This document shows positions 1-64,000 of a stretch of DNA of 64,000 bases, piece after piece. Below the pieces are notes generated by a model that was not told the DNA's origin, did not search any database, and saw only the letters and a list, made by a program, of their open reading frames with translations. Both the position numbers and the translations under genes were made by a program. Positions within the stretch are counted from its first letter, which is position 1. Each line of letters begins with the position of its first letter. Source of the stretch: Marsupella aquatica. Taxonomy: Eukaryota; Plantae; Marchantiophyta. Location of the stretch: NCBI GenBank assembly GCA_973895155.1, contig OZ316898.1, forward strand, positions 2,393,927-2,457,926, in the 5' to 3' direction.

Positions 1-594
1 CAAATCCAGTCATTAGACTGATATGACTCTCCATATGACAATTTTAATGACCCTACTTTTAGTCATTGGCATTTATGACGGGCCATTGCTCACATATGAC
101 CCAATAAAGGCCCTAGTACCTCCAAAGAGAGCTAGCTTTAGATTCCTTGCAAGGTTGGAATATTCCTCTTCCCTAAACCTGCACCCACACCATACTGAGA
201 ATGCACCCACACCATACTGAGAAGCATTACTCCCCTGCCCATTCCATTGGGGCAGCACTACCTCTTGGAGAACCAAAAAACAACTTTTATTTGCCTTTGG
301 ATGTGATGGTATGCATGCATTTATTTGCAAATTAAAATATTCCCCGTCCAAACACCGGCACAAACATGACACAATTACAACAAAGCATGACAACCTTCCA
401 TTGGTATTGCCCTACTTCTTGGAGAGACAAAAAGGTTTCATTTGCCCCATGGATACGATAGTATGCGCGCATCCATATATGATGACACTTCTGGAAAATC
501 ACTCCAAAGGTGTATGACTCTACAATTATGATAGGTGTCTGGAATGACTATTGAGTATTTTAATCTTCATATCTCTTGGGTTCTTTAATGACTC

Positions 595-1110
595 TATAAG
601 TAGTCATTTATGTAATAAGTCCATAATGACTGTATGTTATTGTAAACATTGATATATCCTGATTTTTAGATTGCCCTATATTTAGTCATTTATGCGACAA
701 GTCCATAATGACAGTATGTTGTTGAAAACACCGATATATCCTAATTTCAAGATTGACTGTGGAGTTAGTCATTTATGAGAAAAGTCCATAATGACGGTAT
801 GTTCTTGTAAACACTGATATGTCCTAATTTCAAGATTGACCCTAGAGTTAGTCATTTATGGCAGAAGTCCATAATGACAATATGTTGTGTAAACACTGAT
901 ATATTCTCATTTTCAGATTGACCCTAAATTTTGTCATTTATGAGAGAAGTCCATAATGACGGTATGTTCTTGTAAACACTAATATGTCCTAATTTCAAGA
1001 TTGACCCTAGAGTTAGTCATTTATGGCAGAAGTCCATAATGACAATATGTTGTTGTAAACACTGATATATTCTCATTTTCAGATTGACCCTAAATTTTGT
1101 CATTTAACAC
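595..1110. repeat. Tandem array of ~83-bp units (about 6-7 copies), partly organised as ~165-bp dimers
   Basis: TAGTCATTTATG...AAGTCCATAATGAC...AAACACTGATAT...AGATTGACCCT recurs at ~601, 683, 766, 849, 931, 1014 and 1097. Confidence 0.9.
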
Positions 1111-1494
1111 CGTTGGTTAAAATGACGATAATACATTTTTTGTCATTTATCACCGTTGTCCAAAATGATGCAAATAGATTTTTGGTCATTTCAGTCATTG
1201 TCCAGAGTGACTATAATGTTGCTAAACACTGATTTATCATTGTTGTTATTAATTGTGTCATTTAAGACATGTGTCTAAATTGACCATTTAGGGAAATTGG
1301 GTCATTTTGGTCGCATCAGTCATTATAGACATTATACAAAATGACGAAAAAATTAACATTTTGTCATTTCAGTCTATTGGTCATTGTGGACAGTCATTCC
1401 CCCGTCATTCTTTTTGTGTCATTAAAACTTTTGGTCATTTATTCATCTCTGTCATTGGGTGATTGGTCATAAAGGGCCCTGTTTTCTTCTAGTG
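595..1494. mobile_element. Right end of a CACTA (En/Spm) DNA transposon with subterminal repeats; the element probably extends left of the window
   Basis: Ends in GTTTTCTTCTAGTG at 1481-1494 (reverse complement CACTAGAAGAAAAC, a CACTA-type TIR). The preceding region is dense in GTCATT/AATGAC motifs in both orientations. Composition switches abruptly from AT-rich to GC-rich RT sequence at 1495. Confidence 0.75.
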
Positions 1495-3930
1495 GGACCC
1501 GAATGCCATCATGTCTAATGGGGATATCAAGAGGGGGGAGAATGAGTCCGGGAGAGGAAGACGGGACCAGACCCCACACTTCCTAGGCTGTACTGACAAA
1601 CCAATAATGGCAAGCTGCTGAACAAAATGGATATAGGCATCTCCAAGAAGCAAGGCAGGAGCAACAATGTGAGTGTCGTCAGCAACAGAGGGGAACAGGC
1701 AACCTGGAAAAGCACCGGAAGATGCCCGGATGGCCCGAAGATGAGCCAAGGCAAACAACGCACCACCAAGGGGATCCCCCTGTCGGGTGTCGGACTCTGA
1801 CATAATGGTGGAGTATGTCCCAGACGCCAGAGGGTCAGAGTAGACCAAGGGGGCAGGGGTCCCATAAAAAGCCCAAGCAAAAGGGATGAGGGATGCAATC
1901 TCCCCCCCAGCATCCCAAAGCTCCTCGAAAATCACACGACGGGAGACAGAGTTGAAGGCATTGGCAACATCCACCTGAATGACCCCCCAATCAGGGTGGA
2001 GGTCCAAAACGGCACGCAAGCCATGTACCACGCTCTCACAACCGCCTGGGGTGGCCACGCCGAACTGGTGGGGGAAGAAGTGTGAAGCAAACGGTGCCCT
2101 CATCTGTAAACAAATGCAGCGGCTAACCAGACCTCCCCAATGGCCAGGGGTCGAACACCACCCGTCTCCTTGGCCAAAGCCATGAGCCGACACACCCCCA
2201 AGAGCCGAGCGACAACAGGCGGAATGCAGCCACCTGCAACATGAGCACACACCTGGAACAACTCCTGGAAACCCGACGCCGAGTCATCAGGGGAGAAGCA
2301 GTCCCTGAGGTGCTCGAACCTCATCCCAGAGATGCCCCCAGCGGAAAGACGGGGCAAATGAAGGAAGACAGAGGAAAAAATCTCGCGAGAAAGGGAGAAC
2401 TCAACCTCCGGAGAGAAGCTCCCAATGAAACCTGGAACCGCGCAAGAAGCCGGGGGATGAAGGGACCGAAGGGCCGCAACCGTCTCGACCGAAGGAGGAG
2501 AGGGGGAAAGGGGAACCAAGGAACGTGCGGCCCGAGAAAACTCCCCCTCCTGTCCCAACAAAAGGCATCGGCGAAGGCGGCGCTGGACAGGAGGGACCAG
2601 AGGTTCCTCCTCAAACTCAGAGGCCCTAGAGGCCAACGCAAGAAGCTGGTGATAGAACTCCTCCTGAAGCAAAATCCAGTCCCCCGACAAAAACCGTTGC
2701 AACCTGGCAATGGTCTCCCTATGCCCGGTCGGGCCCCCACAAGGAGGGAGGGTCAACACCCAATGAGGAAGCAAGAGGAGTAGGGACCAGGCACCAACAT
2801 CAGTGGGGTCACGCGCCAGCCGGTCAAAGGAAGACGAAAGGCCTGCCGAAGCAGGGGCCGCAAGGGCACAGGAATCCGGGTATACAATCGAGGATGCCGA
2901 AAACCAGGGTAAAGAGCGGCAAGGACATCCAGGTGGGCTAGCCAATCCCAGGAAGAAGGGGGGGGGCAGACGGGGGAGGGGGAAGGGGGGCAGGGGGAAG
3001 CACAGAGGAGGAGGAAGCACGAAGAGCGGGACATGAGCGACGATGGTGAGTCAGACCAGATGGTTGGTACCAACTGTGACAAGCATCACACTGGACACGG
3101 GAGTCAGAAGGAGAAGTGGGGGGGGAAGAGGGGCGGATCCGACGAGCTGAACGAGGGGTGGAAGATGGAGAAGCCATAGGGACAAGAGAGGTAGGTGGTG
3201 AACTGGGATAGGAGAGGGGTTCCATGGGAAAAAGCTGGGAAAAAGCTGGGATAAAGGGTGGGGGCAAAGGAAACGAAAATAAATGAACGGAACAATGAGA
3301 AAAGAGTACAAGAACAACACCGGAAAGCTCGAGAAAAACAAAAACATAAACGAAGGAACAAGGGATGGATGTCCAAGGCAAAGAACCTCAACCCGGTAGT
3401 GGCAAGCCGCGCCGAACACAGAAACCTGGTAACCCGAAGGAACGCCTCCAATGACCGAACGAAAAAACCCCGCAGGCACGGAGCCAGAGTGCGAACGGGT
3501 ACCGCCAATGGTGGGGGCCCAGCCCCACCAACCAAACCAGGTCCAGGGCCGCTAAGCACAAATCCGCCAAGGAAAACCGGGCCGCCAAGAAACCCAACCC
3601 AACTGGGGCCGCCAAGAAACCAAAACACAACCCGGGGGGGGGCAACCTTCCCAGGTCAAGGGCCGTCAAACCCGGGCGCAGGGCCACACGTCCCAGGCCC
3701 AGGGCCACCCTTCCCGGGCGCAGGGCTGAGCCGGGAGCGTCAGCCCAGGCTGACGACCTCCGCTCCAGGGGGCCGGGGGACCCTCATTATTACCCCCACG
3801 CCTCCACCTCCGCACCGCAGCTTCGCACCTCCGCACCGCTCCACCTCCGCACCTTCTCCGCTGCCTTCCACTGCCGCCGCTGCTCGCACCTCCGCTGCTC
3901 TCCGCTGCAACTCCGCTGAAGTACTCATTG
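1495..3930 (-). mobile_element. Frameshifted, 3'-interrupted non-LTR retrotransposon, CRE/RLE-like (N-terminal zinc finger plus reverse transcriptase)
   Basis: Probable ATG at 3225 (MEPLSYP). Zinc finger VQCDACHSWYQPSGLTHHRRSC. ORF 2100-3020 has EGEFSRAARSL, GISGMRFEHL and GGVRPLAIGE. ORF 1489-2250 has RT motifs QVDVANAFNSVSR, TRQGDPLGGALF and SVADDTHIV. Coding is split over three frames. The 5' boundary is approximate. Confidence 0.8.
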
Positions 3931-3978
3931 AACGAGAAACAGATCAGGTCACTAGCGAGTATGTATTTGCCGGAATCA

Positions 3979-4150
3979 GTTTTCCAAATGCACTCCTAAC
4001 TCCAGTTACTCTCCTAGAGGCCTCACTTTAGAGCAACCTCAACCTCCGTTTTCCAAATGCACTCCCAACTCCAGTTACTCGGTGCCCCCAACCTCCGTTT
4101 TCCAAATGCAATCCTAACTCCAGTTACTCTCCTAGAGGCTTCACTTTAGA
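3979..4150. repeat. Short local triplication next to the retroelement 5' end
   Basis: TTTTCCAAATGCA(C/A)TCC(T/C)AACTCCAGTTACTC occurs three times (~3980, 4049, 4098). Confidence 0.8.
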
Positions 4151-4660
4151 ACGGAGGCCCTGAAAAGTACATTTTCAACTAGGATCATCTAACAAGTCAT
4201 TAACGATAGGGACCCCATCATCAATATGATTGCTGGTTCCTAATATGGTTTTAGAAAATGCAATATTGAATCTTTGATAAACCCTAAACAACCTCTTCCC
4301 CTGAAACACCTCTGCTTTCACTCTGTTGTGCACTTGGAGAGGGTTATATACTGAGTAACTATCAATCTATTGCCCTTGTGCACCAGGTGTCTTCAATTAT
4401 GTCACCTCCAGATGTCTTTGGTATCCATAAAGGAGGCGTTGAACCCACATCTATTGGTCTAACAACTAGAATAAGCAGACCTTTCTTAAACCTTTTCCAA
4501 AAATTATGGACAAAGTACTGAATCTGAAAATGGTGTGAACCAATACTAGCTCTCAAATGAGGTGTAGAAAGGCAGGTGTAGACTAGAAAAATGCTCTTTG
4601 CCCTGTTCGTCATAAAAACTTTCATTTTAACTTGAAAACCGGTCTGCTTGCCAACTCCTG
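4130..4660. repeat. Dispersed repeat family, copy A (related copies at ~15860-16400, ~27685-28120 and partly ~54910-55090)
   Basis: Shared blocks such as AAGTCATT..GGGACCC..ATATG.TTTTAGAAAAT..AATATTGAATCT, GAAACCCACATCTA and AAAGTACTGAATCTGAAA..GTGTGAACCAATACTAGCTCTCAAATG. Confidence 0.7.
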
Positions 4661-6269
4661 TCTGCATGTTGCTAGGACGCAGTTCACCGACTGTGCACTA
4701 ACCCAGCCCTTATCTGTGTGCAACCCTTGCCTCCTGCATTGAACCCCATGGCTGCAGCCTGCCCCAATCCAAGCTCCTCCCCCCCCCCCCCCCTTCCCCC
4801 TTCCCCACGCACTGTCGGATCCCCATTGCCTAGCCATCGACTTGCACAATACATTCTGGGCAACAGTGGATGTCTTTGTTGTGGACTAAACAAATTCCGC
4901 TCCAGATTCTGCTGCAGGGACCACAACCATGATGAGCATCCTGGGTTTACCACGGGTAAGGTATTGGCAAGACGGTATTGTCGTGGGTTGGGTTAAGAAA
5001 AGGCGGGGTTCGTTTAGTCTGGCGCACTCAGACTGTGTTTCTGTCAGTTTGCCACATAAAGCTCCATTGGCATTGTTCCTGGACGGGAGAAGCATGTCAC
5101 CATGTTCTCATGTTGTTCTGGTAAGGAGAGAAATTTGGCTGTAAGTGGACCCACTACCCCAGTCATTAACAAGTTTTCCAGGAACTGCCCAGAATCTCAG
5201 TAGCCCTCTGCCATAGGCCCCTGCAAAGGTCATAGGGCCCCAATTGAGGACTTGAACTCACCCCTTCTGGTCCCAAGGGCTTGTGGCTTGAAATGTGCCT
5301 CAAACAGGTTTACAAAACCAGTGGCATTTACAATAGCTGAAGGCTTTGGAGACTTGGGGAATGGTGTACCACATTATCGAAATAGGTTTTACTAAGTAAC
5401 CTGTCCCCCACTTAAACTAACCCAAACATGTAACTCATTGACTCTCACTCTATGTAAACTAATATGGAAACTACCAGAGACAAACCATCTCCTCTACTTA
5501 TTTCAATCTCACTAAAATTTTCCCGGGAATAATTATAAAAATGAGCTCAACATGGATTTTTAAGATACCCTTCTGCTTTTTGGACATTGTCTCCAAATCA
5601 TTTAAGCTCAGGGCCCAGGGTTTGCAACCTGAGTTTACCGTGTGATTGGTCCACTGCCTTGTGGCAAGTTGCAATTGGTCCTGCCAAACCCCAGTCCATG
5701 TTGCCCTAAACCAGCCGCCCTTCCCCACACATGCAAATGCGCTTCGAGTCACAAGTTGCATCCTCACCAGGTGGTTGCCATTCTTGTTCATCCCAACCCC
5801 TTTCCCCGCTCAGAAAGAAGTCCTGAATGTTGCTCCATTTGGAACTTGACAATAGGGCAGGCTGTTGAGTATTGCTCTTAGTCTTGTGACTCTAGAGCTA
5901 ATCACAGTTAGGTTAGAACTTAGCTTAGGTTAGCAGTGATGCATGTTGTATATAACCAGGGTTGATGTCAGCCCCTGGTGGATCTTCAGTTCATTGTTGG
6001 AGTGGAGCAAGAGAAAAGTAAAGGTCTCTTGCTTCCCAGTGGAGGTAGCCTCAGTCGTGAGGTGAACGACGTACTCGCTGTGTCGACTACTTTGTATAGT
6101 GTTTTCATGTGCATGGTGTTTCGGGTTAAGGATTATCCTTAACACAGGCGCGGGCTTGGCTAAGCAGCACTTGATCTAGGGGGTATATCTGCAAGCGTGA
6201 GAGTGGCAGGGGCAAAGGTGTATAAGTGCAGACAAGAGTCTGTGCATCTTTATTTTTTAACTATTTTTG

Positions 6270-9200
6270 TAAGTCAAAAGAGACCAGAATGATTCACTGC
6301 CATTCGATTTATCCCTGTATAATTTTGGGCATTTAAAAATTTGTCTCCCATTTCCTCACCATCTGTACAACTTTTGCCTCTCCCCTATACCTGCAACTCT
6401 TGCCCTCTCTTTGCAAGTCTCTTCTTCCCATCCTTGCAATAGTGAATCTCCTCCCTACCTACAACTCATGCATTGATTTCTCTTTCCACTATCATTGTAG
6501 CACTTATGCTTTGACCATCTTCCACACTGACATCACTTTTGGCTTGACATGGTGACTGTAGCAACAACACTTTTTGCAAAGATAGTACAATTGCAACCAT
6601 GTCACAACAACCCTTTTGCAAAGAGAGCACAATTGCAAATGACACATCTACAAAGACATGACCACAACAACAAATTGTGCAAAGCTGGAGGGCATTGGCT
6701 AGTTATCTTTATAAAATAGGCGTACCCAAGATATTCTCCTTTGCAGGGCCTCACGTAGTCAGAGTATTAACTGGGAACTTTTAACATGATATTGCCACTG
6801 TGGGAAAACGGGAGGAGGAAATTTGAGTCACAGAGAACCTGAATAGTTATGAAGATAGTTCACCAATTGTCCAAGAATCTTCATCGCTACAGGACCGGAC
6901 ACATCAGGACGACTCCAACATTGCACCGTCAATAGTCCAAGAATCTTCATCGCTACAGTACCGGACACATCAGGACGACTCCAACATTGCACCGTCAATA
7001 GTTGAAATCTTCAAAGATGCGTGACGACAATTATTGTCCAAGGAAACAATTCTAATGGAACTCCCAATTTACATCTGGCATTGCTGACCGAGAGGCACAA
7101 GTTAAACTCGTATCGAGAAAATGACGAAAAGGTGGAGAGCGGCGTCCTCACGCAAGCCATGTCAAGAAAGACTTTCTTCTCGTCAAAACACGATTACTTT
7201 ATGATTATGTTCTGTAGATTGATTCGTCCTCGATCCCTTCGTTTCACCCTGAAGAATTTATGGGTCTGTTGGACGTCACGCCCTCCCAAACTTCCTCAGG
7301 TCGAGCTTATCGGGATATTTCCGTTCAAGGTAATATCCGATCCACAGCTTCAGTTTAAGGTACTGTCTGATCGACAGCACATTCTGGACACTACTCTAGA
7401 CTTTTGGCTCGCAGGTCCGAAGGTCCCCCAAACGGTACCACCCGGTCGTGTCTACCCGAACATCTTCAAGCAATCGGGACTTGCTGAACAGTGAACACAC
7501 CATACAAGCGCATAGATACCCAGGGTAGACAAGGGTATCAAGGCAGTTAACTTCAATACGTACCGCCACGTTCAAACACAGTGCAAGACTGACACTCCAA
7601 TTCATTCACAGTTCATATTCCTCTACTGCAGACTTAGTGGGCATTAGCTGTCTGTATTCAAATCATCCATGGTTCCAAACTGCATGGTTCCAAAATCGGG
7701 GTGGTGTTCTTCACAGGTGTTTCTACTGATCTGCCACCTAGCATCGACCACATTTTGATTCCTCACAATCTCGTCAGCACTTCGGATTGAGTAGTTCCGA
7801 GGATCTTGAAACTCCTCCTAGCCTGCTGAAACCGATCGAGGATCAGGTAATTAAGAGGGTACTCATACCTCGCCAAGTCTTTAGTTATATATTTATGAAG
7901 TTTTCCAGACTCTGTAAACTGTCAGATAGAGGTGTAGAGTCACTAAACAAAGTCTGTGATAGTTTCTCCGTCAGCAAGTGGTGGAGACCCAGGATAAGAT
8001 CGAATTCTAGAATAGTACTCAAAACACTAAGATTTCATGTGTGGTCGATCCGTCAGAAAGTGGTTGAGCCCCAGACAGTATAAGATCGACTTCGAGAATA
8101 GTACTCAAACAATAAAATTTCATGTGTGGTCGATACCTCAGAGGGTATATATATGTACTCCATTAGCGATAAGCAATTAGTTGTGAATCGGAAGCACTTC
8201 TAACCTCAGGGAATCAGAATCCGGGGGCTCTTGGAGGATTGATGGACCTCAATGGGTGGATTATTTTGTACCTACCTGATTGCAGGTTTCAGACCCGACA
8301 CCCTCAACCTCCTGTCGCAAAGCCGTGATCGATGGAATCGATCAACGAACTGTTGGGACGGAGCGGTCAGAGTACAGCTTCCGAGATCCCTTTGGCCGCT
8401 GTTGCAAATCTACTTTGATTCACTCTAGGATCCACTCTCTGGTCGTCGAGTCTCTCAATTAGGTGGCCGTCTAACGTCGTCGAAACATGGTTAGGAATCA
8501 TTCGTCAGTGGGTGAGCTACAGTCAGTGGTTGCAAAGCATAAGTGCACACTGTCCTGAATGCGCACCATAGAAAATCGCTTTATAGTTCCACACTCCGCC
8601 TGACGTTTGGTTCACATGTTATTCGCTGAGCTGCCCTGAAGACGAATTTTGCTGCAGCTTCCAATTCCGTACATCCCCGCTTACATCCTCAGCACTTCTG
8701 GTGCAGATGCGAGGGAAGCTCTTCTTTGCTAAACCTGTATGTAGGATGAACAAAATCAGAACATTGTGGCTTTGTTCATTTGGTTGAATTCGCTAATCGG
8801 CACTTGAACTGATATGACCAAAAGTAGGAAACCATCCCGGTACCTAATCAGCGATTTGCGTCTCTTTTTCGAATGGAAACAGAGCATCCCTCAATCAGGA
8901 AATTCGGGTGCTTCTTGAGTTGTCGTGTCAGTGGTGTCAAGACGACTATGGATCTCATCCGGTAGACCGATTCTGGGCCTACGTGCAGATTTTGAATTCT
9001 TAGAGGGCCGGGCATGAGGGCAGGCGACAAGTTCTCGTCTGCATCTGAGGCCAACCATGGGTGCACTCAAATGGATTGTCTTAATTCTACTCATACTTGC
9101 GCCCATCCTAGTAGCTACAGAGAAAGTAGCCCAATTATCTTTAGTGATCATTTTCTGCCTGCTTGGCTTTTTCTTGATGCGACTCATTGAAGCCTATCGC

Positions 9201-12200
9201 CGCCGCAAAGTGAAACGGTGGAGGCTGGACGCTCGTCAGGTTAGTCGTCTACACGGTTCCCCATCTCCACTTAGTGAGGATTTCTGCGGTTTATTTGCCT
9301 GGTTATATTTCTAATCCATCTTCATCCTGTCAAACCTTGAGATTGAAGAAAACTTGTCACGAAACTTTTGTTCAGGATGTCTAAGTCTCTCTTCCAGCAT
9401 TTTATGCTACATAGATCAACTATGATAAACTATTGAAGAACAAGTGCCCCGTGTCTTCGTGGTATCTCAGGTGAATGACTCCCTTTACGAGCTTTACAAG
9501 CCTGCCGGTGTTCCAACCCTACAAGTTTTATTCTTTCACGGGCTTCCATTTGGCAACTTCTTAGACACATATTTATCGACCTGGGAAAGCGGGGACGGAT
9601 CTTGTCTTTGGCCGAAGACGTGGTTGGCGAAGGAATTCCCAGATGCTCACATCCTGGTGGTCTCTTACGGTGAAGGCCTCAGAGAAGGTTCCGCTGAAAG
9701 CTTCGACATGCGCATCATTTGCGAAAACTTGACCAGTGATCTGATCCAGGCAGACGTTGGTCAGACGGCTGATTGCCCAGTAGTCTTGGTGGGCCACTCT
9801 TTTGGGGGTCTGGTCATCAAGGATCTGTGCCTTGAGGCGCACAACACACTCATTTCCCCCACACACAATGCGAAGGTTCAGAAATTTCTTGATAACTTGA
9901 GAGGGGTATTTTACTACAGTACCCCTCATCATGGCAGTCCTCATATAGGACGAGCAGCAAGTGTCTTGAGCGGCCCCTTGTTTAAGTACTTCACAGTATT
10001 AAGTTCTGACGCTGCCCGGTTGAATTACGACTTCAATCGTTTGTGCAACTCGTACCCGAAGATGCAAATAGGAGGATTGGGGGAAGGTCTCCCTGTAAAA
10101 TGGGTAAAGATGCAGCTGCTATCATTTCCGCTGATTACTTAATGCATCTTTCTTTTGGTCAAGTGAAAAAGCACCAAACCTTGTCGTGGGTTTTGGCATG
10201 CATTTACACATTGGCACTGCGGTTACTGGACCAGCTGGAAGTGGCCGACTCTGTTATTGTGTAGAGTAGACATACTTTCACTGTTGCAATGAATGCAAAC
10301 TCGACCGGTAGCTAACGTACATATCGGTACTTTTAGTTCCCATATTCTCGAATTGATTGAGTACAAGATCCACAACTTACCGACAAAGCGAAGTTAATCT
10401 ATCGATTTCGTTGCATCAATTTGACTTGTATGTCGTGGTCGGGCAGGGCATATTCCAAGGTATTGTCATAGTACCCGAAGCATCAGCCAGAGATGGGGAG
10501 AATTTCAATCTTGAAAGCAGCGCAGACCATTTCTCCGTGTGCAGACCAGAGAAGACAACCTCAAGAAGGTTCAACGCCCTGACAAGACTCCTTGGGAACA
10601 TTTGCGACGATCTAAAGGTTGGTTAACTACAGTACGACCTTCAGCTGAAGAATCTACAGTCCTTACGTTGTCATTCGATGCAACATGTGCGGCATATCTT
10701 TGGTTCTCAATATATGACAACCTCCTTCATGTCTCCTTAATTGAAAGCTCGAAATTCACATGGGGTAGAAGATTCAGGATTGCAATATTTCTGACGAAAA
10801 CTATGTTTCAACTGTAGGATAAGAAAGCCATGGCTCAGAAGCAAGCTCTGCGACAGAATTTTCAACATCTTCCAAAGCACATGATCAACAGGGCTGGCGT
10901 TTTAGAGGAGGTTAAAAGCAGGCTTACGGAATTTACAACGCTGGGCTTCGTGGGAATGGGGGGGCTCGGGAAGACCACCCTCGCAATGGCGGTCTTTAAT
11001 GAACTGAGTCCGGCATTTGAGTACAGTTGTTTTGTCCCTGATGTGAAGTTGATAAACGGGAGTGTTGAGGAGGCGGAAGAGGTAGTGTGGAAAAAGATGC
11101 ATCACTTCGGAAGGAAGGTTGGAGACGAGGCCCGAGACGAGGTGGACTTGTATGATTTGACTGAGAAAGAAATACTCGTTGTTTTAGATGATATATCAGA
11201 TGATAAACTTTTGTCACGTCTGGTTGACGATTTCTCTCCACAAAGTCGTTTCATTGTTACTTCTCGTGATTGGACCCTTCTGAGGAGCTTGGACGATGTT
11301 TACGAGGTCCCGTTACTGGACCAGCAAAATGCCCAGAAGCTATTTCTAAGCCATGCTTGCCCAAGCCTGGCAAATTTACCCGCAAACTTGGAACCTGATA
11401 TGGTGGCCGTTGTGGCCAAGTGCGGCGGGCTGCCTCTAACGCTTGAAGTTCTTGGAAGTTATCTAAAACTGAAAAAGGATGACAAGTTTTGGAAGCAAAC
11501 TTTGCAAGCTTTAGAGAAGGCCGAGGCTATCCAAGACCTTGAGAAGAGGTTGTGGGCAAAGCTGAGAATCAGCTACGAAGGACTTGACGAGGTAGAGAAG
11601 CAAATATTCCTCGATGCAACAACTTTCTTCAGCCAAAGTTTGTATGGGTATATATCTTTGCGCGAGGCAAAAGCGGCTTGGAGGAAAGCTTACAGCACTG
11701 AGTATGAGACCCTACAATGGCAAAACTTGGTTGACAGGTCTCTTGTTTACCACGTGGAAGATGATGAGAGGATCAGGGTGCATGGCCAACTTCTAAGTCT
11801 GGGCCGAAAGATAGCCTTAGCCTCGGAGTCGATTGAAAATGGCAAGTGTAGGGTATGGGATGGGAAAATGGCTTGCAAGCAACTAATGGAGGACGCGGAA
11901 AATCAGGTGAGCTCGTCCGTGATCAATTCAAGCAAATTTCTTTGTTGAGGAGGCGCATAAACTTTAAACTTTGGATATGCAAAGCATATGACATTGCAGA
12001 CCGGTGCATTGATGAGGATTGAACTAAATGGTGTGGTGGCGATGATTTTGTAGGATATTCATGCCTTGCGGTTGTCCATCGCCTGCGATAGTCAAGAACG
12101 TGGGGCAGTTCACATTTCAGGCCATGCTCTTCCCAAACTGAAGAAATTGCAGTACCTTGAAGTGGATGGCCCGGTTCTCCTTGATGGAGTTGAGGACGAT

Positions 12201-15200
12201 ACGTCCTTCCCCAGTAAACTCGTCTTGCTCAAATGCATTGCACATCTTGGTACTTTTGACCTTGCCCTTCAAGACCGCCTAGTGGTTTTGCATGTATCGG
12301 GTGTGGTGGCCCTTCCCAGCTCTATTGGGCAACTATCAGCTCTTAGAATCTTTATCGGTAACGGCATACAAGCTGTACCGGATGAATTCGGTGATTTGTC
12401 ACAGTTGGAATATCTTGAGTTCAGAAACTGTGCATTTTTCCAGAGCTTGCCTGGTACATTTGGCAAACTATCACAGTTGAAGTCCCTAAAATTCAGGTGC
12501 TGCCACAGGCTCCAGTTGCCCGAGACATTTGGCGGTCTTTCCAACTTGAAGGATCTTGAACTCAAATCATGTTGGGGGTTGCGTTCCCTTCCTCAATCCC
12601 TCGGTAATCTATCCGCGTTAAATCATCTTGTCATCAGTCATTGTAACGAATTGGTCGCGCTACCTAATTCAATTGGAAACCTGTCTGCGTTGAAGCATCT
12701 AAACATCAGTCATTGTGAGGGATTGCATTCCTTGCCAGAGTCCTTTCGAAAGTTATCTGCAATTAAATATCTGAGTGACTGTGAGTTTGAACTACACCCG
12801 AATTCCTTCGAGAAACTCTCCACGTTAAGGCATCTGGAGTTGCAAGATTGCGGGAGTTTAATCTCCAGGATTGCCTTTGGTCAACTCACGCAGTTACAAT
12901 ACTTGGAAATCAGTGGAAAAGGCACTCTTATTGAGATGGAGAAGCTTCCCGAGTCTCTTGCACAACTGACGGCTCTTAATCATCTCGTTCTTGAGTGTGT
13001 TTCGATAAGGAGCATTCCTGACTTCATCAGGAGTATGCAGTCGTTACACACTTTGGAACTCAAAACTCTACCGTACATCAAGGAGTTGCCTGCTTGGCTG
13101 GGGGATACTGGTACGACCCCTCTAGCTCTGTCATGCAAGACGTTTCAGGTACAGGATGGGCGTTTTTCTTTGATTGGTGGGATGGCCGGAATTGTAACTG
13201 CAGAGTGGCAGATCAAGAAAATCCATGAAATTGCAATGGAGATGGTCGAGAAATTGGACTATGAAGGAGCTCTGGCATATTTGTGTCCCGCGAACCTTGG
13301 AGTGCTGGAAGCCAAGTTTGCGAGATTCTTGTTGCAAGAAAGGGGCATAGCAAGACGTTTCACGGGAGATCTCCAGAGAGCGTTGGAAGATCTCACTGCC
13401 GCATTAGAAGTATCATGTGCTGAAGATGACGGGCATGAGTATATGTATGACTGTTGGAAGCACCGAGGCTATGTGAACTTCTTGTTGGGGGATCTGGATG
13501 GTGCAAGAAGGGACGGTGCAATGGCTTCAACGCTGTTGCCTCACTACAGTTGCTATGCAATCGTAAGCTCACCAAGTCTAGGTGAAAGATCAGTAGCATA
13601 TATGGATTTCAGACTTGTTCGTAGGAGAAAATATGTCCACGAGCGTTGGGAATTAATGGACTTATCGCATTCTCAATTGATGGACAAGGTGCGGGTATCA
13701 GACTTCCACGGAGCCCTCGCATGTTGGAATGTCACTGATCCAAGTGCATACGAGCCAGCTCGAAGGCTTTTTTTCTTGCAAGAACGTGGGATTTTGAAGC
13801 GATTGTATGGAGATCTATGTGGAGCTCTGGCAGATCTTGGTGCTGCATTGGAAATCTATGGTGAGGCAGATGGTGTAGAGGGTTCAGAGACGCCAGATGT
13901 GTTTATGAAGTACTGCGCATATAATTGCCTGAAGCACAGGGGCTTCGTGAAATTTTTGTTGGAGGATTTGGATGGCGCAAAGCAAGATGGTGCGATGGCC
14001 TGGAAGCTCATAAGCTTCAAGTGTTTTTGGCCACGTGAAAGCGTGATCTCACCAAATCTAGGCGAAGAATTAATAACCTATATGCATTTCAGACTCCATC
14101 CAGTAATGCATCTTCCCAAGCAAATGAAATTAAAAAATTTATTTCATATTGACATGATGGAGAAGGTGAGGAAGTCTGATTTCTTGGGGGCCCTCACAGT
14201 CTGGGAAGATCTGGATGCCAGGATATCGGGCTATTTTGATCGGATTTTGTTCCTGCAAGAAAGAGGGGTCTTAAAGCGATTAGCGGGGGATCTCCAGGGA
14301 GCTTTGGATGACCTGACTGCCGCCGCGGAAATCCTGGCCGGCAAGGGAGATGACAAGTGCTGTGAGCAGCGTTGTTGGGACCAGTACATGTATAATTGTC
14401 GGAAGCACCTGGGCTACGTGAAGTTCTTGTTGGGGGATCTGGGTGGCGCCCAAGATGATGGTGCAAAAGCCTTAAAGCTTCTGTGGGAGAACTACAACCT
14501 CAATCACTTTAATTATAAAATCTCACCAACTTTAGGTGAAGAATCAGTCACATACTTGAAGTACACGCTGATCAGAAAAAGAGACATCCAAGTGCAGCAC
14601 GAGCTAATGATGTCAATACATTCTCAAGTGATGGAGAAGGTGACAATGTCAGACTTCCCGGGGGCCTTGGCAATCTGGTGTGATTTGGCTGATAGGGTAT
14701 CACCCTATTATGATCGAGTTTTCTTCTTGCAAGAAAAGGGGATATTGAAGCGAATGGCAGGCGACCTTCCCGGGGCGCTGGAAGACCTGACAGCAGCCTT
14801 GGAAATTTGGAACTTGGAAATACGGGAGGGTCATTATGAGCGTTTCAAGCATCGGGGCTATGTGAAGTACTTAATGGGGGATGAAGATGGAGCACGAAGT
14901 GATGCAGAAAGATGCGTGGCGATGGAGCCTGTAGTGGATGGGTGTAAATGCTTGGGAGGGTTGCCCGTGGCATTTTTGGAATTCAGACTGAAGGGAAGGA
15001 GAGCATGTGAGGAAGAATTCAAGATGTCAGCACATACTGAAGTTATGGAGAAGGTAAAGAAGAAGGACTTCCTGGGGGGCCTGGCAGTTTGGGACGATTT
15101 CGGCGCCAGCGTGGGAGGCTATTTTCTTTGGGATTTCTTCTTGCGCGAAAGAGGAATTCTGAGGCGAATGGTGGGCGATCTTCCGGGGGCGTTGCAAGAC

Positions 15201-15450
15201 CTTACAGCAGCCTTGGAACTTGAGGGCGAGGACTACGATTGCTCCAAGCACCGGGCGTACGTGAAGTTCTTACTGGGGGACATAGACGGAGCGCGAGAAG
15301 ATGCCACCAAATGCTTACGCAAACGGGAGCTCTACTCCAATTACTCAAGATCTTATCATGGAGACAAAAACTGTTTGGGAGAATTTCGTTTACCTTTTCT
15401 GGAGTTTGAGTTGTAAATAGCGCTTCCACTTCTTCTCCCCATGAATTTTA
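6270..15450 (+). repeat. Tandem segmental duplication unit 1 (paralogous to ~16660-26590), including ~2.8 kb upstream of the NLR gene
   Basis: Colinear similarity from AAAAGAGACCAGAATGATTC (6277, versus 16669) through both genes to the 3' flank. Confidence 0.9.
9057..15416 (+). CDS. NLR-like receptor copy 1: hydrophobic N-terminus, alpha/beta-hydrolase, NB-ARC, LRR, five TPR-like modules (~1812 aa)
   Basis: Exons 9057-9239, 9471-10103, 10447-10617, 10818-11906 and 12054-15416, all GT-AG, phase 0 and conserved in copy 2. Hydrolase motifs LFFHGL, WPKTWL, GHSFGG, STPHHGS, IVPEASA, ADHFSVCRP. NB-ARC motifs GMGGLGKTT, LVVLDD, SRFIVTSRD, CGGLPL, VHG. LRRs of the LPxSFGxLxxL type. Linkage of exon 1 is the least certain part. 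Confidence 0.85.
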
Positions 15451-17142
15451 AATATGTTGTGTAACCCATCTCCAAGAGGGTGTAATGGGATGTAATCCCA
15501 AATGGCATAGGAGCCCATTACCCCCAAGTGGGGATGAGTTGCTGCAAAATAAAGCCTGAGTGCAGTTTTGAATCATTTCAGTTTTACACAGACTGCAATT
15601 TATTTTCATCTATCATTGGTTGCTTGCACCTTACTGTATTTCTCAATCAGATTACTGTATTTCTCAATCAGATTACAGAGTCCCCAGGCCAGGCTGGCAC
15701 TGGGTTCTGTGGCTTAGAACACCCTGGGGTAATGCCTCATAACCATGTAGAGACATACAAAGAAAAAAAATGGACGAGGGGGTTACGTTCAGGACTTCTG
15801 CTGATTGTTGTGGGCTTCCAATTTGGTTTAAGATGGTACTAGCCTGAGTGCACCCTAAATAGAGGTGCGGACATTCCAGCCAACTCTGCCATTTTCGCAG
15901 ATTCACTATGTCCGCGATCCCTGTTTTCCACTTGCACCCCCAAGGCCAGTTGGGCTCCCAGAGTCAAGGTGCAGAGGCTTCACTCTAGGCCCATAGGTCC
16001 TGAAAAGTAGCTTTTGGCCTCTAACTCTGGGCCTTAGGTTCTGCAAAGTCACTTTGACGGCTATTATCTAAGTAGTCATTAGGACAGGGACCCTCTCTTA
16101 GAAGAATATGATTGTTGGCTCTGATATGGTTTTAGAAAATAGAGTATTGAATCTAGGTGAAACCCTGAACGTCATTGTTCCCCAAAAAGTCCTATGCTTT
16201 CACTCTATTGTGCACTTGGAGAGTAGTCTATCCTGAGTAATTAACAATCCATTGCCTGTGTGCAGCATGTGTCTTAAATTATGTCACCTCCCGATGTCTT
16301 TAATGTCCATGAAAGAAGGCATTGAAACCCACATCTACAGTATATGTCTGACAGCTATAATAAGCTTAGACCTTTATAGACCTTTTCTAAACATTACTAG
16401 CTGCGAGTTTGCAAAAAAGATGTCATGCAAGAAAGATGTCATATGTGCAAAGAAGCCGGTAACAGAGGACAAGACATTATCATCTGAAAGAAGTTGTTGC
16501 GTAAAGAGGAACTTGCATTGATGCATGTTTCACCATTTTTGGTACCTTTTTCCTGAAATTGTGGAGCAAAGTCTCAAGCACGAGGAGAGTAATGTGAAAA
16601 GGGGAGAAGTCTCTGACTCTCCTCCTTCTAAATGGCCAGGAGCAGTTTAAGTGCAATTTACAAAATCAAAAAGAGGGCAGAATGATTCCCTACCACAGGA
16701 TTTATCCCTATATAATTCCGCGTCAATAACATAAGTGGGGCATTAAAACTTTTCTCCCATTTCGTCACCATCTGTACAACTTTTGTCTCTCCCCTCTAAG
16801 TGCAACTCTTGCCTTATCTTCGCAAGTCTCTCCTTCCCATCCTCACAACTCTAGACTGTCCTCCCTACCTACAACTCATGCATTGACTTCTCTTTCCACT
16901 ATCTTTGTAGCACTTATGCTTTGACCATCTTCAACATTGACAACACTTCTGCTTGTCATCCTGACTGTAGCACCAACACTTTCCCAAAGATAGCACAATT
17001 GCAAGAATGACACATCTACAATAACAAGACCACAACAACAATCGTGCAAAGCTCATGCATTTGACTACATTAGTTATCTTTATCAAATAGGCATACCCAA
17101 GAAATTCACACTTTTCAGGACCTCACATAGTCAGAGGATTAA

Positions 17143-17945
17143 TTACGGACCCCACTAGAGGTCCCTTCCAAAATTCCTGGCACCACATCGTGCCACGTCA
17201 ACAACAACCGCAACAAACAAGACTCGTCGGTTTTGTGAATCAAACTTATAGTTTTCATTCGTGTTTGTGTCAATTTGGGTGTAAATTTTGGGACGCCGTA
17301 CCGTAAAAAGAAAAGTAAAAACATTGGAAATGCAAAGAGCAAGACGGTTAAAACTGTCACTATGTAACCGTTTTAGTTACATTTTCAATTTTAAAACTTA
17401 AATTCAAAGATTTATAAAAAGTATGTTTCATATAATAAATAATGACTAATAACTAAATTGATAACTTCCTTGTTAAACCGCAACTCCTGGTATGTAAGGA
17501 CCTCTCGTATTGTACGGCCATTAATGCTAGGAAGAGCACATAGAAACCCAGGATCAGGGAGGAGGAATGACTGGAATCTTGAAAGTTCATTCTCAAAACA
17601 AAAAAATATCCAGTCGTAGATCTCATTGAGATCTTTTTTTGCACCCTAGATTGCCTTCTAACATGGATGAATAAGATTTCTAAAGGCATTACAAAATGGA
17701 CGACAAAGATCGTAAAATCAACAAAATCGACAGCTATGAAGGCTTGGATTTGTTTAATTTTTCATTTGAAAACTATTGACCCATTTGCAAAACTGATAGA
17801 ACCCATCCATAGATCTATTTGAGATCTTTCTTTTGAGCCATAGATTGGCCATTATGATGGACTGACTAGATTTCCGGAAATAAGAAATAAAGACTGCTCA
17901 TATTGACTCTTCGGGCTAATAAATTAGCCAAGGGGTCCACTAACT
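17143..17945. mobile_element. ~800-bp AT-rich insertion specific to unit 2, MITE-like / non-autonomous DNA transposon
   Basis: Unit 1 reads GTCAGAGTATTAA-CTGGGAACTTTT contiguously (~6758-6782), whereas unit 2 is interrupted at this point. The insert starts TTACGGACCCC and ends GGGGTCCACTAA (imperfect inverted ends) in a TAA/TTA context. Confidence 0.55.
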
Positions 17946-19981
17946 AATTAGTAACTTTTATCATCGTATTGCCTAATGAGGGAAAATCGGAAGACGAAAT
18001 TAGAATCGCAGAGCAGAACCTGAATAGTTATGACCTTTGCTATAGTTCACCAATTGTCAGAGAATTTTCATCGCTACAGTTCCGGTGCACACATCAGGTC
18101 GACTCCATCTGCACCGTCAATCGTTAAAATCTTCAAAGATAATCACAATTATTTTCTAAGGGAACAATTTTAATATGGAACCCCCAATTTACATCTGGCA
18201 TTGCTGACCGAGAGCCACAGGTTAAATTGGTATCAAGACGACCTGACGAAAAGGTCGAGAGCGGCGTCCTCACGCAAGCCATGTCAAGAAATTCGTTTCT
18301 CTTTAAAACACGATTACTTTATGATTGTAGATAGATTCGCCCTCCATCCTTTCGTTTCACCCTGAAGACTTTATGGGTCTATTTGACATCACGCCCTCCC
18401 AAACCTTCTCAGGTCGATCTCATCTGCTTACTTCAGTTCAAGAGTACGATCGACAGCACATCCTGGACACTATTCTAGATTTTGGCTCGCAGGTCCGATC
18501 CTCTGAACGGAGCCAACCCGGGTGTTGTCTACCGGAATATCGTCAAGCAATCGGGAACTGCTGTACAGTGAACATATCGTAGAAGCGCACAGGAGATCAT
18601 AATGGATATCAACAGCAATTAACGTCAACCCTACCGCCACCCTCAAACACAGTTCAATACTGACACTCCAACTCATTCACAGTTCATTTTCCTCTCCTTC
18701 AGACTTAGCGGGAATCAGCTGGCTGTACGTACGCAAATCATCCATGGTTCCAAACACCATGGTGGTGTTCTTCACAGGTGTTTCAGTACTGATCTGCCAT
18801 CAATGCGAACCTGGCGTCGGCCACCTTTTGATTCCTCACAATCTCGTCAGCAATTCGGGTTAATAGTTCCGAGGATCTTGAGAGTACTCCTAGCCTGCTG
18901 AAACTGATCGAGATCAGGTAAGACGATACTCGTACCATACCTTGCCAAGTCTTTAGTGGTAGATTTTGAAGTTTTCCAGACTCTGCGTACTGTCAGATAG
19001 AGGTCAGCATCCTGTCTGGAAAACTTGCATACTGTCAGATAGAGGATAATTTCATGTGTGGTGGATACCTCAGAGGGTATGTATATGTACTCGATTAGCG
19101 ATAAGCACTTGTGAATCGGAAGCACTTCTTACCGCAGGGAATTAGAATCCGGGTGCTGTTGGAGGATTGATGGACCTCAAGGGGTGGATTATATTCTACA
19201 TGATTGCAGGTTTCAGACCTGCAACGACCCTATAGGCCAGGCGACGATACCCTCAGTCTCCTCTGGATGGCAAGCCATGATGGAATCGATCAACCAACTA
19301 CTGGGACGGAACGGTCAGAGCACAGCTTCCGGAATCCCTTCGATCAACTGCTGGTCCAAACCTTCTTTGATTCACTCTAATATCCATTGTCTAGTCGTCG
19401 AGTCTCTCATTTAGGCCCCCGTCTAGGTCAGCGAATATGGTTAAGATGTCGTTCGTCGGTGGGTGGGCTAAGTCAGTGGTGGCAAGCACAAGAGCTGTGC
19501 ACACTGTCCTGAATGCGCACCACAGAAAATCGCTTTTCTAGTGCCTCACTCCGCCTGACCTTTGGTTCACATGTTACTCGCTGAGCTGCCCTTAAGACGA
19601 ACTTCCTTCAGTTCCAATTCCTTACATCCTCGCTTACATCCTCAGCACTTCTGGTGCAGATGCGAGGAGGCAATTCTTTGCTAAACCTGTTTGCAGGATG
19701 GACAAAGCAGAACTTCGTGCCATTATTCGGTCGGTTGGATTCGCTAATTTTGAACTGATATGATCAAAAGTATGAGACCAATTTCCGTACCCGATCAGCG
19801 ATTTGCGTCTTTCTTTCGAATGGAAACAGAGCATCCTTCAATCAGGGATTTCGGATGCTTCTTGAGATGTCGTGTCGCTAGTGACACGACGACCATTCTG
19901 GGACTAGGTGCAAATTGTCACCTCTAGATGCTCAGGGCATGACGGCAGGCGAAAAGAGCTCGTCTTCTTCTGAGGCTAACG

Positions 19982-22900
19982 ATGGGTGCACTCAAATGGA
20001 TTTTCTTAATTCTGGTCATATTTGCGCCGATTCTAGTAGCTACAGAGAAAGTAGCCCATTTATCTTTTGTGGTCATTTGCTGCCTGCTTGGCTTTTTCTC
20101 GATGCGACTCATTGAAGCCTATCGCCGCCGCAGCAAAGTGAAACAGTGGAGGCTGGACGCCCGTCAGGTTAGTCGTCTACACGGTTCCTCATCTCCACGT
20201 TAGTGAAATTTTCTGCAGTTTTTTTGCCTGGTTATTTTTCTAGTCCATCCTCAACCTGTCAAACCTTGAGATTGAAAGAAACTTGTAACAAACTTTTTTT
20301 CAGGATGTCTAAGTCTGTCTTCCAGCATTCTATCTAACAGAGATCAAGTATGATAAACTATTGAACAACAAGTGCCCCCGTCTTCGTGGTATCTCAGCTG
20401 AATGACTCCCTTTACGAGCTTCACAAGCCTGCCGGTGTTCCAACCCTACAAGTTTTATTCTTTCACGGGCTTCCATTTGGCGACTTCTTAGACACACATT
20501 TATCGACCTGGGAAAGCGGGGACGGATCTTGTCTTTGGCCGAAGACGTGGTTGGCGAAGGAATTTCCAGATGCTCGCATCCTGGTGGTCTCTTACGGTGA
20601 AGGCCTCAGAGAAGGTTCCGCTGAAAGCTTCGACATGCGCATCATTTGCGAAAACTTGACCAGTGATCTGATCCAGGCAGACGTTGGTCAGACGGCTGAT
20701 TGCCCAGTCGTCTTGGTGGGCCACTCTTTTGGGGGTCTGGTCATCAAAGATCTGTGCCTTGAGGCGCACAACACACTCATTTCCCCTACACACAATGCGA
20801 AGGTTCAGAAATTTCTTGATAACTTGAGAGGGGTATTTTACTACAGTACCCCTCATCACGGCAGTCCTCATATAGGACGAGCAGCAAGTGTCTTGAGTGG
20901 CCCCTTGTTCAAGTACTTCACAGTATTAAGTACTGACGCTGCCCGGTTGAATTACGACTTCAATCGTTTGTGCAACTCGTACCCTAGGTTGCAAATAGCA
21001 GGATTGGGGGAACGGCTCCCTGTGAAATGGGTAAGATGCAGCTGCTATCATGTCCGCTTCTGATTACCCATTGTTTCTTTCTTTTAGTCATTCAAGTGAA
21101 AGAGCTCCAACTGCTGCCATGGATTTTGGCAGTAATTTGCGCGTTGGCACTGTGGTTGCTGGATGACCTTCACCTTTTCCGACTCTGCTTTTCTGCAGAG
21201 TAGACATATTTTAACTCTTGTGATGAATTCTGACCCGACAGGTAGCTAACGTACAGTCGGTACCTTTAGTTGTCTCATTCTCGAAGTGATTGGGTTTACT
21301 GGCGAAGCCAAGTTAATTGTTGGTTATTTCGTTGCATCAAATTGAAATTGTTGTTGTAGTCGAGCAGGGCATATTTCAAGGCATTGTCATAGTACCGGAA
21401 GCATCGGCCAGAGATGGGGAGAATTTCAATCTTGAAAGCAGCGCAGACCATTTCTCCGTGTGCAGACCAGAGAAGACAACCTCAAGAAGGTTCAACGCCC
21501 TGACAAGACTCCTTGGGAACATTTGCGACGATCTAAAGGTTGGTTAACTACAGTACGACCTTCAGCTGAAGTATCTACAGTCCTCACGTTGTCATTCGAT
21601 GCAACATGTGCGGCATATCTTTGGTTCTCAATATATGACAACCTCCTTCATGTCTCCTTAATTGAAAGCTCGAAATTCACATGGGGTAGAAGAATTCAGG
21701 ATTGCAATATTTCTGACGAAAATTATGTTTCAACTGTAGGATAAGAAAGCCATGGCTCAGAAGCAAGCTCTGCGACAGAATTTTCAACATCTTCCAAAGC
21801 ACATGATCAATACGGCTGGTGTTTTAGAGGAGGTTAAAAGCAGGCTTACGAAATTTACAACGCTGGGCTTTGTCGGGATGGGGGGCCTCGGGAAGACCAC
21901 TCTCGCAATGGCGGTCTTTAATGAACTGAGTCCGGCATTTGAGTACAGTTGTTTTGTCCCTGATATGAAGTTGATAAAAGGGAGTGTTGAGGAGGCGAAA
22001 GAGGAAGTGTGGAAAAAGATGCATCACTTCGGAAGGAAGGTTGGAGACAAAGATGAGTTGTATGATCTGACTGGGAAAGAACTACTGCTTGTTCTAGATA
22101 ATATATCAGATCATCGTGATATTATACTTTTGTCACATCTGGTTGATCTTTCCTCTCCACAAAGTCGTTTCATTATTACGTCTCGTGATAGGATCCTTCT
22201 GAGGAGCTTGGACGATATTTACGAGGTCCCGTTACTGGACCAGCGAAATGCCCAGAAGCTATTTCTAAGCCATGCTTGCCCAAGCCAGGTAAATTTACCA
22301 GCAAACTTGGAACGTGATATGGTGACCGTAGTGGCGAAGTGTGGCGGCCTGCCTCTAACGCTTGAAGTTCTCGGAAGTTACCTAAAACTGAAGAGGGATG
22401 GCAAGTTTTGGAAGCAAACTTTTCAGGCTTTGGAGGAGGCCGAAGCTATCGAAGACCTCGAGAAGAGGTTGTGGGCAAAGCTGAGAATCAGTTATGATGG
22501 ACTTCATGAGGTAGAGCAGCAAATGTTCCTCGATGCAACAACTTTCTTCAGCCAAAGTTTGAATGGGTATATATCTTTGCGCGAGGCAAAGGCGGCTTGG
22601 AGGAAAGCTTACAGGACTGAGTATGAGACCCTACGATGGCAAAACTTGGTGGACAGGTCTCTTGTTTATGATGTGGAAGACGATGAGAGTATCCGGGTGC
22701 ATGACCAACTTCTAAGTCTGGGACGAAAGATAGCCTTAGCCTCGGGGTCTAGTGAAAATGGCAAGTGGAGGCTATGGGATGAGAAAATGGTTTGCGAGCA
22801 ACTAATGGAGGACGCGGAAAATCAGGTGAGCTCGTCAGTGATCAACCAAATTTCTTTATTGAGGAGGCGCATAAACTTTAAAGTTTGGACATTCAAAGCA

Positions 22901-25900
22901 TATGACATTGCAGCCCGGTGCATTGATGACGATTGAACTAAATAGTGAGGTGGCGTTGATTTTGTAGGATATTCATGCCTTGCGGTTGTCCATCGACAGC
23001 GATGGTCAAGAACGTGGGACAATTCACATTTCAGGACATGCTCTTCCCAAACTGAAGAAGTTGCAGTACCTTGAAGTTGATGGCCCGGTTTTCCTTGATG
23101 GAGTCGAGGAAGATACGTCGTTCCCCAGTAAACTCGTTTTGCTCAAATGCATTGGACGTCTCGATACTTTTGACCTTGCCCTTCAAGACCGTCTGGTGGT
23201 TTTGTTTCTATCGGGTGTGGAGGTCCTTCCCAGCTCTATTGGACAATTATCAGCTCTTAGAATCTTTATCGGTGAAGACTTAAAAAGTGTACCGGATGAA
23301 TTCGGCGATTTGTCACAGTTGGAATATCTTGAGTTCAGACACTGTGCCTTTCTCGAGAGCTTGCCTGGTACATTTGGCAAACTATCACAGTTGGAGTCCC
23401 TAAAATTCAGATTCTGCCACAGGCTCCAGTTGCCTGAGACATTTGGCGGTCTTTCCAACTTGAAGGATCTTGAACTCAAATCTTGTTGGGGGCTGCGTTC
23501 CCTTCCTCAATCCTTCGGTAATCTATCCGCATTAGATCATCTTGTGCTTAGTCGTTGTGACGAATTGGTCGCTCTACCTAATTCATTTGGAAACCTATCT
23601 GCGTTGCAGCATCTAAACATCGGTCAATGTGAGGAATTGCATTCCTTGCCTGACTCCTTTCGAAACTTATCTGCATTAGAACATCTCAAGTTGAGTGACT
23701 GCGAGTTTGAAGTTCCCCCGAATTCCTTAGGGAAACTCTCCACGTTGAGGCATCTGGAGTTGCAAGACTGTGGGAGTTTAATCTCTATGATTACTTTTGG
23801 CCAACTCACGGAGTTACAATACTTGGAAATCAGTGGAAAAGGCAGTCTTATTGTGATGGAGAGCCTGCCTGAGTCTCTTGCACAACTGACGGCTCTTACT
23901 CATCTCGTTCTTGACTGTGTTTCTATAAAGAGCGTTCCCGACTTCATCAGAAGTATGCAGTCTTTGCATACTTTGGAGCTCAAAACACTACCGTACATCA
24001 AAGGGTTGCCTGCCTGGTTGGGGGATACTGGTGCGGCCCCTCTAGCTCTATCATGCAAAAGGTTTCAGGTACAGGACGGGCGTTTCTCTTTGATTGGTGG
24101 GACAGCCGGAACTGTAACTGCGAAGTGGCAGATCGAAAAGATCCATGTAATTGCGATGAAGAAGGTCGAGGAATTAGACTATGAGGGAGCTCTTGCGTAT
24201 TTGTGTCCCGCGAACCTTGGAGTGCTGGAAGCCAAGTTTGAGAGATTCTTGTTGCAAGAAAGGGGCATAGCAAGACGTTTCACAGGAGATCTCCAGGGAG
24301 CCTTGAAAGACCTCACTGCCGCATTGGAAGTATCATGTGATGAAGATGACGGGCATGATTATATGTATGACTGTTGGAAGCACCGAGGCTATGTGAAATT
24401 CTTGTTGGGGGATCTGGATGGTGCAAAAATGGACGGTGCAATGGCTTCAACGCTGTTGCCTCAGTACAATTGCTATGGAATTGTAAGCTCACCAAGTCTA
24501 GGTGAAAAATCAGTAGCATACATGGATTTTAGACTTGTTAGAACGGGAGACTACTTCAACCAGCTTTGGGGACTAATGGATTTATCGCATTCTCAAGTGA
24601 TGGACAAGGTGCGGTTATCGGACTTCCACGGAGCCATGGCATGTTGGAATGTCACTGATGCAAGTGCATATAAGCCGGACCTGAGGCTTTTTTTCTTGCA
24701 AGAAAGTGGGATTTTGAAGCGATTGGGTGGAGATCTATGTGGAGCTCTGCAAGATCTTAGTACTGCATTGGAAATCTATGAGACAGACCGTCGACGGTTT
24801 TCAGATCCACAAGACATGAAGTACTGCGCATATAACTGCCTGAAGCACAGGGGCTTCGTGAAATTTTTGTTGGGAGATTTGGATGGCGCAAAGCAAGATG
24901 GTGCGACGGCCTGGAAGCTCATAAGCTGTAAGTGTTATGATCCAAGTAACAGGCTGATCTCACCAAATCTAGGCGAAGAATTAATAACCTATATGCATTT
25001 CAGACTCCATCCAAGAATACATCTTCCGAAGCAAATGAAATTAAAAACGTTATTTCATAATGACGTGATGGAGAAGGTGAGAAACTCAGAATTCTTGGGG
25101 GCCCTCACAATCTGGGAAGATCTTGATGACAGGACATCTGGCTATTTTGATCGGATTTTGTTCCTGCAAGAAAGAGGGGTCTTAAAGCGACTAGCGGGGG
25201 ATCTCCAGGGAGCTTCGGATGACCTGACTGCAGCTGTGGAAGTCCTGGCCGGCGAGGGAGATGACAAGTGCTGTAAGCAGCGTTGTTGGGACCAGTACAT
25301 GTATAATTGTCGGAAGCACCTGGGCTACGTAAACTTCTTGTTGGGGAATCTGGGTCGCGCCCAAGATGATGGTGCAAAGGCCTTAAAGCTTCTGTGGGAG
25401 AACTACAACCTCGATTACTCTACTTATAAGATCTCACCAAGTTTAGGTGAAGAATCAGTCACATATTTGAATTTCACGCTGATTGGAAAGAGAGATGTCG
25501 AAGTGCAACAAGAGCTAATGGCGTCAAGACATTCTCAAGTGATGGATAAGGTGATGATGTCAGACTTCCTGGGGGCCCTGCCAATCTGGTGTGATTTGGC
25601 TGGCAGGGTGTCACCCTATTACGATCGAGTTTTCTTCTTGCAAGAAAAGGGGATATTGAGGCGAATGGCGGGCGACCTTCCCGGGACGTTGGAAGACCTG
25701 ACAGCAGCCTTGGAAATATTGAACTTCGAAACATGGCCGGGTCATTATGAGCTTTTCAAACATCGGGGCTATGTCAAGTACTTAATGGGGGATGAAGATG
25801 GGGCACGAAGTGATGCAGAAAGATGCGTGGCAATGAAGCCTGTAGTGGGTGGGCGTGAATGTTTGGGAGGATTTCCCGTGGCATTTTTGGACTTCGGACT

Positions 25901-26402
25901 GAAGGGAAGGAAAGCATGTGAGCAAAAATTCAAGATCTCAGCACATAAGCAAGTCAAAGAGAAGGTAAAGAAGAAGGACTTCCTTGGGGCCCTTGCAGTT
26001 TGGGACCATTTCTGCGCCAGCACGGTAGGCTATTATCGTCGGGATTTCTTCTTTCGCGAAAGAGGAATTTTGAGTCGAATGGCGGGCAATCTTCCGGGGG
26101 CGTTGAGAGACCTTACAGCAGCTTTGGAAATTGGCAGAGGTGACTATGATTGCTTCAAGCACCGGGCGTACGTCAAGTTCTTACTGGGGGACAAAGATGG
26201 AGCGCGAGAAGATGCCAAAAAATGCTTGGGCTTCGTCAGAGAGACCCTCTATATCACTTACGAAAGCAATCCGGAGGTCAAACGCCTTCGATTTACTCGG
26301 TACTTAGACTGCGACGACTCTTTGGGAGGATTTCGTCGGTACTTACACTACGACGACTCTTGGGGAGAAGTTAGTTTAGCTTTTCTGGAGTTTGAGCTTT
26401 AA
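19982..26402 (+). CDS. NLR-like receptor copy 2: hydrophobic N-terminus, alpha/beta-hydrolase, NB-ARC, LRR, five TPR-like modules (~1836 aa)
   Basis: Exons 19982-20167, 20398-21030, 21368-21538, 21740-22825 and 22968-26402 (GT-AG, phase 0). Same motifs as copy 1 except Walker B LLVLDN and MHD-equivalent VHD. Confidence 0.85.
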
Positions 26403-26619
26403 ATGACGCTTCCGCTTCTCCTGTATAGTAGTAACCTGCCAAAGGACAAAATGCTCAGATCCCACAGGCGAAAACCGGCAAACAAGCCCAAACAAAACAA
26501 TGCCACAAAAGCTACCAAGAGCCAAAAAAACCCAAAACCCTACCAGGCGAACTGAAGAGCCTGGTAGAGCTTCTTCTCCCTATGAATTTTGATTATGTTG
26601 CTCGGCCTGAGTGCCTGTT

Positions 26620-27205
26620 TAGGACATCCAAGCCTTCTCTGCCAGTTTAAGAGATTCACCATTCCCCTTCACCATGCCCACAATTCTTTGTGTGAATGCA
26701 CCTTTCAGATTTTGTTTCACCATACCCACAATTCTTTGTATGAATGCACCTTTCAGATTTTGTCTTATTCAGATTTTGTCTTATTCAGATTTTGTCTTAT
26801 TCAGATGTTTTGTGTCATGGAATTTTATTTCAATGTGTCTTATCAAGGGGCATATCCAAGCCTTCTCTGCCATTTTCAACATACCCACAATCCTTTGGGG
26901 TGAATGCACCATTCAGATTTGTTTTATTCAAATTTGTTGTGTCATGTATTTTTATTTCAATGTGCCATATCAAGGGGCATCCTTTATATCATATAGATTT
27001 TTGATTAATTTTTGGACCCCTTTAATTTTCTCTGCCATTTTAATAGATTCACCATGCCATTTCACCATGCCCACAATTCTTTGCGGTGAATACTCCTTTC
27101 ACATTTTGTTTTATTCATATTTTGTGTGTCAAGTATTTTTATTTCAATGTGCCTTATCAAAGGGCATCTTTGTATCATATAGATTTTTGATTAATTTTTG
27201 GTATC
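26620..27205. repeat. Degenerate AT-rich tandem repeats (nested 17-bp, ~50-bp and ~180-bp units)
   Basis: CCAT(G/A)CCCACAAT(T/C)CTTTG..TGAAT recurs four times and TTCAGATTTTGTCTTA three times. TTTTATTTCAATGTG and ATCATATAGATTTTTGATTAATTTTTGG are also repeated. Confidence 0.8.
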
Positions 27206-28782
27206 CTAGAGAAATTTGAACTTAATTTTTAATCTTTGTTATCTCTTCTCTTACTAGGTTTCAAGTGTGTGAAACCAATGGTTTTAATATCTACCATTTG
27301 GACAACATTTTTAAGTCTTTTCATGAGTGAGAGATATGATTCTAAATTACATGAACACATCCTGTCTTAAGTTCCCCTCATGGCTTTCCTTCCTAAGTGT
27401 ATGGTTGTATGGTTTTTATTGAATTGACACAAAAAATCACATTCTGTGTCATAGAACTTAACTGCTTTCATTAGTCACTCATTATGTGCTTCTTCTTTTT
27501 TGCATGTGCTCTACTTATATTATTTTATCTCACTCACATTTAATATATATTCTAGTTCTACTCTCTTATTTTATCCACTCATATATCACTACAAGACAAA
27601 CAAATCAAGCATGTTCCAGCATGAGCATGCTATATCCTTGTTCACTTCCACCCTAGCTTAAGTTACTAGAGTGATTGCAATTGAAAGTCATTTAAGGACA
27701 GGCCAGAGACCCTGGAGTCACCTCTCATACAAGAATATTATCGGTTTCTGATATGATTTTAGAAAATGCAATATTGAATCTACATAAATCCCAAATAAAC
27801 AACCTCTTTCCCAAAACTCTTATAATGAGTAATTAACTATCTATTGCCCTAGTGCACCTTTTGTCTTCAATTATTTCAGGTATTTGATGTCCATAAAGGA
27901 GACATTGAAATCCACATCTATTGCTCTAACAACTATAATTAGCTCAGACCTTTATAAACATTTTAAACATTATCGACAAAGTACTGAATCTGAAACGGGT
28001 GTGAACCAATACTAGCTCTCAAATGTGGGAAAGGTAGGCATAGACTTGAAAAATGCTCTTTTCCCTGCTTATCATAACAATCGTCATTTCAACTTGAAAA
28101 ACTGCTCCCCTTGCCAACTAAATTTGGGGTTGGAAATTTTGTACCTCTGGCCCTAACTCTTGACCATCTTCCCACCAATTATGTTTTCATAGACTTTTGT
28201 GTCATGAACCCTAGCTGAGGTTACATTCTTTTAGTGAGTGTTCATTTTATGAAAGGATGAGGACTGCAGAATTTGTGGGTCCATACCCTCAAAGTAAAGG
28301 ACCTGCAAAAGATCACCTAGCCTACATGGAGAATTCTGCAGGAGTGCATTAGCAAGTCTTGATTGAGAGTCCTTGTTTCTATTTTTCCTAATTCCTAAAG
28401 CTGTTTCCATAAGGTTAAGCTACATCATCTCACTCAATGGACTCATTTCGAGACTCATTTGCAAACTGAAGCCAGATGTATTCCCATCTTCTTCAGCGCC
28501 AAGTGATTTTCAGAAATCCAAAGGGATGAGGTGGTTTAGAGACTGAAGAGGGCATTTGCCCTTGGTTACGATTATACCTCCCTAATGCTTCTTAAGAGCA
28601 CAAGAAAGTTACTCATTCTTGTAATTGACAATTGGGATTTTTTCCACATCCAATGTACCTTCGTCTAAATCTTCTGATTAGATAGTGTCACAATCCCCTG
28701 GTCAGATATTTCACTCTCAGCTCAGCGTCTTCTGACAAATTGCCCTTGGCTTCTCAACTGAGGATTGACTTCTGTGTATACT

Positions 28783-29085
28783 TTTTTTTTTTCCTTGAAA
28801 CCAAAAGCTGACACATCCAACAAAGGATAGATGATCAACTCCAGAGCATGCACCTCTGTAGGGTAGACACAAGGGGGTCATACCACTGAAGGGATCTGAC
28901 AGGGACCCAGACCAGGAGGGAGAGAGTGTTGAATCAGGGCCCCAAAGTGGACTAGCCAGGGGCTAAGGAGAAACCAGGACTCCCACCACTACACCTCCAC
29001 AACCCTTGCTGTGGAAGGGGGATTGAACCTTGGACCTCTAAATTCTAGGCTCATCCCCTGGCCAACTGACCAAAGCCAGTTCGTT
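28783..29085 (-). mobile_element. tRNA-derived SINE with poly(A) tail and target-site duplication
   Basis: The minus-strand 5' end has an A-box-like TGGTCAGTTGG and a B-box-like GGTTCAATCC. A T11 run at 28782-28792 is the tail. Flanked by ACTT(C/T)TGTGTATACT at 28768-28782 and 29086-29100. Confidence 0.75.
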
Positions 29086-29261
29086 ACTTTTGTGTATACT
29101 TGGTGCAAAATCTTTGCATTAAAGTAATTGATGGCCTGACTTTTGACTTGCATTTACAGTTGATGGCGTTTGTGGCTGTAGTACTGTTGACAATTGGGTT
29201 GAGTGGTGACTACAAGAGCACCCTCATTTCAGACTTCTTCACATTGTATGTTATGTAGTAT

Positions 29262-29406
29262 AGTTTGCAACAGTCATAATTGAATACTCTCTGCCCAAAG
29301 AGCATGCTTATGTGGTAGCTGCTTATGTGGTAGCTCACTACCGTTTGCAACAAGGTCATAATTAATTACTCTTTGCCCAAAGAGCATGCTTATGTGGTAA
29401 CTCACT
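29262..29406. repeat. Local ~80-bp direct duplication
   Basis: GTTTGCAACA..GTCATAATT.A.TACTCT.TGCCCAAAGAGCATGCTTATGTGGTA occurs twice. Confidence 0.75.
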
Positions 29407-29672
29407 TGAGTAGTGAGCTGATATGTCTCAAATGTTGTGACTGACAGTTCCCATTTTGTGGGGTTTCAAAAATTTCCCCCTTTTATGGAGTTTCAAAGAT
29501 ATCCCCTTTTTGTTATTTTTTAAAAAATTACAGAAAGTCTCTATAGAATGCAATGAGGCGTATATTCAGAAAAGACGATGCACAACAGCTGCGGATCCAG
29601 TTTACATTTTCCTGAGATAAATTCTTTGTGAGGGCTTAAAGACAACCATTTACAGGGGTTACCGATCTGCCT

Positions 29673-29775
29673 TCATCACGGCAGTCGTCTTATAGGACGA
29701 GCAGCAAGTGTCTTGAGCAGCCCCTTGTTCAAGTACTTCACAGTATGAAGTACTGAGGCTGCCCAGTTTAATTAC
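29673..29775 (+). pseudogene. ~100-bp fragment of the NLR hydrolase exon (remnant of a third copy)
   Basis: TCATCACGGCAGTC.TC.TATAGGACGAGCAGCAAGTGTCTTGAG..GCCCCTTGTTCAAGTACTTCACAGTAT.AAGTACTGA.GCTGCCC matches ~20854-20955. TTA is changed to an in-frame TGA. Confidence 0.85.
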
Positions 29776-30514
29776 AGTAAAAGAGTCAAGCTTCCTTCGG
29801 CCTTCAGAACTTTAGTATCACTAAGGGTCACCATGGTCGAACAGGCAAGGACATGTTCAGAAGGCAAGCTCAAGCAAGGAATTGCGTGATATTGAGGCTA
29901 AAGGAAAACCTTGCATGTTGTTTATTCCATCACTTGAAAGATCTTGAGGCGACAAGATGGAACGGAGGCAATGCATTCACAGTCATGCAATGCGCTCCTC
30001 GGTACTTCCCTTAGCAGAATCTCAGACGAAAAATTGAATCAGCAACCAGCTCCATTGAAAGAAATCTGATTTCCAACTGAGCTACTGTACTTCAAGGATT
30101 CTAGAATTCCCCATCCCAATTTCATATCCATTCTCATATGATCTTACGTCCATCCTGCCGTCCCGTATGGCCCGTATGAAGGACAATTGCTATCAACTGC
30201 ATTGACCTGATAAGTCGTGGATCCTGGCTGTGGAAGAGGAACCTTCCATCCGCTGTCTGACTTGATCTACGAGGAAGGCAAGAGACGAAGATAAGACATA
30301 TGACTCATTGTATACATGATCCATGGAGAGCTTAAAATCAGTAATGAGAAAGGCTACTTACCCTCAATCTATTGCAACATTTGATACTGGGTGACATTTA
30401 TGATTTGCAAATCCAATGCCTAGGTTGGTCCTGAATCACCTGATTATACCTGGGCTGCCATCGAGTACTGCTTACTGTCACCTTCTAGCCAGCGCAACAC
30501 AGCTTTCAATCCGG

Positions 30515-33159
30515 TCACCAGTAATCACCACAAGAACAAACCCCATCATTAAACCGGTGAAAGCGATTTGCATCCCTTGCTATAATCTCGCGTCCTGTCA
30601 CCTTAGAGATCAACTTGGTTGCTGTATGGCAATCTGAACACACCCGAAGGTTCTTAGTTACACGAATTGGTTTTTCCCGAGGTATGTGAATTAGTCCGTA
30701 AGCAATAGCCAACCTCTCACTGTGACAGCAAAGCGCTAGTTCTTTATCCTCATGCAACGCAAGCCGGGTATCTGGAATGTAGCCTTCAGCCTTCAGTTTT
30801 TCAGTCAATTTATTGAGCTCAGTATATATCGCCTTCGCTTCGGGGTGAGACGTATCGCCTACAACAAATTCATGGACCTTTTCATCAACTTCAATCCAGC
30901 TACGCCCTGGCTCCTTCCGAACACCTCTCTCTTGCATCATAGTGCGCACCAAAGACACGTTGTCCGACTTGCCAGCTGCAGCATAAATGTTGGAGAGAAG
31001 CACGTATGTAGAGGCCTTACTGGGTTCCAACTTGAAAAGCTTCTGAGCGACAAGTTCGCCCAACTCTACATTACAGTAAGTTCTGCAAGCCCCCAGCAAG
31101 GCTGTCCAAGTTATAAAATTTGGTTCAACTGCCATGTCCCTAATGAAGAGATGTGCTTCCTCCAAGTGTCCAGCCCGCCCAAGAAGATCCACCATGCAGG
31201 TACAATGCACAATGTCAGGCTCGATGCCATACTTTTGCGTCATAGCTGAAAAGAGTCTACGGCCCTCATTAACAAGGCCTCCATGACAACAGGCAGACAA
31301 CACCGCCACGAATGAAGTCCCGTCGGGCCTCACACCGTCTGCGGTCATTTCTCTAAAGAGTTCCAGGGCTTCATTCCCACATCCATGTTGTGCAAGTCCA
31401 CCGATCATTACATTCCATGTGACTACATCTCGTTTCTCCATTCTGTCAAAAACCAGTCGGGCGTCGTCTATACTGCCACTCTTTGCATACATGTGAATCA
31501 GTGAAATGCCCACACGCAAATCTGAATCCAGTCCGGCTTTACTAGCGTAGCCATGAACCTCCTTCACCCATTCCAAAGCCCCCGCACTTGCAGATGGGTT
31601 GAGAATACAAGTATAAGTGAATGCATCTGCTTCGACGCCGTCACGTCGCATTTGGACAAACAGTCGATATGCTTCATGCCCACGTCCATGTTGTGCAAGT
31701 CCACCAATCATTACAGTCCATGTGACAACATCGCGTTTCTCCATTCTGTCAAAAACCAGTTGGGCGTTATCTAAACTGCCACTCTGCGCATACATGTGAA
31801 CCAGTGCATTGCCCACACGCAAATCTGAATCCAGTCCCGCTTTGCTAGCATGGCCATGAACAGCCTTCACCCACTCCAAAGCCTCCGCACTTGCAGGTGC
31901 ATTCAGGATGCTCGCATAAGTGATTGCATTTGGTTCAAAGCCATCACGTCTCATTCGGAGAAAGAGTCGATATGCTTCATGCCCACGTCCATGAAGTGCA
32001 AGTCCACCGATCATTATGTTCCATGTGACAATATTTCGATTAGTCAAATTTTCAAAAACTAGCTTTGCCTCTGTGATGCACCCACACTTCGCATACATTT
32101 GAAGGAGGGCAGACCCTACACGCACATCTGATTCAAAACCGTCATGCCGAATACACATGTGAACTTCTTTTCCCCATTTCAGAGCTGATGGGCTGGCACA
32201 TGCCTTCAATATGGAGAGATATGTGACGTTATTAGGTCGCACACCTTCTTGGGGCATTGATTGGAAAAGTTGAAAGGCGGAGTCATTATCACCGTTCTTA
32301 GCATACGCTGCAATCATCGAGTTCCAATGAATAACCGTCCTCTCCTCGAGCTCTACAAAAACGCGGCGCGCATCCAACAATGCCCCGCATTTGATATACA
32401 CACTCAGGAGGGTGCCTGCCACATATGGAGTCTTATCCATTCCACTCTGGGTCATGTAGTAATGAACTTGCCGGGCCGCTGAAAGGTCCTTCTGTTGCAA
32501 GCACATTTGCAGAATTTTAATATAACTGGACGAGTCTGTAGTAATGCCTCGGCGTAGACGATTCTGCAAACCAGTAATTGCCTCAGTCGTGGTACCGGCG
32601 CTATGCATCTGCGAACTGCCATTCCCTTGTACAGTGTCACGAGACCAATCTCTGGTGCTATAACTGGCATGAGATTGCAATCTGCCTTCAGAAATCAAAT
32701 TGGGCCCTCCCTTCATCCATGCCGGACTTGACCGGCAATCCATCCGAAGTCCATTCCTGAGCACCTCCCCGGTTCTCAGGTCTTGTCTTCCTGAATTCTC
32801 GGTCACCTCGCCTTTAGAGATAGGTGAAGACTGCCCCTTCTCCTCTCTAGGTAGAGGTTCCGGCTGTCGAATCCCCAGCACATGGTTCGCTCTTATACTT
32901 CTAGTTGAATTTGCTTTTATGTCACCTACTCGTTTCGGTTCCACTTTCAAGCTGTCAATGTTCTGTTCACGTGACTCAGTGCTCTGTTGACGTGATTCCA
33001 TCCCACCAACGACTTCAAGTGAAGGGTTCCGGTTCTGCTCAATCATCGTAGCAGCTTCCCTCGAATTGGAAGCTCCTGCGCGAGTTTGAGGGAATTGTGT
33101 CTCCAGTTGTGCTACATTGTTGCCATGCACCTTTGCACCTTGAAAACCAGTGGAGGCAC
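30515..33159 (-). CDS. PLS-class PPR protein with E and DYW cytidine deaminase domains (organellar C-to-U RNA editing factor type); probably a terminal exon
   Basis: P-L-S triplets (e.g. RDVVTWTVMIGGLAQHGRGHEA), PG box KEPGRSWIEV, HSERLAIAYG, KNLRVCSDCH, DANRFHRF and terminal CSCGDYW. The first in-frame ATG is only at 33046, and there is a candidate acceptor at 33160/33159. Confidence 0.95.
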
Positions 33160-33675
33160 CTTGAAAAGCAGGCAAAGTGATCAGCGATGAAGATATACCG
33201 AGACAAAAATGGCACTGATAAAACCCCTCCTCTCTCAAATGCGTTGGAGTCTTTTGACCAGTCCAAAAGAATGACTGAACTCAGAAGACACAAACCCTAA
33301 TCGCCAACTTGTCCAACGAAATTGTGCATCCAAGATGGCAAAACAGAGTGCTATGACCGTCTTTTTTATGAATTCAGATCAGATTATTGTTTAGAGGAGG
33401 ATAGGATTTCATAATTGACTCGCGGGAGAGACTAGCTATTATGATAATTAAAGTATGGGGACGATTCTTAGACGCGATCCACAATTACAGTACACGCATT
33501 TATCAGCAGGTCACAGCAATGGTAACATTTACCAATTTCTTCGTAAATATTTTTTAGATTTTTATACAAGACCGTTAAAACTCCACGGAAGGGGGGGAAC
33601 AAGCAGAGCAAAAAGCCCGGGCAACGAAGCGAGAATGAAAGTCAGGACCATTGGCACATGACCAAGGAGCACTAC

Positions 33676-34755
33676 CTGGTGATGGTTGACTAGAAAGCTG
33701 TTGATAATTCCAATTTCGTTGAAACGAGTCCATACTTGCTACCTCAGTCTGGGACTGACTGCTGGATCCCCTGACCGTAAATTCATCATTAGACTGAACG
33801 AAGGGTTGCCTCCGACCACTGGAGTGTTCGACAAAACATAAGTCCCTCACGACAACCTGACCATCCAAAGCAATAAGATAATGATGGGAGCGAAATGAAA
33901 CGCGAGCTGATATAAGAGAATTTTCTTTTGGCAGCTCTATGATTGGAATGAAAGACATCAAACAAATCAATCATCAGTAGTCGGCGAGAGGACCACGGTA
34001 CCTTGACAATAGTCGACCTAACGTCGTCTTTTACCCTCTCATCTACCACAATCTTTCCCGCGACGAGAATTAGCTCTCCTTTCGCCACATGATGAGCAGC
34101 AATTTCAGCAAGGTCGTCACAAATCTCTAACGTAAACCTGAATCCAGGAAATTACAACCAACGTTAAACGGGCCTAACCCGCATAATCGAAGCGAGAATT
34201 ACTTTGAAGAACCATTTCTCATGGCTCGACTACCAAACTTCACTTTGTAATGCTTGAGATTCTACTAGCACACACATACCAGCTCGGATCCCCGGTTCTT
34301 TGCGATCCCTCATGCACCGCGAGAGTAGTAGTGGCCAAAACCTTGCCGGAATCCAAGTACTTGATCTCAATGTCCCTTCCGACACGGCCCATCAGCTGCA
34401 CACCATTGGCCAAGTCCTTCTCCCACGGTATGACCGGAGGTCGAGGAAACGGGCCTTTCTCCTGCTGCTGCTGCTGCTGCGACGGCCCGCCATTCTGCTC
34501 GTACGCTTCCGCAACCATTCTGTTCGGCCTCCTTCCGTCTCCCTCTTGATAGTATGTCCTCCTGGAAGCCACAGGCCTCACATTGGACAGAGCCCACCGA
34601 GGGGGAATCCGTTGTTCCTCAGTGAGCCCTCTCCAGGACAAATGAGAACAGGCAGAACTCGACGCCCATTTGCTGCTGAGGGGTTTGAGGCCTGCAGAGA
34701 TGGCAGCAGAGGAGACGACTCCCCCTCTCTGAGTGGGTGCCAATCCTGCCGCCAT
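33676..34755 (-). CDS. Organelle-targeted single-stranded DNA-binding (SSB/OSB-like OB-fold) coding exons
   Basis: Exons 34755-34280, 34137-34002 and 33856-33676 (or read-through to the stop at 33575). An Ala/Ser/Arg-rich transit-peptide-like N-terminus is followed by RPPVIPWEKDLANGVQLMGRVGRDIEIKYLDSGKVLATTTLAV...SWFTLEICDDLAEIAAHHVAKGELILVAGKI...VKVVVRDLCFVE. Confidence 0.85.
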
Positions 34756-37382
34756 GGATTCGTGAGGCAGCAGCATAACTGAGCTGTGGCAGCTTCAGAT
34801 GAGATTGTTGGGCTCCTCCCCAAACGGATTACTCACTTCGAGGAATGCGATTACTTTGTACATGACTGTGTTGCCTCAAATTTTTATGCAAAAAATGCGT
34901 CAGACAGGAAAAGATGGACCGCGAGATTTGAAGAAATGCTTGGATGGACCAGAGGAACCGCGTCAGAAAATTGTTTCTGGCTCCGATCACATGTTTTACA
35001 ATTCTGTTCAAAAACTGACCTGCACAATCGTTCTGACCGATAGAAGCTGGTACTCTGTTAGAATCAACCGGAAATCAGTCATTGATTTCGTGTGCACCGG
35101 GAGAGTTTTCATTGTAGCTTGTTGTGTTGTGATGGTTCCCACGATAATTGTCGATCTTCCTGCTTGATCCGCATCTTGAAGAGTGTTTTCATCTGGACGT
35201 TCACAGTTCCACTGCTCCGATTGAATCGAAAGCTGTGTTTGCAATTGAATTAGAACAAATGCTTCTTGCCCCAATTGAGCCCGCAACAACATCGCAAGAA
35301 CCAGAACCCGAACATCAATAAACTGACCATTGAATGAGGGACCCGACTGTGCGAATGCAATCGAGGCCGCAGAAGGAGACACCAGCGCACTCAACCACAA
35401 GAAATCCAGGCCCACTAATTTTGCTCAAAGTAAGCCAGTATGCTTCAGACATGGGGAGAGGCAAGACATGGGGAGAGGCAAGAGCTATTAGGGCTGCTCA
35501 AACCATGGCTGTCACTGGTTACGAGTTGGCCGTAAGGACTGAGTTATTACGAGAGCCATAAAAGTACGAGAGCCATAAAAGTTGCCGAAGGCCAAAATCA
35601 ACTTCGGTAAGAAAGTGTCTGGGCAGCTGACCAAAAGAGTAACTTTAACTTTGAATCTGCGTTATCATAACATAGAGTCATCCAGGGACAGATAAGACAT
35701 GTCAATCAGAAAAGACATGCCAATCACTGTGTATTAATAGAACTCTATTGTAACCCCTTGTTGAGATAATAGGCTTGGGTCTGTCCGACAAGGACGGGCC
35801 AAAAGCACTTACTTTGAGCAGGAGTACCGATAACTCTTCCCTTATGGCACTGGTCAATGTGTAGAGCGTGTCAAAGTTCTACTATAACACTTTGGTTACG
35901 GCTTTATTTTTTTTGGATGTGCCACCTTTATGGAGTACATACTTTGGTAACTCATAACTATTATGTCCTGGCAATAAATGTGTTTTATGTCCTGAGCAGT
36001 AACTTAGGTACAACTGTACTTTTACACTCCCTAATGGCTTGTAAAGTCTGGTCATAAGGTGTTTTATGGGCACAACTAGTGTCTTATAACTTTTCCTTAT
36101 GGCCTTACTTTGAGGCACCTAATAAGGGCATATACATACACAGCAGCCTCTGAAAGCACAAGCCGCAAGCCAAAAGAACGCCTAAAGCTACCTTGAAAGA
36201 CCTGTTCATTCGGGTTCAGCCATATCATCCACAGAATCTGGTAGACCAGGAAAACCCACACTCCATGGAGGTTGCCCGACCATCTCACCCACCTCCATTC
36301 TTCCTCATCCAACCAAAGCTTGCATGTCACTTCGGAGCCCAAACAAAGCAATTCAGAGACAAGTCTGTTATTCCATGTAACTCTGCTTCAAACAGACGGG
36401 CAAGCAAGACAACATTCAAAGTAGGACAAGGGCAAGGGGCAGGGAGTAGGATCACTCCCTCTGACACCCCCAGGGGCCCAAATATACATAATGCCAAGGT
36501 GTACACAGTATTCTAAATATATGAGTTTTGACTTTAGAGCCAAAGGGAATGCATTGTACTGTCACTTTACAGGGGCAGAGGGTGTCCCTAGAGTTTAACA
36601 GGGAGTGTGAAGGAAAATCATACTCCCTACTGCCGTATTTGTACACTCCTCACTCCCTGGAAAATCTGTGATCTTATTGGCTCAAACCTGCTGACACACA
36701 TGTGCACTCCCTCGAGTGGAACCTAGCCCCATGGAACCTAGCCCTTAGCCCTCATTCCACTCCCTCGAGCTCCAGAGCATAAGCATCCTAGAATCAGGCA
36801 AAGATAAACTCCAAAGGTGTCTGTGAAATATCAGGAGACACAATTTTCCTGTGGGCCAAACTGCTAAGAAGACCCACCCAACCAATTATTCCCACCAGGG
36901 AACTCAACTAAAGAATTATAACTCCAGAGGGCATTAGCAAGCTCTGTCTATGCTCAACATCAGACAAATAAATATATGCCAAAGTGCCGAAAGGCAAAAA
37001 AGCAAAAATGCCAAACGGGAGACAGGATTGCAAAGACAAAGCCACCCAATAAAGGGGAGGCAAGAAGAAGGGGGGAGGGCCCCAAACAGACCTAAATGGT
37101 CCACCAAGGCAAGGAGTAGCCCACCACAACCAAGCCATCAGGTGGCATTGCCCCTTTTTGCCTGGAGTCCAATCTAGCACACCCCAAGCATCCAACTACC
37201 ACACCCCTGGATCAAGCTGAGCCAAAGAGGGTTGTGGTTCAGGCGAGGCCATGGAGCAACTGTTCCTTTGCTCCCACTCAACTTACATCTCTATTCCCTT
37301 GGAGTCTTTCCCTTGTTTCCTCCCCTTGTTTGGTCTCTTGCCTTTGAGATCTTGTCTCCCTCTCCTAAGTTTTTTGTTCTTT

Positions 37383-37383
<1 letters not shown>

Positions 37384-37415
<32 letters not shown>
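37384..37415. repeat. (GT)n microsatellite
   Basis: About 16 GT units. Confidence 0.95.
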
Positions 37416-37416
<1 letters not shown>

Positions 37417-39276
37417 CCCGACTCATTTAGCTCCTTTTTTTCTCTTTAGACTTTGCTCGCCATCCCCACGTGCACAACAGAATATGCTTTTGATGCTCCT
37501 TTTCACTTACAATCTTTCATGTCAACCAAGTACCATATCAACAACATACACTTCATGCATCACTCTTGAGCGGAGTGAGGGCTCTAAGCAGACAATACAG
37601 TTGTTAGCTCGTCCATCTATGTCCAGGGAGAAGCAAAGGGTGGTAGGGGAAACGGCCGAGTGAAGTGAAATATCCCCTGCAAGACCATATGATGACAAGG
37701 AAAATGACCAGATGACAGAGATAATGGCGGGATGACACAAATGTCCAAATGAAAGCACATACATTTTGTACCACATATAACACACCAGTGTACATATGGG
37801 GCAGGACCACTTTGCCCGGGAGGGTGAAGCCAGCAGGGGTAGCAACTGCCATGGAACCACTCAAAGCTCCTGTAATTGTGACGACTCCAAAACTCACACT
37901 CCAAAGACTGGGTTCTATGCATCCGGAACTGCCTGGCAGTGTGACACCTCAACTTCCCACATTGGAAAACAAGTTCCATGGCAGACCCAGTTCCTCTAGA
38001 TGCCCCCAAAGCCATTCCAAAATAAACAAAGCCCAGATGCCACACACCAAGGATAAGCGATTGTTAAAATGTAATGATTTTTCGACAGTTCGTTGAAAGT
38101 AATTGTCCCAAATCTGACTCATGTCTTTAAGGGAAACTGGTGGCTTGGATGGACCATCGGTTTTGACCTAAGGATTCCAATGAAGCAAGAATTAATTTTT
38201 TGACACCCAAAAAAGTATTCAGTCATACAAGGAAACATGTTATCTGATTAAAATAATGTTTCAGAAATTCCATGATGGTTACCAGCAATCGATCTGTGCA
38301 TTTTGTCCGTCAGTCTTCGGAGCTTTAGTTTTGTCAATATGGAGCACAATGCTTCACATTGTTTCTATATCGCCATGACTCTGCAGAGATCCCCACTCTG
38401 AAGACGATCATTCTGCTGCCTTCATTTTGAGTTCGCTCCTCCACAGAGCTCTGTGAATTCTGTAAACACACACTTGTTACAACAGTCGCTTGCTCTGGAT
38501 TCAGTCCGGAATCCCTCACCCTATCCCTTCCTGATGAACACATTATATCTTGTCTGAACAGGCTCGACGATGAGCACGCATGAGATGCAGGAACGAAGAG
38601 TCTGAATTCTGCAGTAATTGTTCTTTGTCCTCAGGTTCTGCATTGCATTGTCTTCATGAGTGGAAGCGTTCGACGAGGACTTTCAATACCTTACGTAGTC
38701 TCTCTTCCCACTCTTTTCTCTGGATCTAGTATGAGTTGAATCAATGTTTGGAGTTTTGTCATCTTTTGGCCAATGAATGTACCCGTTACGTCCGGTGAAT
38801 CGGAAGAAGGGCAAAAAGCACAGAGGCGTGCCAGAGGAGAACTGATAGAGAACACTTCCAACTCTTTTACTTTTTGCTATTGTCAGGTACTCCTTTCTCT
38901 GTGATGAGAGTAGTTTCGGCTTCGTCCACGGTTTCAGGTTCTCCCGGATTGCACTGAATTCAAGAAAAGAGCAAGAAGAAGTCATCTGACGAAAATTTGA
39001 AAATTCCTCTTCTGGTTTTTGTCCCTATAAGAAGGGAGAGGAAATTCCTGTTTCTGGCTTCTCGGAATTGGGAATGAACCCACATGAGAACGGGAACGAG
39101 CAATCTGTTGTTGTTCAGTAGTCCATACTCTGGAGTCCCCAGAAATCAATGTGTAGGTCATCGTCTGGACCTAGAGGATTACTGCTGGGCTACAAAGACA
39201 GAAAAGACAAGACGATCAAGAACGCGATGAAAAAAATGCCATTAGTAACATTGGAATTGAACCGGAGTGGGTGGAC

Positions 39277-42200
39277 ATGGATGTAGAGAGGCACACGCGT
39301 GGGAGGGCCATCAAGACGTCGTTTGCTTTGGGAGTGTTTTTCACTCTCTCATTGCTGTGGTTGGACAACCTCAGCACTCGACGGCTTGCTTCTTCTTCTT
39401 ATCATTCGGCTCCAGCTTGCGAAAATCACATGTCATCAGATCAAGGTGATTATTGGGAACATTTTCACTTTTTGCTCTCTGTTGCCGCACTCAAGTTTTT
39501 AATCAGCTAGTTGGACATTTGTTTAAGCTGAAGCTTCTTTTCTGATGGGATTTGTAATTGTAGGTTGATTCTAACATTACATCATTCGCTGGCGTCAAAT
39601 GGATTATGTCATTCATTTCCCTCGAATTGTGACAGGAAGTAGCATGAATAGGAAGAGATCGGAGATTTACCAAAAAATGGCAACAGACTTGGATGTAAAT
39701 GGAGCTGCCTTTCTGGATGGCGGTGAGACGTCCCAGTCACTGAAGGTGGGATAAGGTCCAAGCTGTCTCAGCGTGTACCACAGGGTTGTATCGTTGGGGT
39801 GTATATTGCCCATTTTTTGTCAAGTCCTGGTGGGTCTAGATAAAATGTACCTTGTGTTCCTACCCCTAGCAGAAATACGTAATGTGATGCACACAGAGTT
39901 CAACTACCTAAATCTCGTCATAGTGCCTCAAGAATGTTCAATTCAAGAAAAGTGGTGTGATAATTGCATTGTGCCAGACAAACTAAGCTCACAAATGTCC
40001 TCTCGGTCCCCATGTTCATAGTGGGGTGTCACCTGGGGCTGATTATTTATCCTTGCCTAGGGCAGAACTGATGTAGTTTTTGGCAGAGGCATTCCGCTAA
40101 ATTGGCTTGGGGACGTCATGGAATGCATCTCAGTTGAATTCCTCTTTTCCAGCTTTTCCCCAAGTAATGTGGGCAGCTCTTCCCCAAGTCGGGCAGTGTA
40201 ATATCTCTCCATTGGACTATTCTAGCAGTTCCCCAACTCTGTAGTGATAGAAATCAGCAGCTCGGGGCCTTCTATTCTGGGTTTGTCTCCTTTTCGGACT
40301 TATCAGGTTTTCGTTATGATTTTCCTTACAGTTTTCTGATCTCTTCACGAGAGTGGACAACAAAATCATTCCAGTGCTCAAGGTATGATGTATCTGCTTG
40401 GACCTTCATAAGTCTCAAGTAGCCGTTGGAGGCTCAAATTCTTGCGCTCCTCAACTTTTTGATAGTGATCGATCCTTGTTTCTGTGTTCCGTAGAGTTCT
40501 GCAATTAAGAATTGTGGTTGACTTTATGTAGTCCTTTCTTCCTTAAAACATTGGCCACACCCCCGAGGATGTGGTGTAGTACAACAAATTGATGAGATTT
40601 TGAATGAATTGGAGCTGCTCGGATGATGGGTATTCTACGTGGCCTGCTGCCATGGATGGGTACTGTAGAGAAAGAATGAATCGCGGAAAATACTATGCCA
40701 ATATCCCAGCCGATGAAGTTTAGAGGAAAACAATTGATAGAACTCTGAGCCATTGTAGACCAATTGGCCATTAAGAAAGAAAGAATTGATTCAACTTGAC
40801 TTTCAAAGTTCTGCGCTTTGTATTGTACTTCCAACATCTAATGTTTGGTTTCATGGTACGCAGCAAGCAAGCCCTGTTGTTCGAGCAAATGTTCTTCACC
40901 TTCAATATGAATATGCCTCAAAAATTGCGTAGGTTTCATCTGACTGCCGCCCTCCTTTTCTTCTCCCCCACCCCTCTTTAGTTGTTTTACCCAGGTTTTT
41001 GTTTTTCATATGAATCCTGTGTGGTAAACATTCTCTATAAAATCGTGAGTTTATGTAATAGAATTTGAGTATGTGAGTTTTGTGCAGGAAGATTGTCGAG
41101 AAAGTGCTCTCCCCTCATTTCTCAGAAGGTAATCATGGATATTAGATTCTTCCAATATCTTTTTCTTCTCTACCAAAGAGTAGAAGTCGTGCCTTGTGGT
41201 TATTTATAATGAGTTTTTTTAGCTTGATGTAGAACCGAAACTGATACGTTTTCTCCGTGGTACCTGCTCTTGGGAAGAAGTGTGGTATCAGGATCCACAA
41301 TTATATCACTTCAGCCTGTTTCACGCCTCTCATCATTTAGAACCTGTTCCAGCGTCTGAAACGGAGGTGTGTTATTACTGGCAAGCGCGCTGAATTTAAC
41401 TTGGGCCGAGTGATTTCACTGATGAAGAGAACATCTAAACCCAGATGTTTGGATCTCACTGAGCTCTTATGATCAAAGTGGAGGAGGCGAAACTTGAATA
41501 TGAACTTGCAGAGAAAATTTTGTTGATTTCAATAACTTTGTGGATATGGCATTTGCAGGTGCAATTGGAATCTGCAGCTGTGTCACCTGTTGCCCAAAGT
41601 TCCTGCGCTTTGGAGATAATATTGGACAGGGTTGTCTTGACATCTACTGGCGTCTTGATGGGCTGCTGGCAGGTAAAATTGTGCATTTTGGTACGTCTAT
41701 CAACTTTCAGGACCCAGACAGTAAAACTGAAAATGACTGGAACGAGGCAAAAATAGCTGTAAATTGGCATCGTGAATATATGACAATTATTGTTCAAGCT
41801 CTTGGTACGTACTGGTTCGATCTTCAACAGTTCACCCTGTTAATGGTGTCTCTAACAGGTGCTCAATGGAACTGATCCTGCGACTATCCGTCAAGAATTA
41901 AGAAAAGTGTTGCCCCGAGCACCCGAGAGACAACTTGTAAGCTTTTCCTCCATATGGACCATCATATCTGACTGTTCGTCCCCACGTTCCTCTGGGTATA
42001 AAATTCGATGTCCTTGGCAGACAGTAACAAATGTCTTTCTGTTTCGAGGTAACATAAGATTTCCTTGAATTCCTTTCTTTTTTTTTCCTTGAATGAGGTA
42101 ACATAAGATTTGACGTTTGCGGTTGATATATCGATGTGTTTGCAGTATGCACCAGAGATACTGCACACCTCATTGGCCCGTTTGATTGGTCCTCGAGACT

Positions 42201-42985
42201 TGTCAAATAAGGTACGACATTTGTTCTGCGCTACTCTTTCAACAGAAATTAGCGGGCCAAGGAGAATTCATCTATCTTCCAAATATTTGTGCCTCGTGTC
42301 GGCTCTGCTCAGGATATGATTGTCGTGTCCCGTCTAACGAAGGAGTGGAAGCGGGATGGGAAATCTTAATGGGGCATTTCTCTTCATGCAACTTTATTTA
42401 CCAGATCCAGACTTTTGCAGGTGAACAGGAGCAAAGAAGAATCCGTTTCATTATTAAAAGAATTAGTCCGGCAGCTGAATGAAGAGTTGTGTAACTTCCA
42501 GGTAAGGTGTCCTTGCACGGCGTCTCTGTTTGCTTTTACGCATCAAGCCCCTTCTTTGCCCTTTCCTTTCTCCTTCTGTGTGTCTGTATGTGGGTGGGGA
42601 AGGGTGGTCGTGGGTGCTTCTATTGGTAGGAGTGCAACCACTGATCTTCCCTTTTCTTTTGTGAGGCACTACCATTCAAAATTCTGGGTTTTATTGCTGC
42701 CAGCATCCTAAAGAGCATAACATTACATGACATTTCACCTATTTGCTAGTCAAAAGGCTACAGTGGATGAAATGGATTTCGAGTAATTATGACTGGGGTA
42801 CACCCTCCGCATTCTACAGACTGTTGAAGTCTAAAAGTATCCTGGAGTCTAAAATTATTATGGGTATGTCAATGCAGGCAACTGTGCGAGAACTCTGGTT
42901 TGTGGAAGAGCTCGATATCCTTGCTCTTGCACTAAAAGGACGCATAAAAGTTAAGCGTCTGCCTCTTCTGTGTAAATTCCCGTGA
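39277..42985 (+). CDS. Conserved plant protein with N-terminal hydrophobic anchor and two HxS motifs (2H-phosphoesterase-like), multi-exon
   Basis: Exon peptides in order: MDVERH...FALGVFFTLSLLW (39277-39445), RKRSEIYQKMATDLD...GETSQSLK, FSDLFTRVDNKIIPVLK (40332-40382), QASPVVRANVLHL, KIVEKVLSPHFSE, VWYQDPQLYHFSLFHASHHL, LDRVVLTSTGVLMGCWQ, GTDPATIRQEL, YAPEILHTSLARLIG, VNRSKEE, ATVRELWFVEELDILALALKG. All are GT-AG bounded. Confidence 0.8.
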
Positions 42986-43495
42986 CTGACCTTCCACATG
43001 TACTAGTAAATTTCACTTCAGGGCGTCGATGGAGGAACATTCGAAAAACATTTGATCGTGGAGAACACATTCTTATACTCGTTTCATTGAAGACGGGACT
43101 AAGGAGTCTGTGTCATCACCGGACTCAACTTCACAAATTTTGCACGTCTTCCTCTTTGGCAGCAGTATATGAAAGGAGACAGGTTCCCAGTTGACAGGAT
43201 AATACAACCACTCGGGGTCCTTTCTTGTCTTCTTCCAGCCTTCTCTACTGGAAAGGGAGAATTGGCTCTTCTTCTGACTCAAGTACTGGGACGACACTTT
43301 TAGATGCGGATATGGACTCACTTCAACTGGAGAATTGCTCTTCTGTGAGGGAAAATATCATCTACGGAGAAAACGTGACAGGGCCATAGTGACACGGAAG
43401 AAAAACGTTTTCACTAGAAAATTCCTCCTCTTGAAGAGAAGGTTGAGTTGAAATAATTTTACACATTTGCCTACTTTGCATCCTAGTGTGATTTC

Positions 43496-46400
43496 CTACT
43501 CGGAGCTCCCCGATGGCTCTCCACTGTATGCTCCACTTCCTCCGGAAGCCACACCACTTACCGCAGAGTTCCCAACAACACGGGCCCTCTGAAGCTGCCT
43601 CAACCGAAAGACATCCCGTGGGGGAGGTCTAGTTTGTGACACTGGCGTATCTTCTTCTTCCTCCGTTCCTGTGGGACCACAAGCAGCAACCAAAAAATTC
43701 AGTGGTGAACAAGTGTGCCTAGCTAGTGGGCACTCAATGTTTCACGATTATAGCTTCAAGTTTGTCACCAAAAGTGGCCATATATGGATGCCCGAGAACT
43801 GCTGAATGTATGTACCTTCCCATTTTCAGGATGGTAAGCTTCAGTTACCAAAAAATGGTCAGACAACTCAGTCAACTGAGTTTAGGGTTGCCTGACTAGG
43901 CCGCAAAACAACGGCACACTGACTTATCCAAGAGGACATGGAGAATACCTTTCAGTTCATTCAATCTAAGGTCAGTCGGACATTAAGATATTGTCACTTC
44001 AAAACAACCACATGAATACGATCTTGCAGTGCTAGATATGACTTACTGTCAGGCTCTTTGCGTTTTTGTTGTTGATGTTGACGAGAGCGTCCAGAACCTC
44101 CACCACCTCTTCTTTCCTCACCAGAATTTGCCTGTTGATTCCCACTCCGGGTAGATCCGTTGGAGCCTGGATGTAGCCGTCCGCCAGAATCTGCTTGAGA
44201 CATTACGCTCCCTGCATTGCCTGCACTGTGCGTGCGCTGGCTTTGCTGGGGTTGTTGTTGAGAGCTATCTGAGGGCATTGGTATCTCTGCCTGCAACAAT
44301 ACAGAAATTACCACTTCTACATCTGGAATAGGGCCTGCATCAAACCCACGAGCCATAATTTAGACATACAGATCGCATTCAGTTAATCTAATCACATAAC
44401 ACATGCATGCAGAATTTCAACAGGTTATGTTTTAATGTAAGCTGATCCTAATCTATCAAATTCATTCTTGGATGTCGGCCGATGCGCACAACAAGCCAGG
44501 GCTAACTGTACCACTGGAATGAACAACCATGTCCGACATTGGGATTCTCCATTTAATAAATTGAAGAGAAAAGTAATCTATCTTCAGGCTTGATATGAGG
44601 ATACCGTTCACAGCTGGTAGGCGGCTGAGAAAATTGCCCACTGATGCTGGCAGCGACTTGAGCACCTCGTCGCTGATCTTTGCTCCCATGCTACCATCAG
44701 GAGGCCGTCCCGGTGGCAGAGGAGGAGGTCCCCCAAGTCGGGGTGGTAAGCCTCCAGGAGGACCAGGAGGACGCATTTGTAACCCGGGCATTGCAACATT
44801 GCCCATCATTCCTCCCACTGGAAAGCCATATAAAATTCAGATTGCAAAATTCAATCTGCAATAACGGTCGCTTCGTGTAACCTCTATTTAGTCTCCCATC
44901 CCAAATATTGCAACAAAAAACTTCCTCCAGCATTCCCTAGTTTACTATTCCTTAACAATACCCAGATTAAAGTACATTTCAACAGTTGCAGCTCAGTTTC
45001 AAAAGTTCATAACATTGGTGACATCTCTGTTGACGCGTTTTCTTTTAATTGCATTTGGCAAGAAATATTATCTCGTTGCTAAGTAATGCACACAAGTCCC
45101 ATCAGTTGCTACATTGGAGCTGGAAGGAATGTTATCCTGTTCTAGACAGACATATACTTTGCAAACTAAGTGATGATAGGCTGTGGTACTTGCAAATATT
45201 CAAAGTCATTCCGAAAATTACCAAATCCCTGTCTGGGGTCATAAACCACCATGTGAGATATATCTGGCCGAACAATATTTGTAGGCACGTGCATGGCTGC
45301 TGCCCCGGATCCTCCACTCCCAGCAGTGGAAGGGGGTTGAGATCTCTCTGGAGACAAGCAAGCACATGGAAGAAGTTAACCCTGAAGGACGGTTAGATAG
45401 CTGCAAGGACGTACGAGTTGAAAAGCACCCAAAAGTAACCTGAATTTAACATGAGATCCACAGCGAAGAAAGGGGAAAATGAAGTGATGCACTTAGGTAT
45501 CTGAAGAACCGCAAGTAGAACGTCTTTGTACAGCTTCAAAAGCCGCAATAGCAATACCATGCTACCATTCGTTTGCACTAACGATTTATGAAAAGGACCA
45601 CGAAAATACTACCCCAAACTTTCCGCGTTCAGTAAGATTACTAAATTATACACCTAATGAAACGGCCACTGACATTATTTCAGTAAAATGATCTAGTCGT
45701 CACATAAATGTTTCATATCTGAACGATTGTAAGAGTAAAATTAACCTCAATGAGTGAGTTCCTGTAAAACCTTTCAATCAGCCACTGGACCAAAACGATT
45801 CGTGACATGTTAATTCAGATTCTCATTATGTGGGACGTGTCTGGTGGGGCTAATCGCTAACAATGGTAAGGATGCGCAATGAGTGTAGCCATACCTGTGG
45901 AATCTCCGGCCCTAGTACTCGAAGCTGGGTTGAAGGTTGACTTCTCTAACTTTCCAGATGGGTTTTTAGCTATAATCTGTTCAAAATTTAGGTCAAGAAT
46001 CAGACCAAACGTTGATCAAGGAAAAGGTATAGGAAAGCAACACTACCCAGCCTGAATGCCAAAGATTCAAGCAAGTAAATGTCAACAGGTGCAATCCTTG
46101 AAAATGTAGCTATCTAGCAATTACCTGCTGCCGTGCTAAGTGGTCAAGATCGGTTGATGAGCAAGGCCAGAGATCAAGGAAATGATATCTCGCAATCAAC
46201 TGTTGTAAAGATCCCTCCAGAACATTTGAGCCAATATCTCCATCTTGAGAAAGTGCCTCCTTTCTTCTCTGCTCCACCTGTCATTCCAGTCTGTGATACT
46301 TAGATCCGCGCAGAACGCCTATTTGATGGTGAACTAAGTCGTCGATTGGCATTTGACGCAGCACCGACGGTCTACTCCAGGTTTTTGTAATTTGCGTAAG

Positions 46401-49400
46401 CAACACTCGACCGACAATCAAACCCTCGTGATATCGAGGTTACTGGTTGTTTCCCGGTAAAAGATTGTATCATGAATTTCTGAGGTGGAAAGTCCACAAA
46501 ATTCGACGGCTACATCCCAAACATGTAAGTTCACAACCTGAGAGAGTCGCGACCAGCTACTATACCTTCAACATACTTTGTAGGTCCCCGTAAGTCTGTT
46601 CAAATTGAATAAAGCGGCCCCAAACCTGAAGCACATGGGAGATAGGAATCAGCGTTGCACAGTTCTAGTACAGTATTTTCAATCCTCCACCTGAATGGAG
46701 TAAGTACAGATCAAACATCATTCAAAATTCAGAGAGATCGAGAGACGAAAAATAAGTCAAGGTTATCGCAACTTCATGACAAGAGGATCTCTACCAAAAC
46801 ATTAAGCAACTTCCAAGATACCCAAAGGAAACGAAAGACTAACCTCGCCCGACTCTTCAGCAGGGAGAACAGGCAAGGCTCGTTCAAATAAGACACGAAC
46901 ATTGCGGTCGTCATTCAAGCGGCACAGAAAATCTGCATACCTGTGAGGATAACAGCCAGAATTTACACTGAGTAAAAGGAATCGTTCACTTCTTCTCCTT
47001 CATGTGACAAAAGTTTCTGTGTTGACTATATTCCAGTCCAAATTTTTGAGTGACCTTGCTCTCTAGATCAGGTTGAGCGATCCTAAACCCGGAATGTTTA
47101 TGAACCAGGCGCACAGTGATAGTAGAGAGCGGAATTTCAACTACCGTTTAGTTGTTTGTCTAGGTAGAAGAAGAAACTGGTCTCCAAATGCTTGCCTTAC
47201 AAATTCAACCAAAAGCAAACATTCAGAAAATTGAATGACTGGAATGAGTTGTCTTATGGTCTGGCCACTCACTCGAGGACATATGATGGTTCATGAATAT
47301 ATTTCTTCAGGCCCAATTCAAAGATATTTCGGGCCACCTGCAGTAAGCAATGATGGACAATAAGCGAATGACCAAAATTGGTGACCCTAACTAACATTCC
47401 GCCATTCGAATCACTATGAAGGGACAATAGATCCCAATAAACAGAAATTTGATTTTGTTCAGCGTTTTGAACTCCCAGGTACCTTGTGTGTAACTAATAC
47501 AGTCGCAATATTGCGCATCTGTTGAGGACCCTTACCTTGGGATCCTTGTCAATACACAGCTCCATTGTGGCCGAAGCCACATACACGTGGTACGTACAAC
47601 CAGGAGCTTTACGTGCTTCCAGGAACACCTTACGGGCGGCGTCTACGCCCTCAGTTCTTCTTATGAATCGCATGTACTGCTAGCACAAGAAAAATTATTA
47701 AAAAACGAGGTAGAGATGACAGTCGGGAATCATCCTAACAAACAATAAATCCTATCCTTAGAAATTCATGCTGCCTTTACGGGCCGAATCAACGGGTTTA
47801 CAAAAGCAGACCACTTCACTAAACCATGAGCGAGATGAATAAAAGTTACATCGAATCTATTGAGACAATACCTGAATATATGCCAGGGCATTGGCAGTAG
47901 CGTCATTTCTCAGCATTGTCTCATACACAGCTTTGGCTTCCTGTCAACCAAAGGAAGCCAACGATCTATCCCTTGTGTTAGAGTCTGATCTAAGGTTTCA
48001 AAATTCTAGATTTGGAAAAATAACTAAGTGATAAACCTTATGACATCACAGATCGGTTGCCGAAACACATAATGCCAACCCAACTACACTTCAGAAAATA
48101 AAAACCATACATTCTTAACCCAGGAGGTTACTATCCCATAGGAAACCAGAGTTGGATTCCAAGAGACCAGTCAGACAAGATGAACAGCACTCATACCTCA
48201 ATGCTGCCACGAGCCTCTTCAAATTCTGCGTAAGCGTAGTGTAGCACTGAAATATCTGCACCCACCATTGAGAAATTAGACACTGGATCTATAGAAAAGA
48301 GTACAAATCATCAATCGTAAGGGATTGCAATCTTGGACCTAACAGTTGCACATTGCATCAAGTCCTGAGGATGCTGCTTTACCGGAACATTACCTAGGCA
48401 AAAGGCACCAGAAGCCAATATGCAATCTTGTGATGAAATTCATGAGATTATCACCATTCTTTCAGGAATCTGTCATCTGCCTGACTTGGAACCTATCTTA
48501 CTAGATGCAGTGAATTCCACAGACAAAAATCAACGTAAATTTTGAGAAGCTACAGGGGAGCAAGAGCACAGACTGAATTTACGAACCTGGCAAGGCTTTC
48601 AGAGCTCTGTTGAAGACATCAACGGCTGCTTTAGGTGAACCGTTCTCAGCATGCCAAGTGGCAAAATCATACCATATGTCTGGATAATGATACAAATACA
48701 TAAGGCACTACAAGTGTGCACCATTTGACCACATGAGTAAGCTTGTCCAAAACGGCATTTTGCGACAAAGGAAACCACCTGAGGCCAACCATGGCCGATT
48801 ACATCACATGTTAAACTTCAGATACAGCAATCCACACAACACATTCCCCACCTATCCATAATCTCCTCTAGCGAATTAACACGAGCAGACCAAAATCCAT
48901 TGTCCCAAAAAGCAACTCTAGAGAGACACGGTTCTTAAGTAAAAGGGCCATCATGTCTTCTACTTTAAAGACTTCTTACAAAAACGGGGAAGTACAAAGA
49001 AAACAAAAAACACAGTCTAAAGAACAGTCACCTGCTCGTAGGTGAAAGCAACACGCTCAGTCAAAGCACCTGCATCCAGACGCTGTGGATTCCCTCTGCC
49101 AATGACGGTAGGTATATCAAAACCTGACAGTAAATAAATAAAGGGGCTCCACAGAATTGATAAGCACAAATAAACCCGTAGGACAAACCTTAAATTATGA
49201 AAAGACAACTGCGAAAACTTTATTCAATGATTTGTCTGGACCATGGGTACGATGTATTCCAAAGTGACGATAGAAATGTACGAGATTAGTCTCCACTTCA
49301 TCGACGACTCTTGCATAATAAAGGAACATAGTCACAAATAATAAAGGAGCATAGTCACAACAACACAGAACTCATCTGACCTCTAAAGGAAGACAAAGGA

Positions 49401-52400
49401 ATCGGACATCCAAAGCACAGGACTGATGACAACAACTCCATTTACAATTTCAAAACTGTAGTCGTGTCATATCAACACTTACTTCTCAAAAGCTAATAAT
49501 TGCTTCCAAGCCAAACACTGTTGCTCCTCCTGGAAACACAAAGGCATCAGTAAAAGAAATTCAGCTGTTCGACATGTGCAACACAAATATTTATTTCCTA
49601 CATGTAAAGTATCACTTTCAGAGCTGGCAACAAATGCTTCTACAAATGCTGTAGTAGCTTCAAAGAAATGCAAAGAACAGTGATTACTTTCAGTGAGCCT
49701 GTTGGTGGTGCGGCTAGCAAGGTATGATCTATGCGTTCACAATGTTTTTTCCGCTCCCTGTAAACTGCCCTTGCACTGAAATGTTTCGGTTGATATTCTG
49801 TCAACAGCCCCTTCGCCTGAACCACAGCCAGTGACGAACAAATAGACTGACCTTTCATCACCTTATTGGCACAAGAACAGCCACTTACAGTAGATTGCAC
49901 ACACTGAAAGGGGTACTCTAAGTTGCCTAGCACACAGATAGCCATGATGTGTCAATCATGGCAATTTGGATCGTTCAACAGTTAAAGGACACACAGAGGG
50001 CAAAAGAAACAAATCGAACTTCCATGCTAGACTGATGACATCAAAGGGTGTCTCTAACTTGATCATTCATCTATAGCAAGGGACTATAAGGTTGCTTCAT
50101 ATGACAGCAAGTGGAATATAAACTCACCAAAGTACGGCTCACGGAGTTTTCAAAACTTTCGTAATCTTTCCACAACTGCTCAACAAGATGTATTGGAGTA
50201 AGAACAGCCTTTTGATATGCCTTGCGAACTAAAGTCATCCTCTGTGACTCTTCTTGGGGGCTCGCAGCCTGCAATGAATAGGATTCCAATCAAAATGATA
50301 AACTACTATCCATCTAAATGCACGACTTTCAACTGATCTTTCAGACTTCCATCTCAATAGTGACCATGAGGTCAGCAAGCTGAACCACGTGCGGCCCCCA
50401 TCATACCCACGTTGTAAATCCGACACTGCAAATTACCTTCATAAAAACTTGAGGTGACCAAAATGATGGGAGGAGAGACCAATTGACATTAAGTCATGCC
50501 TAGCAATCTACATTGCTGCCATTCAAAGTCAAAATTTTCCATTTCAACACCTTGAAGAATTTGAACTGACAAAATCACACATGATTCTGCTGAAAGAGAG
50601 GACATCTACGCTAGAAGTTATGACATACCGGTGTTGCTTTTAAGTAATTGATGTATTCCATCCATACAGGACCAGATGCTACGTCTTCGCCTGACATAGA
50701 CAGCAAGTAGTAATGTCAGCATCAGAGAATTTGAGGTTGAGGGAATAAAAGGACACCAACAAGATATTGAACAAGATGAATTGTGTACAAATAGATAAGC
50801 CAGAGAAACAACGACTCCGGATAGATGATAGAAAGAATGAGTGTATTTTAAGCATATTGTCTAGGGATATCGTGAATGAAGAGAGATTGACCTGTTGAGA
50901 TTGAAAATACACCGAGGCCAATGAGGGTAAGAGATCAGATGCAAGCAAAGCCTCCCACGACAGTTAAAAACTGAGAAGTCGAGTAGGTGGGCAGCAAACA
51001 AAAAACACTACCTACACAGGGGAGGAAAAGTGTGGGAGACCCACCGAGATGTTTGGGTTCGAGCATGAATTCATAGGCTTTCTTCATCTCCGCACGGCCC
51101 TCAGGACCTCTATTTTCGCTCACTTTCTTCATAAACCGTATGTAGGACCTCCTGTACCTCCATTGAAATGACCAACAAACACATACATGAGGTGAGTGGG
51201 ATGAACATGATTGTCTTTAATTCATTGGAGTGGAACACATTTTCCAGTGAAAGCTGAGTCCGAAACCCACGTACAGCGAAGGAAAAGTTCACTGACCAAA
51301 GATCCACGTTCAGGCAGTTCAATAAGCAACGGCTGAATATTTGCTTGACTGCATCGTCATCATTCGCAGCCATTTGAGCCTCCACGTACATCTTCCAGTA
51401 CCGTGCCTGCAGATATGGAAGCGATATACTATAAGTACCGCTGTGTAGGCATCTGCAGCTCTCCATGCGACCCAGAAAAAGGTCGTGTCAAACAAAAGAA
51501 AAACCTTGGACAAATTGTCCAAATGCAAACTCATCGGAAGGAAAAGGTCGTTAAGAAAATATCTGGTAAGGATTCCTACTGCGCTGGGAAATGTTGCAAG
51601 TAGTTGCTCGAACATTGGTGCAGCCTCGCCGATAGGCCTTGACTGTCACTCACAAGAATAATCAATAAATCAAACCAAAAACAGTGACACATAGAATAAG
51701 CGTAACATGAGAGCACACTTCTAGATATGTATTGATTGTGGTAGCAAATCGAGCCATCATTCAACACAGCTAACGCTCTCCTAAAAATGTGACCAATTTC
51801 AATCGAATAAAAGAGAAACTTCTGCTCAATTCGAAAAATCACCCTCCCAACACGTACTTGAGCATCATTCGCAATGGCGGTCCACGCCTCCACATCGTAG
51901 CGCGCCACATTGATCGGCTCCTTCGCCTGCCACATGACTCCATCCTCCCTTTCAGACACTCTCCAAAGTCTCCTCTTTGCAAATATTCCATCCTTCCTCT
52001 CTCGCCAAATCCATTAATTCCTTCCACCAAAGACCAGCAAATGCAAATTCTTCCTCCCCACCTAGTTTCTGGACTTAGTGCAGAACAGGGGGCCCGAATC
52101 TCAATCTATTCGTCCACAGTGATCACAAAATCAGAAAGAGAAGATTTATGAGAGAAATTGAGGTCCAGCAGGTAGTATTATTGTCCTTCATTTTCCCGAG
52201 CTAGTTAGGGCTCTAAAGGAAGGGTTTAGGGTATGTAATCAATCTTCTTCTTCATTCAGTGTGGAGGAGAGGAGAGACACACGCCGAGCGCTCTGCCACT
52301 CACGAAAAGGTCGAAATTCGACAAAGGAGACGTGTTCTAGTCTGGTGCCTTCTGAGATAGTCAATCAATGCTGACGAAACAAATGACAAAGGAAAGAAGA

Positions 52401-53127
52401 AGGAACCCTCAGCTCCTGCATAGTTGCAATAACATATTCCAGAAGTAGAGTCCAGGAAAACCGACCAACAGCAAATCTATCGACCCAAACGCCACAATAC
52501 GACTAAAGCAACCCACACTACATAAGTTGCACTCACTTTCTTGGGACGGAAACCATGGAAAAAATGATAATTAGATGCTATGCACTCATTGGCCTTTTAG
52601 ATAGTCAACTCCCGAGTGACGCAGTCCTCATTCTACGTCGACACCTCCTCCACAATCTCGAGAGAAACACACAGGACCTGAATTCTACCTCTGAAGCAAG
52701 TCATAGTTTCTATATCAAGGACACTGTTCGCAGTCCATCAAAAAACACTCGGAAAACCAGTTCTATGATACAGAACGCACAGCCCAACACAGATTGCACA
52801 CAGGTAGCGACAAAGACAACTTTCTGTTGGAAAAAACCCTAGACTCCAACAGATGACAACGACATACATTCTAGATCAAGCATTAACATCACGCAGACCA
52901 CAGAAAAGTTTCACTTGAATGACCACTTCTACTAAAGTCGAGAAGAACACCGGAAACCCAGCTGAAATAGAAATAAAAAAGGGGGAACGGCATCGATGAG
53001 TGCTCGAATCTCTCAAAGAGCGGTCCCTAAGGCCTCTCATCAAAATCCACACCTGGGTTACAGCAGTTTGCCGCGCATCAACGGATCCGAGAACAGCATC
53101 GGCGATCGTAGGTGAAACCGCGGCCAT
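43496..53127 (-). CDS. CSTF77: Cleavage stimulation factor 77 kDa subunit (HAT-repeat, Suf/Rna14 family), many exons
   Basis: Exon peptides YDVEAWTAIANDAQ, APMFEQLLATFP, ARYWKMYVEAQM...KQIFSRCLLNCLNVDLW, EESQRMTLVRKAYQKAVLTP, WKQLLAFEK/GNPQRLD, YMRFIRRTEGVDAARKVF, Pro-rich C-terminus and PPRDVFRLRQLQRAR, with stop at 43496. The start is either exon 53127-53053 (MAAVSPT...TQ, phase 0) or the ATG at 51935. Confidence 0.9.
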
Positions 53128-53414
53128 CTCCCACAGAACCAACAGCAAAAACAACAGCTGCGACGAAATGAAAAAAGAGTCGCAACACCACCTGCTCTGC
53201 TCTGCTCTGCTCTGCTCTTCTTGGCCGAGAGCAAAGCCTCGTCGCTCTGCTGATTCTCTTGCTACCACTGCTGCTGTACGCGAAATCTCAGCCCCAGTGA
53301 GAGCACATTTTTAGATTTTCGAAGTGGAGTGAGGAGATTTTTGAAATGGTTGGGGATTGTCTTGGCTGATGCCCGGTGGTGAGATTGCCTGGAGGTTGTT
53401 GTATGGATTGGAAG

Positions 53415-53745
53415 TTGCTCCCCGTATGAATGAAAGCATTCCATTAGCAAGTGCCCAAAAAAATTAATTTTAAAATATAAGGAGTAATCTGTACAACCCC
53501 ACATAAATGTTTTTATTTTTAACTAAATTTGCGAAACCTCACATGAAGGGAGCTCCCCGTGTGAATGACGCATTCCATTAGCAAAAGTGTATTTCACTAG
53601 ACTGCTAAATTTGCATTCCATTAGCAAAAGTGTATTTCACTAGACTGCTAAATTTTTTTAATTTTAAATTTAAGGAGTAATCTGTGCAACCCCACATAAA
53701 AGTTTATATTTTAAGTAGAGCTGTGAAACCTCACACGAAGGGAAC
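53415..53745. repeat. Local direct duplications upstream of CSTF77
   Basis: GCTCCCCGT.TGAATGA..GCATTCCATTAGCAA, TAAGGAGTAATCTGT.CAACCCCACATAAA and GCATTCCATTAGCAAAAGTGTATTTCACTAGACTGCTAAATTT each occur at least twice. Confidence 0.75.
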
Positions 53746-55639
53746 AAGAATAATTAGACACAAAGGTTGAATCTAAGATCTATTAGTCTCCAATCAAGTG
53801 AGCTACCACACAACCATGCCTCTCTGGCCAACTGTCAATTTTTAAATTTTTGTTGATATGGCAAATCACTATTTTTTAGATAGGCCTCAAAGCTAGACTA
53901 AAAGTTACTAAAGTGAAGCCAGGATGAATCACCATCTTGGACACAGTGCTCCTGTGTACCACATTTTGGTGGATCCATGAGAGTTTTGGTCTTATAAGTT
54001 GAAGAATATGAGTTTTGAAATAATTTTGAGATAATTTTTAGTTTGTCACCACATTTGGGTGGTACATAGGAGTTTTGGGCTTATAATTTGATGATTGTGA
54101 GTTTTAAAGTAATATTTAGTTTGTCACCTCTGAGGCAACTAGAGAAGGAGGAAACATTTAAATAAACACAAACCCCAATATTGCATATTAACACAATGAA
54201 AATTAATCTAATAGAATTTATCCCTATGCATTCCATGAAAAACTCAACCAAAATGGCCAAAAATGCACTCTTACATTAATGGAAGTGTAACTTACCTACT
54301 CCTCTAGCACATACTCAAAACTATAAACTATTCAAATTTATAAACATCAAGTTATTACAATCAAACTCAAATTTTGGGAAATGTGGTCCATGGGGATTTC
54401 AAAGAACAACATTGTGATCCATGGGAGCATCACTTTCAAAATTTACTGATATATGGTACACCCATAACTTTAGTTATTGAATATAGTTAAAGATTATAAA
54501 AAGTGGGGGGAGATATCATTGACCTGCAAAGGGCAGGGGTTATGGTCTTACCTCAATCTGATAGCATAAATCATTTTTCCTTCATTCTTGATCAGCCGTC
54601 ACCCTGAATGCAGCAGCCACCGTTATGTGAGACCCATAGTTCACATGCTGCATTCTTTTCATATTTCTGGATTTCTAGATATATTTCTGGATTTCTAGAT
54701 ATGCACTTAAAGTTATGGGAAAGTTGTTAAAGTTATTGGTTAAGTGTTGAGCTTGCGGATTTTCCATATGGTAGTCAAAGATCAGCTCCCACAAGGAGAT
54801 CACATAACTATTGATTTATGAGAGATGTTATCTTGATATCTACAAGTTTTGAAACGCCCCAATTCAATTAATTATTAGCCTGAGTTCCCCTTGTTTGAAC
54901 TAAAGCAAGGTGAGTACATTCAAGCCTGTTGCGCCATTTTCATAGACACTTTGCCATTTTCAGAGACTCACCTTGCTGCCAATCTTTGTTTTTCACTCGC
55001 ACCCCCAACTTCATTTACACTCCGAGAGTCACGGTCTAGGGGCTTCACTCTAGACCAAAGACCTTGAAGAATGACTTTAGATTGCTATTATATAGTTAGA
55101 TTAATATAAGAAAGTTTGTAAATTATGAGTGGTGCATGACTTTATTGGAAAAAAAATTCTCTGAAAGTTTTCATGCTCCATTGTTTCCTCATCTCTTGCT
55201 ATATGCTATGTGTTTTCTCACTTAAGAACTCTCTTTTTGTGTGTGCTCACACCATTTAGAACTTGGAGAGAGATAAGGAGCAATGATCTCTTCAACTAGG
55301 GTTAGAGAAAACCCTAGTTAACATACTGACCATAATTTAACCCAAGACTGAGTTAATCTTTATACTAGAGTCTGATGGATATCTTTAAATCTAGGGAGAT
55401 TTAAAAGTCACAAGTCAATTAGGAAATATCAGATAAGAAATATTTTTAACATTGTCTCTATCATGCAAGGCGACATTGACAGACACACAAATAAGAACTC
55501 ATATACAAACTTACAGGCCTTAAAAATTACCCTTCCCTGGTGTGCTTTGGCACTGAGTCATTGTGTGGGCAACAATGCAACATTTGTTTTTATTGAATGG
55601 AGTACTTTACTCATGTGAAAAGTAAATCCCAATAAATCA

Positions 55640-56345
55640 GGGAGTAACCAGGCCAGACCCACAATGGAGCAAGAGCCAACAACCATTCAAGAACCATAAC
55701 CACTCAAGAACCAGACTCATCCAGAAATGAGGGACAAGGGCAAAAGGGGAAAGTGAAAAGGAAACCTAATGTCACCCCAACTCAACTTGAAGTCCAGAGA
55801 GAGACCCGTCAATGAATCAGATCTGAAACACTGAACCCAGACAATAATCCGGAAGAGGGGAAAATTCATTTGCTCAAAACACTTACTACTAACCCTGGAG
55901 CAACCACCAATGCATGGTGCCAGGCAAACAAAAAGAGAAGGAATTCATGGTAGTTCAAAAAACTAGAGTGGGCTGATGTCCACAACAAACATATTGTCAT
56001 GCAAGCTGTAAAGGCCATTCTCACGGCCAAAGTCTCTCTTCATTCACCCAATAAGCTCATGTCTGCATCGACCATATTTGACAACCCGGTTCAAGCCCTT
56101 GTTCCAAGCAATTTTCATATTAAGATGAATCTCCTGCCAGAATTTCAATTGAGTCCCTTGAACAGAAATTTGCAACTTCTCTTTCACTAAAGAACACCGA
56201 GCCTTCCATAATTGCCAACAAGCAACACCACAAACCAGATGCCAGAGGAAAAGGGGAAAATTCCTTCTTTGCAGAACACACGACGCACCCAACAAAACTT
56301 GCGCTGCCTCGAAGCCAAAGAAGGGTCATGAATCAAATGCATGTA
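55640..56345 (-). mobile_element. Degenerate 3' fragment of an L1-like LINE
   Basis: Minus-strand peptide LWHLVCGVACWQLWKARCSLV resembles the WxIWxxRNxxxF motif at plant L1 ORF2 C-termini. No intact ORF. Confidence 0.45.
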
Positions 56346-57711
56346 ACATACCTTAGTTCTTAATACAGGACCAAACCCTCACTGATTTAAGGATAGTTCC
56401 AAAGACAATCCATCATTTGGTGTATGGGTAGTCCAATGCAACAATTGTTTTTAATTCTGCTGCAAAACTTTGCCAAATTCCACCTCTATATAAAGTCTTC
56501 ACCATTTTTTTTGGCTAAATGGCTAAATCTACTAGGCTTTTGTCTTGGATTAGCCATTCCCACCTATTTCAAACCCCATTAACTAGAATCTGACAGGTAT
56601 CTTGAATACTAAAGAACGTAATGGTCAGAAATTAATCCTGGAAAATTATCTCACTCAAGGTGACATTTGCCACCTAGGTGAAAATTACCCGAGTCCAGGG
56701 GAAAGCACACCTATCAGGCAAGGGCAGGATGAGATGTATGAAGTTGCACGGACAAGAGCAACTCACAGGGCCTTATGGACAAAAGGAATCCCTGAATAAT
56801 AATCAAATTTTTTTTTTTAGTGGCATAAGTTTGCTAGAATTGTTAGGTATTTACTTTTACATCTAGTGTTACAATATGTAATTGTAGTTAGACTAATCGT
56901 GGTCGGAGACAAAATTATATAAGGAAATTATATAAGGAATAATAATTATTAGAAGTAGCCCTGATTACCCCTACTTTGAACATGAATAGCAGGATAATAA
57001 AAATGTTACCAAAATATTTTTTTATTCACATTTTTTGAAGGCTAATAAAATAAAAATAAAAATATTATCATTTTAATAGTTATATATAACATATCATTTT
57101 TTTTTCTATGCACATTTTTTTTTCTATGCACATATTAAGGTAGGGCCATAGAACTTATTTTTTAATATAAATAAAAATTATGATAAAAAATCTGCATGAC
57201 TATCAATTGACATACATCATAGTCATAAATTTTCACATTTACATGAGGAACCAACCATGGAACTACTCTTTAAAGGTTTCACTCTAGTAACCTAACCCCC
57301 AAGTCTACAGTGTACTTGGCACTTTATGAGTAAAATTTTCTCCATTCATTCAACCGGTTTCACCCCTACCGTAGATCCATTGGTCAGAATCAGAAGACTA
57401 TATCTAAATATAGGCATTGTAACAGTCAACAATTAATCTTATAAAATTGTACAAGGAGTAATTTAAGGATTTTCTTTGTTCAGCTTTGTGCTTTTCCTCT
57501 GGAATACCCCACACCGAATGCTGCACTGCTGCCCGCGTATGCCGCATACCAAAAAGGTCATTCCTTTTTCGAGCTTTTCCCTTTTTCGCCGTGGTGGCTA
57601 ATTTCCCACCTTGTGGTCTGGCCGTTTTACTCCCTCCCTTTTTTACTGGAGTTTACTTGTCATTACTCTATTCAAGATTAAAAAAAAAGAATGTCACACC
57701 TTGTGCATATC

Positions 57712-58060
57712 TCTCGGGCAGGGGCAAGACGACACCGGCAGAGGGGCTCAGGTGGGGGACTGGGGGGCAGCCGGGCAGGGGACAGCCAGCAACCACTTGG
57801 GCAGTACGGGCAGACTCCCAAACAGTTCCTGCCCGCCGGGCCGCCAATGATAGTGCACTCGTCGTACGGTTCTTGGTCCCCGGGTCTTCTCTCCGCGCTC
57901 GTTCCCCCTCTCGTACGCCTATCTCCTCTGTGCCCGTGCCGGTGCCCGTGCTTGTCCGGGCAGCCGGGCATCATGTAAACAATGTCCGGTGGCCGATGCC
58001 CGTCCGGGCAGACGGGCAAAAGTCTGGTGCCCGTGTCCTTACGGGCAGGCGGGCATCATA
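57712..58060. repeat. GC-rich island of CGGGCA/TGCCCG motifs in both orientations, probable DNA-transposon/MITE remnant
   Basis: More than 10 CGGGCA or TGCCCG hexamers in ~350 bp, next to an AT-rich left flank. Confidence 0.5.
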
Positions 58061-59223
58061 TCAAAAACATCGCTGCCGTTCCAGAAACGCCCTGATTGTC
58101 GGGATAAAGCTCGAGAATGTACAGTGCTGTAGAATCGAAGTCTCGCTCTCCCTGTTTCGTGTAGGAGTGTCGAACGCATTCACGTTTTGATCCTCTCGTT
58201 TCATCATCATTTGATAATTACAGTACGAGAGTGAGCAATTACGGAGATGCAAATCGCGCACATTGGAGGACGATCGTCGACAACCACATTTCATCGCTCG
58301 ACGCAGCAGCGGATTGCGCTCTCTCCTCCGAGTCTCTAATCGAACCGAGCGGAGAGACGTGGGTCTTCGTTTTTTGATTTCGCTGAGTTGCATTCGTCTC
58401 GGTCGTCGATTGTGGACGAGAATTGGTGGGTGAGGAAATCCGAAGGTGTGGTTTATGCCGCGGCGTGATGCTTTCAGCGCATGGAGGCCGAGCTCTCGTG
58501 TCCAGTAGTCGAGAAATTGTATGCTCTCGAAGAAGCTAATTGACTATCGGCAACGGATGGCGCGGAGCGAGGAGGAGGACGATGGTCGAGAGTGATCCGA
58601 GGCAGGGAAATTGGACGTCAAGGAGGAGAGTGAGAGTATTGTGAGGAAGGAGGTCACGGAGAAGAAGGCGAAGTACTGTAATAGCGGACGCGGTTGATGG
58701 GAAGGAAGAGTCAGTAATAAGAGCGAGATAGCGGTGAAGAAGGAGACGAAGGCCGAGACGAGGAACAGAAACAGAGAAGACGAAGGACGAGAGTAGGCAG
58801 TTCGAGGGTAGGAGAGATGGTCAGAGTCGTCCGTAGAGAAGTAGAGCTCAGGTCCCTGCCGCTGTTTGTCGGGGAGGAGGAGCGTCGGTATCGCCTATCA
58901 CTGAGTGATTGTCTGTTTCGGAATTAGCATCGCAAGGAGCGGTGAAGCAGGAGCCGAAGCACACTTGAAACCGTGGAGGAAGGCGAGGAGAACCCGCGGA
59001 GTGAGGAAGAGAGACAAAAGAGGAACGTGGCGAGCTTTTTGTGATTTGGTGTAGGAGTAGGAGTAGGAGGTAGAAGAGTGGCACGGCCTTTGCCGCTATT
59101 TCGATCAGGCATGGCCGTTACATTGTCGTGACGACGAGTGAGCGGGTGGGTTGGCTGGCTGATTTTGTGAGAGTGGAGTGAGTTTACGTAAACTAGCACA
59201 GGCGATAAGAAGCAATTAATACA

Positions 59224-62200
59224 ATGAGTGGACTCCAACACAACCTCAAGCGCAGGGAGCCAGACGACCTTGCTCAGGACCTGCTGAATGTCAGTTTGTC
59301 GCCCCAGAAGAAATTGCGTTTCTCGGTTAGTACCATCCCTCCCTCTCGCCCCATTCTAAGCTGTTGTTGATTTTCCCTGAAATTATCGACATAGGAGAAA
59401 CCACCCTGTCTGGTATCGGTGATTAGCGTACTCTTGACTCTCTATCTGGACGTTTCTCTCGTTCTCCTTCGATAATTTTGCAGTGTTTATTAGCAGGTAC
59501 TCTCTCACTACCTTCTTGAGTGTTCAAGCGCGCTTCATTTAAGCTATGCGACAACTTGAAAATGTCCCCTCTTCCGAGGTTTCCGCTATTGTGTTGGATT
59601 ACTCCCACCGAGGAATTTCCACCTTTAGGACAGCAGCTCAGAGCACTAGTCTTTCTCATATATTTTCTTCATTCCATAGGCACTGTCCGCGTAGCCTTTA
59701 GTGTACTCAATCTATCCATCTTAAAGATCATGCCAAGAAGTCTATCGATAGTCAAAATATTTTCATCTTCCACATTGAGTCAGCGGACCCTCGCTTTTCG
59801 TTTCCGAAGAAGGTCCTTCTACGTGTGCCCTTCCTGTTGTGACCCTACTCTCATCCTGCTACATCTCCTATGTTCTGATTTTTCTGTCTCCTCAGCCTCC
59901 CAGCACTCATAGTTCCTCACACCATGCAGGGTTCTCATACCCTTAAGCATGAAAAAGGCAAGGTTTTCTAGAATAATCGTCCGTGAAGAACAGGGAAAGC
60001 CTTATCTGATGCCATCACTTAGAGAAAGCCAGTCAAAATACGGCCTTAATAAATAATGCAAAATCAAGATGTGGATCGCAAAGTATTAGTTCGGTTTAAG
60101 AACAGATCCTTGGATCTCCTGGAGTTACAGCGTTCTTAATCAAAACAGTTGGCTGCCCTAAAGTTGAATTGCACTCTTACCCTAGTATTTGTAGGATCCT
60201 GAATAGCTACTGATTCTGGACCCCTGTGCTACACGTGCAAAGCTTCGACGTTTGTCACAAGTACCACTGAGCTGAGTTATAAGTGTCCAGAGAGCTTTGA
60301 TCAGGGTTGTTAATTAAAACAAAGAACGCAGTTGTCAAACTATTTACCCCCCTTGTATTTGAATTTTTAAATATGTACTCTCCATTTGTTGGTAAAAACG
60401 TATCAGCCCATAGTGGTAAACGATTTTTGCAGGGGTCGATTTCTTACAGTCTTCACACCTTCTGGTCTCCGTTTAATCTAGTTGTTGTTGTCAACTTTGG
60501 CTTTATATGCTTGATCGGTGGTCCCTTGAACCCCCTGGTATGATGTGCGAGATTAGAGACAGAGTAATTTGTTGCGCTACCTCTGTACACAGTTATGATT
60601 ATCCAGTTGTATGACCAAGGCTTCTTTGTTCGATCATATTTCTGCTAATGCTTTTGTCCGAGGATTACTGAATGGCATTTTCTACCCCCTCTCTCCCAAC
60701 TATGTACGTTTTTACTGAATGTAGTTCCAATGACAATGCGATCTTGCAGGATTCAGGAGTGACCGCCACCTCTGGCCTTGGCTCGAATTTTGCCTACACA
60801 CGCGTATCAGAGACACCATGGGGCCTTTCGGCAGGAACTCCAGCAGTGACAACCCCAGTGCCGGCAGTGACAGTTGCGCCACATGGTTCCGTTGCTCAGG
60901 ACGAGAAAGCCCTTGTGTTGTACAGGCCGGTGACACCCCCTATGTTTCCTGGTGGTCCACCCACTGGGTCGGTGGACTTTCCTTACAAACTGGATTATGC
61001 GATGCTGCCATTACATCAGGGTACCGACAGCGAGCTAACCCCTCATCAATTGGATTGTCAGTCTACTGCTTGCTCTAATGACACCGATAATCTCTCTGGC
61101 CATGGCCTCTTTCAAGGTAGCTGATGGCTTTTGAGCTTGCACAATGCGGGGTGGCCCTCGGGCACATAGATTCGACTCGTGCCAACCCCAGTTACTGGAT
61201 TCACTGTTCCAGTAATTACTTTTGGCTCGAAGGTTCTTTGTCTAGCTTGTTATCGTTGGATTCTGATCTTCTGCCCGTCTTGTCTGCACATAACTGTTGC
61301 TTAGTGGTCTAAATTGAGGTGATGGTTAGTAGTTTTTGTCAGTCATATCCGTGACTTTGCTACTAACGTTGTAGGTCTTCACCTCACTAGTGAAATATGA
61401 GTATTCACGAGTTGAATTTCTTAAATCGCTTCTGCCATTTTGTGGAAACCCTAGCTAGAATTCTGGGATAGTCTCCCACTGCGAACCTGGTCCACTGCTT
61501 TACTCCGTATTAGTCAGTTATTGACTGTCCTTTGCTACGATTTGTTGGGGTATGCAATCTTACATAGACGGGGCTGCTTGGCCAACCCTCAGCTGTGTAA
61601 TTTTTGCGTGTTTAGCTTGTTGGTTGTCAAACACATAAAGGTTAGGCCTGTACTATGTTCCTCCGCCCGGTTTTTGTTTCGGTTTTTTTTGTGTGTGCGT
61701 GGGGGGAGGAGGGGGGATTGAATGCCTTTAAGGAGTGGAGGAGGAATGAACAATCGTGAATTTGATAAGCAGCGTATCCCTCTTCGCTGACATGAGCAGC
61801 CAACCCTTAGCTGTGTAATTTCTGCGTGTTTAGCTTGTTTGTTGTCAAACATATAAAAATTAGGCCTGTACTGCTTTCCTCCGCCCGGTTTTTGTTTGTG
61901 TTGGGGGGGGTTGTGAATTTGATACGCAGTGTATCGCCCTTCACTTGTCATGAGTAATATCGGCGCTTTTGGTTGCATGTGCATGCCAGTTTTGTTTAAC
62001 GATGTCAAGTTTTAAACAGCAGTCAATTATGTTCGTCATAAAATGAAGAGGAACTAAACAATCTACTGATGTTTGTTGGGCTTTGTTTTTGTGCCTGCAA
62101 CAGCTCTGGATCTGTCAGGTGGGCGAATATCCAATCTTGGGCAGAGGCGATTGAACAGAGTATCCTCTTGCTCTTCATTGCCCCGCTTTTCATCAGATAA

Positions 62201-62528
62201 TGAGGATCAAGTCATGGTAGAGGAAGTCGACAAGTCAGCCGATCTTGCGGTCATACCGTGGGTTCCAATGACACCAGTTGTTGTTCCTCCTAAAGTGAGG
62301 CCAATTATTGAAGAGGTAGACGATGATTCCCATGATGTGGAAGATGCCGATGCAATGCTCGATGAGGATTCGATGGAAGTTGTAGATGAGAACCAGGTTA
62401 TAATTACAGAGGACAGCATGACACCAATGGTGGGCCAATTCGGGAGCCCAATGCCAAGTTTCAGTGCTGCTCCTTGGCAAGCCGAGGCCTTACAGCCACC
62501 TCTTACGGCACCAATGTGGTCACACTAG
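59224..62528 (+). CDS. Conserved plant protein of unknown function (~265 aa, three exons, probably nuclear and disordered)
   Basis: Exons 59224-59325, 60750-61020 and 62104-62528 join in frame (phases 0 and 1). Motifs KRREPDD..LSPQKKLRFSD, EKALVLYRP, LAVIPWVP and an acidic C-terminus. Confidence 0.7.
61580..61912. repeat. ~110-bp direct duplication within an intron
   Basis: GCCAACCCT.AGCTGTGTAATTT.TGCGTGTTTAGCTTGTT.GTTGTCAAACA.ATAAA..TTAGGCCTGTACT..TTCCTCCGCCCGGTTTTTGTTT at ~61581 and ~61799. Confidence 0.85.
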
Positions 62529-64000
62529 GATGTACAGATGTAGGATGCTTCAACCTTCCTGTCCAAGTTTTGATGCCTCATGGGTAGAGTGTCCTGGTTA
62601 TCTAGTATTGCACATGACGAAGAACTGAGTTGGATTGAAATGGTGAAATGAAGGGGTTCACAGGAATCACTGCCCTCGGGAGGCATATGCCTTAAGAAGT
62701 ATCAGAGAGGAGAAAGGATTAGTGGGTGTCTGTTTACTCACCCGTCAACTAGTCGCTGGGCTCGTCAGCAAGGAACGACGTAGAGCTAAGGTGGAAAGTC
62801 CAATGGTCAGGATGATTATCATACTGACATGTTTTTTACTAGTGATAAGATTAATGTACAAGTAGAGAATCAGCAGAGAGAATGGAGATAAGAGGAAGTT
62901 ATTTTTTCGAGGACTGGCCGAAATCTTGTCAGCAGAGGAACTATGCTGACAGGACGAAGCTGGTTTTTGTTCTCCAGGTGATTATTGGTACGCAGCTTGA
63001 TGCAAGGCATAGGTTGTGTGCCATCATGTCATCCTGAATTTTTTTCTCATTGTTATCATTCCATCTCAATTACAGTTTTATGATGATGGTTTTGCCATCA
63101 TCAACAGAAGTTATCTGCCTATTTTGGAGCAGTGTCTTTGCATGTGTGAGCGTCGTCTGTGCAGTGAGGGGAGGTGAATGTTCTAATTTTTTTTCTGAAC
63201 CTTGAATTGTGAAGAAACGCTGCGAGCTACTAAAACTTGCAAAGGACCTTGACAGTGATTGCTGTTCCTAGGAGCTGATATGCAATACTCGTTTATCTCA
63301 TGCCGTCAATTGCTCTTGTGGGGTTTCTTAGGTGTACTCCTTGTTTGTCCAGGAGAAAATGCATGTAACTTTGCAGCTAGTTGAAGCAGTGTTAGTTCTA
63401 ATGAAGAAAGTTGGTCTCCCCGAAGATTGCTTTAAGAATCATCCGTGATTGTGCTCAGCTTGCTTCCAGGGCTTTCCGGCCACAAGCACTTTCATGCGTG
63501 AGGATTGTTGGAATTTTTGTCGTGGTTTTTTTAATCGTTGTGTCTCACAAATCGGTCACAGGTCGGTTTCCGCCATTATGAAAGCACAAGTATGCTCACC
63601 GCTTATGCAGATGACTCGCCTTCAGGCACAATCTTGTTGGCCACCCCAAGTCATGTTGCCGTATCTCATTCTTAGTAGGATTCTCATCTAATATTTCTGT
63701 TTGTTTCATAAAGCAGGTTGAGCTTGCATGATTGATACATTGTCCTTTTGCAGTAGCATCAGACTGACATAGCTCATCGTCCAGGCACGACAAACCGATA
63801 AGGGTGACAAAAAAATTTACGTACGAGGTTCTGCCTAATTTTACATTATGGTGTTTTTAAATTTTTATAGTGGTTATCTTGTTTGTGCCAGAGAAAGAGA
63901 GAATCATGTGCCAAAGAAAAGTTGTAGTGTTTGTTCTGCCAAAGAAAAGTTGTAGTGTTTTGTTGTACCAAAGATAGAGAGAAGTAAAATTTGGGTGCCA

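What the first reader, a model, noticed from the sequence alone, without database searches (positions are those of the whole stretch)
9057..26402. Tandem NLR pair with five-part architecture: TM, lipase-like hydrolase, NB-ARC, LRR, TPR-like array
Seen: both paralogs encode an alpha/beta-hydrolase (nucleophile GHSFGG, candidate acid in GE.LP, His in ADH), a full NB-ARC, a dozen or so LRRs and then ~730 aa of TPR-like repeats in the same exon as the LRRs. Established: hydrolase-NB-LRR genes are known from bryophytes, and hydrolase-NTPase-TPR architectures from fungi and bacteria. Inference: two different superstructure-forming sensor arrays (LRR and TPR) in series behind one NB-ARC, with an apparently catalytically intact lipase-like effector, is unusual and may define a new NLR subclass.
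Basis: partly seen in the sequence, partly recalled or inferred. Interest (0 to 1): 0.82.

Follow-up and report, generated by a model that had tools for sequence, protein, structure and literature searches.

The report
Liverwort hydrolase-NLR pair with five TPR domains
Two tandem copies of a liverwort immune-receptor gene carry the known bryophyte lipase-like "hydrolase-NLR" layout, plus a membrane anchor at the front and five copies of a small TPR domain at the end; that domain turns out to be a shared but apparently undescribed C-terminal piece of many liverwort NLRs.

Summary
Two head-to-tail paralogs (88.6% nt identity) each encode, over five canonically spliced in-frame exons:
- a hydrophobic N-terminus;
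- a SERAC1/DUF676-like alpha/beta-hydrolase (GHSFGG, two conserved Glu, His);
- NB-ARC plus a winged-helix domain;
- about 13 LRRs;
- about 740 aa of TPR, in the same exon as the LRRs.

- Hydrolase-NLRs are a known bryophyte class.
- The C-terminal part is not one long TPR solenoid. It is five copies of a discrete ~140-aa unit: three TPRs plus an ordered tail (AlphaFold pLDDT 91).
- The same unit sits in one copy at the very C-terminus of other liverwort NLRs. These are LRR-type in Calypogeia fissa and ARM-type in Calypogeia, Riccia and Marchantia, including MpNBS-LRR15.
- Among 57 hydrolase-domain proteins sampled (nearly all NLRs), only eight carry it, all from C. fissa. None of 23 from Marchantia, Riccia or Ceratodon does.
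- A five-unit array also exists, unannotated, at one C. fissa locus, and its units match the window's one to one. The amplification is therefore old.
- The groove helices are the most conserved part, which argues for a conserved ligand rather than a second variable pathogen sensor.

Verdict: a new variant of a known kind. The scan had noted the five-fold module (s1-763519) and the NB-ARC motif changes (s1-763541) on this same stretch.

The parts
8116..15316 (+). Duplication unit, copy A (promoter region to near the stop codon)
   Evidence: blastn against 19048-26227: 88.6% identity over 7275 columns; identity per segment
9057..9273 (+). Copy A exon 1: hydrophobic N-terminus (two hydrophobic runs, then RRRKVKRW). 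Ends in phase 1 at donor A|GTGAGG
   Evidence: KD19 maximum 2.5. A homologous N-terminus is annotated on C. fissa P0002
9445..10103 (+). Copy A exon 2: alpha/beta-hydrolase core (FFHGL, GHSFGG nucleophile elbow, STPHHG, GLGE)
   Evidence: Pfam Abhydrolase_6 1.9e-6, with weak DUF676, LCAT and PGAP1 hits; hmmalign to 56 hydrolase-NLR homologs
10447..10617 (+). Copy A exon 3: end of the hydrolase (IVIVPEASAR, SSADHFSVCRP with the conserved His) and linker helix
   Evidence: 100% amino-acid identity between A and B
10818..11906 (+). Copy A exon 4: NB-ARC and winged-helix domain. P-loop GMGGLGKTT, Walker B VLDD, GLPL. MHD position reads VHG
   Evidence: Pfam NB-ARC 4e-26 and WHD_ROQ1 1.5e-5
12054..13205 (+). 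Copy A exon 5, first part: about 13 LRRs and the post-LRR cap motif (LPAWLGDTG...FQVQDGRFSL)
   Evidence: Pfam LRR_14 3.8e-37. Cap motif shared with Marchantia hydrolase-NLRs, which end soon after it
13206..15416 (+). Copy A exon 5, second part: five TPR units and the stop codon. M1 13206-13616, M2 13617-14096, M3 14097-14570, M4 14571-14990, M5 14991-15413
   Evidence: AF2 of M4: pLDDT 91, six helices plus tail. Foldseek to CTPR3 and peptide-binding TPRs, prob 1.0. VIA Z 12-14
19048..26227 (+). Duplication unit, copy B
19982..20202 (+). Copy B exon 1: hydrophobic N-terminus. Ends in phase 2, one base longer at its 3' end than in copy A
   Evidence: KD19 maximum 2.4
20373..21030 (+). Copy B exon 2: hydrolase core (GHSFGG, GLGE). 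One base shorter at its 5' end than in A, which restores the frame across intron 1
21368..21538 (+). Copy B exon 3: end of the hydrolase (VPEASAR, ADH)
21740..22825 (+). Copy B exon 4: NB-ARC and winged-helix domain. Walker B reads VLDN; MHD position reads VHD
22968..24119 (+). Copy B exon 5, first part: LRRs and post-LRR cap
24120..26402 (+). Copy B exon 5, second part: five TPR units and the stop codon. M1 24120-24536, M2 24537-25007, M3 25008-25481, M4 25482-25901, M5 25902-26399. The M5 tail is lengthened by a 39-bp tandem duplication at 26290-26367

Best explanation
Proposed identity. These are two recently duplicated, intact genes for a membrane-tethered alpha/beta-hydrolase NLR (the bryophyte 'Hyd-NLR' class) from a leafy-liverwort-like genome. 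The nearest public genome is Calypogeia fissa.

Shown here:
- One coding unit of five exons.
- A SERAC1/DUF676-like serine hydrolase that keeps the family's conserved Ser, two Glu and His.
- A plant-type NB-ARC plus winged-helix switch.
- About 13 LRRs with the same post-LRR cap as Marchantia Hyd-NLRs.
- Then, where Marchantia proteins stop, five tandem copies of a ~140-aa domain built of three TPRs and an ordered tail ending in a conserved hydrophobic-x-hydrophobic-x-Leu motif.
- This domain is a liverwort NLR C-terminal domain, found singly behind LRR or ARM arrays elsewhere. It was amplified to five before this clade's genes diverged.

Inferred:
- The receptor sits at a membrane with its body in the cytosol.
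- The LRRs, and possibly the variable faces of the TPR units, sense a pathogen-derived cue.
- NB-ARC nucleotide exchange drives oligomerisation.
- The clustered hydrolase domains then act as the executioner. Marchantia Hyd N-terminal domains alone cause HR-like cell death in Nicotiana benthamiana (PMC11218826).
- The TPR units most likely bind a conserved short peptide in their groove. This could be their own or a neighbouring unit's tail, or a conserved host partner. They would then serve regulation or assembly (autoinhibitory latch or rigid arm) rather than act as a second hypervariable sensor.
For: Gene model:
- Canonical GT-AG junctions, all in frame.
- In copy B, a +1 change at the end of exon 1 is compensated by a -1 change at the start of exon 2, so the frame across intron 1 is kept with a different phase.
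- The C. fissa homolog P0002 is annotated as one protein running from the hydrophobic N-terminus through hydrolase, NB-ARC and LRR to TPR.
- dN/dS is 0.31 for the hydrolase, 0 for exon 3, 0.34 for NB-ARC, 0.36 for the LRRs and 0.30-0.85 for the TPR units.

Class:
- Domain hits.
- The window's exons align with 56 Hyd-NLR homologs. The state S-E-E-H is kept in 33 of them and in both window copies.
- The NB-ARC tree places (P0002,(A,B)) with 99% support inside a 99%-supported clade that also holds Marchantia and Riccia Hyd-NLRs.
- The post-LRR cap motif is shared with Marchantia proteins, which end about 30 aa after it.

TPR unit:
- Five units per copy, 42-51% identical among units.
- AF2 of one unit: pLDDT 91, pTM 0.87, six helices plus a confident tail.
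- Foldseek prob 1.0 to CTPR3, PcrH and Hsp90-peptide TPR domains; VIA Z 12-14.
- A profile search of 1.84 billion proteins finds whole-unit, C-terminal matches. All those that carry a name are liverwort proteins, and the long ones are NLRs.
- Single-unit proteins end with, or within two residues of, the conserved Leu.
- C. fissa locus L001 holds five units that match the window's units one to one.

Conserved groove: between A and B, helices A2 and A3 differ at 9% and 6% of positions. Helix A1, the loop and the tail differ at 25-39%.
Against: - There is no transcript evidence for this genome; splicing is inferred.
The catalytic acid cannot be assigned between the two conserved Glu.
- The canonical DUF676 Asp position is not conserved.
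- The membrane anchor rests on hydropathy only. Exon 1 has dN/dS 0.93 over 72 codons.
- The tail-in-groove idea rests on confidence values and secondary structure of one model. I could not inspect coordinates.
- The five-unit model has low confidence for how units pack (pLDDT 62, pTM 0.28).
- Units M2 and M5 have dN/dS 0.78 and 0.85, so some diversification, and hence a sensor role, is not excluded.
- Copy A has Gly at the MHD acidic position and copy B has Asn at the second Walker B Asp. One or both copies may therefore have altered switch behaviour.
- No function has been shown for any protein carrying this TPR unit.
Confidence: 0.7

Rival explanations
1. The TPR array is a true second sensor, or an integrated decoy: bait domains copied from a host TPR protein that pathogen effectors target, with five baits in series widening recognition.
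For: - TPR domains are ligand sensors in other STAND NTPases (review PMC10586772).
- dN/dS is raised in M2 (0.78) and M5 (0.85).
- Helix A1, the loops and the tails vary between the paralogs.
- The fold class is that of peptide-binding co-chaperone TPR domains.
Against: - The groove helices A2 and A3 are the most conserved parts.
- The nearest relatives of the unit are liverwort NLR C-termini, short liverwort proteins or fragments whose context I did not examine, and unnamed metagenome fragments. Beyond these there are only generic bacterial TPR proteins at 23-30% identity.
- One such short protein is M. polymorpha OAE30715.1 (275 aa, annotated TPR repeat protein). I did not check whether it is a stand-alone gene, and that would bear on this rival.
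- The unit sits at the extreme C-terminus of NLRs of different repeat types. This looks like a family-wide functional part rather than a recently captured bait.
Confidence: 0.15
2. The three-TPR units dock the C-terminal EEVD tails of HSP90 or HSP70, building the chaperone link into the receptor. In flowering plants that link is supplied by SGT1 and RAR1.
For: The structural neighbours include many EEVD-binding three-TPR domains:
- designed CTPR390 with Hsp90 peptide;
- RPAP3;
- Sti1/Hop;
- CHIP/STUB1;
- SGT2;
- FKBP38.
Against: - Fold similarity is generic for three-TPR domains. Sequence identity is 10-18% and the Z values are within the range quoted for helical repeats.
- The conserved groove residues (E, G, R in helix A2; Y, K, H, R in A3) do not obviously match the Lys/Asn/Asn/Lys/Arg carboxylate clamp. 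That clamp pattern is from my own knowledge and was not tested structurally.
- The sequence profile hits only Tom70 weakly, outside its clamp domain.
Confidence: 0.08
3. The genes are decaying or mis-joined: the exons are separate genes or pseudogene pieces, as the C. fissa annotation of a stand-alone 626-aa TPR protein (P0001) might suggest.
For: - C. fissa P0001 and P0003 are annotated as short proteins.
- At the C. fissa loci the first unit (L001) and the fourth unit (L002) are interrupted in frame.
- Both window copies carry one unusual NB-ARC motif residue each.
- There are no transcript data.
Against: - In the window, both copies keep all five exons open with conserved splice sites, including a compensated frame change.
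- LRR and TPR are one uninterrupted frame of more than 1100 codons in both copies.
- dN/dS is well below 1 in the catalytic and switch domains.
- Upstream of P0001, locus L001 holds the matching hydrolase, NB-ARC and LRR exons. P0001 is therefore a truncated annotation, not a stand-alone gene.
Confidence: 0.05

Closest known systems
Bryophyte alpha/beta-hydrolase NLRs (Hyd-NLR / HNL), e.g. Marchantia polymorpha proteins auto-named 'protein SERAC1' (P0252, P0261); PMC11218826, PMC7145615
   Same: - N-terminal SERAC1/DUF676-like hydrolase with the same conserved Ser, Glu, Glu and His columns.
- NB-ARC of the same clade.
- LRRs of the same type.
- The same post-LRR cap motif.
   Different: - The Marchantia, Riccia and Ceratodon members sampled end shortly after the LRR cap and have no TPR unit (0 of 23).
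- The window genes add five units.
- The window genes also add a hydrophobic N-terminal exon, which only 4 of 57 sampled hydrolase proteins have.
Liverwort NB-ARC-ARM NLRs ending in the same unit, e.g. M. polymorpha MpNBS-LRR15 (BBN11091.1 / PTQ32806.1, P0228), Riccia fluitans KAL2636033.1, C. fissa P0014
   Same: One copy of the same ~120-140-aa three-TPR unit with the tail, placed at the extreme C-terminus.
   Different: - ARM/HEAT repeats instead of LRRs.
- A single unit.
- Mostly no hydrolase (C. fissa P0019 and P0020 have one).
- The NB-ARC is too divergent to enter the Hyd-NLR NB-ARC set.
TNP family (TIR-NB-ARC-TPR), conserved across green plants (PMC9806590, PMC10586772)
   Same: A plant NB-ARC followed by TPRs.
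   Different: - TNPs have an N-terminal TIR and no LRR.
- They form a separate, ancient NB-ARC lineage.
- Homology of the TPR parts was not tested here.
- The window genes have no TIR.
Fungal NLRs with an N-terminal lipase or alpha/beta-hydrolase (SesB-like, patatin) and TPR, ANK or WD40 repeats (PMC4986451, PMC9815663)
   Same: The same logic: a hydrolase effector, a STAND NTPase and a TPR-type repeat region.
   Different: - No LRR.
- NACHT or a fungal NB-ARC.
- TPRs form the main repeat array.
- Independent origin (inference; not tested here).
C-JID / post-LRR domain of flowering-plant TIR-NLRs (RPP1, Roq1; PMC10586772)
   Same: An extra domain placed directly after the LRRs.
   Different: - C-JID is a beta jelly-roll that contacts effectors.
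- This unit is an all-helical three-TPR domain, and it is repeated five times.
Three-TPR peptide-binding domains (designed CTPR3, Hop/Sti1 TPR1/2A/2B, CHIP, SGT2, RPAP3, PP5, PcrH)
   Same: The fold:
- Foldseek prob 1.0, TM 0.57-0.85 by target length, rmsd 2.0-2.6 A over about 105 columns for the best rows.
- VIA Z 12-14.
   Different: - 10-18% sequence identity.
- The usual capping helix is replaced by a 23-45-aa ordered tail with a conserved end.
- No evident carboxylate-clamp signature.

Membership tests
Plant NLR (NB-ARC STAND NTPase) | NB-ARC domain with P-loop, Walker B, RNBS motifs and GLPL, followed by a winged-helix domain | tested here: met
   - Pfam NB-ARC 4e-26 (92 bits, cut-off 23.5) and WHD_ROQ1 1.5e-5.
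- GMGGLGKTT, VLDD (A) or VLDN (B), TSRD and GGLPL.
Plant NLR (NB-ARC STAND NTPase) | Acidic residue in the MHD-type motif, and both Walker B aspartates | tested here: inconclusive
   - Copy A reads VHG where 10 of 10 located homologs have D or E.
- Copy B reads LDN where 93 of 104 have DD and 8 have DN.
- Each copy is canonical at the other site.
- The consequence is unknown.
Bryophyte Hyd-NLR | N-terminal alpha/beta-hydrolase homologous to that of Marchantia Hyd-NLRs, fused to NB-ARC-LRR | tested here: met
   - A hydrolase profile built from C. fissa proteins hits Marchantia Hyd-NLRs at 1e-41 to 1e-64 (most near 1e-62), and the window exons align to it.
- The NB-ARC tree puts the window genes in a 99%-supported clade with them.
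Serine alpha/beta-hydrolase (DUF676 / SERAC1 / PGAP1-like lipases) | Nucleophile Ser in G-x-S-x-G | tested here: met
   - GHSFGG in both copies.
- Ser in 38 of 56 homologs, Cys in 10 and Asp in 6.
Serine alpha/beta-hydrolase (DUF676 / SERAC1 / PGAP1-like lipases) | Catalytic His | tested here: met
   ADH in exon 3 of both copies; His in 47 of 55 homologs. The assignment is by alignment only.
Serine alpha/beta-hydrolase (DUF676 / SERAC1 / PGAP1-like lipases) | Catalytic acid placed next to the His in the fold | tested here: inconclusive
   - Two conserved Glu are present: GLGE (48 of 56) and VPEASAR (52 of 55).
- Choosing between them needs a fold of the spliced domain. That joined step was left out.
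- The Pfam DUF676 score for the window exon is below its cut-off (14.9 against 20.3). Homologs P0004, P0080 and P0146 pass it.
TPR (tetratricopeptide repeat) domain | 34-residue helix-turn-helix repeats packed as a right-handed array | tested here: met
   - Pfam TPR_9 3.2e-9 and TPR_2 1.2e-8.
- AF2 model of six helices, pLDDT 91.
- Foldseek to consensus CTPR3: prob 1.0, rmsd 2.2 A.
- VIA Z 14.1.
TNP (TIR-NB-ARC-TPR) | N-terminal TIR domain and TPRs directly after the NB-ARC, with no LRR | tested here: not met
   No TIR hit. The N-terminus is a hydrolase, and about 13 LRRs lie between the NB-ARC and the TPRs.
NLR with integrated decoy (NLR-ID) | The extra domain is homologous to a non-NLR host protein that effectors target | tested here: inconclusive
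   - In a profile search of 1.84 billion proteins, the long named proteins with whole-unit matches are liverwort NLRs, and the other hits are generic bacterial TPR proteins.
- Several short liverwort proteins (116-386 aa) also match. Most look like partial annotations, but M. polymorpha OAE30715.1 (275 aa, 'TPR repeat protein') was not examined and could be stand-alone.
- Only the best 150 of 3889 hits were listed, so a host family is not excluded.
Carboxylate-clamp TPR co-chaperone domains | Clamp residues (Lys/Asn/Asn/Lys/Arg) in helices A1-A3 that bind EEVD-COOH | not tested
   Only fold similarity was obtained. Coordinates could not be inspected. The conserved A-helix residues listed do not obviously fit.

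The most novel reading that the evidence does not exclude
The ~140-aa unit is an undescribed, liverwort-restricted NLR C-terminal domain: three TPRs whose groove binds a conserved tail ending in hydrophobic-x-hydrophobic-x-Leu at the free C-terminus. It would work as a self-binding latch or assembly element shared by LRR-type and ARM-type NLRs. In this clade it was multiplied to five and added to a membrane-anchored hydrolase-NLR, giving a receptor with a multi-latch or chain-forming arm. That would be a regulatory principle not known from flowering-plant NLRs.
Probability: 0.25. Interest if true: 0.7.

Novelty: new variant of a known kind. Interest (0 to 1): 0.5.

Why it matters
Work on plant NLRs is built almost wholly on flowering plants. 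Bryophyte hydrolase-NLRs are known, but how they act is open.

- These genes show that the Hyd-NLR chassis can carry further parts: a membrane anchor in front and a series of small peptide-binding-type domains behind the LRRs.
- The analysis also brings out a conserved C-terminal TPR domain that links otherwise different liverwort NLR classes, including a named Marchantia gene (MpNBS-LRR15). That gene can be studied in a tractable model.
- If the domain regulates the receptor, it would be a lineage-specific counterpart of post-LRR domains such as C-JID.
- If the hydrolase needs its Ser and His, the pair offers a compact test of an enzymatic, non-TIR, non-CC executioner at a membrane.

Tried and rejected
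- **Word search with one unit.** A search using a single terminal unit of P0004 found only three C. fissa proteins. It was too insensitive, so I replaced it with the profile search.
- **PDB sequence searches.**
  - The unit profile gave only weak Tom70 TPR matches (best E 7.5e-4).
  - The hydrolase exon gave one insignificant hit (E 0.65).
  - Neither gave a catalytic-residue mapping.
- **Five-unit AlphaFold model.** With a five-sequence alignment, pLDDT was 62 and pTM 0.28. It is usable for helix content only, not for how the units pack.
- **ESM Atlas.** It returned only generic bacterial TPR clusters.
- **Diversifying selection on the LRR beta-face.** Solvent-face positions differ at 24% against 15% elsewhere (Fisher p = 0.19, nine repeats located).
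- **Source genome.**
  - No database protein exceeds about 62% identity to the window's translations.
  - C. fissa loci are 68-80% identical in DNA over exons.
  - So the window is either another species or an unannotated paralogous locus. This is unresolved.
- **MHD regex.** It located the motif in only 10 homologs.
- **Rejected reading: one continuous TPR solenoid.** The unit boundaries, the ordered tails and the single-unit proteins argue against it.
- **Rejected reading: TNP membership.** There is no TIR.
- **Rejected reading: stand-alone TPR gene.** The matching upstream exons are present at L001.
- **Complex prediction** was not used, because no claim here rests on two proteins binding.


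Full report
**What is there**

The stretch 9057-26402 holds two head-to-tail copies of one gene on the + strand. The copies align over 7275 columns at 88.6% identity (8116-15316 against 19048-26227). The long open frames are listed.

Reading the junctions gives five exons per copy, all with GT-AG borders and all in frame.
- Copy A: 9057-9273, 9445-10103, 10447-10617, 10818-11906, 12054-15416. The summed exon codons give 1832 aa.
- Copy B: 19982-20202, 20373-21030, 21368-21538, 21740-22825, 22968-26402. The summed exon codons give 1856 aa.

The lengths above are sums of exon codons. The spliced protein was never built, searched or folded.

**Domain content**

Pfam, run on copy A exon by exon, gives:
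- Abhydrolase_6 at 1.9e-6, above its cut-off, with weak DUF676, LCAT and PGAP1 hits, for exon 2;
- NB-ARC at 4e-26 and WHD_ROQ1 at 1.5e-5 for exon 4;
- LRR_14 at 3.8e-37, plus TPR_9 at 3.2e-9 and TPR_2 at 1.2e-8, for exon 5.

Copy B's exons were not scanned. Per segment their proteins are 76-100% identical to copy A's, apart from module 5 at 68%.

So are GMGGLGKTT and GGLPL. I count about 13 LRRs by eye.

Exon 1 has two hydrophobic runs followed by RRRKVKRW. The Kyte-Doolittle 19-residue maxima are 2.5 in A and 2.4 in B.

The LRRs and the TPR part share one uninterrupted frame of more than 1100 codons in each copy.

**Is it one gene?**

There are no transcript data. Four lines of indirect evidence agree.
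- Splice sites and phases are conserved between the copies.
- Copy B has one extra base at the end of exon 1 and one base fewer at the start of exon 2. Intron 1 is therefore phase 1 in A and phase 2 in B, yet both read through. Such compensation is expected only if exons 1 and 2 are translated together.
- The Calypogeia fissa homolog P0002 (1574 aa) is annotated as one protein with the same order of parts: hydrophobic N-terminus, hydrolase, NB-ARC, LRR, TPR.
- dN/dS between the copies is 0.31 for the hydrolase, 0 for exon 3, 0.34 for NB-ARC and 0.36 for the LRRs, so both copies are under constraint.

**The chassis is a known class**

Hydrolase-NLRs (Hyd-NLR) are established in bryophytes (PMC7145615, PMC11218826, PMC12512272). 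Two Marchantia hydrolase N-terminal domains trigger HR-like cell death and ion leakage in Nicotiana benthamiana (PMC11218826).

A profile search starting from five C. fissa homologs recovered many such proteins from C. fissa, Marchantia polymorpha, M. paleacea, Riccia fluitans, R. sorocarpa and the moss Ceratodon purpureus.

Aligned to a hydrolase profile, 56 homologs show conserved residues:
- Ser in 38 (Cys in 10, Asp in 6);
- Glu of 'GLGE' in 48;
- Glu of 'VPEASAR' in 52 of 55;
- His in 47 of 55.

The combined state S-E-E-H is found in 33 homologs and in both window copies. Which Glu is the catalytic acid I cannot say without a fold of the spliced domain.

In an NB-ARC tree the window copies pair with each other (98%) and then with P0002 (99%). 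That group lies inside a 99%-supported clade that also holds the Marchantia and Riccia Hyd-NLRs.

**The C-terminal part**

It consists of five units per copy (coordinates). The units are 42-51% identical to one another and share a clear signature.

- AlphaFold on all five units together gave only moderate confidence (pLDDT 62), but the model is entirely helical with six to seven helices per unit.
- One unit (A-M4), modelled with a 40-sequence alignment, gave pLDDT 91 and pTM 0.87. It has six helices, that is three TPR hairpins, then a 23-residue tail whose last ten residues have mean pLDDT 97.
- Foldseek matches consensus CTPR3, PcrH and Hsp90-peptide-binding TPR domains at probability 1.0 and rmsd 2.0-2.6 A.
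- The independent aligner gives Z 12-14 to the same class. By the tool's own note these values are ordinary for helical repeats, so they show the fold and not a function.

'TPR-like' is therefore right. The object is five discrete three-TPR domains, not one solenoid.

**Where else the unit occurs**

A profile of the ten window units was scored against 1.84 billion representative proteins. Most of the 3889 hits are generic multi-TPR bacterial proteins that match only the central part.

Hits that match the whole unit, once, at the very C-terminus are liverwort NLRs wherever a name is available:
- C. fissa NB-ARC-LRR proteins, with or without a hydrolase;
- NB-ARC-ARM proteins of C. fissa, Riccia fluitans, R. 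sorocarpa, Marchantia paleacea and M. polymorpha (MpNBS-LRR15, BBN11091.1).

Several short liverwort proteins also match. One of them, M. polymorpha OAE30715.1 (275 aa), I did not examine.

In the single-unit NLRs the protein ends with, or within two residues of, the conserved Leu of the tail.

A local census of 57 hydrolase-domain proteins gave these counts:

| Group | With the unit | Details |
|---|---|---|
| C. fissa, LRR-type | 6 | P0002 (3 units annotated), P0004 and P0080 (2 each), P0095, P0146 and P0231 (1 each) |
| C. fissa, ARM-type | 2 | P0019, P0020 |
| Marchantia, Riccia, Ceratodon | 0 of 23 | |

Marchantia Hyd-NLRs share the post-LRR cap motif and stop about 30 residues after it, exactly where the window proteins go on into unit 1.

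On the NB-ARC tree the unit-bearing LRR-type proteins fall in two separate clades. At least four gains or losses are needed.

**Age of the five-fold array**

At C. fissa locus L001, upstream of the annotated 626-aa 'TPR protein' P0001, lie unannotated matches to exons 2, 3 and 4 and to the LRRs.
- The locus carries five units.
- Their best matches are the window units of the same rank: 63, 61, 60, 60 and 53% identity, against 35-58% for other ranks. For unit 5, window unit 4 aligns at slightly higher identity (58%) but over less of its length and with a weaker E-value.
- Unit 1 there is interrupted in frame, which explains the truncated annotation.

Locus L002 (P0002) has four units, the fourth interrupted.

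The amplification therefore predates the split of these genes.

No database protein is more than about 62% identical to the window's translations. DNA identity to the C. fissa loci is 68-80% over exons. The window comes from a related species or from an unannotated paralogous locus; I could not tell which.

**What the unit is likely to do**

Between the two window copies, differences are distributed unevenly:

| Part of the unit | Positions that differ between A and B |
|---|---|
| Helix A2 (groove) | 9% |
| Helix A3 (groove) | 6% |
| Helix A1 | 30% |
| Loop between TPR2 and TPR3 | 39% |
| Tail | 25% |

The same helices are also the most conserved among units. A surface that recognises changing pathogen molecules would be expected to vary most; here it varies least.

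Three observations point to a conserved, probably endogenous peptide ligand, with the unit's own or the neighbouring unit's tail as the simplest candidate:
- the conserved tail;
- its confident placement in the model;
- the fact that single-unit proteins end at, or within two residues of, the conserved Leu.

This step is inference, because I could not inspect the coordinates.

The whole-unit dN/dS values of 0.78 (M2) and 0.85 (M5) leave room for some diversification outside the groove. In the LRRs, solvent-face positions differ more than the rest (24% against 15%), but not significantly (p = 0.19).

**Proposed mechanism**

- Shown: the parts, their order, their conservation, the fold of the unit and its distribution.
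- Established elsewhere: NB-ARC NLRs switch on by nucleotide exchange and oligomerise, and Marchantia hydrolase N-terminal domains suffice for cell death in N. benthamiana (PMC11218826).
- Inferred: the hydrophobic exon, followed by a basic cluster, tethers the receptor to a membrane with the body in the cytosol. Activation clusters the Ser-His-Glu hydrolase domains at that membrane, and they act as the executioner. The TPR units regulate or scaffold the receptor (latch or rigid arm).

Rivals, in order of my odds, are an integrated decoy or second sensor, a built-in HSP90/HSP70 docking site, and decaying or mis-joined genes.

**Literature check**

Reviews state that non-flowering plant NLRs can carry ANK, TPR or ARM repeats instead of LRRs (PMC10586772). 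They also describe TIR-NB-ARC-TPR (TNP) and CC-NB-ARM classes (PMC12512272).

In the held library I found no description of LRRs followed by TPR domains in one plant NLR. I also found none of a conserved C-terminal TPR domain in liverwort NLRs and no nuclear-genome NLR study of Calypogeia. Absence from this library does not prove absence from the literature.

**Verdict**

This is a new variant of a known kind: a Hyd-NLR subfamily, so far seen only in the Calypogeia lineage, that adds a membrane anchor and a five-fold array of a liverwort NLR C-terminal three-TPR domain. The more general point is the domain itself, which is shared across liverwort NLR classes and apparently unremarked.

Earlier notes of this scan on the same stretch agree with what I found. 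They are the five-fold module (s1-763519) and the motif changes in the two NB-ARC domains (s1-763541). A further note (s1-763473) reports a similar TM-hydrolase-NLR elsewhere in the genome.

Noticed in passing
window 11100-11110 (copy A Walker B VLDD) and 11780-11800 (VHG); copy B about 22010-22030 (VLDN) and about 22700-22720 (VHD): Each paralog departs from the family consensus at one NB-ARC switch motif. Copy A has Gly where homologs have Asp or Glu in the MHD-type motif (10 of 10 located). Copy B has Asn at the second Walker B Asp (D in 93 and N in 8 of 104). This is the subject of the scan's note s1-763541. Coordinates are approximate.
   Followed up: partly
window 26290-26367: A 39-bp tandem duplication (2 copies, 87% match) inside the tail of copy B's last TPR unit adds 13 residues (RYLDCDDSLGGF / RYLHYDDSWGEV). 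This accounts for part of the 25 extra residues in copy B's last unit.
   Followed up: partly
window 9057-10816 against 19982-21739: Divergence between the copies is mosaic. Synonymous divergence is 0.08-0.11 in exons 1-3 and intron 3 is 98.5% identical. In contrast dS is 0.18-0.25 in the NB-ARC, LRR and most TPR units, and intron 2 is 77% identical. This suggests gene conversion of the 5' part after duplication.
   Followed up: no
window 30515-33238 (-) and 34240-34776 (-): A 907-aa open frame encodes a PPR protein with E, E+ and DYW deaminase domains (DYW 4.5e-35). Upstream on the same strand, a 178-aa frame has a weak SSB match (9e-6). Another reader flagged a possible SSB-PPR-DYW fusion (s1-763465). 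I confirmed only the domain hits.
   Followed up: partly
window 589-1191: Tandem repeat array with an 83-bp unit (about 6 copies, 83% match; also read as 165-bp and 248-bp periods), followed by a 43-bp repeat.
   Followed up: no
window 2001-4000: A 2-kb stretch with unusually high G+C (0.60 against about 0.45 around it) and a very strong A-over-T skew (0.47). It holds long open frames on both strands without Pfam hits. Probably low-complexity or satellite-like sequence.
   Followed up: no
window 41628-42506 and L002:18396-19650: Two blocks downstream of the gene pair match sequence just downstream of the C. fissa homolog P0002 at 77% and 68% identity. This is either conserved synteny or a shared repeat element.
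   Followed up: no
L001:5928-11878 (C. fissa CBCUJL010000003.1, reversed 8697686-8719566): The annotated 626-aa 'TPR protein' P0001 is the 3' part of a complete five-part hydrolase-NLR gene. Its upstream exons are not annotated and its first TPR unit is interrupted in frame near 9942-9968. An exon-1-like stretch lies on the opposite strand at 4672-4866.
   Followed up: partly
C. fissa proteins P0019, P0020: Two C. fissa NLRs combine the hydrolase N-terminus with ARM repeats and one terminal TPR unit (hydrolase-NB-ARC-ARM-TPR). I did not find this string described either.
   Followed up: no

Follow-up and report, generated by a model that had tools for sequence, protein, structure and literature searches.

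The locus described here lies on the minus strand of a 64-kb stretch of Marsupella aquatica DNA (the window) and is, at a probability that we put at about one half, a chimeric gene, which may have arisen by 5′-end replacements that took place one after another in a liverwort PPR-DYW editing-factor gene. Three SSB-like exons are found upstream of a PPR-DYW frame on the same strand, separated from it by a spacer of 0.4-0.5 kb. The coordinates, the exon lengths (476, 136, 181 and 2645 nt) and the GT-AG borders agree with a preliminary description of this DNA, which had also proposed that the four exons are read as one protein. The exon phases (2, 0 and 1) indeed permit one frame of 1145 amino acids, as verified arithmetically and for each exon in turn. 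There is no in-frame stop in any of the four exons, and the codons split across the junctions are TGG, for a Trp that OSB homologs conserve, and GGT, for Gly. The splice from 33676 into the PPR frame, and with it the expression and targeting of a joint product, is a prediction from these features.

The upstream exons

The first exon (34755-34280; an alternative in-frame ATG is present at 34776) contains the start codon, a putative presequence rich in Ser, Ala and Arg, and the first third of an OB fold. The first 40 residues of its product are Ser/Ala-rich and include no acidic residue, with a net charge of +3. Exon 2 (34137-34002) encodes the middle of the OB fold, and exon 3 (33856-33676) its end, followed by a Ser/Gln-rich linker and a phase-1 donor (CAG/GTAGTG). 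All invariant columns of the OB-fold alignment are kept. These exons had been called SSB, and they match the Pfam SSB profile in colinear order (positions 2-50 in exon 1 and 53-84 in exon 2), but the gene is a member of the OSB family, since the homologs that are named or carry a motif are all OSBs with a canonical PDF motif. A bacterial-type SSB (PF00436) was considered and rejected, because the exons, taken singly, reach 24.7 and 17.3 bits and thus stay below the cut-off of 26, the acidic tail is absent and the nearest relatives are OSBs rather than SSB1-type proteins. A phmmer search returned 93 OSB-type homologs (best E-value 2.4e-22); a word-indexed search using exon 1 gave no match. Exon 2 is 55-71% identical to OSB homologs, and exon 3 aligns with residues 221-290 of a Riccia OSB.

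The gene structure likewise points to an OSB. Exon 1 ends in phase 2 in both the window and the Riccia OSB gene, exon 2 has the same length (136 nt) and phase in both, and behind exon 3 the Riccia gene, too, has a phase-1 intron that interrupts a Gly codon. Given this agreement in exon sizes and phases, the donor at 33676, which had been proposed at this position and in this phase, is the conserved intron-3 donor inherited from an OSB gene.

What is missing is the part of an OSB that follows. The canonical PDF region is absent from the whole 64-kb window, as judged by tblastn with the 93 OSB proteins as queries. The eight metagenome-derived relatives (five of them distinct) and the Riccia genes are canonical OSBs. 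The metagenome loci show matches to PDF exons wherever the contig extends far enough; all of these loci are canonical, and none has a PPR gene downstream. The earlier observation that no PDF motif is visible after the OB fold thus holds for the canonical exons, but it has to be qualified with respect to the sequence directly behind exon 3. There, the frame reads through the donor for 33 codons (33575-33675, minus strand) to a stop at 33577-33575. This tail has a GC content of 0.54, as compared to 0.41 in introns 1 and 2 and 0.38 further on, and it contains a GPDF at 33646. Its match to the PDF profile is marginal (0.7 bits, equalled by 2.4% of shuffles), such that it is possibly a decayed PDF motif.

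The read-through may be the first part of intron 3 or else the true C-terminus of a truncated OSB. The latter would be expected if the locus consisted of two transcription units, namely an OSB-like gene ending at 33575 and a PPR-DYW gene that has an independent promoter within the 0.4-kb spacer and starts at the ATG at 33046 or at a later Met, with the match in phase being a coincidence. We consider this a serious possibility, though one on which we would not place an even bet. It is in keeping with the stop behind 98 nt of GC-rich, exon-like sequence, with the AT-rich sequence and the TATAAA (33566) that follow, and with the possible trace of a PDF motif in the tail. However, it would leave an OSB protein devoid of the PDF motif, which is the main ssDNA-binding element of this family (PMC6963530).

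The PPR-DYW frame

The downstream frame (33238-30515, minus strand) is intact over 907 codons and is 65-73% identical to PPR-DYW proteins of Calypogeia fissa. A PLS-type PPR array (31079-32551, minus strand) includes three tandem units of 303 nt at 31368-32273 (86% and 64% identity) and is followed by E and E+ motifs and a DYW deaminase domain (30518-31078, minus strand) with HSE, CSDCH and a DYW end. The matches to Pfam are strong for PPR_2 (1.8e-80), the E motif (E_motif, 2e-20, residues 721-783), the E+ motif (Eplus_motif, 6.6e-08, residues 788-815) and the deaminase (DYW_deaminase, 4.5e-35, residues 819-907). With its repeats, E and E+ motifs, zinc-binding HxE and CxxCH signatures and DYW end, the frame has the features that define a PLS-class DYW-type editing factor, and it is predicted to encode one.

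The stretch ahead of the array had been described as a low-complexity linker. This description has to be corrected, since the stretch consists of a piece derived from an organellar DNA polymerase, followed by sequence at the position where paralogs have a decayed PDF motif. The polymerase-derived segment (32738-33157, minus strand; residues 28-167 of the frame) has its source in the N-terminal disordered region of the polymerase and is 56% identical (E-value 3e-39) to residues 406-540 of P0215, a Calypogeia protein with DNA_pol_A and 3′-5′ exonuclease domains. The adjoining sequence (32651-32737, minus strand) occupies the columns of the decayed PDF motif, of which the paralogs keep the second half (...PAW.K...). 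A profile-profile comparison of the N-termini of liverwort PPR proteins with the PDF motifs of OSBs and mosses gave a probability of 96.5% and an E-value of 7e-10. This match is carried by the paralogs (P0115, 3e-5; P0059, 2.6e-3), and the window sequence alone reaches an E-value of 8.5. We also asked whether the start of the PPR exon is a homolog of OSB exon 4, but the profile comparison was not significant (E-value 0.23).

Homology of this PPR copy to the paralogs and to the polymerase begins at 33160-33157, and none to the paralog loci was found upstream of 33160. The paralogs retain coding sequence upstream of this point, including a Met and a basic N-terminus. The copy in the window is hence 5′-truncated relative to its paralogs and has neither their start codon nor their presequence. 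It had been noted before that the PPR frame has no ATG with a transit peptide of its own. In support of this, its first ATG is at 33046, and the protein starting there has a net charge of -1 with seven acidic residues among the first 40, which is poor for organelle import. Yet this very Met is conserved in three paralogs. Because of this conservation, and because some paralog models start further downstream, the PPR protein may be translated on its own, as required by two separate units. Two out-of-frame ATGs between 33130 and 33046 argue against such a start, as does the coding sequence ahead of 33046: the frame is uninterrupted between the acceptor and the ATG, it is conserved as coding in relatives, and indels relative to the paralogs are all in frame.

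Among the paralogs, P0117 offers a precedent for an independent gene, in that it stands alone, lacks introns and is likewise truncated inside its polymerase-derived part; P0057 and P0111 begin near the PPR array, which also would suit a PPR unit of its own. Weighed against this is the fact that the OSB half and the PPR half are incomplete in complementary ways, the one lacking its end and the other its beginning, and it is this circumstance that favours a chimeric gene.

The candidate junction

If the two halves are joined, the intron between them (33160-33675, minus strand; 516 nt) has a pyrimidine-rich tract and a CTGAT 24 nt ahead of the AAG. The candidate acceptors lie within a 16-nt repeat, the two copies of which are 21 nt apart (33135-33171, minus strand) and each end in an acceptor-like CAAG/GT. 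The exon starts at 33159 and 33138 that had been proposed earlier are both in phase, and a further in-phase acceptor (CAG/G) is found at 33075. AAG acceptors, to which the two best-placed sites belong, are uncommon, a point in favour of two units. Moreover, paralogs without an intron at this place simply translate the acceptor-like TTTTCAAG/GT as GFQG, as part of their coding sequence, which weakens the earlier proposal for both sites.

The spacer also contains a telo-box (AAACCCTAA, 33292-33300, plus strand) and a TATA-like TATATC, as might be expected of an independent PPR promoter. The telo-box had been put forward as a mark of such a promoter, and while its position is correct, its frequency is not significant (two in the window, 0.7 expected).

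As to how the edge at 33160 came about, two candidate explanations were rejected. It is not an inherited exon edge, since the counterpart of this sequence in the polymerase gene is internal to a single large exon and the paralogs read through this point. Retroposition or transport of the PPR gene by a transposon was discarded as well, given that a poly(A) tract, flanking direct repeats and terminal inverted repeats are all absent.

Captured 5′ ends in related genes

Comparison with related PPR-DYW genes shows repeated capture of 5′ ends, from LHCB genes, from a DNA polymerase gene and, in the form of the PDF motif, from OSB genes. Calypogeia has PPR-DYW paralogs with the N-termini of LHCB precursors (E-value 1.3e-14 to residues 1-108 of LHCII). 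Residues 1-254 of its protein P0105 correspond to the N-terminus of the polymerase (E-value 3e-75), and P0102 combines LHCB exons and a polymerase fragment ahead of its PPR part. In mosses, PPR-DYW genes carry OSB PDF exons together with the intron positions of OSB genes. The in-frame fusion that had been proposed for the window is made more plausible by these comparative data, although several features of the sequence fit two separate units, too.

The combination of an OB fold with PPR repeats in one protein was found neither among the 93 OSB-type hits (the longest of which has 559 amino acids) nor among the best 120 PPR matches. A fusion protein could hide inside a PPR cluster of the representative library, so its absence there is weak evidence. 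No OB exons are located within 10 kb upstream of the related PPR loci L001, L002 and L006, nor over the last 200 upstream nucleotides at L003. A literature search likewise did not link the PDF motif or OSBs with PPR proteins. The earlier statement that an OB-fold-PPR-DYW architecture was not known to have been described is in line with these protein and literature searches.

Origin and function

For the chimeric gene, the following course of events can be proposed. The PPR subfamily would have captured its N-terminus from an organellar DNA polymerase gene, and in the copy found in the window, the part ahead of polymerase residue 406 would then have been lost, start codon and presequence included. 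Thus truncated, this copy is preceded, at a distance of 0.4-0.5 kb, by exons 1-3 of an OSB gene, with their putative presequence and OB fold, and the intron-3 donor at 33676 could be joined in frame to an acceptor at 33159, 33138 or 33075. The product, of approximately 1145 amino acids, would consist of a presequence, the OB fold, a disordered linker, the PLS array, the E motif and the DYW domain, and would act as an ordinary site-specific C-to-U RNA editor, with promoter, start codon and organellar targeting signal supplied by the OSB part.

Alternatively, the locus may be the relic of a rearrangement, in which the OSB part, the PPR part or both would be fragments (a partial duplicate of an OSB gene and a 5′-truncated duplicate of a PPR gene) that are young, unexpressed and still to decay. 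Each part is an incomplete copy of a larger gene, the PPR family is very large and recombines freely, and the 86% identity of neighbouring PLS triplets points to recent change. We nevertheless regard this as rather improbable, since the intact 907-codon frame, the catalytic motifs, the OSB splice sites and the OB-fold residues would hardly have been kept without selection unless the event was very recent, and the relatives are all too distant for dating it.

With respect to the function of a chimeric gene, both options raised previously can now be weighed. The OSB part most likely serves to lend the editor a promoter, a start codon and a targeting signal, for which there is precedent in this family. 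Tethering of the deaminase to ssDNA is unlikely, because the published ssDNA-binding element of OSBs, the PDF motif, is the very part that is missing here. We would give little credence to the view that the conserved OB fold is more than a passenger behind the transit peptide, and that it oligomerises the 1145-aa editor or holds it on nucleoid ssDNA or R-loops and so couples C-to-U editing to transcription or DNA metabolism. On this view, modules derived from OSBs, such as the OB fold here and the PDF motif in mosses, would be working parts that recur in the editing factors of bryophytes.

Should the splice prove real, a DYW editor would have been caught in the course of a replacement of its targeting end, at least the second in its history, and would carry within it the still-intact OB fold of a DNA-maintenance protein. 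Regardless of the splice, this bryophyte clade of PPR-DYW genes has repeatedly taken 5′ modules from LHCB, organellar DNA polymerase and OSB genes, those from the last being the PDF motif along with its introns. Such 5′ capture would be a concrete route by which a fast-duplicating family of editors can regain promoters and import signals, and it raises the question whether the PDF motif has any function in the editing factors of mosses.

Comparison with known systems

With OSB proteins (Arabidopsis OSB1-4; Riccia fluitans KAL2653607 and KAL2634594), the upstream part shares the SSB-like OB fold, preceded here by a putative N-terminal presequence, and with the Riccia gene also the length of exon 2 and the phases of introns 1-3. 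It differs from them in lacking both PDF-motif exons and in having a Cys in place of the aromatic residue at the EFW position of exon 2. The downstream part has the same array, E/E+ motifs and DYW signatures as DYW-type PLS factors such as Physcomitrium PPR56 and PPR65 or a synthetic PPR-DYW protein (PDB 9kfx). Unlike these, it has no start codon or presequence at the ancestral position, and its N-terminal region is a mosaic of sequence apparently derived from a DNA polymerase and from a PDF motif.

Closer parallels are found among genes that are themselves composite. In Calypogeia fissa (P0119, P0024, P0105, P0046 and P0102), the 5′ end of a gene for an organelle-targeted protein is fused to a PPR-DYW body, and in some of the models the two are connected across introns. 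The captured mature part is decayed there, whereas the OB fold in the window is well conserved and its junction to the PPR part is only predicted. Ceratodon has PPR-DYW proteins with a PDF motif (KC19_1G285400, M758_12G068300, M758_7G001800 and M758_8G001900). They contain this motif without the OB fold, whereas the model for the window has the OB fold and at most a trace of the motif. In both, however, OSB-derived sequence stands ahead of the PPR-DYW array, and in the Ceratodon genes the captured part is preceded by a phase-1 intron that splits a Gly codon, as the candidate intron 3 of the window would.

An OSB-type gene lacking its PDF exons

The three exons described previously as an SSB-like gene lie on the minus strand at 34755-34280 (476 nt, ending in phase 2), 34137-34002 (136 nt, ending in phase 0) and 33856-33676 (181 nt, ending in phase 1). 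Their coordinates, lengths, GT-AG borders and open frames stand, whereas their identity becomes more specific. Pfam SSB gives colinear matches across exons 1 and 2, and the split codon at the end of exon 1 completes to TGG, a Trp that is conserved at the same point in OSB homologs. With exon 1 as the query, phmmer returned 93 matches across the library, the top full-length ones being two Riccia fluitans proteins, and every match of sufficient length carries the canonical OSB PDF motif (WWDNR then PDFKHK). Judged by these homologs, the upstream gene is a member of the OSB family.

As a reference, one of the Riccia proteins was mapped onto its own locus, where it occupies five exons. Its exons 1, 2 and 3 end in phases 2, 0 and 1, respectively; exon 2 measures 136 nt, and a Gly codon is split at the end of exon 3. 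The window copies exons 1-3 exactly in structure, including the split Gly codon, and the donor at 33676 is thus the inherited OSB intron-3 donor. Exons 4 and 5, which in Riccia encode the PDF motif and are separated by a phase-0 intron, are absent: tblastn with all 93 OSB-type proteins as queries did not find them in the window. Eight metagenome OSB loci (five distinct; three are transcripts) look canonical, with PDF-exon matches wherever the contig extends that far, and none of the eight has a PPR part after the OSB. The closest relatives of exons 1-2 (57-71% identity) are found on a Logan contig (L005, run SRR33208280) and on a JGI metagenome contig with the protein P0123; both are bryophyte DNA and end before the sequence past exon 2 or 3.

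Past the donor, the exon 3 frame runs for 33 more codons to a stop at 33575. Window 33578-33675 encodes GPDF and then SPPSV, spaced roughly as PDF...NPPWV is in OSBs. The tail has an exon-like GC content of 0.54, compared to about 0.41 in introns 1-2 and 0.38 in the rest of the spacer, and contains the sole PDF tripeptide of the region. The stretch 33578-33675 may be what is left, in collapsed form, of the missing PDF exons, but its match to the PDF profile is marginal (0.7 bits, a score that 2.4% of shuffles and 4.6% of the control peptides also attain).

A PPR-DYW frame with a mosaic linker

The PPR-DYW frame (33238-30515, minus strand, 907 codons) encodes PPR repeats, E, E+ and a DYW deaminase domain with HSE, CSDCH and the terminal DYW. 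Among named proteins, it is closest to PPR-DYW proteins of Calypogeia fissa, at 65-73% identity. The array contains three tandem 303-nt units (31368-32273), each one PLS triplet; neighbouring units share 86% identity, suggesting that an internal duplication has recently altered the array length.

A search with the linker only gave one match, Calypogeia P0215, whose 1353 residues include DNA_pol_A and 3'-5' exonuclease domains and which is the organellar DNA polymerase. Its residues 406-540 match ORF residues 28-167 (56% identity, E 3e-39), i.e., window 33157-32738 on the minus strand, and the matching segment of the polymerase gene (locus L015) is the interior of one 1576-nt exon. The short stretch that follows occupies the alignment columns in which liverwort N-termini, compared as a family, resemble the latter half of the OSB PDF motif (hhalign, probability 96.5%, E 7e-10). 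The PDF-profile signal is carried by paralogs (P0115, E 3e-5; P0059, E 2.6e-3), compared to E 8.5 for the window alone; the family alignment thus suggests a PDF relic in the window linker.

Similarity to the paralogs and to the polymerase starts at 33160-33157, and upstream of this point there is no alignment with the two paralog loci tested. In the Calypogeia paralogs P0117 and P0046, the coding sequence extends further upstream and supplies a Met followed by a basic N-terminus; the window copy has lost this 5' end. The N-terminus from ATG 33046 is acidic, and two short out-of-frame ATGs lie upstream of it. The frame is open between 33159 and 33046 and, compared with relatives, shows only substitutions and in-frame indels.

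One gene or two

The preliminary description joined the two parts into a single frame, and the phases and the arithmetic of this model hold (476+136+181+2645 = 3438 nt, 1145 aa): with an exon start at 33159, the split codon would become GGT and the reading frame would be maintained. The acceptor-like TTTTCAAG|GT corresponds to the GFQG codons of P0117 and P0046, which are intron-less, and it is present twice in the window, from a duplication spaced 21 nt; its resemblance to a splice site is thus in part accidental. At 33075 there is a CAG|G that is both canonical and in phase.

We put the probability that OSB exons 1-3 and the PPR-DYW frame form one chimeric gene at about one half. It is favoured because the upstream gene has no end and the downstream gene no beginning, because the inherited donor has a fitting phase, and because this family habitually captures 5' ends bearing transit peptides. 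Against it, both of the best-placed acceptors read AAG, exon 3 runs through an exon-like tail into a stop of its own, and the Met at 33046 recurs in paralogs, some of whose models start still later. The stop and the conserved Met also argue for two separate transcription units, a truncated OSB-like gene and an independent PPR-DYW gene, which is a somewhat less probable alternative. No OB-fold-plus-PPR protein was found among the 93 OSB-type matches or the best PPR matches, which is weak evidence, since a representative library could conceal one within a PPR cluster; OB exons were not seen upstream of related PPR loci either. That the locus is an unexpressed relic seems unlikely, and the intactness of both halves favours the chimeric gene.

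What might the OSB part contribute? The PDF motif is an ssDNA-binding element, and OSB1 has an OB fold that apparently no longer binds ssDNA (PMC6963530). In the window, the OB fold is retained, with Cys at one aromatic position, and the PDF motif is absent. Hence, a deaminase tethered to ssDNA, one of two functions initially proposed, is improbable. The other proposal fares better: the OSB part may serve as the source of promoter, start codon and targeting signal, by analogy with the role of LHCB and polymerase segments in its paralogs. That the OB fold is well conserved may mean either that the event is recent or that the fold still has a function, the nearest relatives being too distant to discriminate.

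Captured 5' ends in related genes

Moss PLS-E-DYW proteins carry the canonical OSB PDF motif between presequence and PPR array. The full motif precedes the array in four Ceratodon purpureus proteins (P0008, P0029, P0031 and P0071, E-values 1e-26 to 1e-31) and one JGI protein (P0113, 6.7e-14). The mapped Ceratodon gene (L006:10001-11065) has a phase-1 intron splitting a Gly codon before the motif and a phase-0 intron inside it, at the OSB position; since these intron positions are kept, the PDF capture occurred at the DNA level. Our literature search found no paper that connects PPR proteins with OSB or the PDF motif, and the extra domains given in a review of PPR proteins in Physcomitrium are RRM, LAGLIDADG, SMR, NYN, CBS and SAP, PDF not being among them (PMC9459714).

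N-terminal polymerase pieces of varying extent occur in four Calypogeia PPR-DYW paralogs: P0105 (residues 1-254, E 3e-75), P0046 (exon 1 plus residues 366-553), P0117 (from residue 372) and P0102 (residues 444-519). The N-terminal region of the polymerase, including exon 1 and the transit peptide, has been copied onto several PPR-DYW genes, and the copies were later trimmed to differing lengths. Many Calypogeia paralogs (P0119, P0024, P0116, P0114, P0006, P0023, P0102; locus L001:10001-11180) open with the N-terminus of an LHCB precursor, comprising the transit peptide and about 70 decayed residues of the mature protein (P0119 residues 3-102 versus LHCII residues 1-108, E 1.3e-14). In the annotation of P0102, three LHCB-like exons are spliced to a body that retains the polymerase fragment. 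With its LHCB exons, polymerase fragment and PPR part, P0102 is a close analogue of the proposed OSB-PPR-DYW gene.
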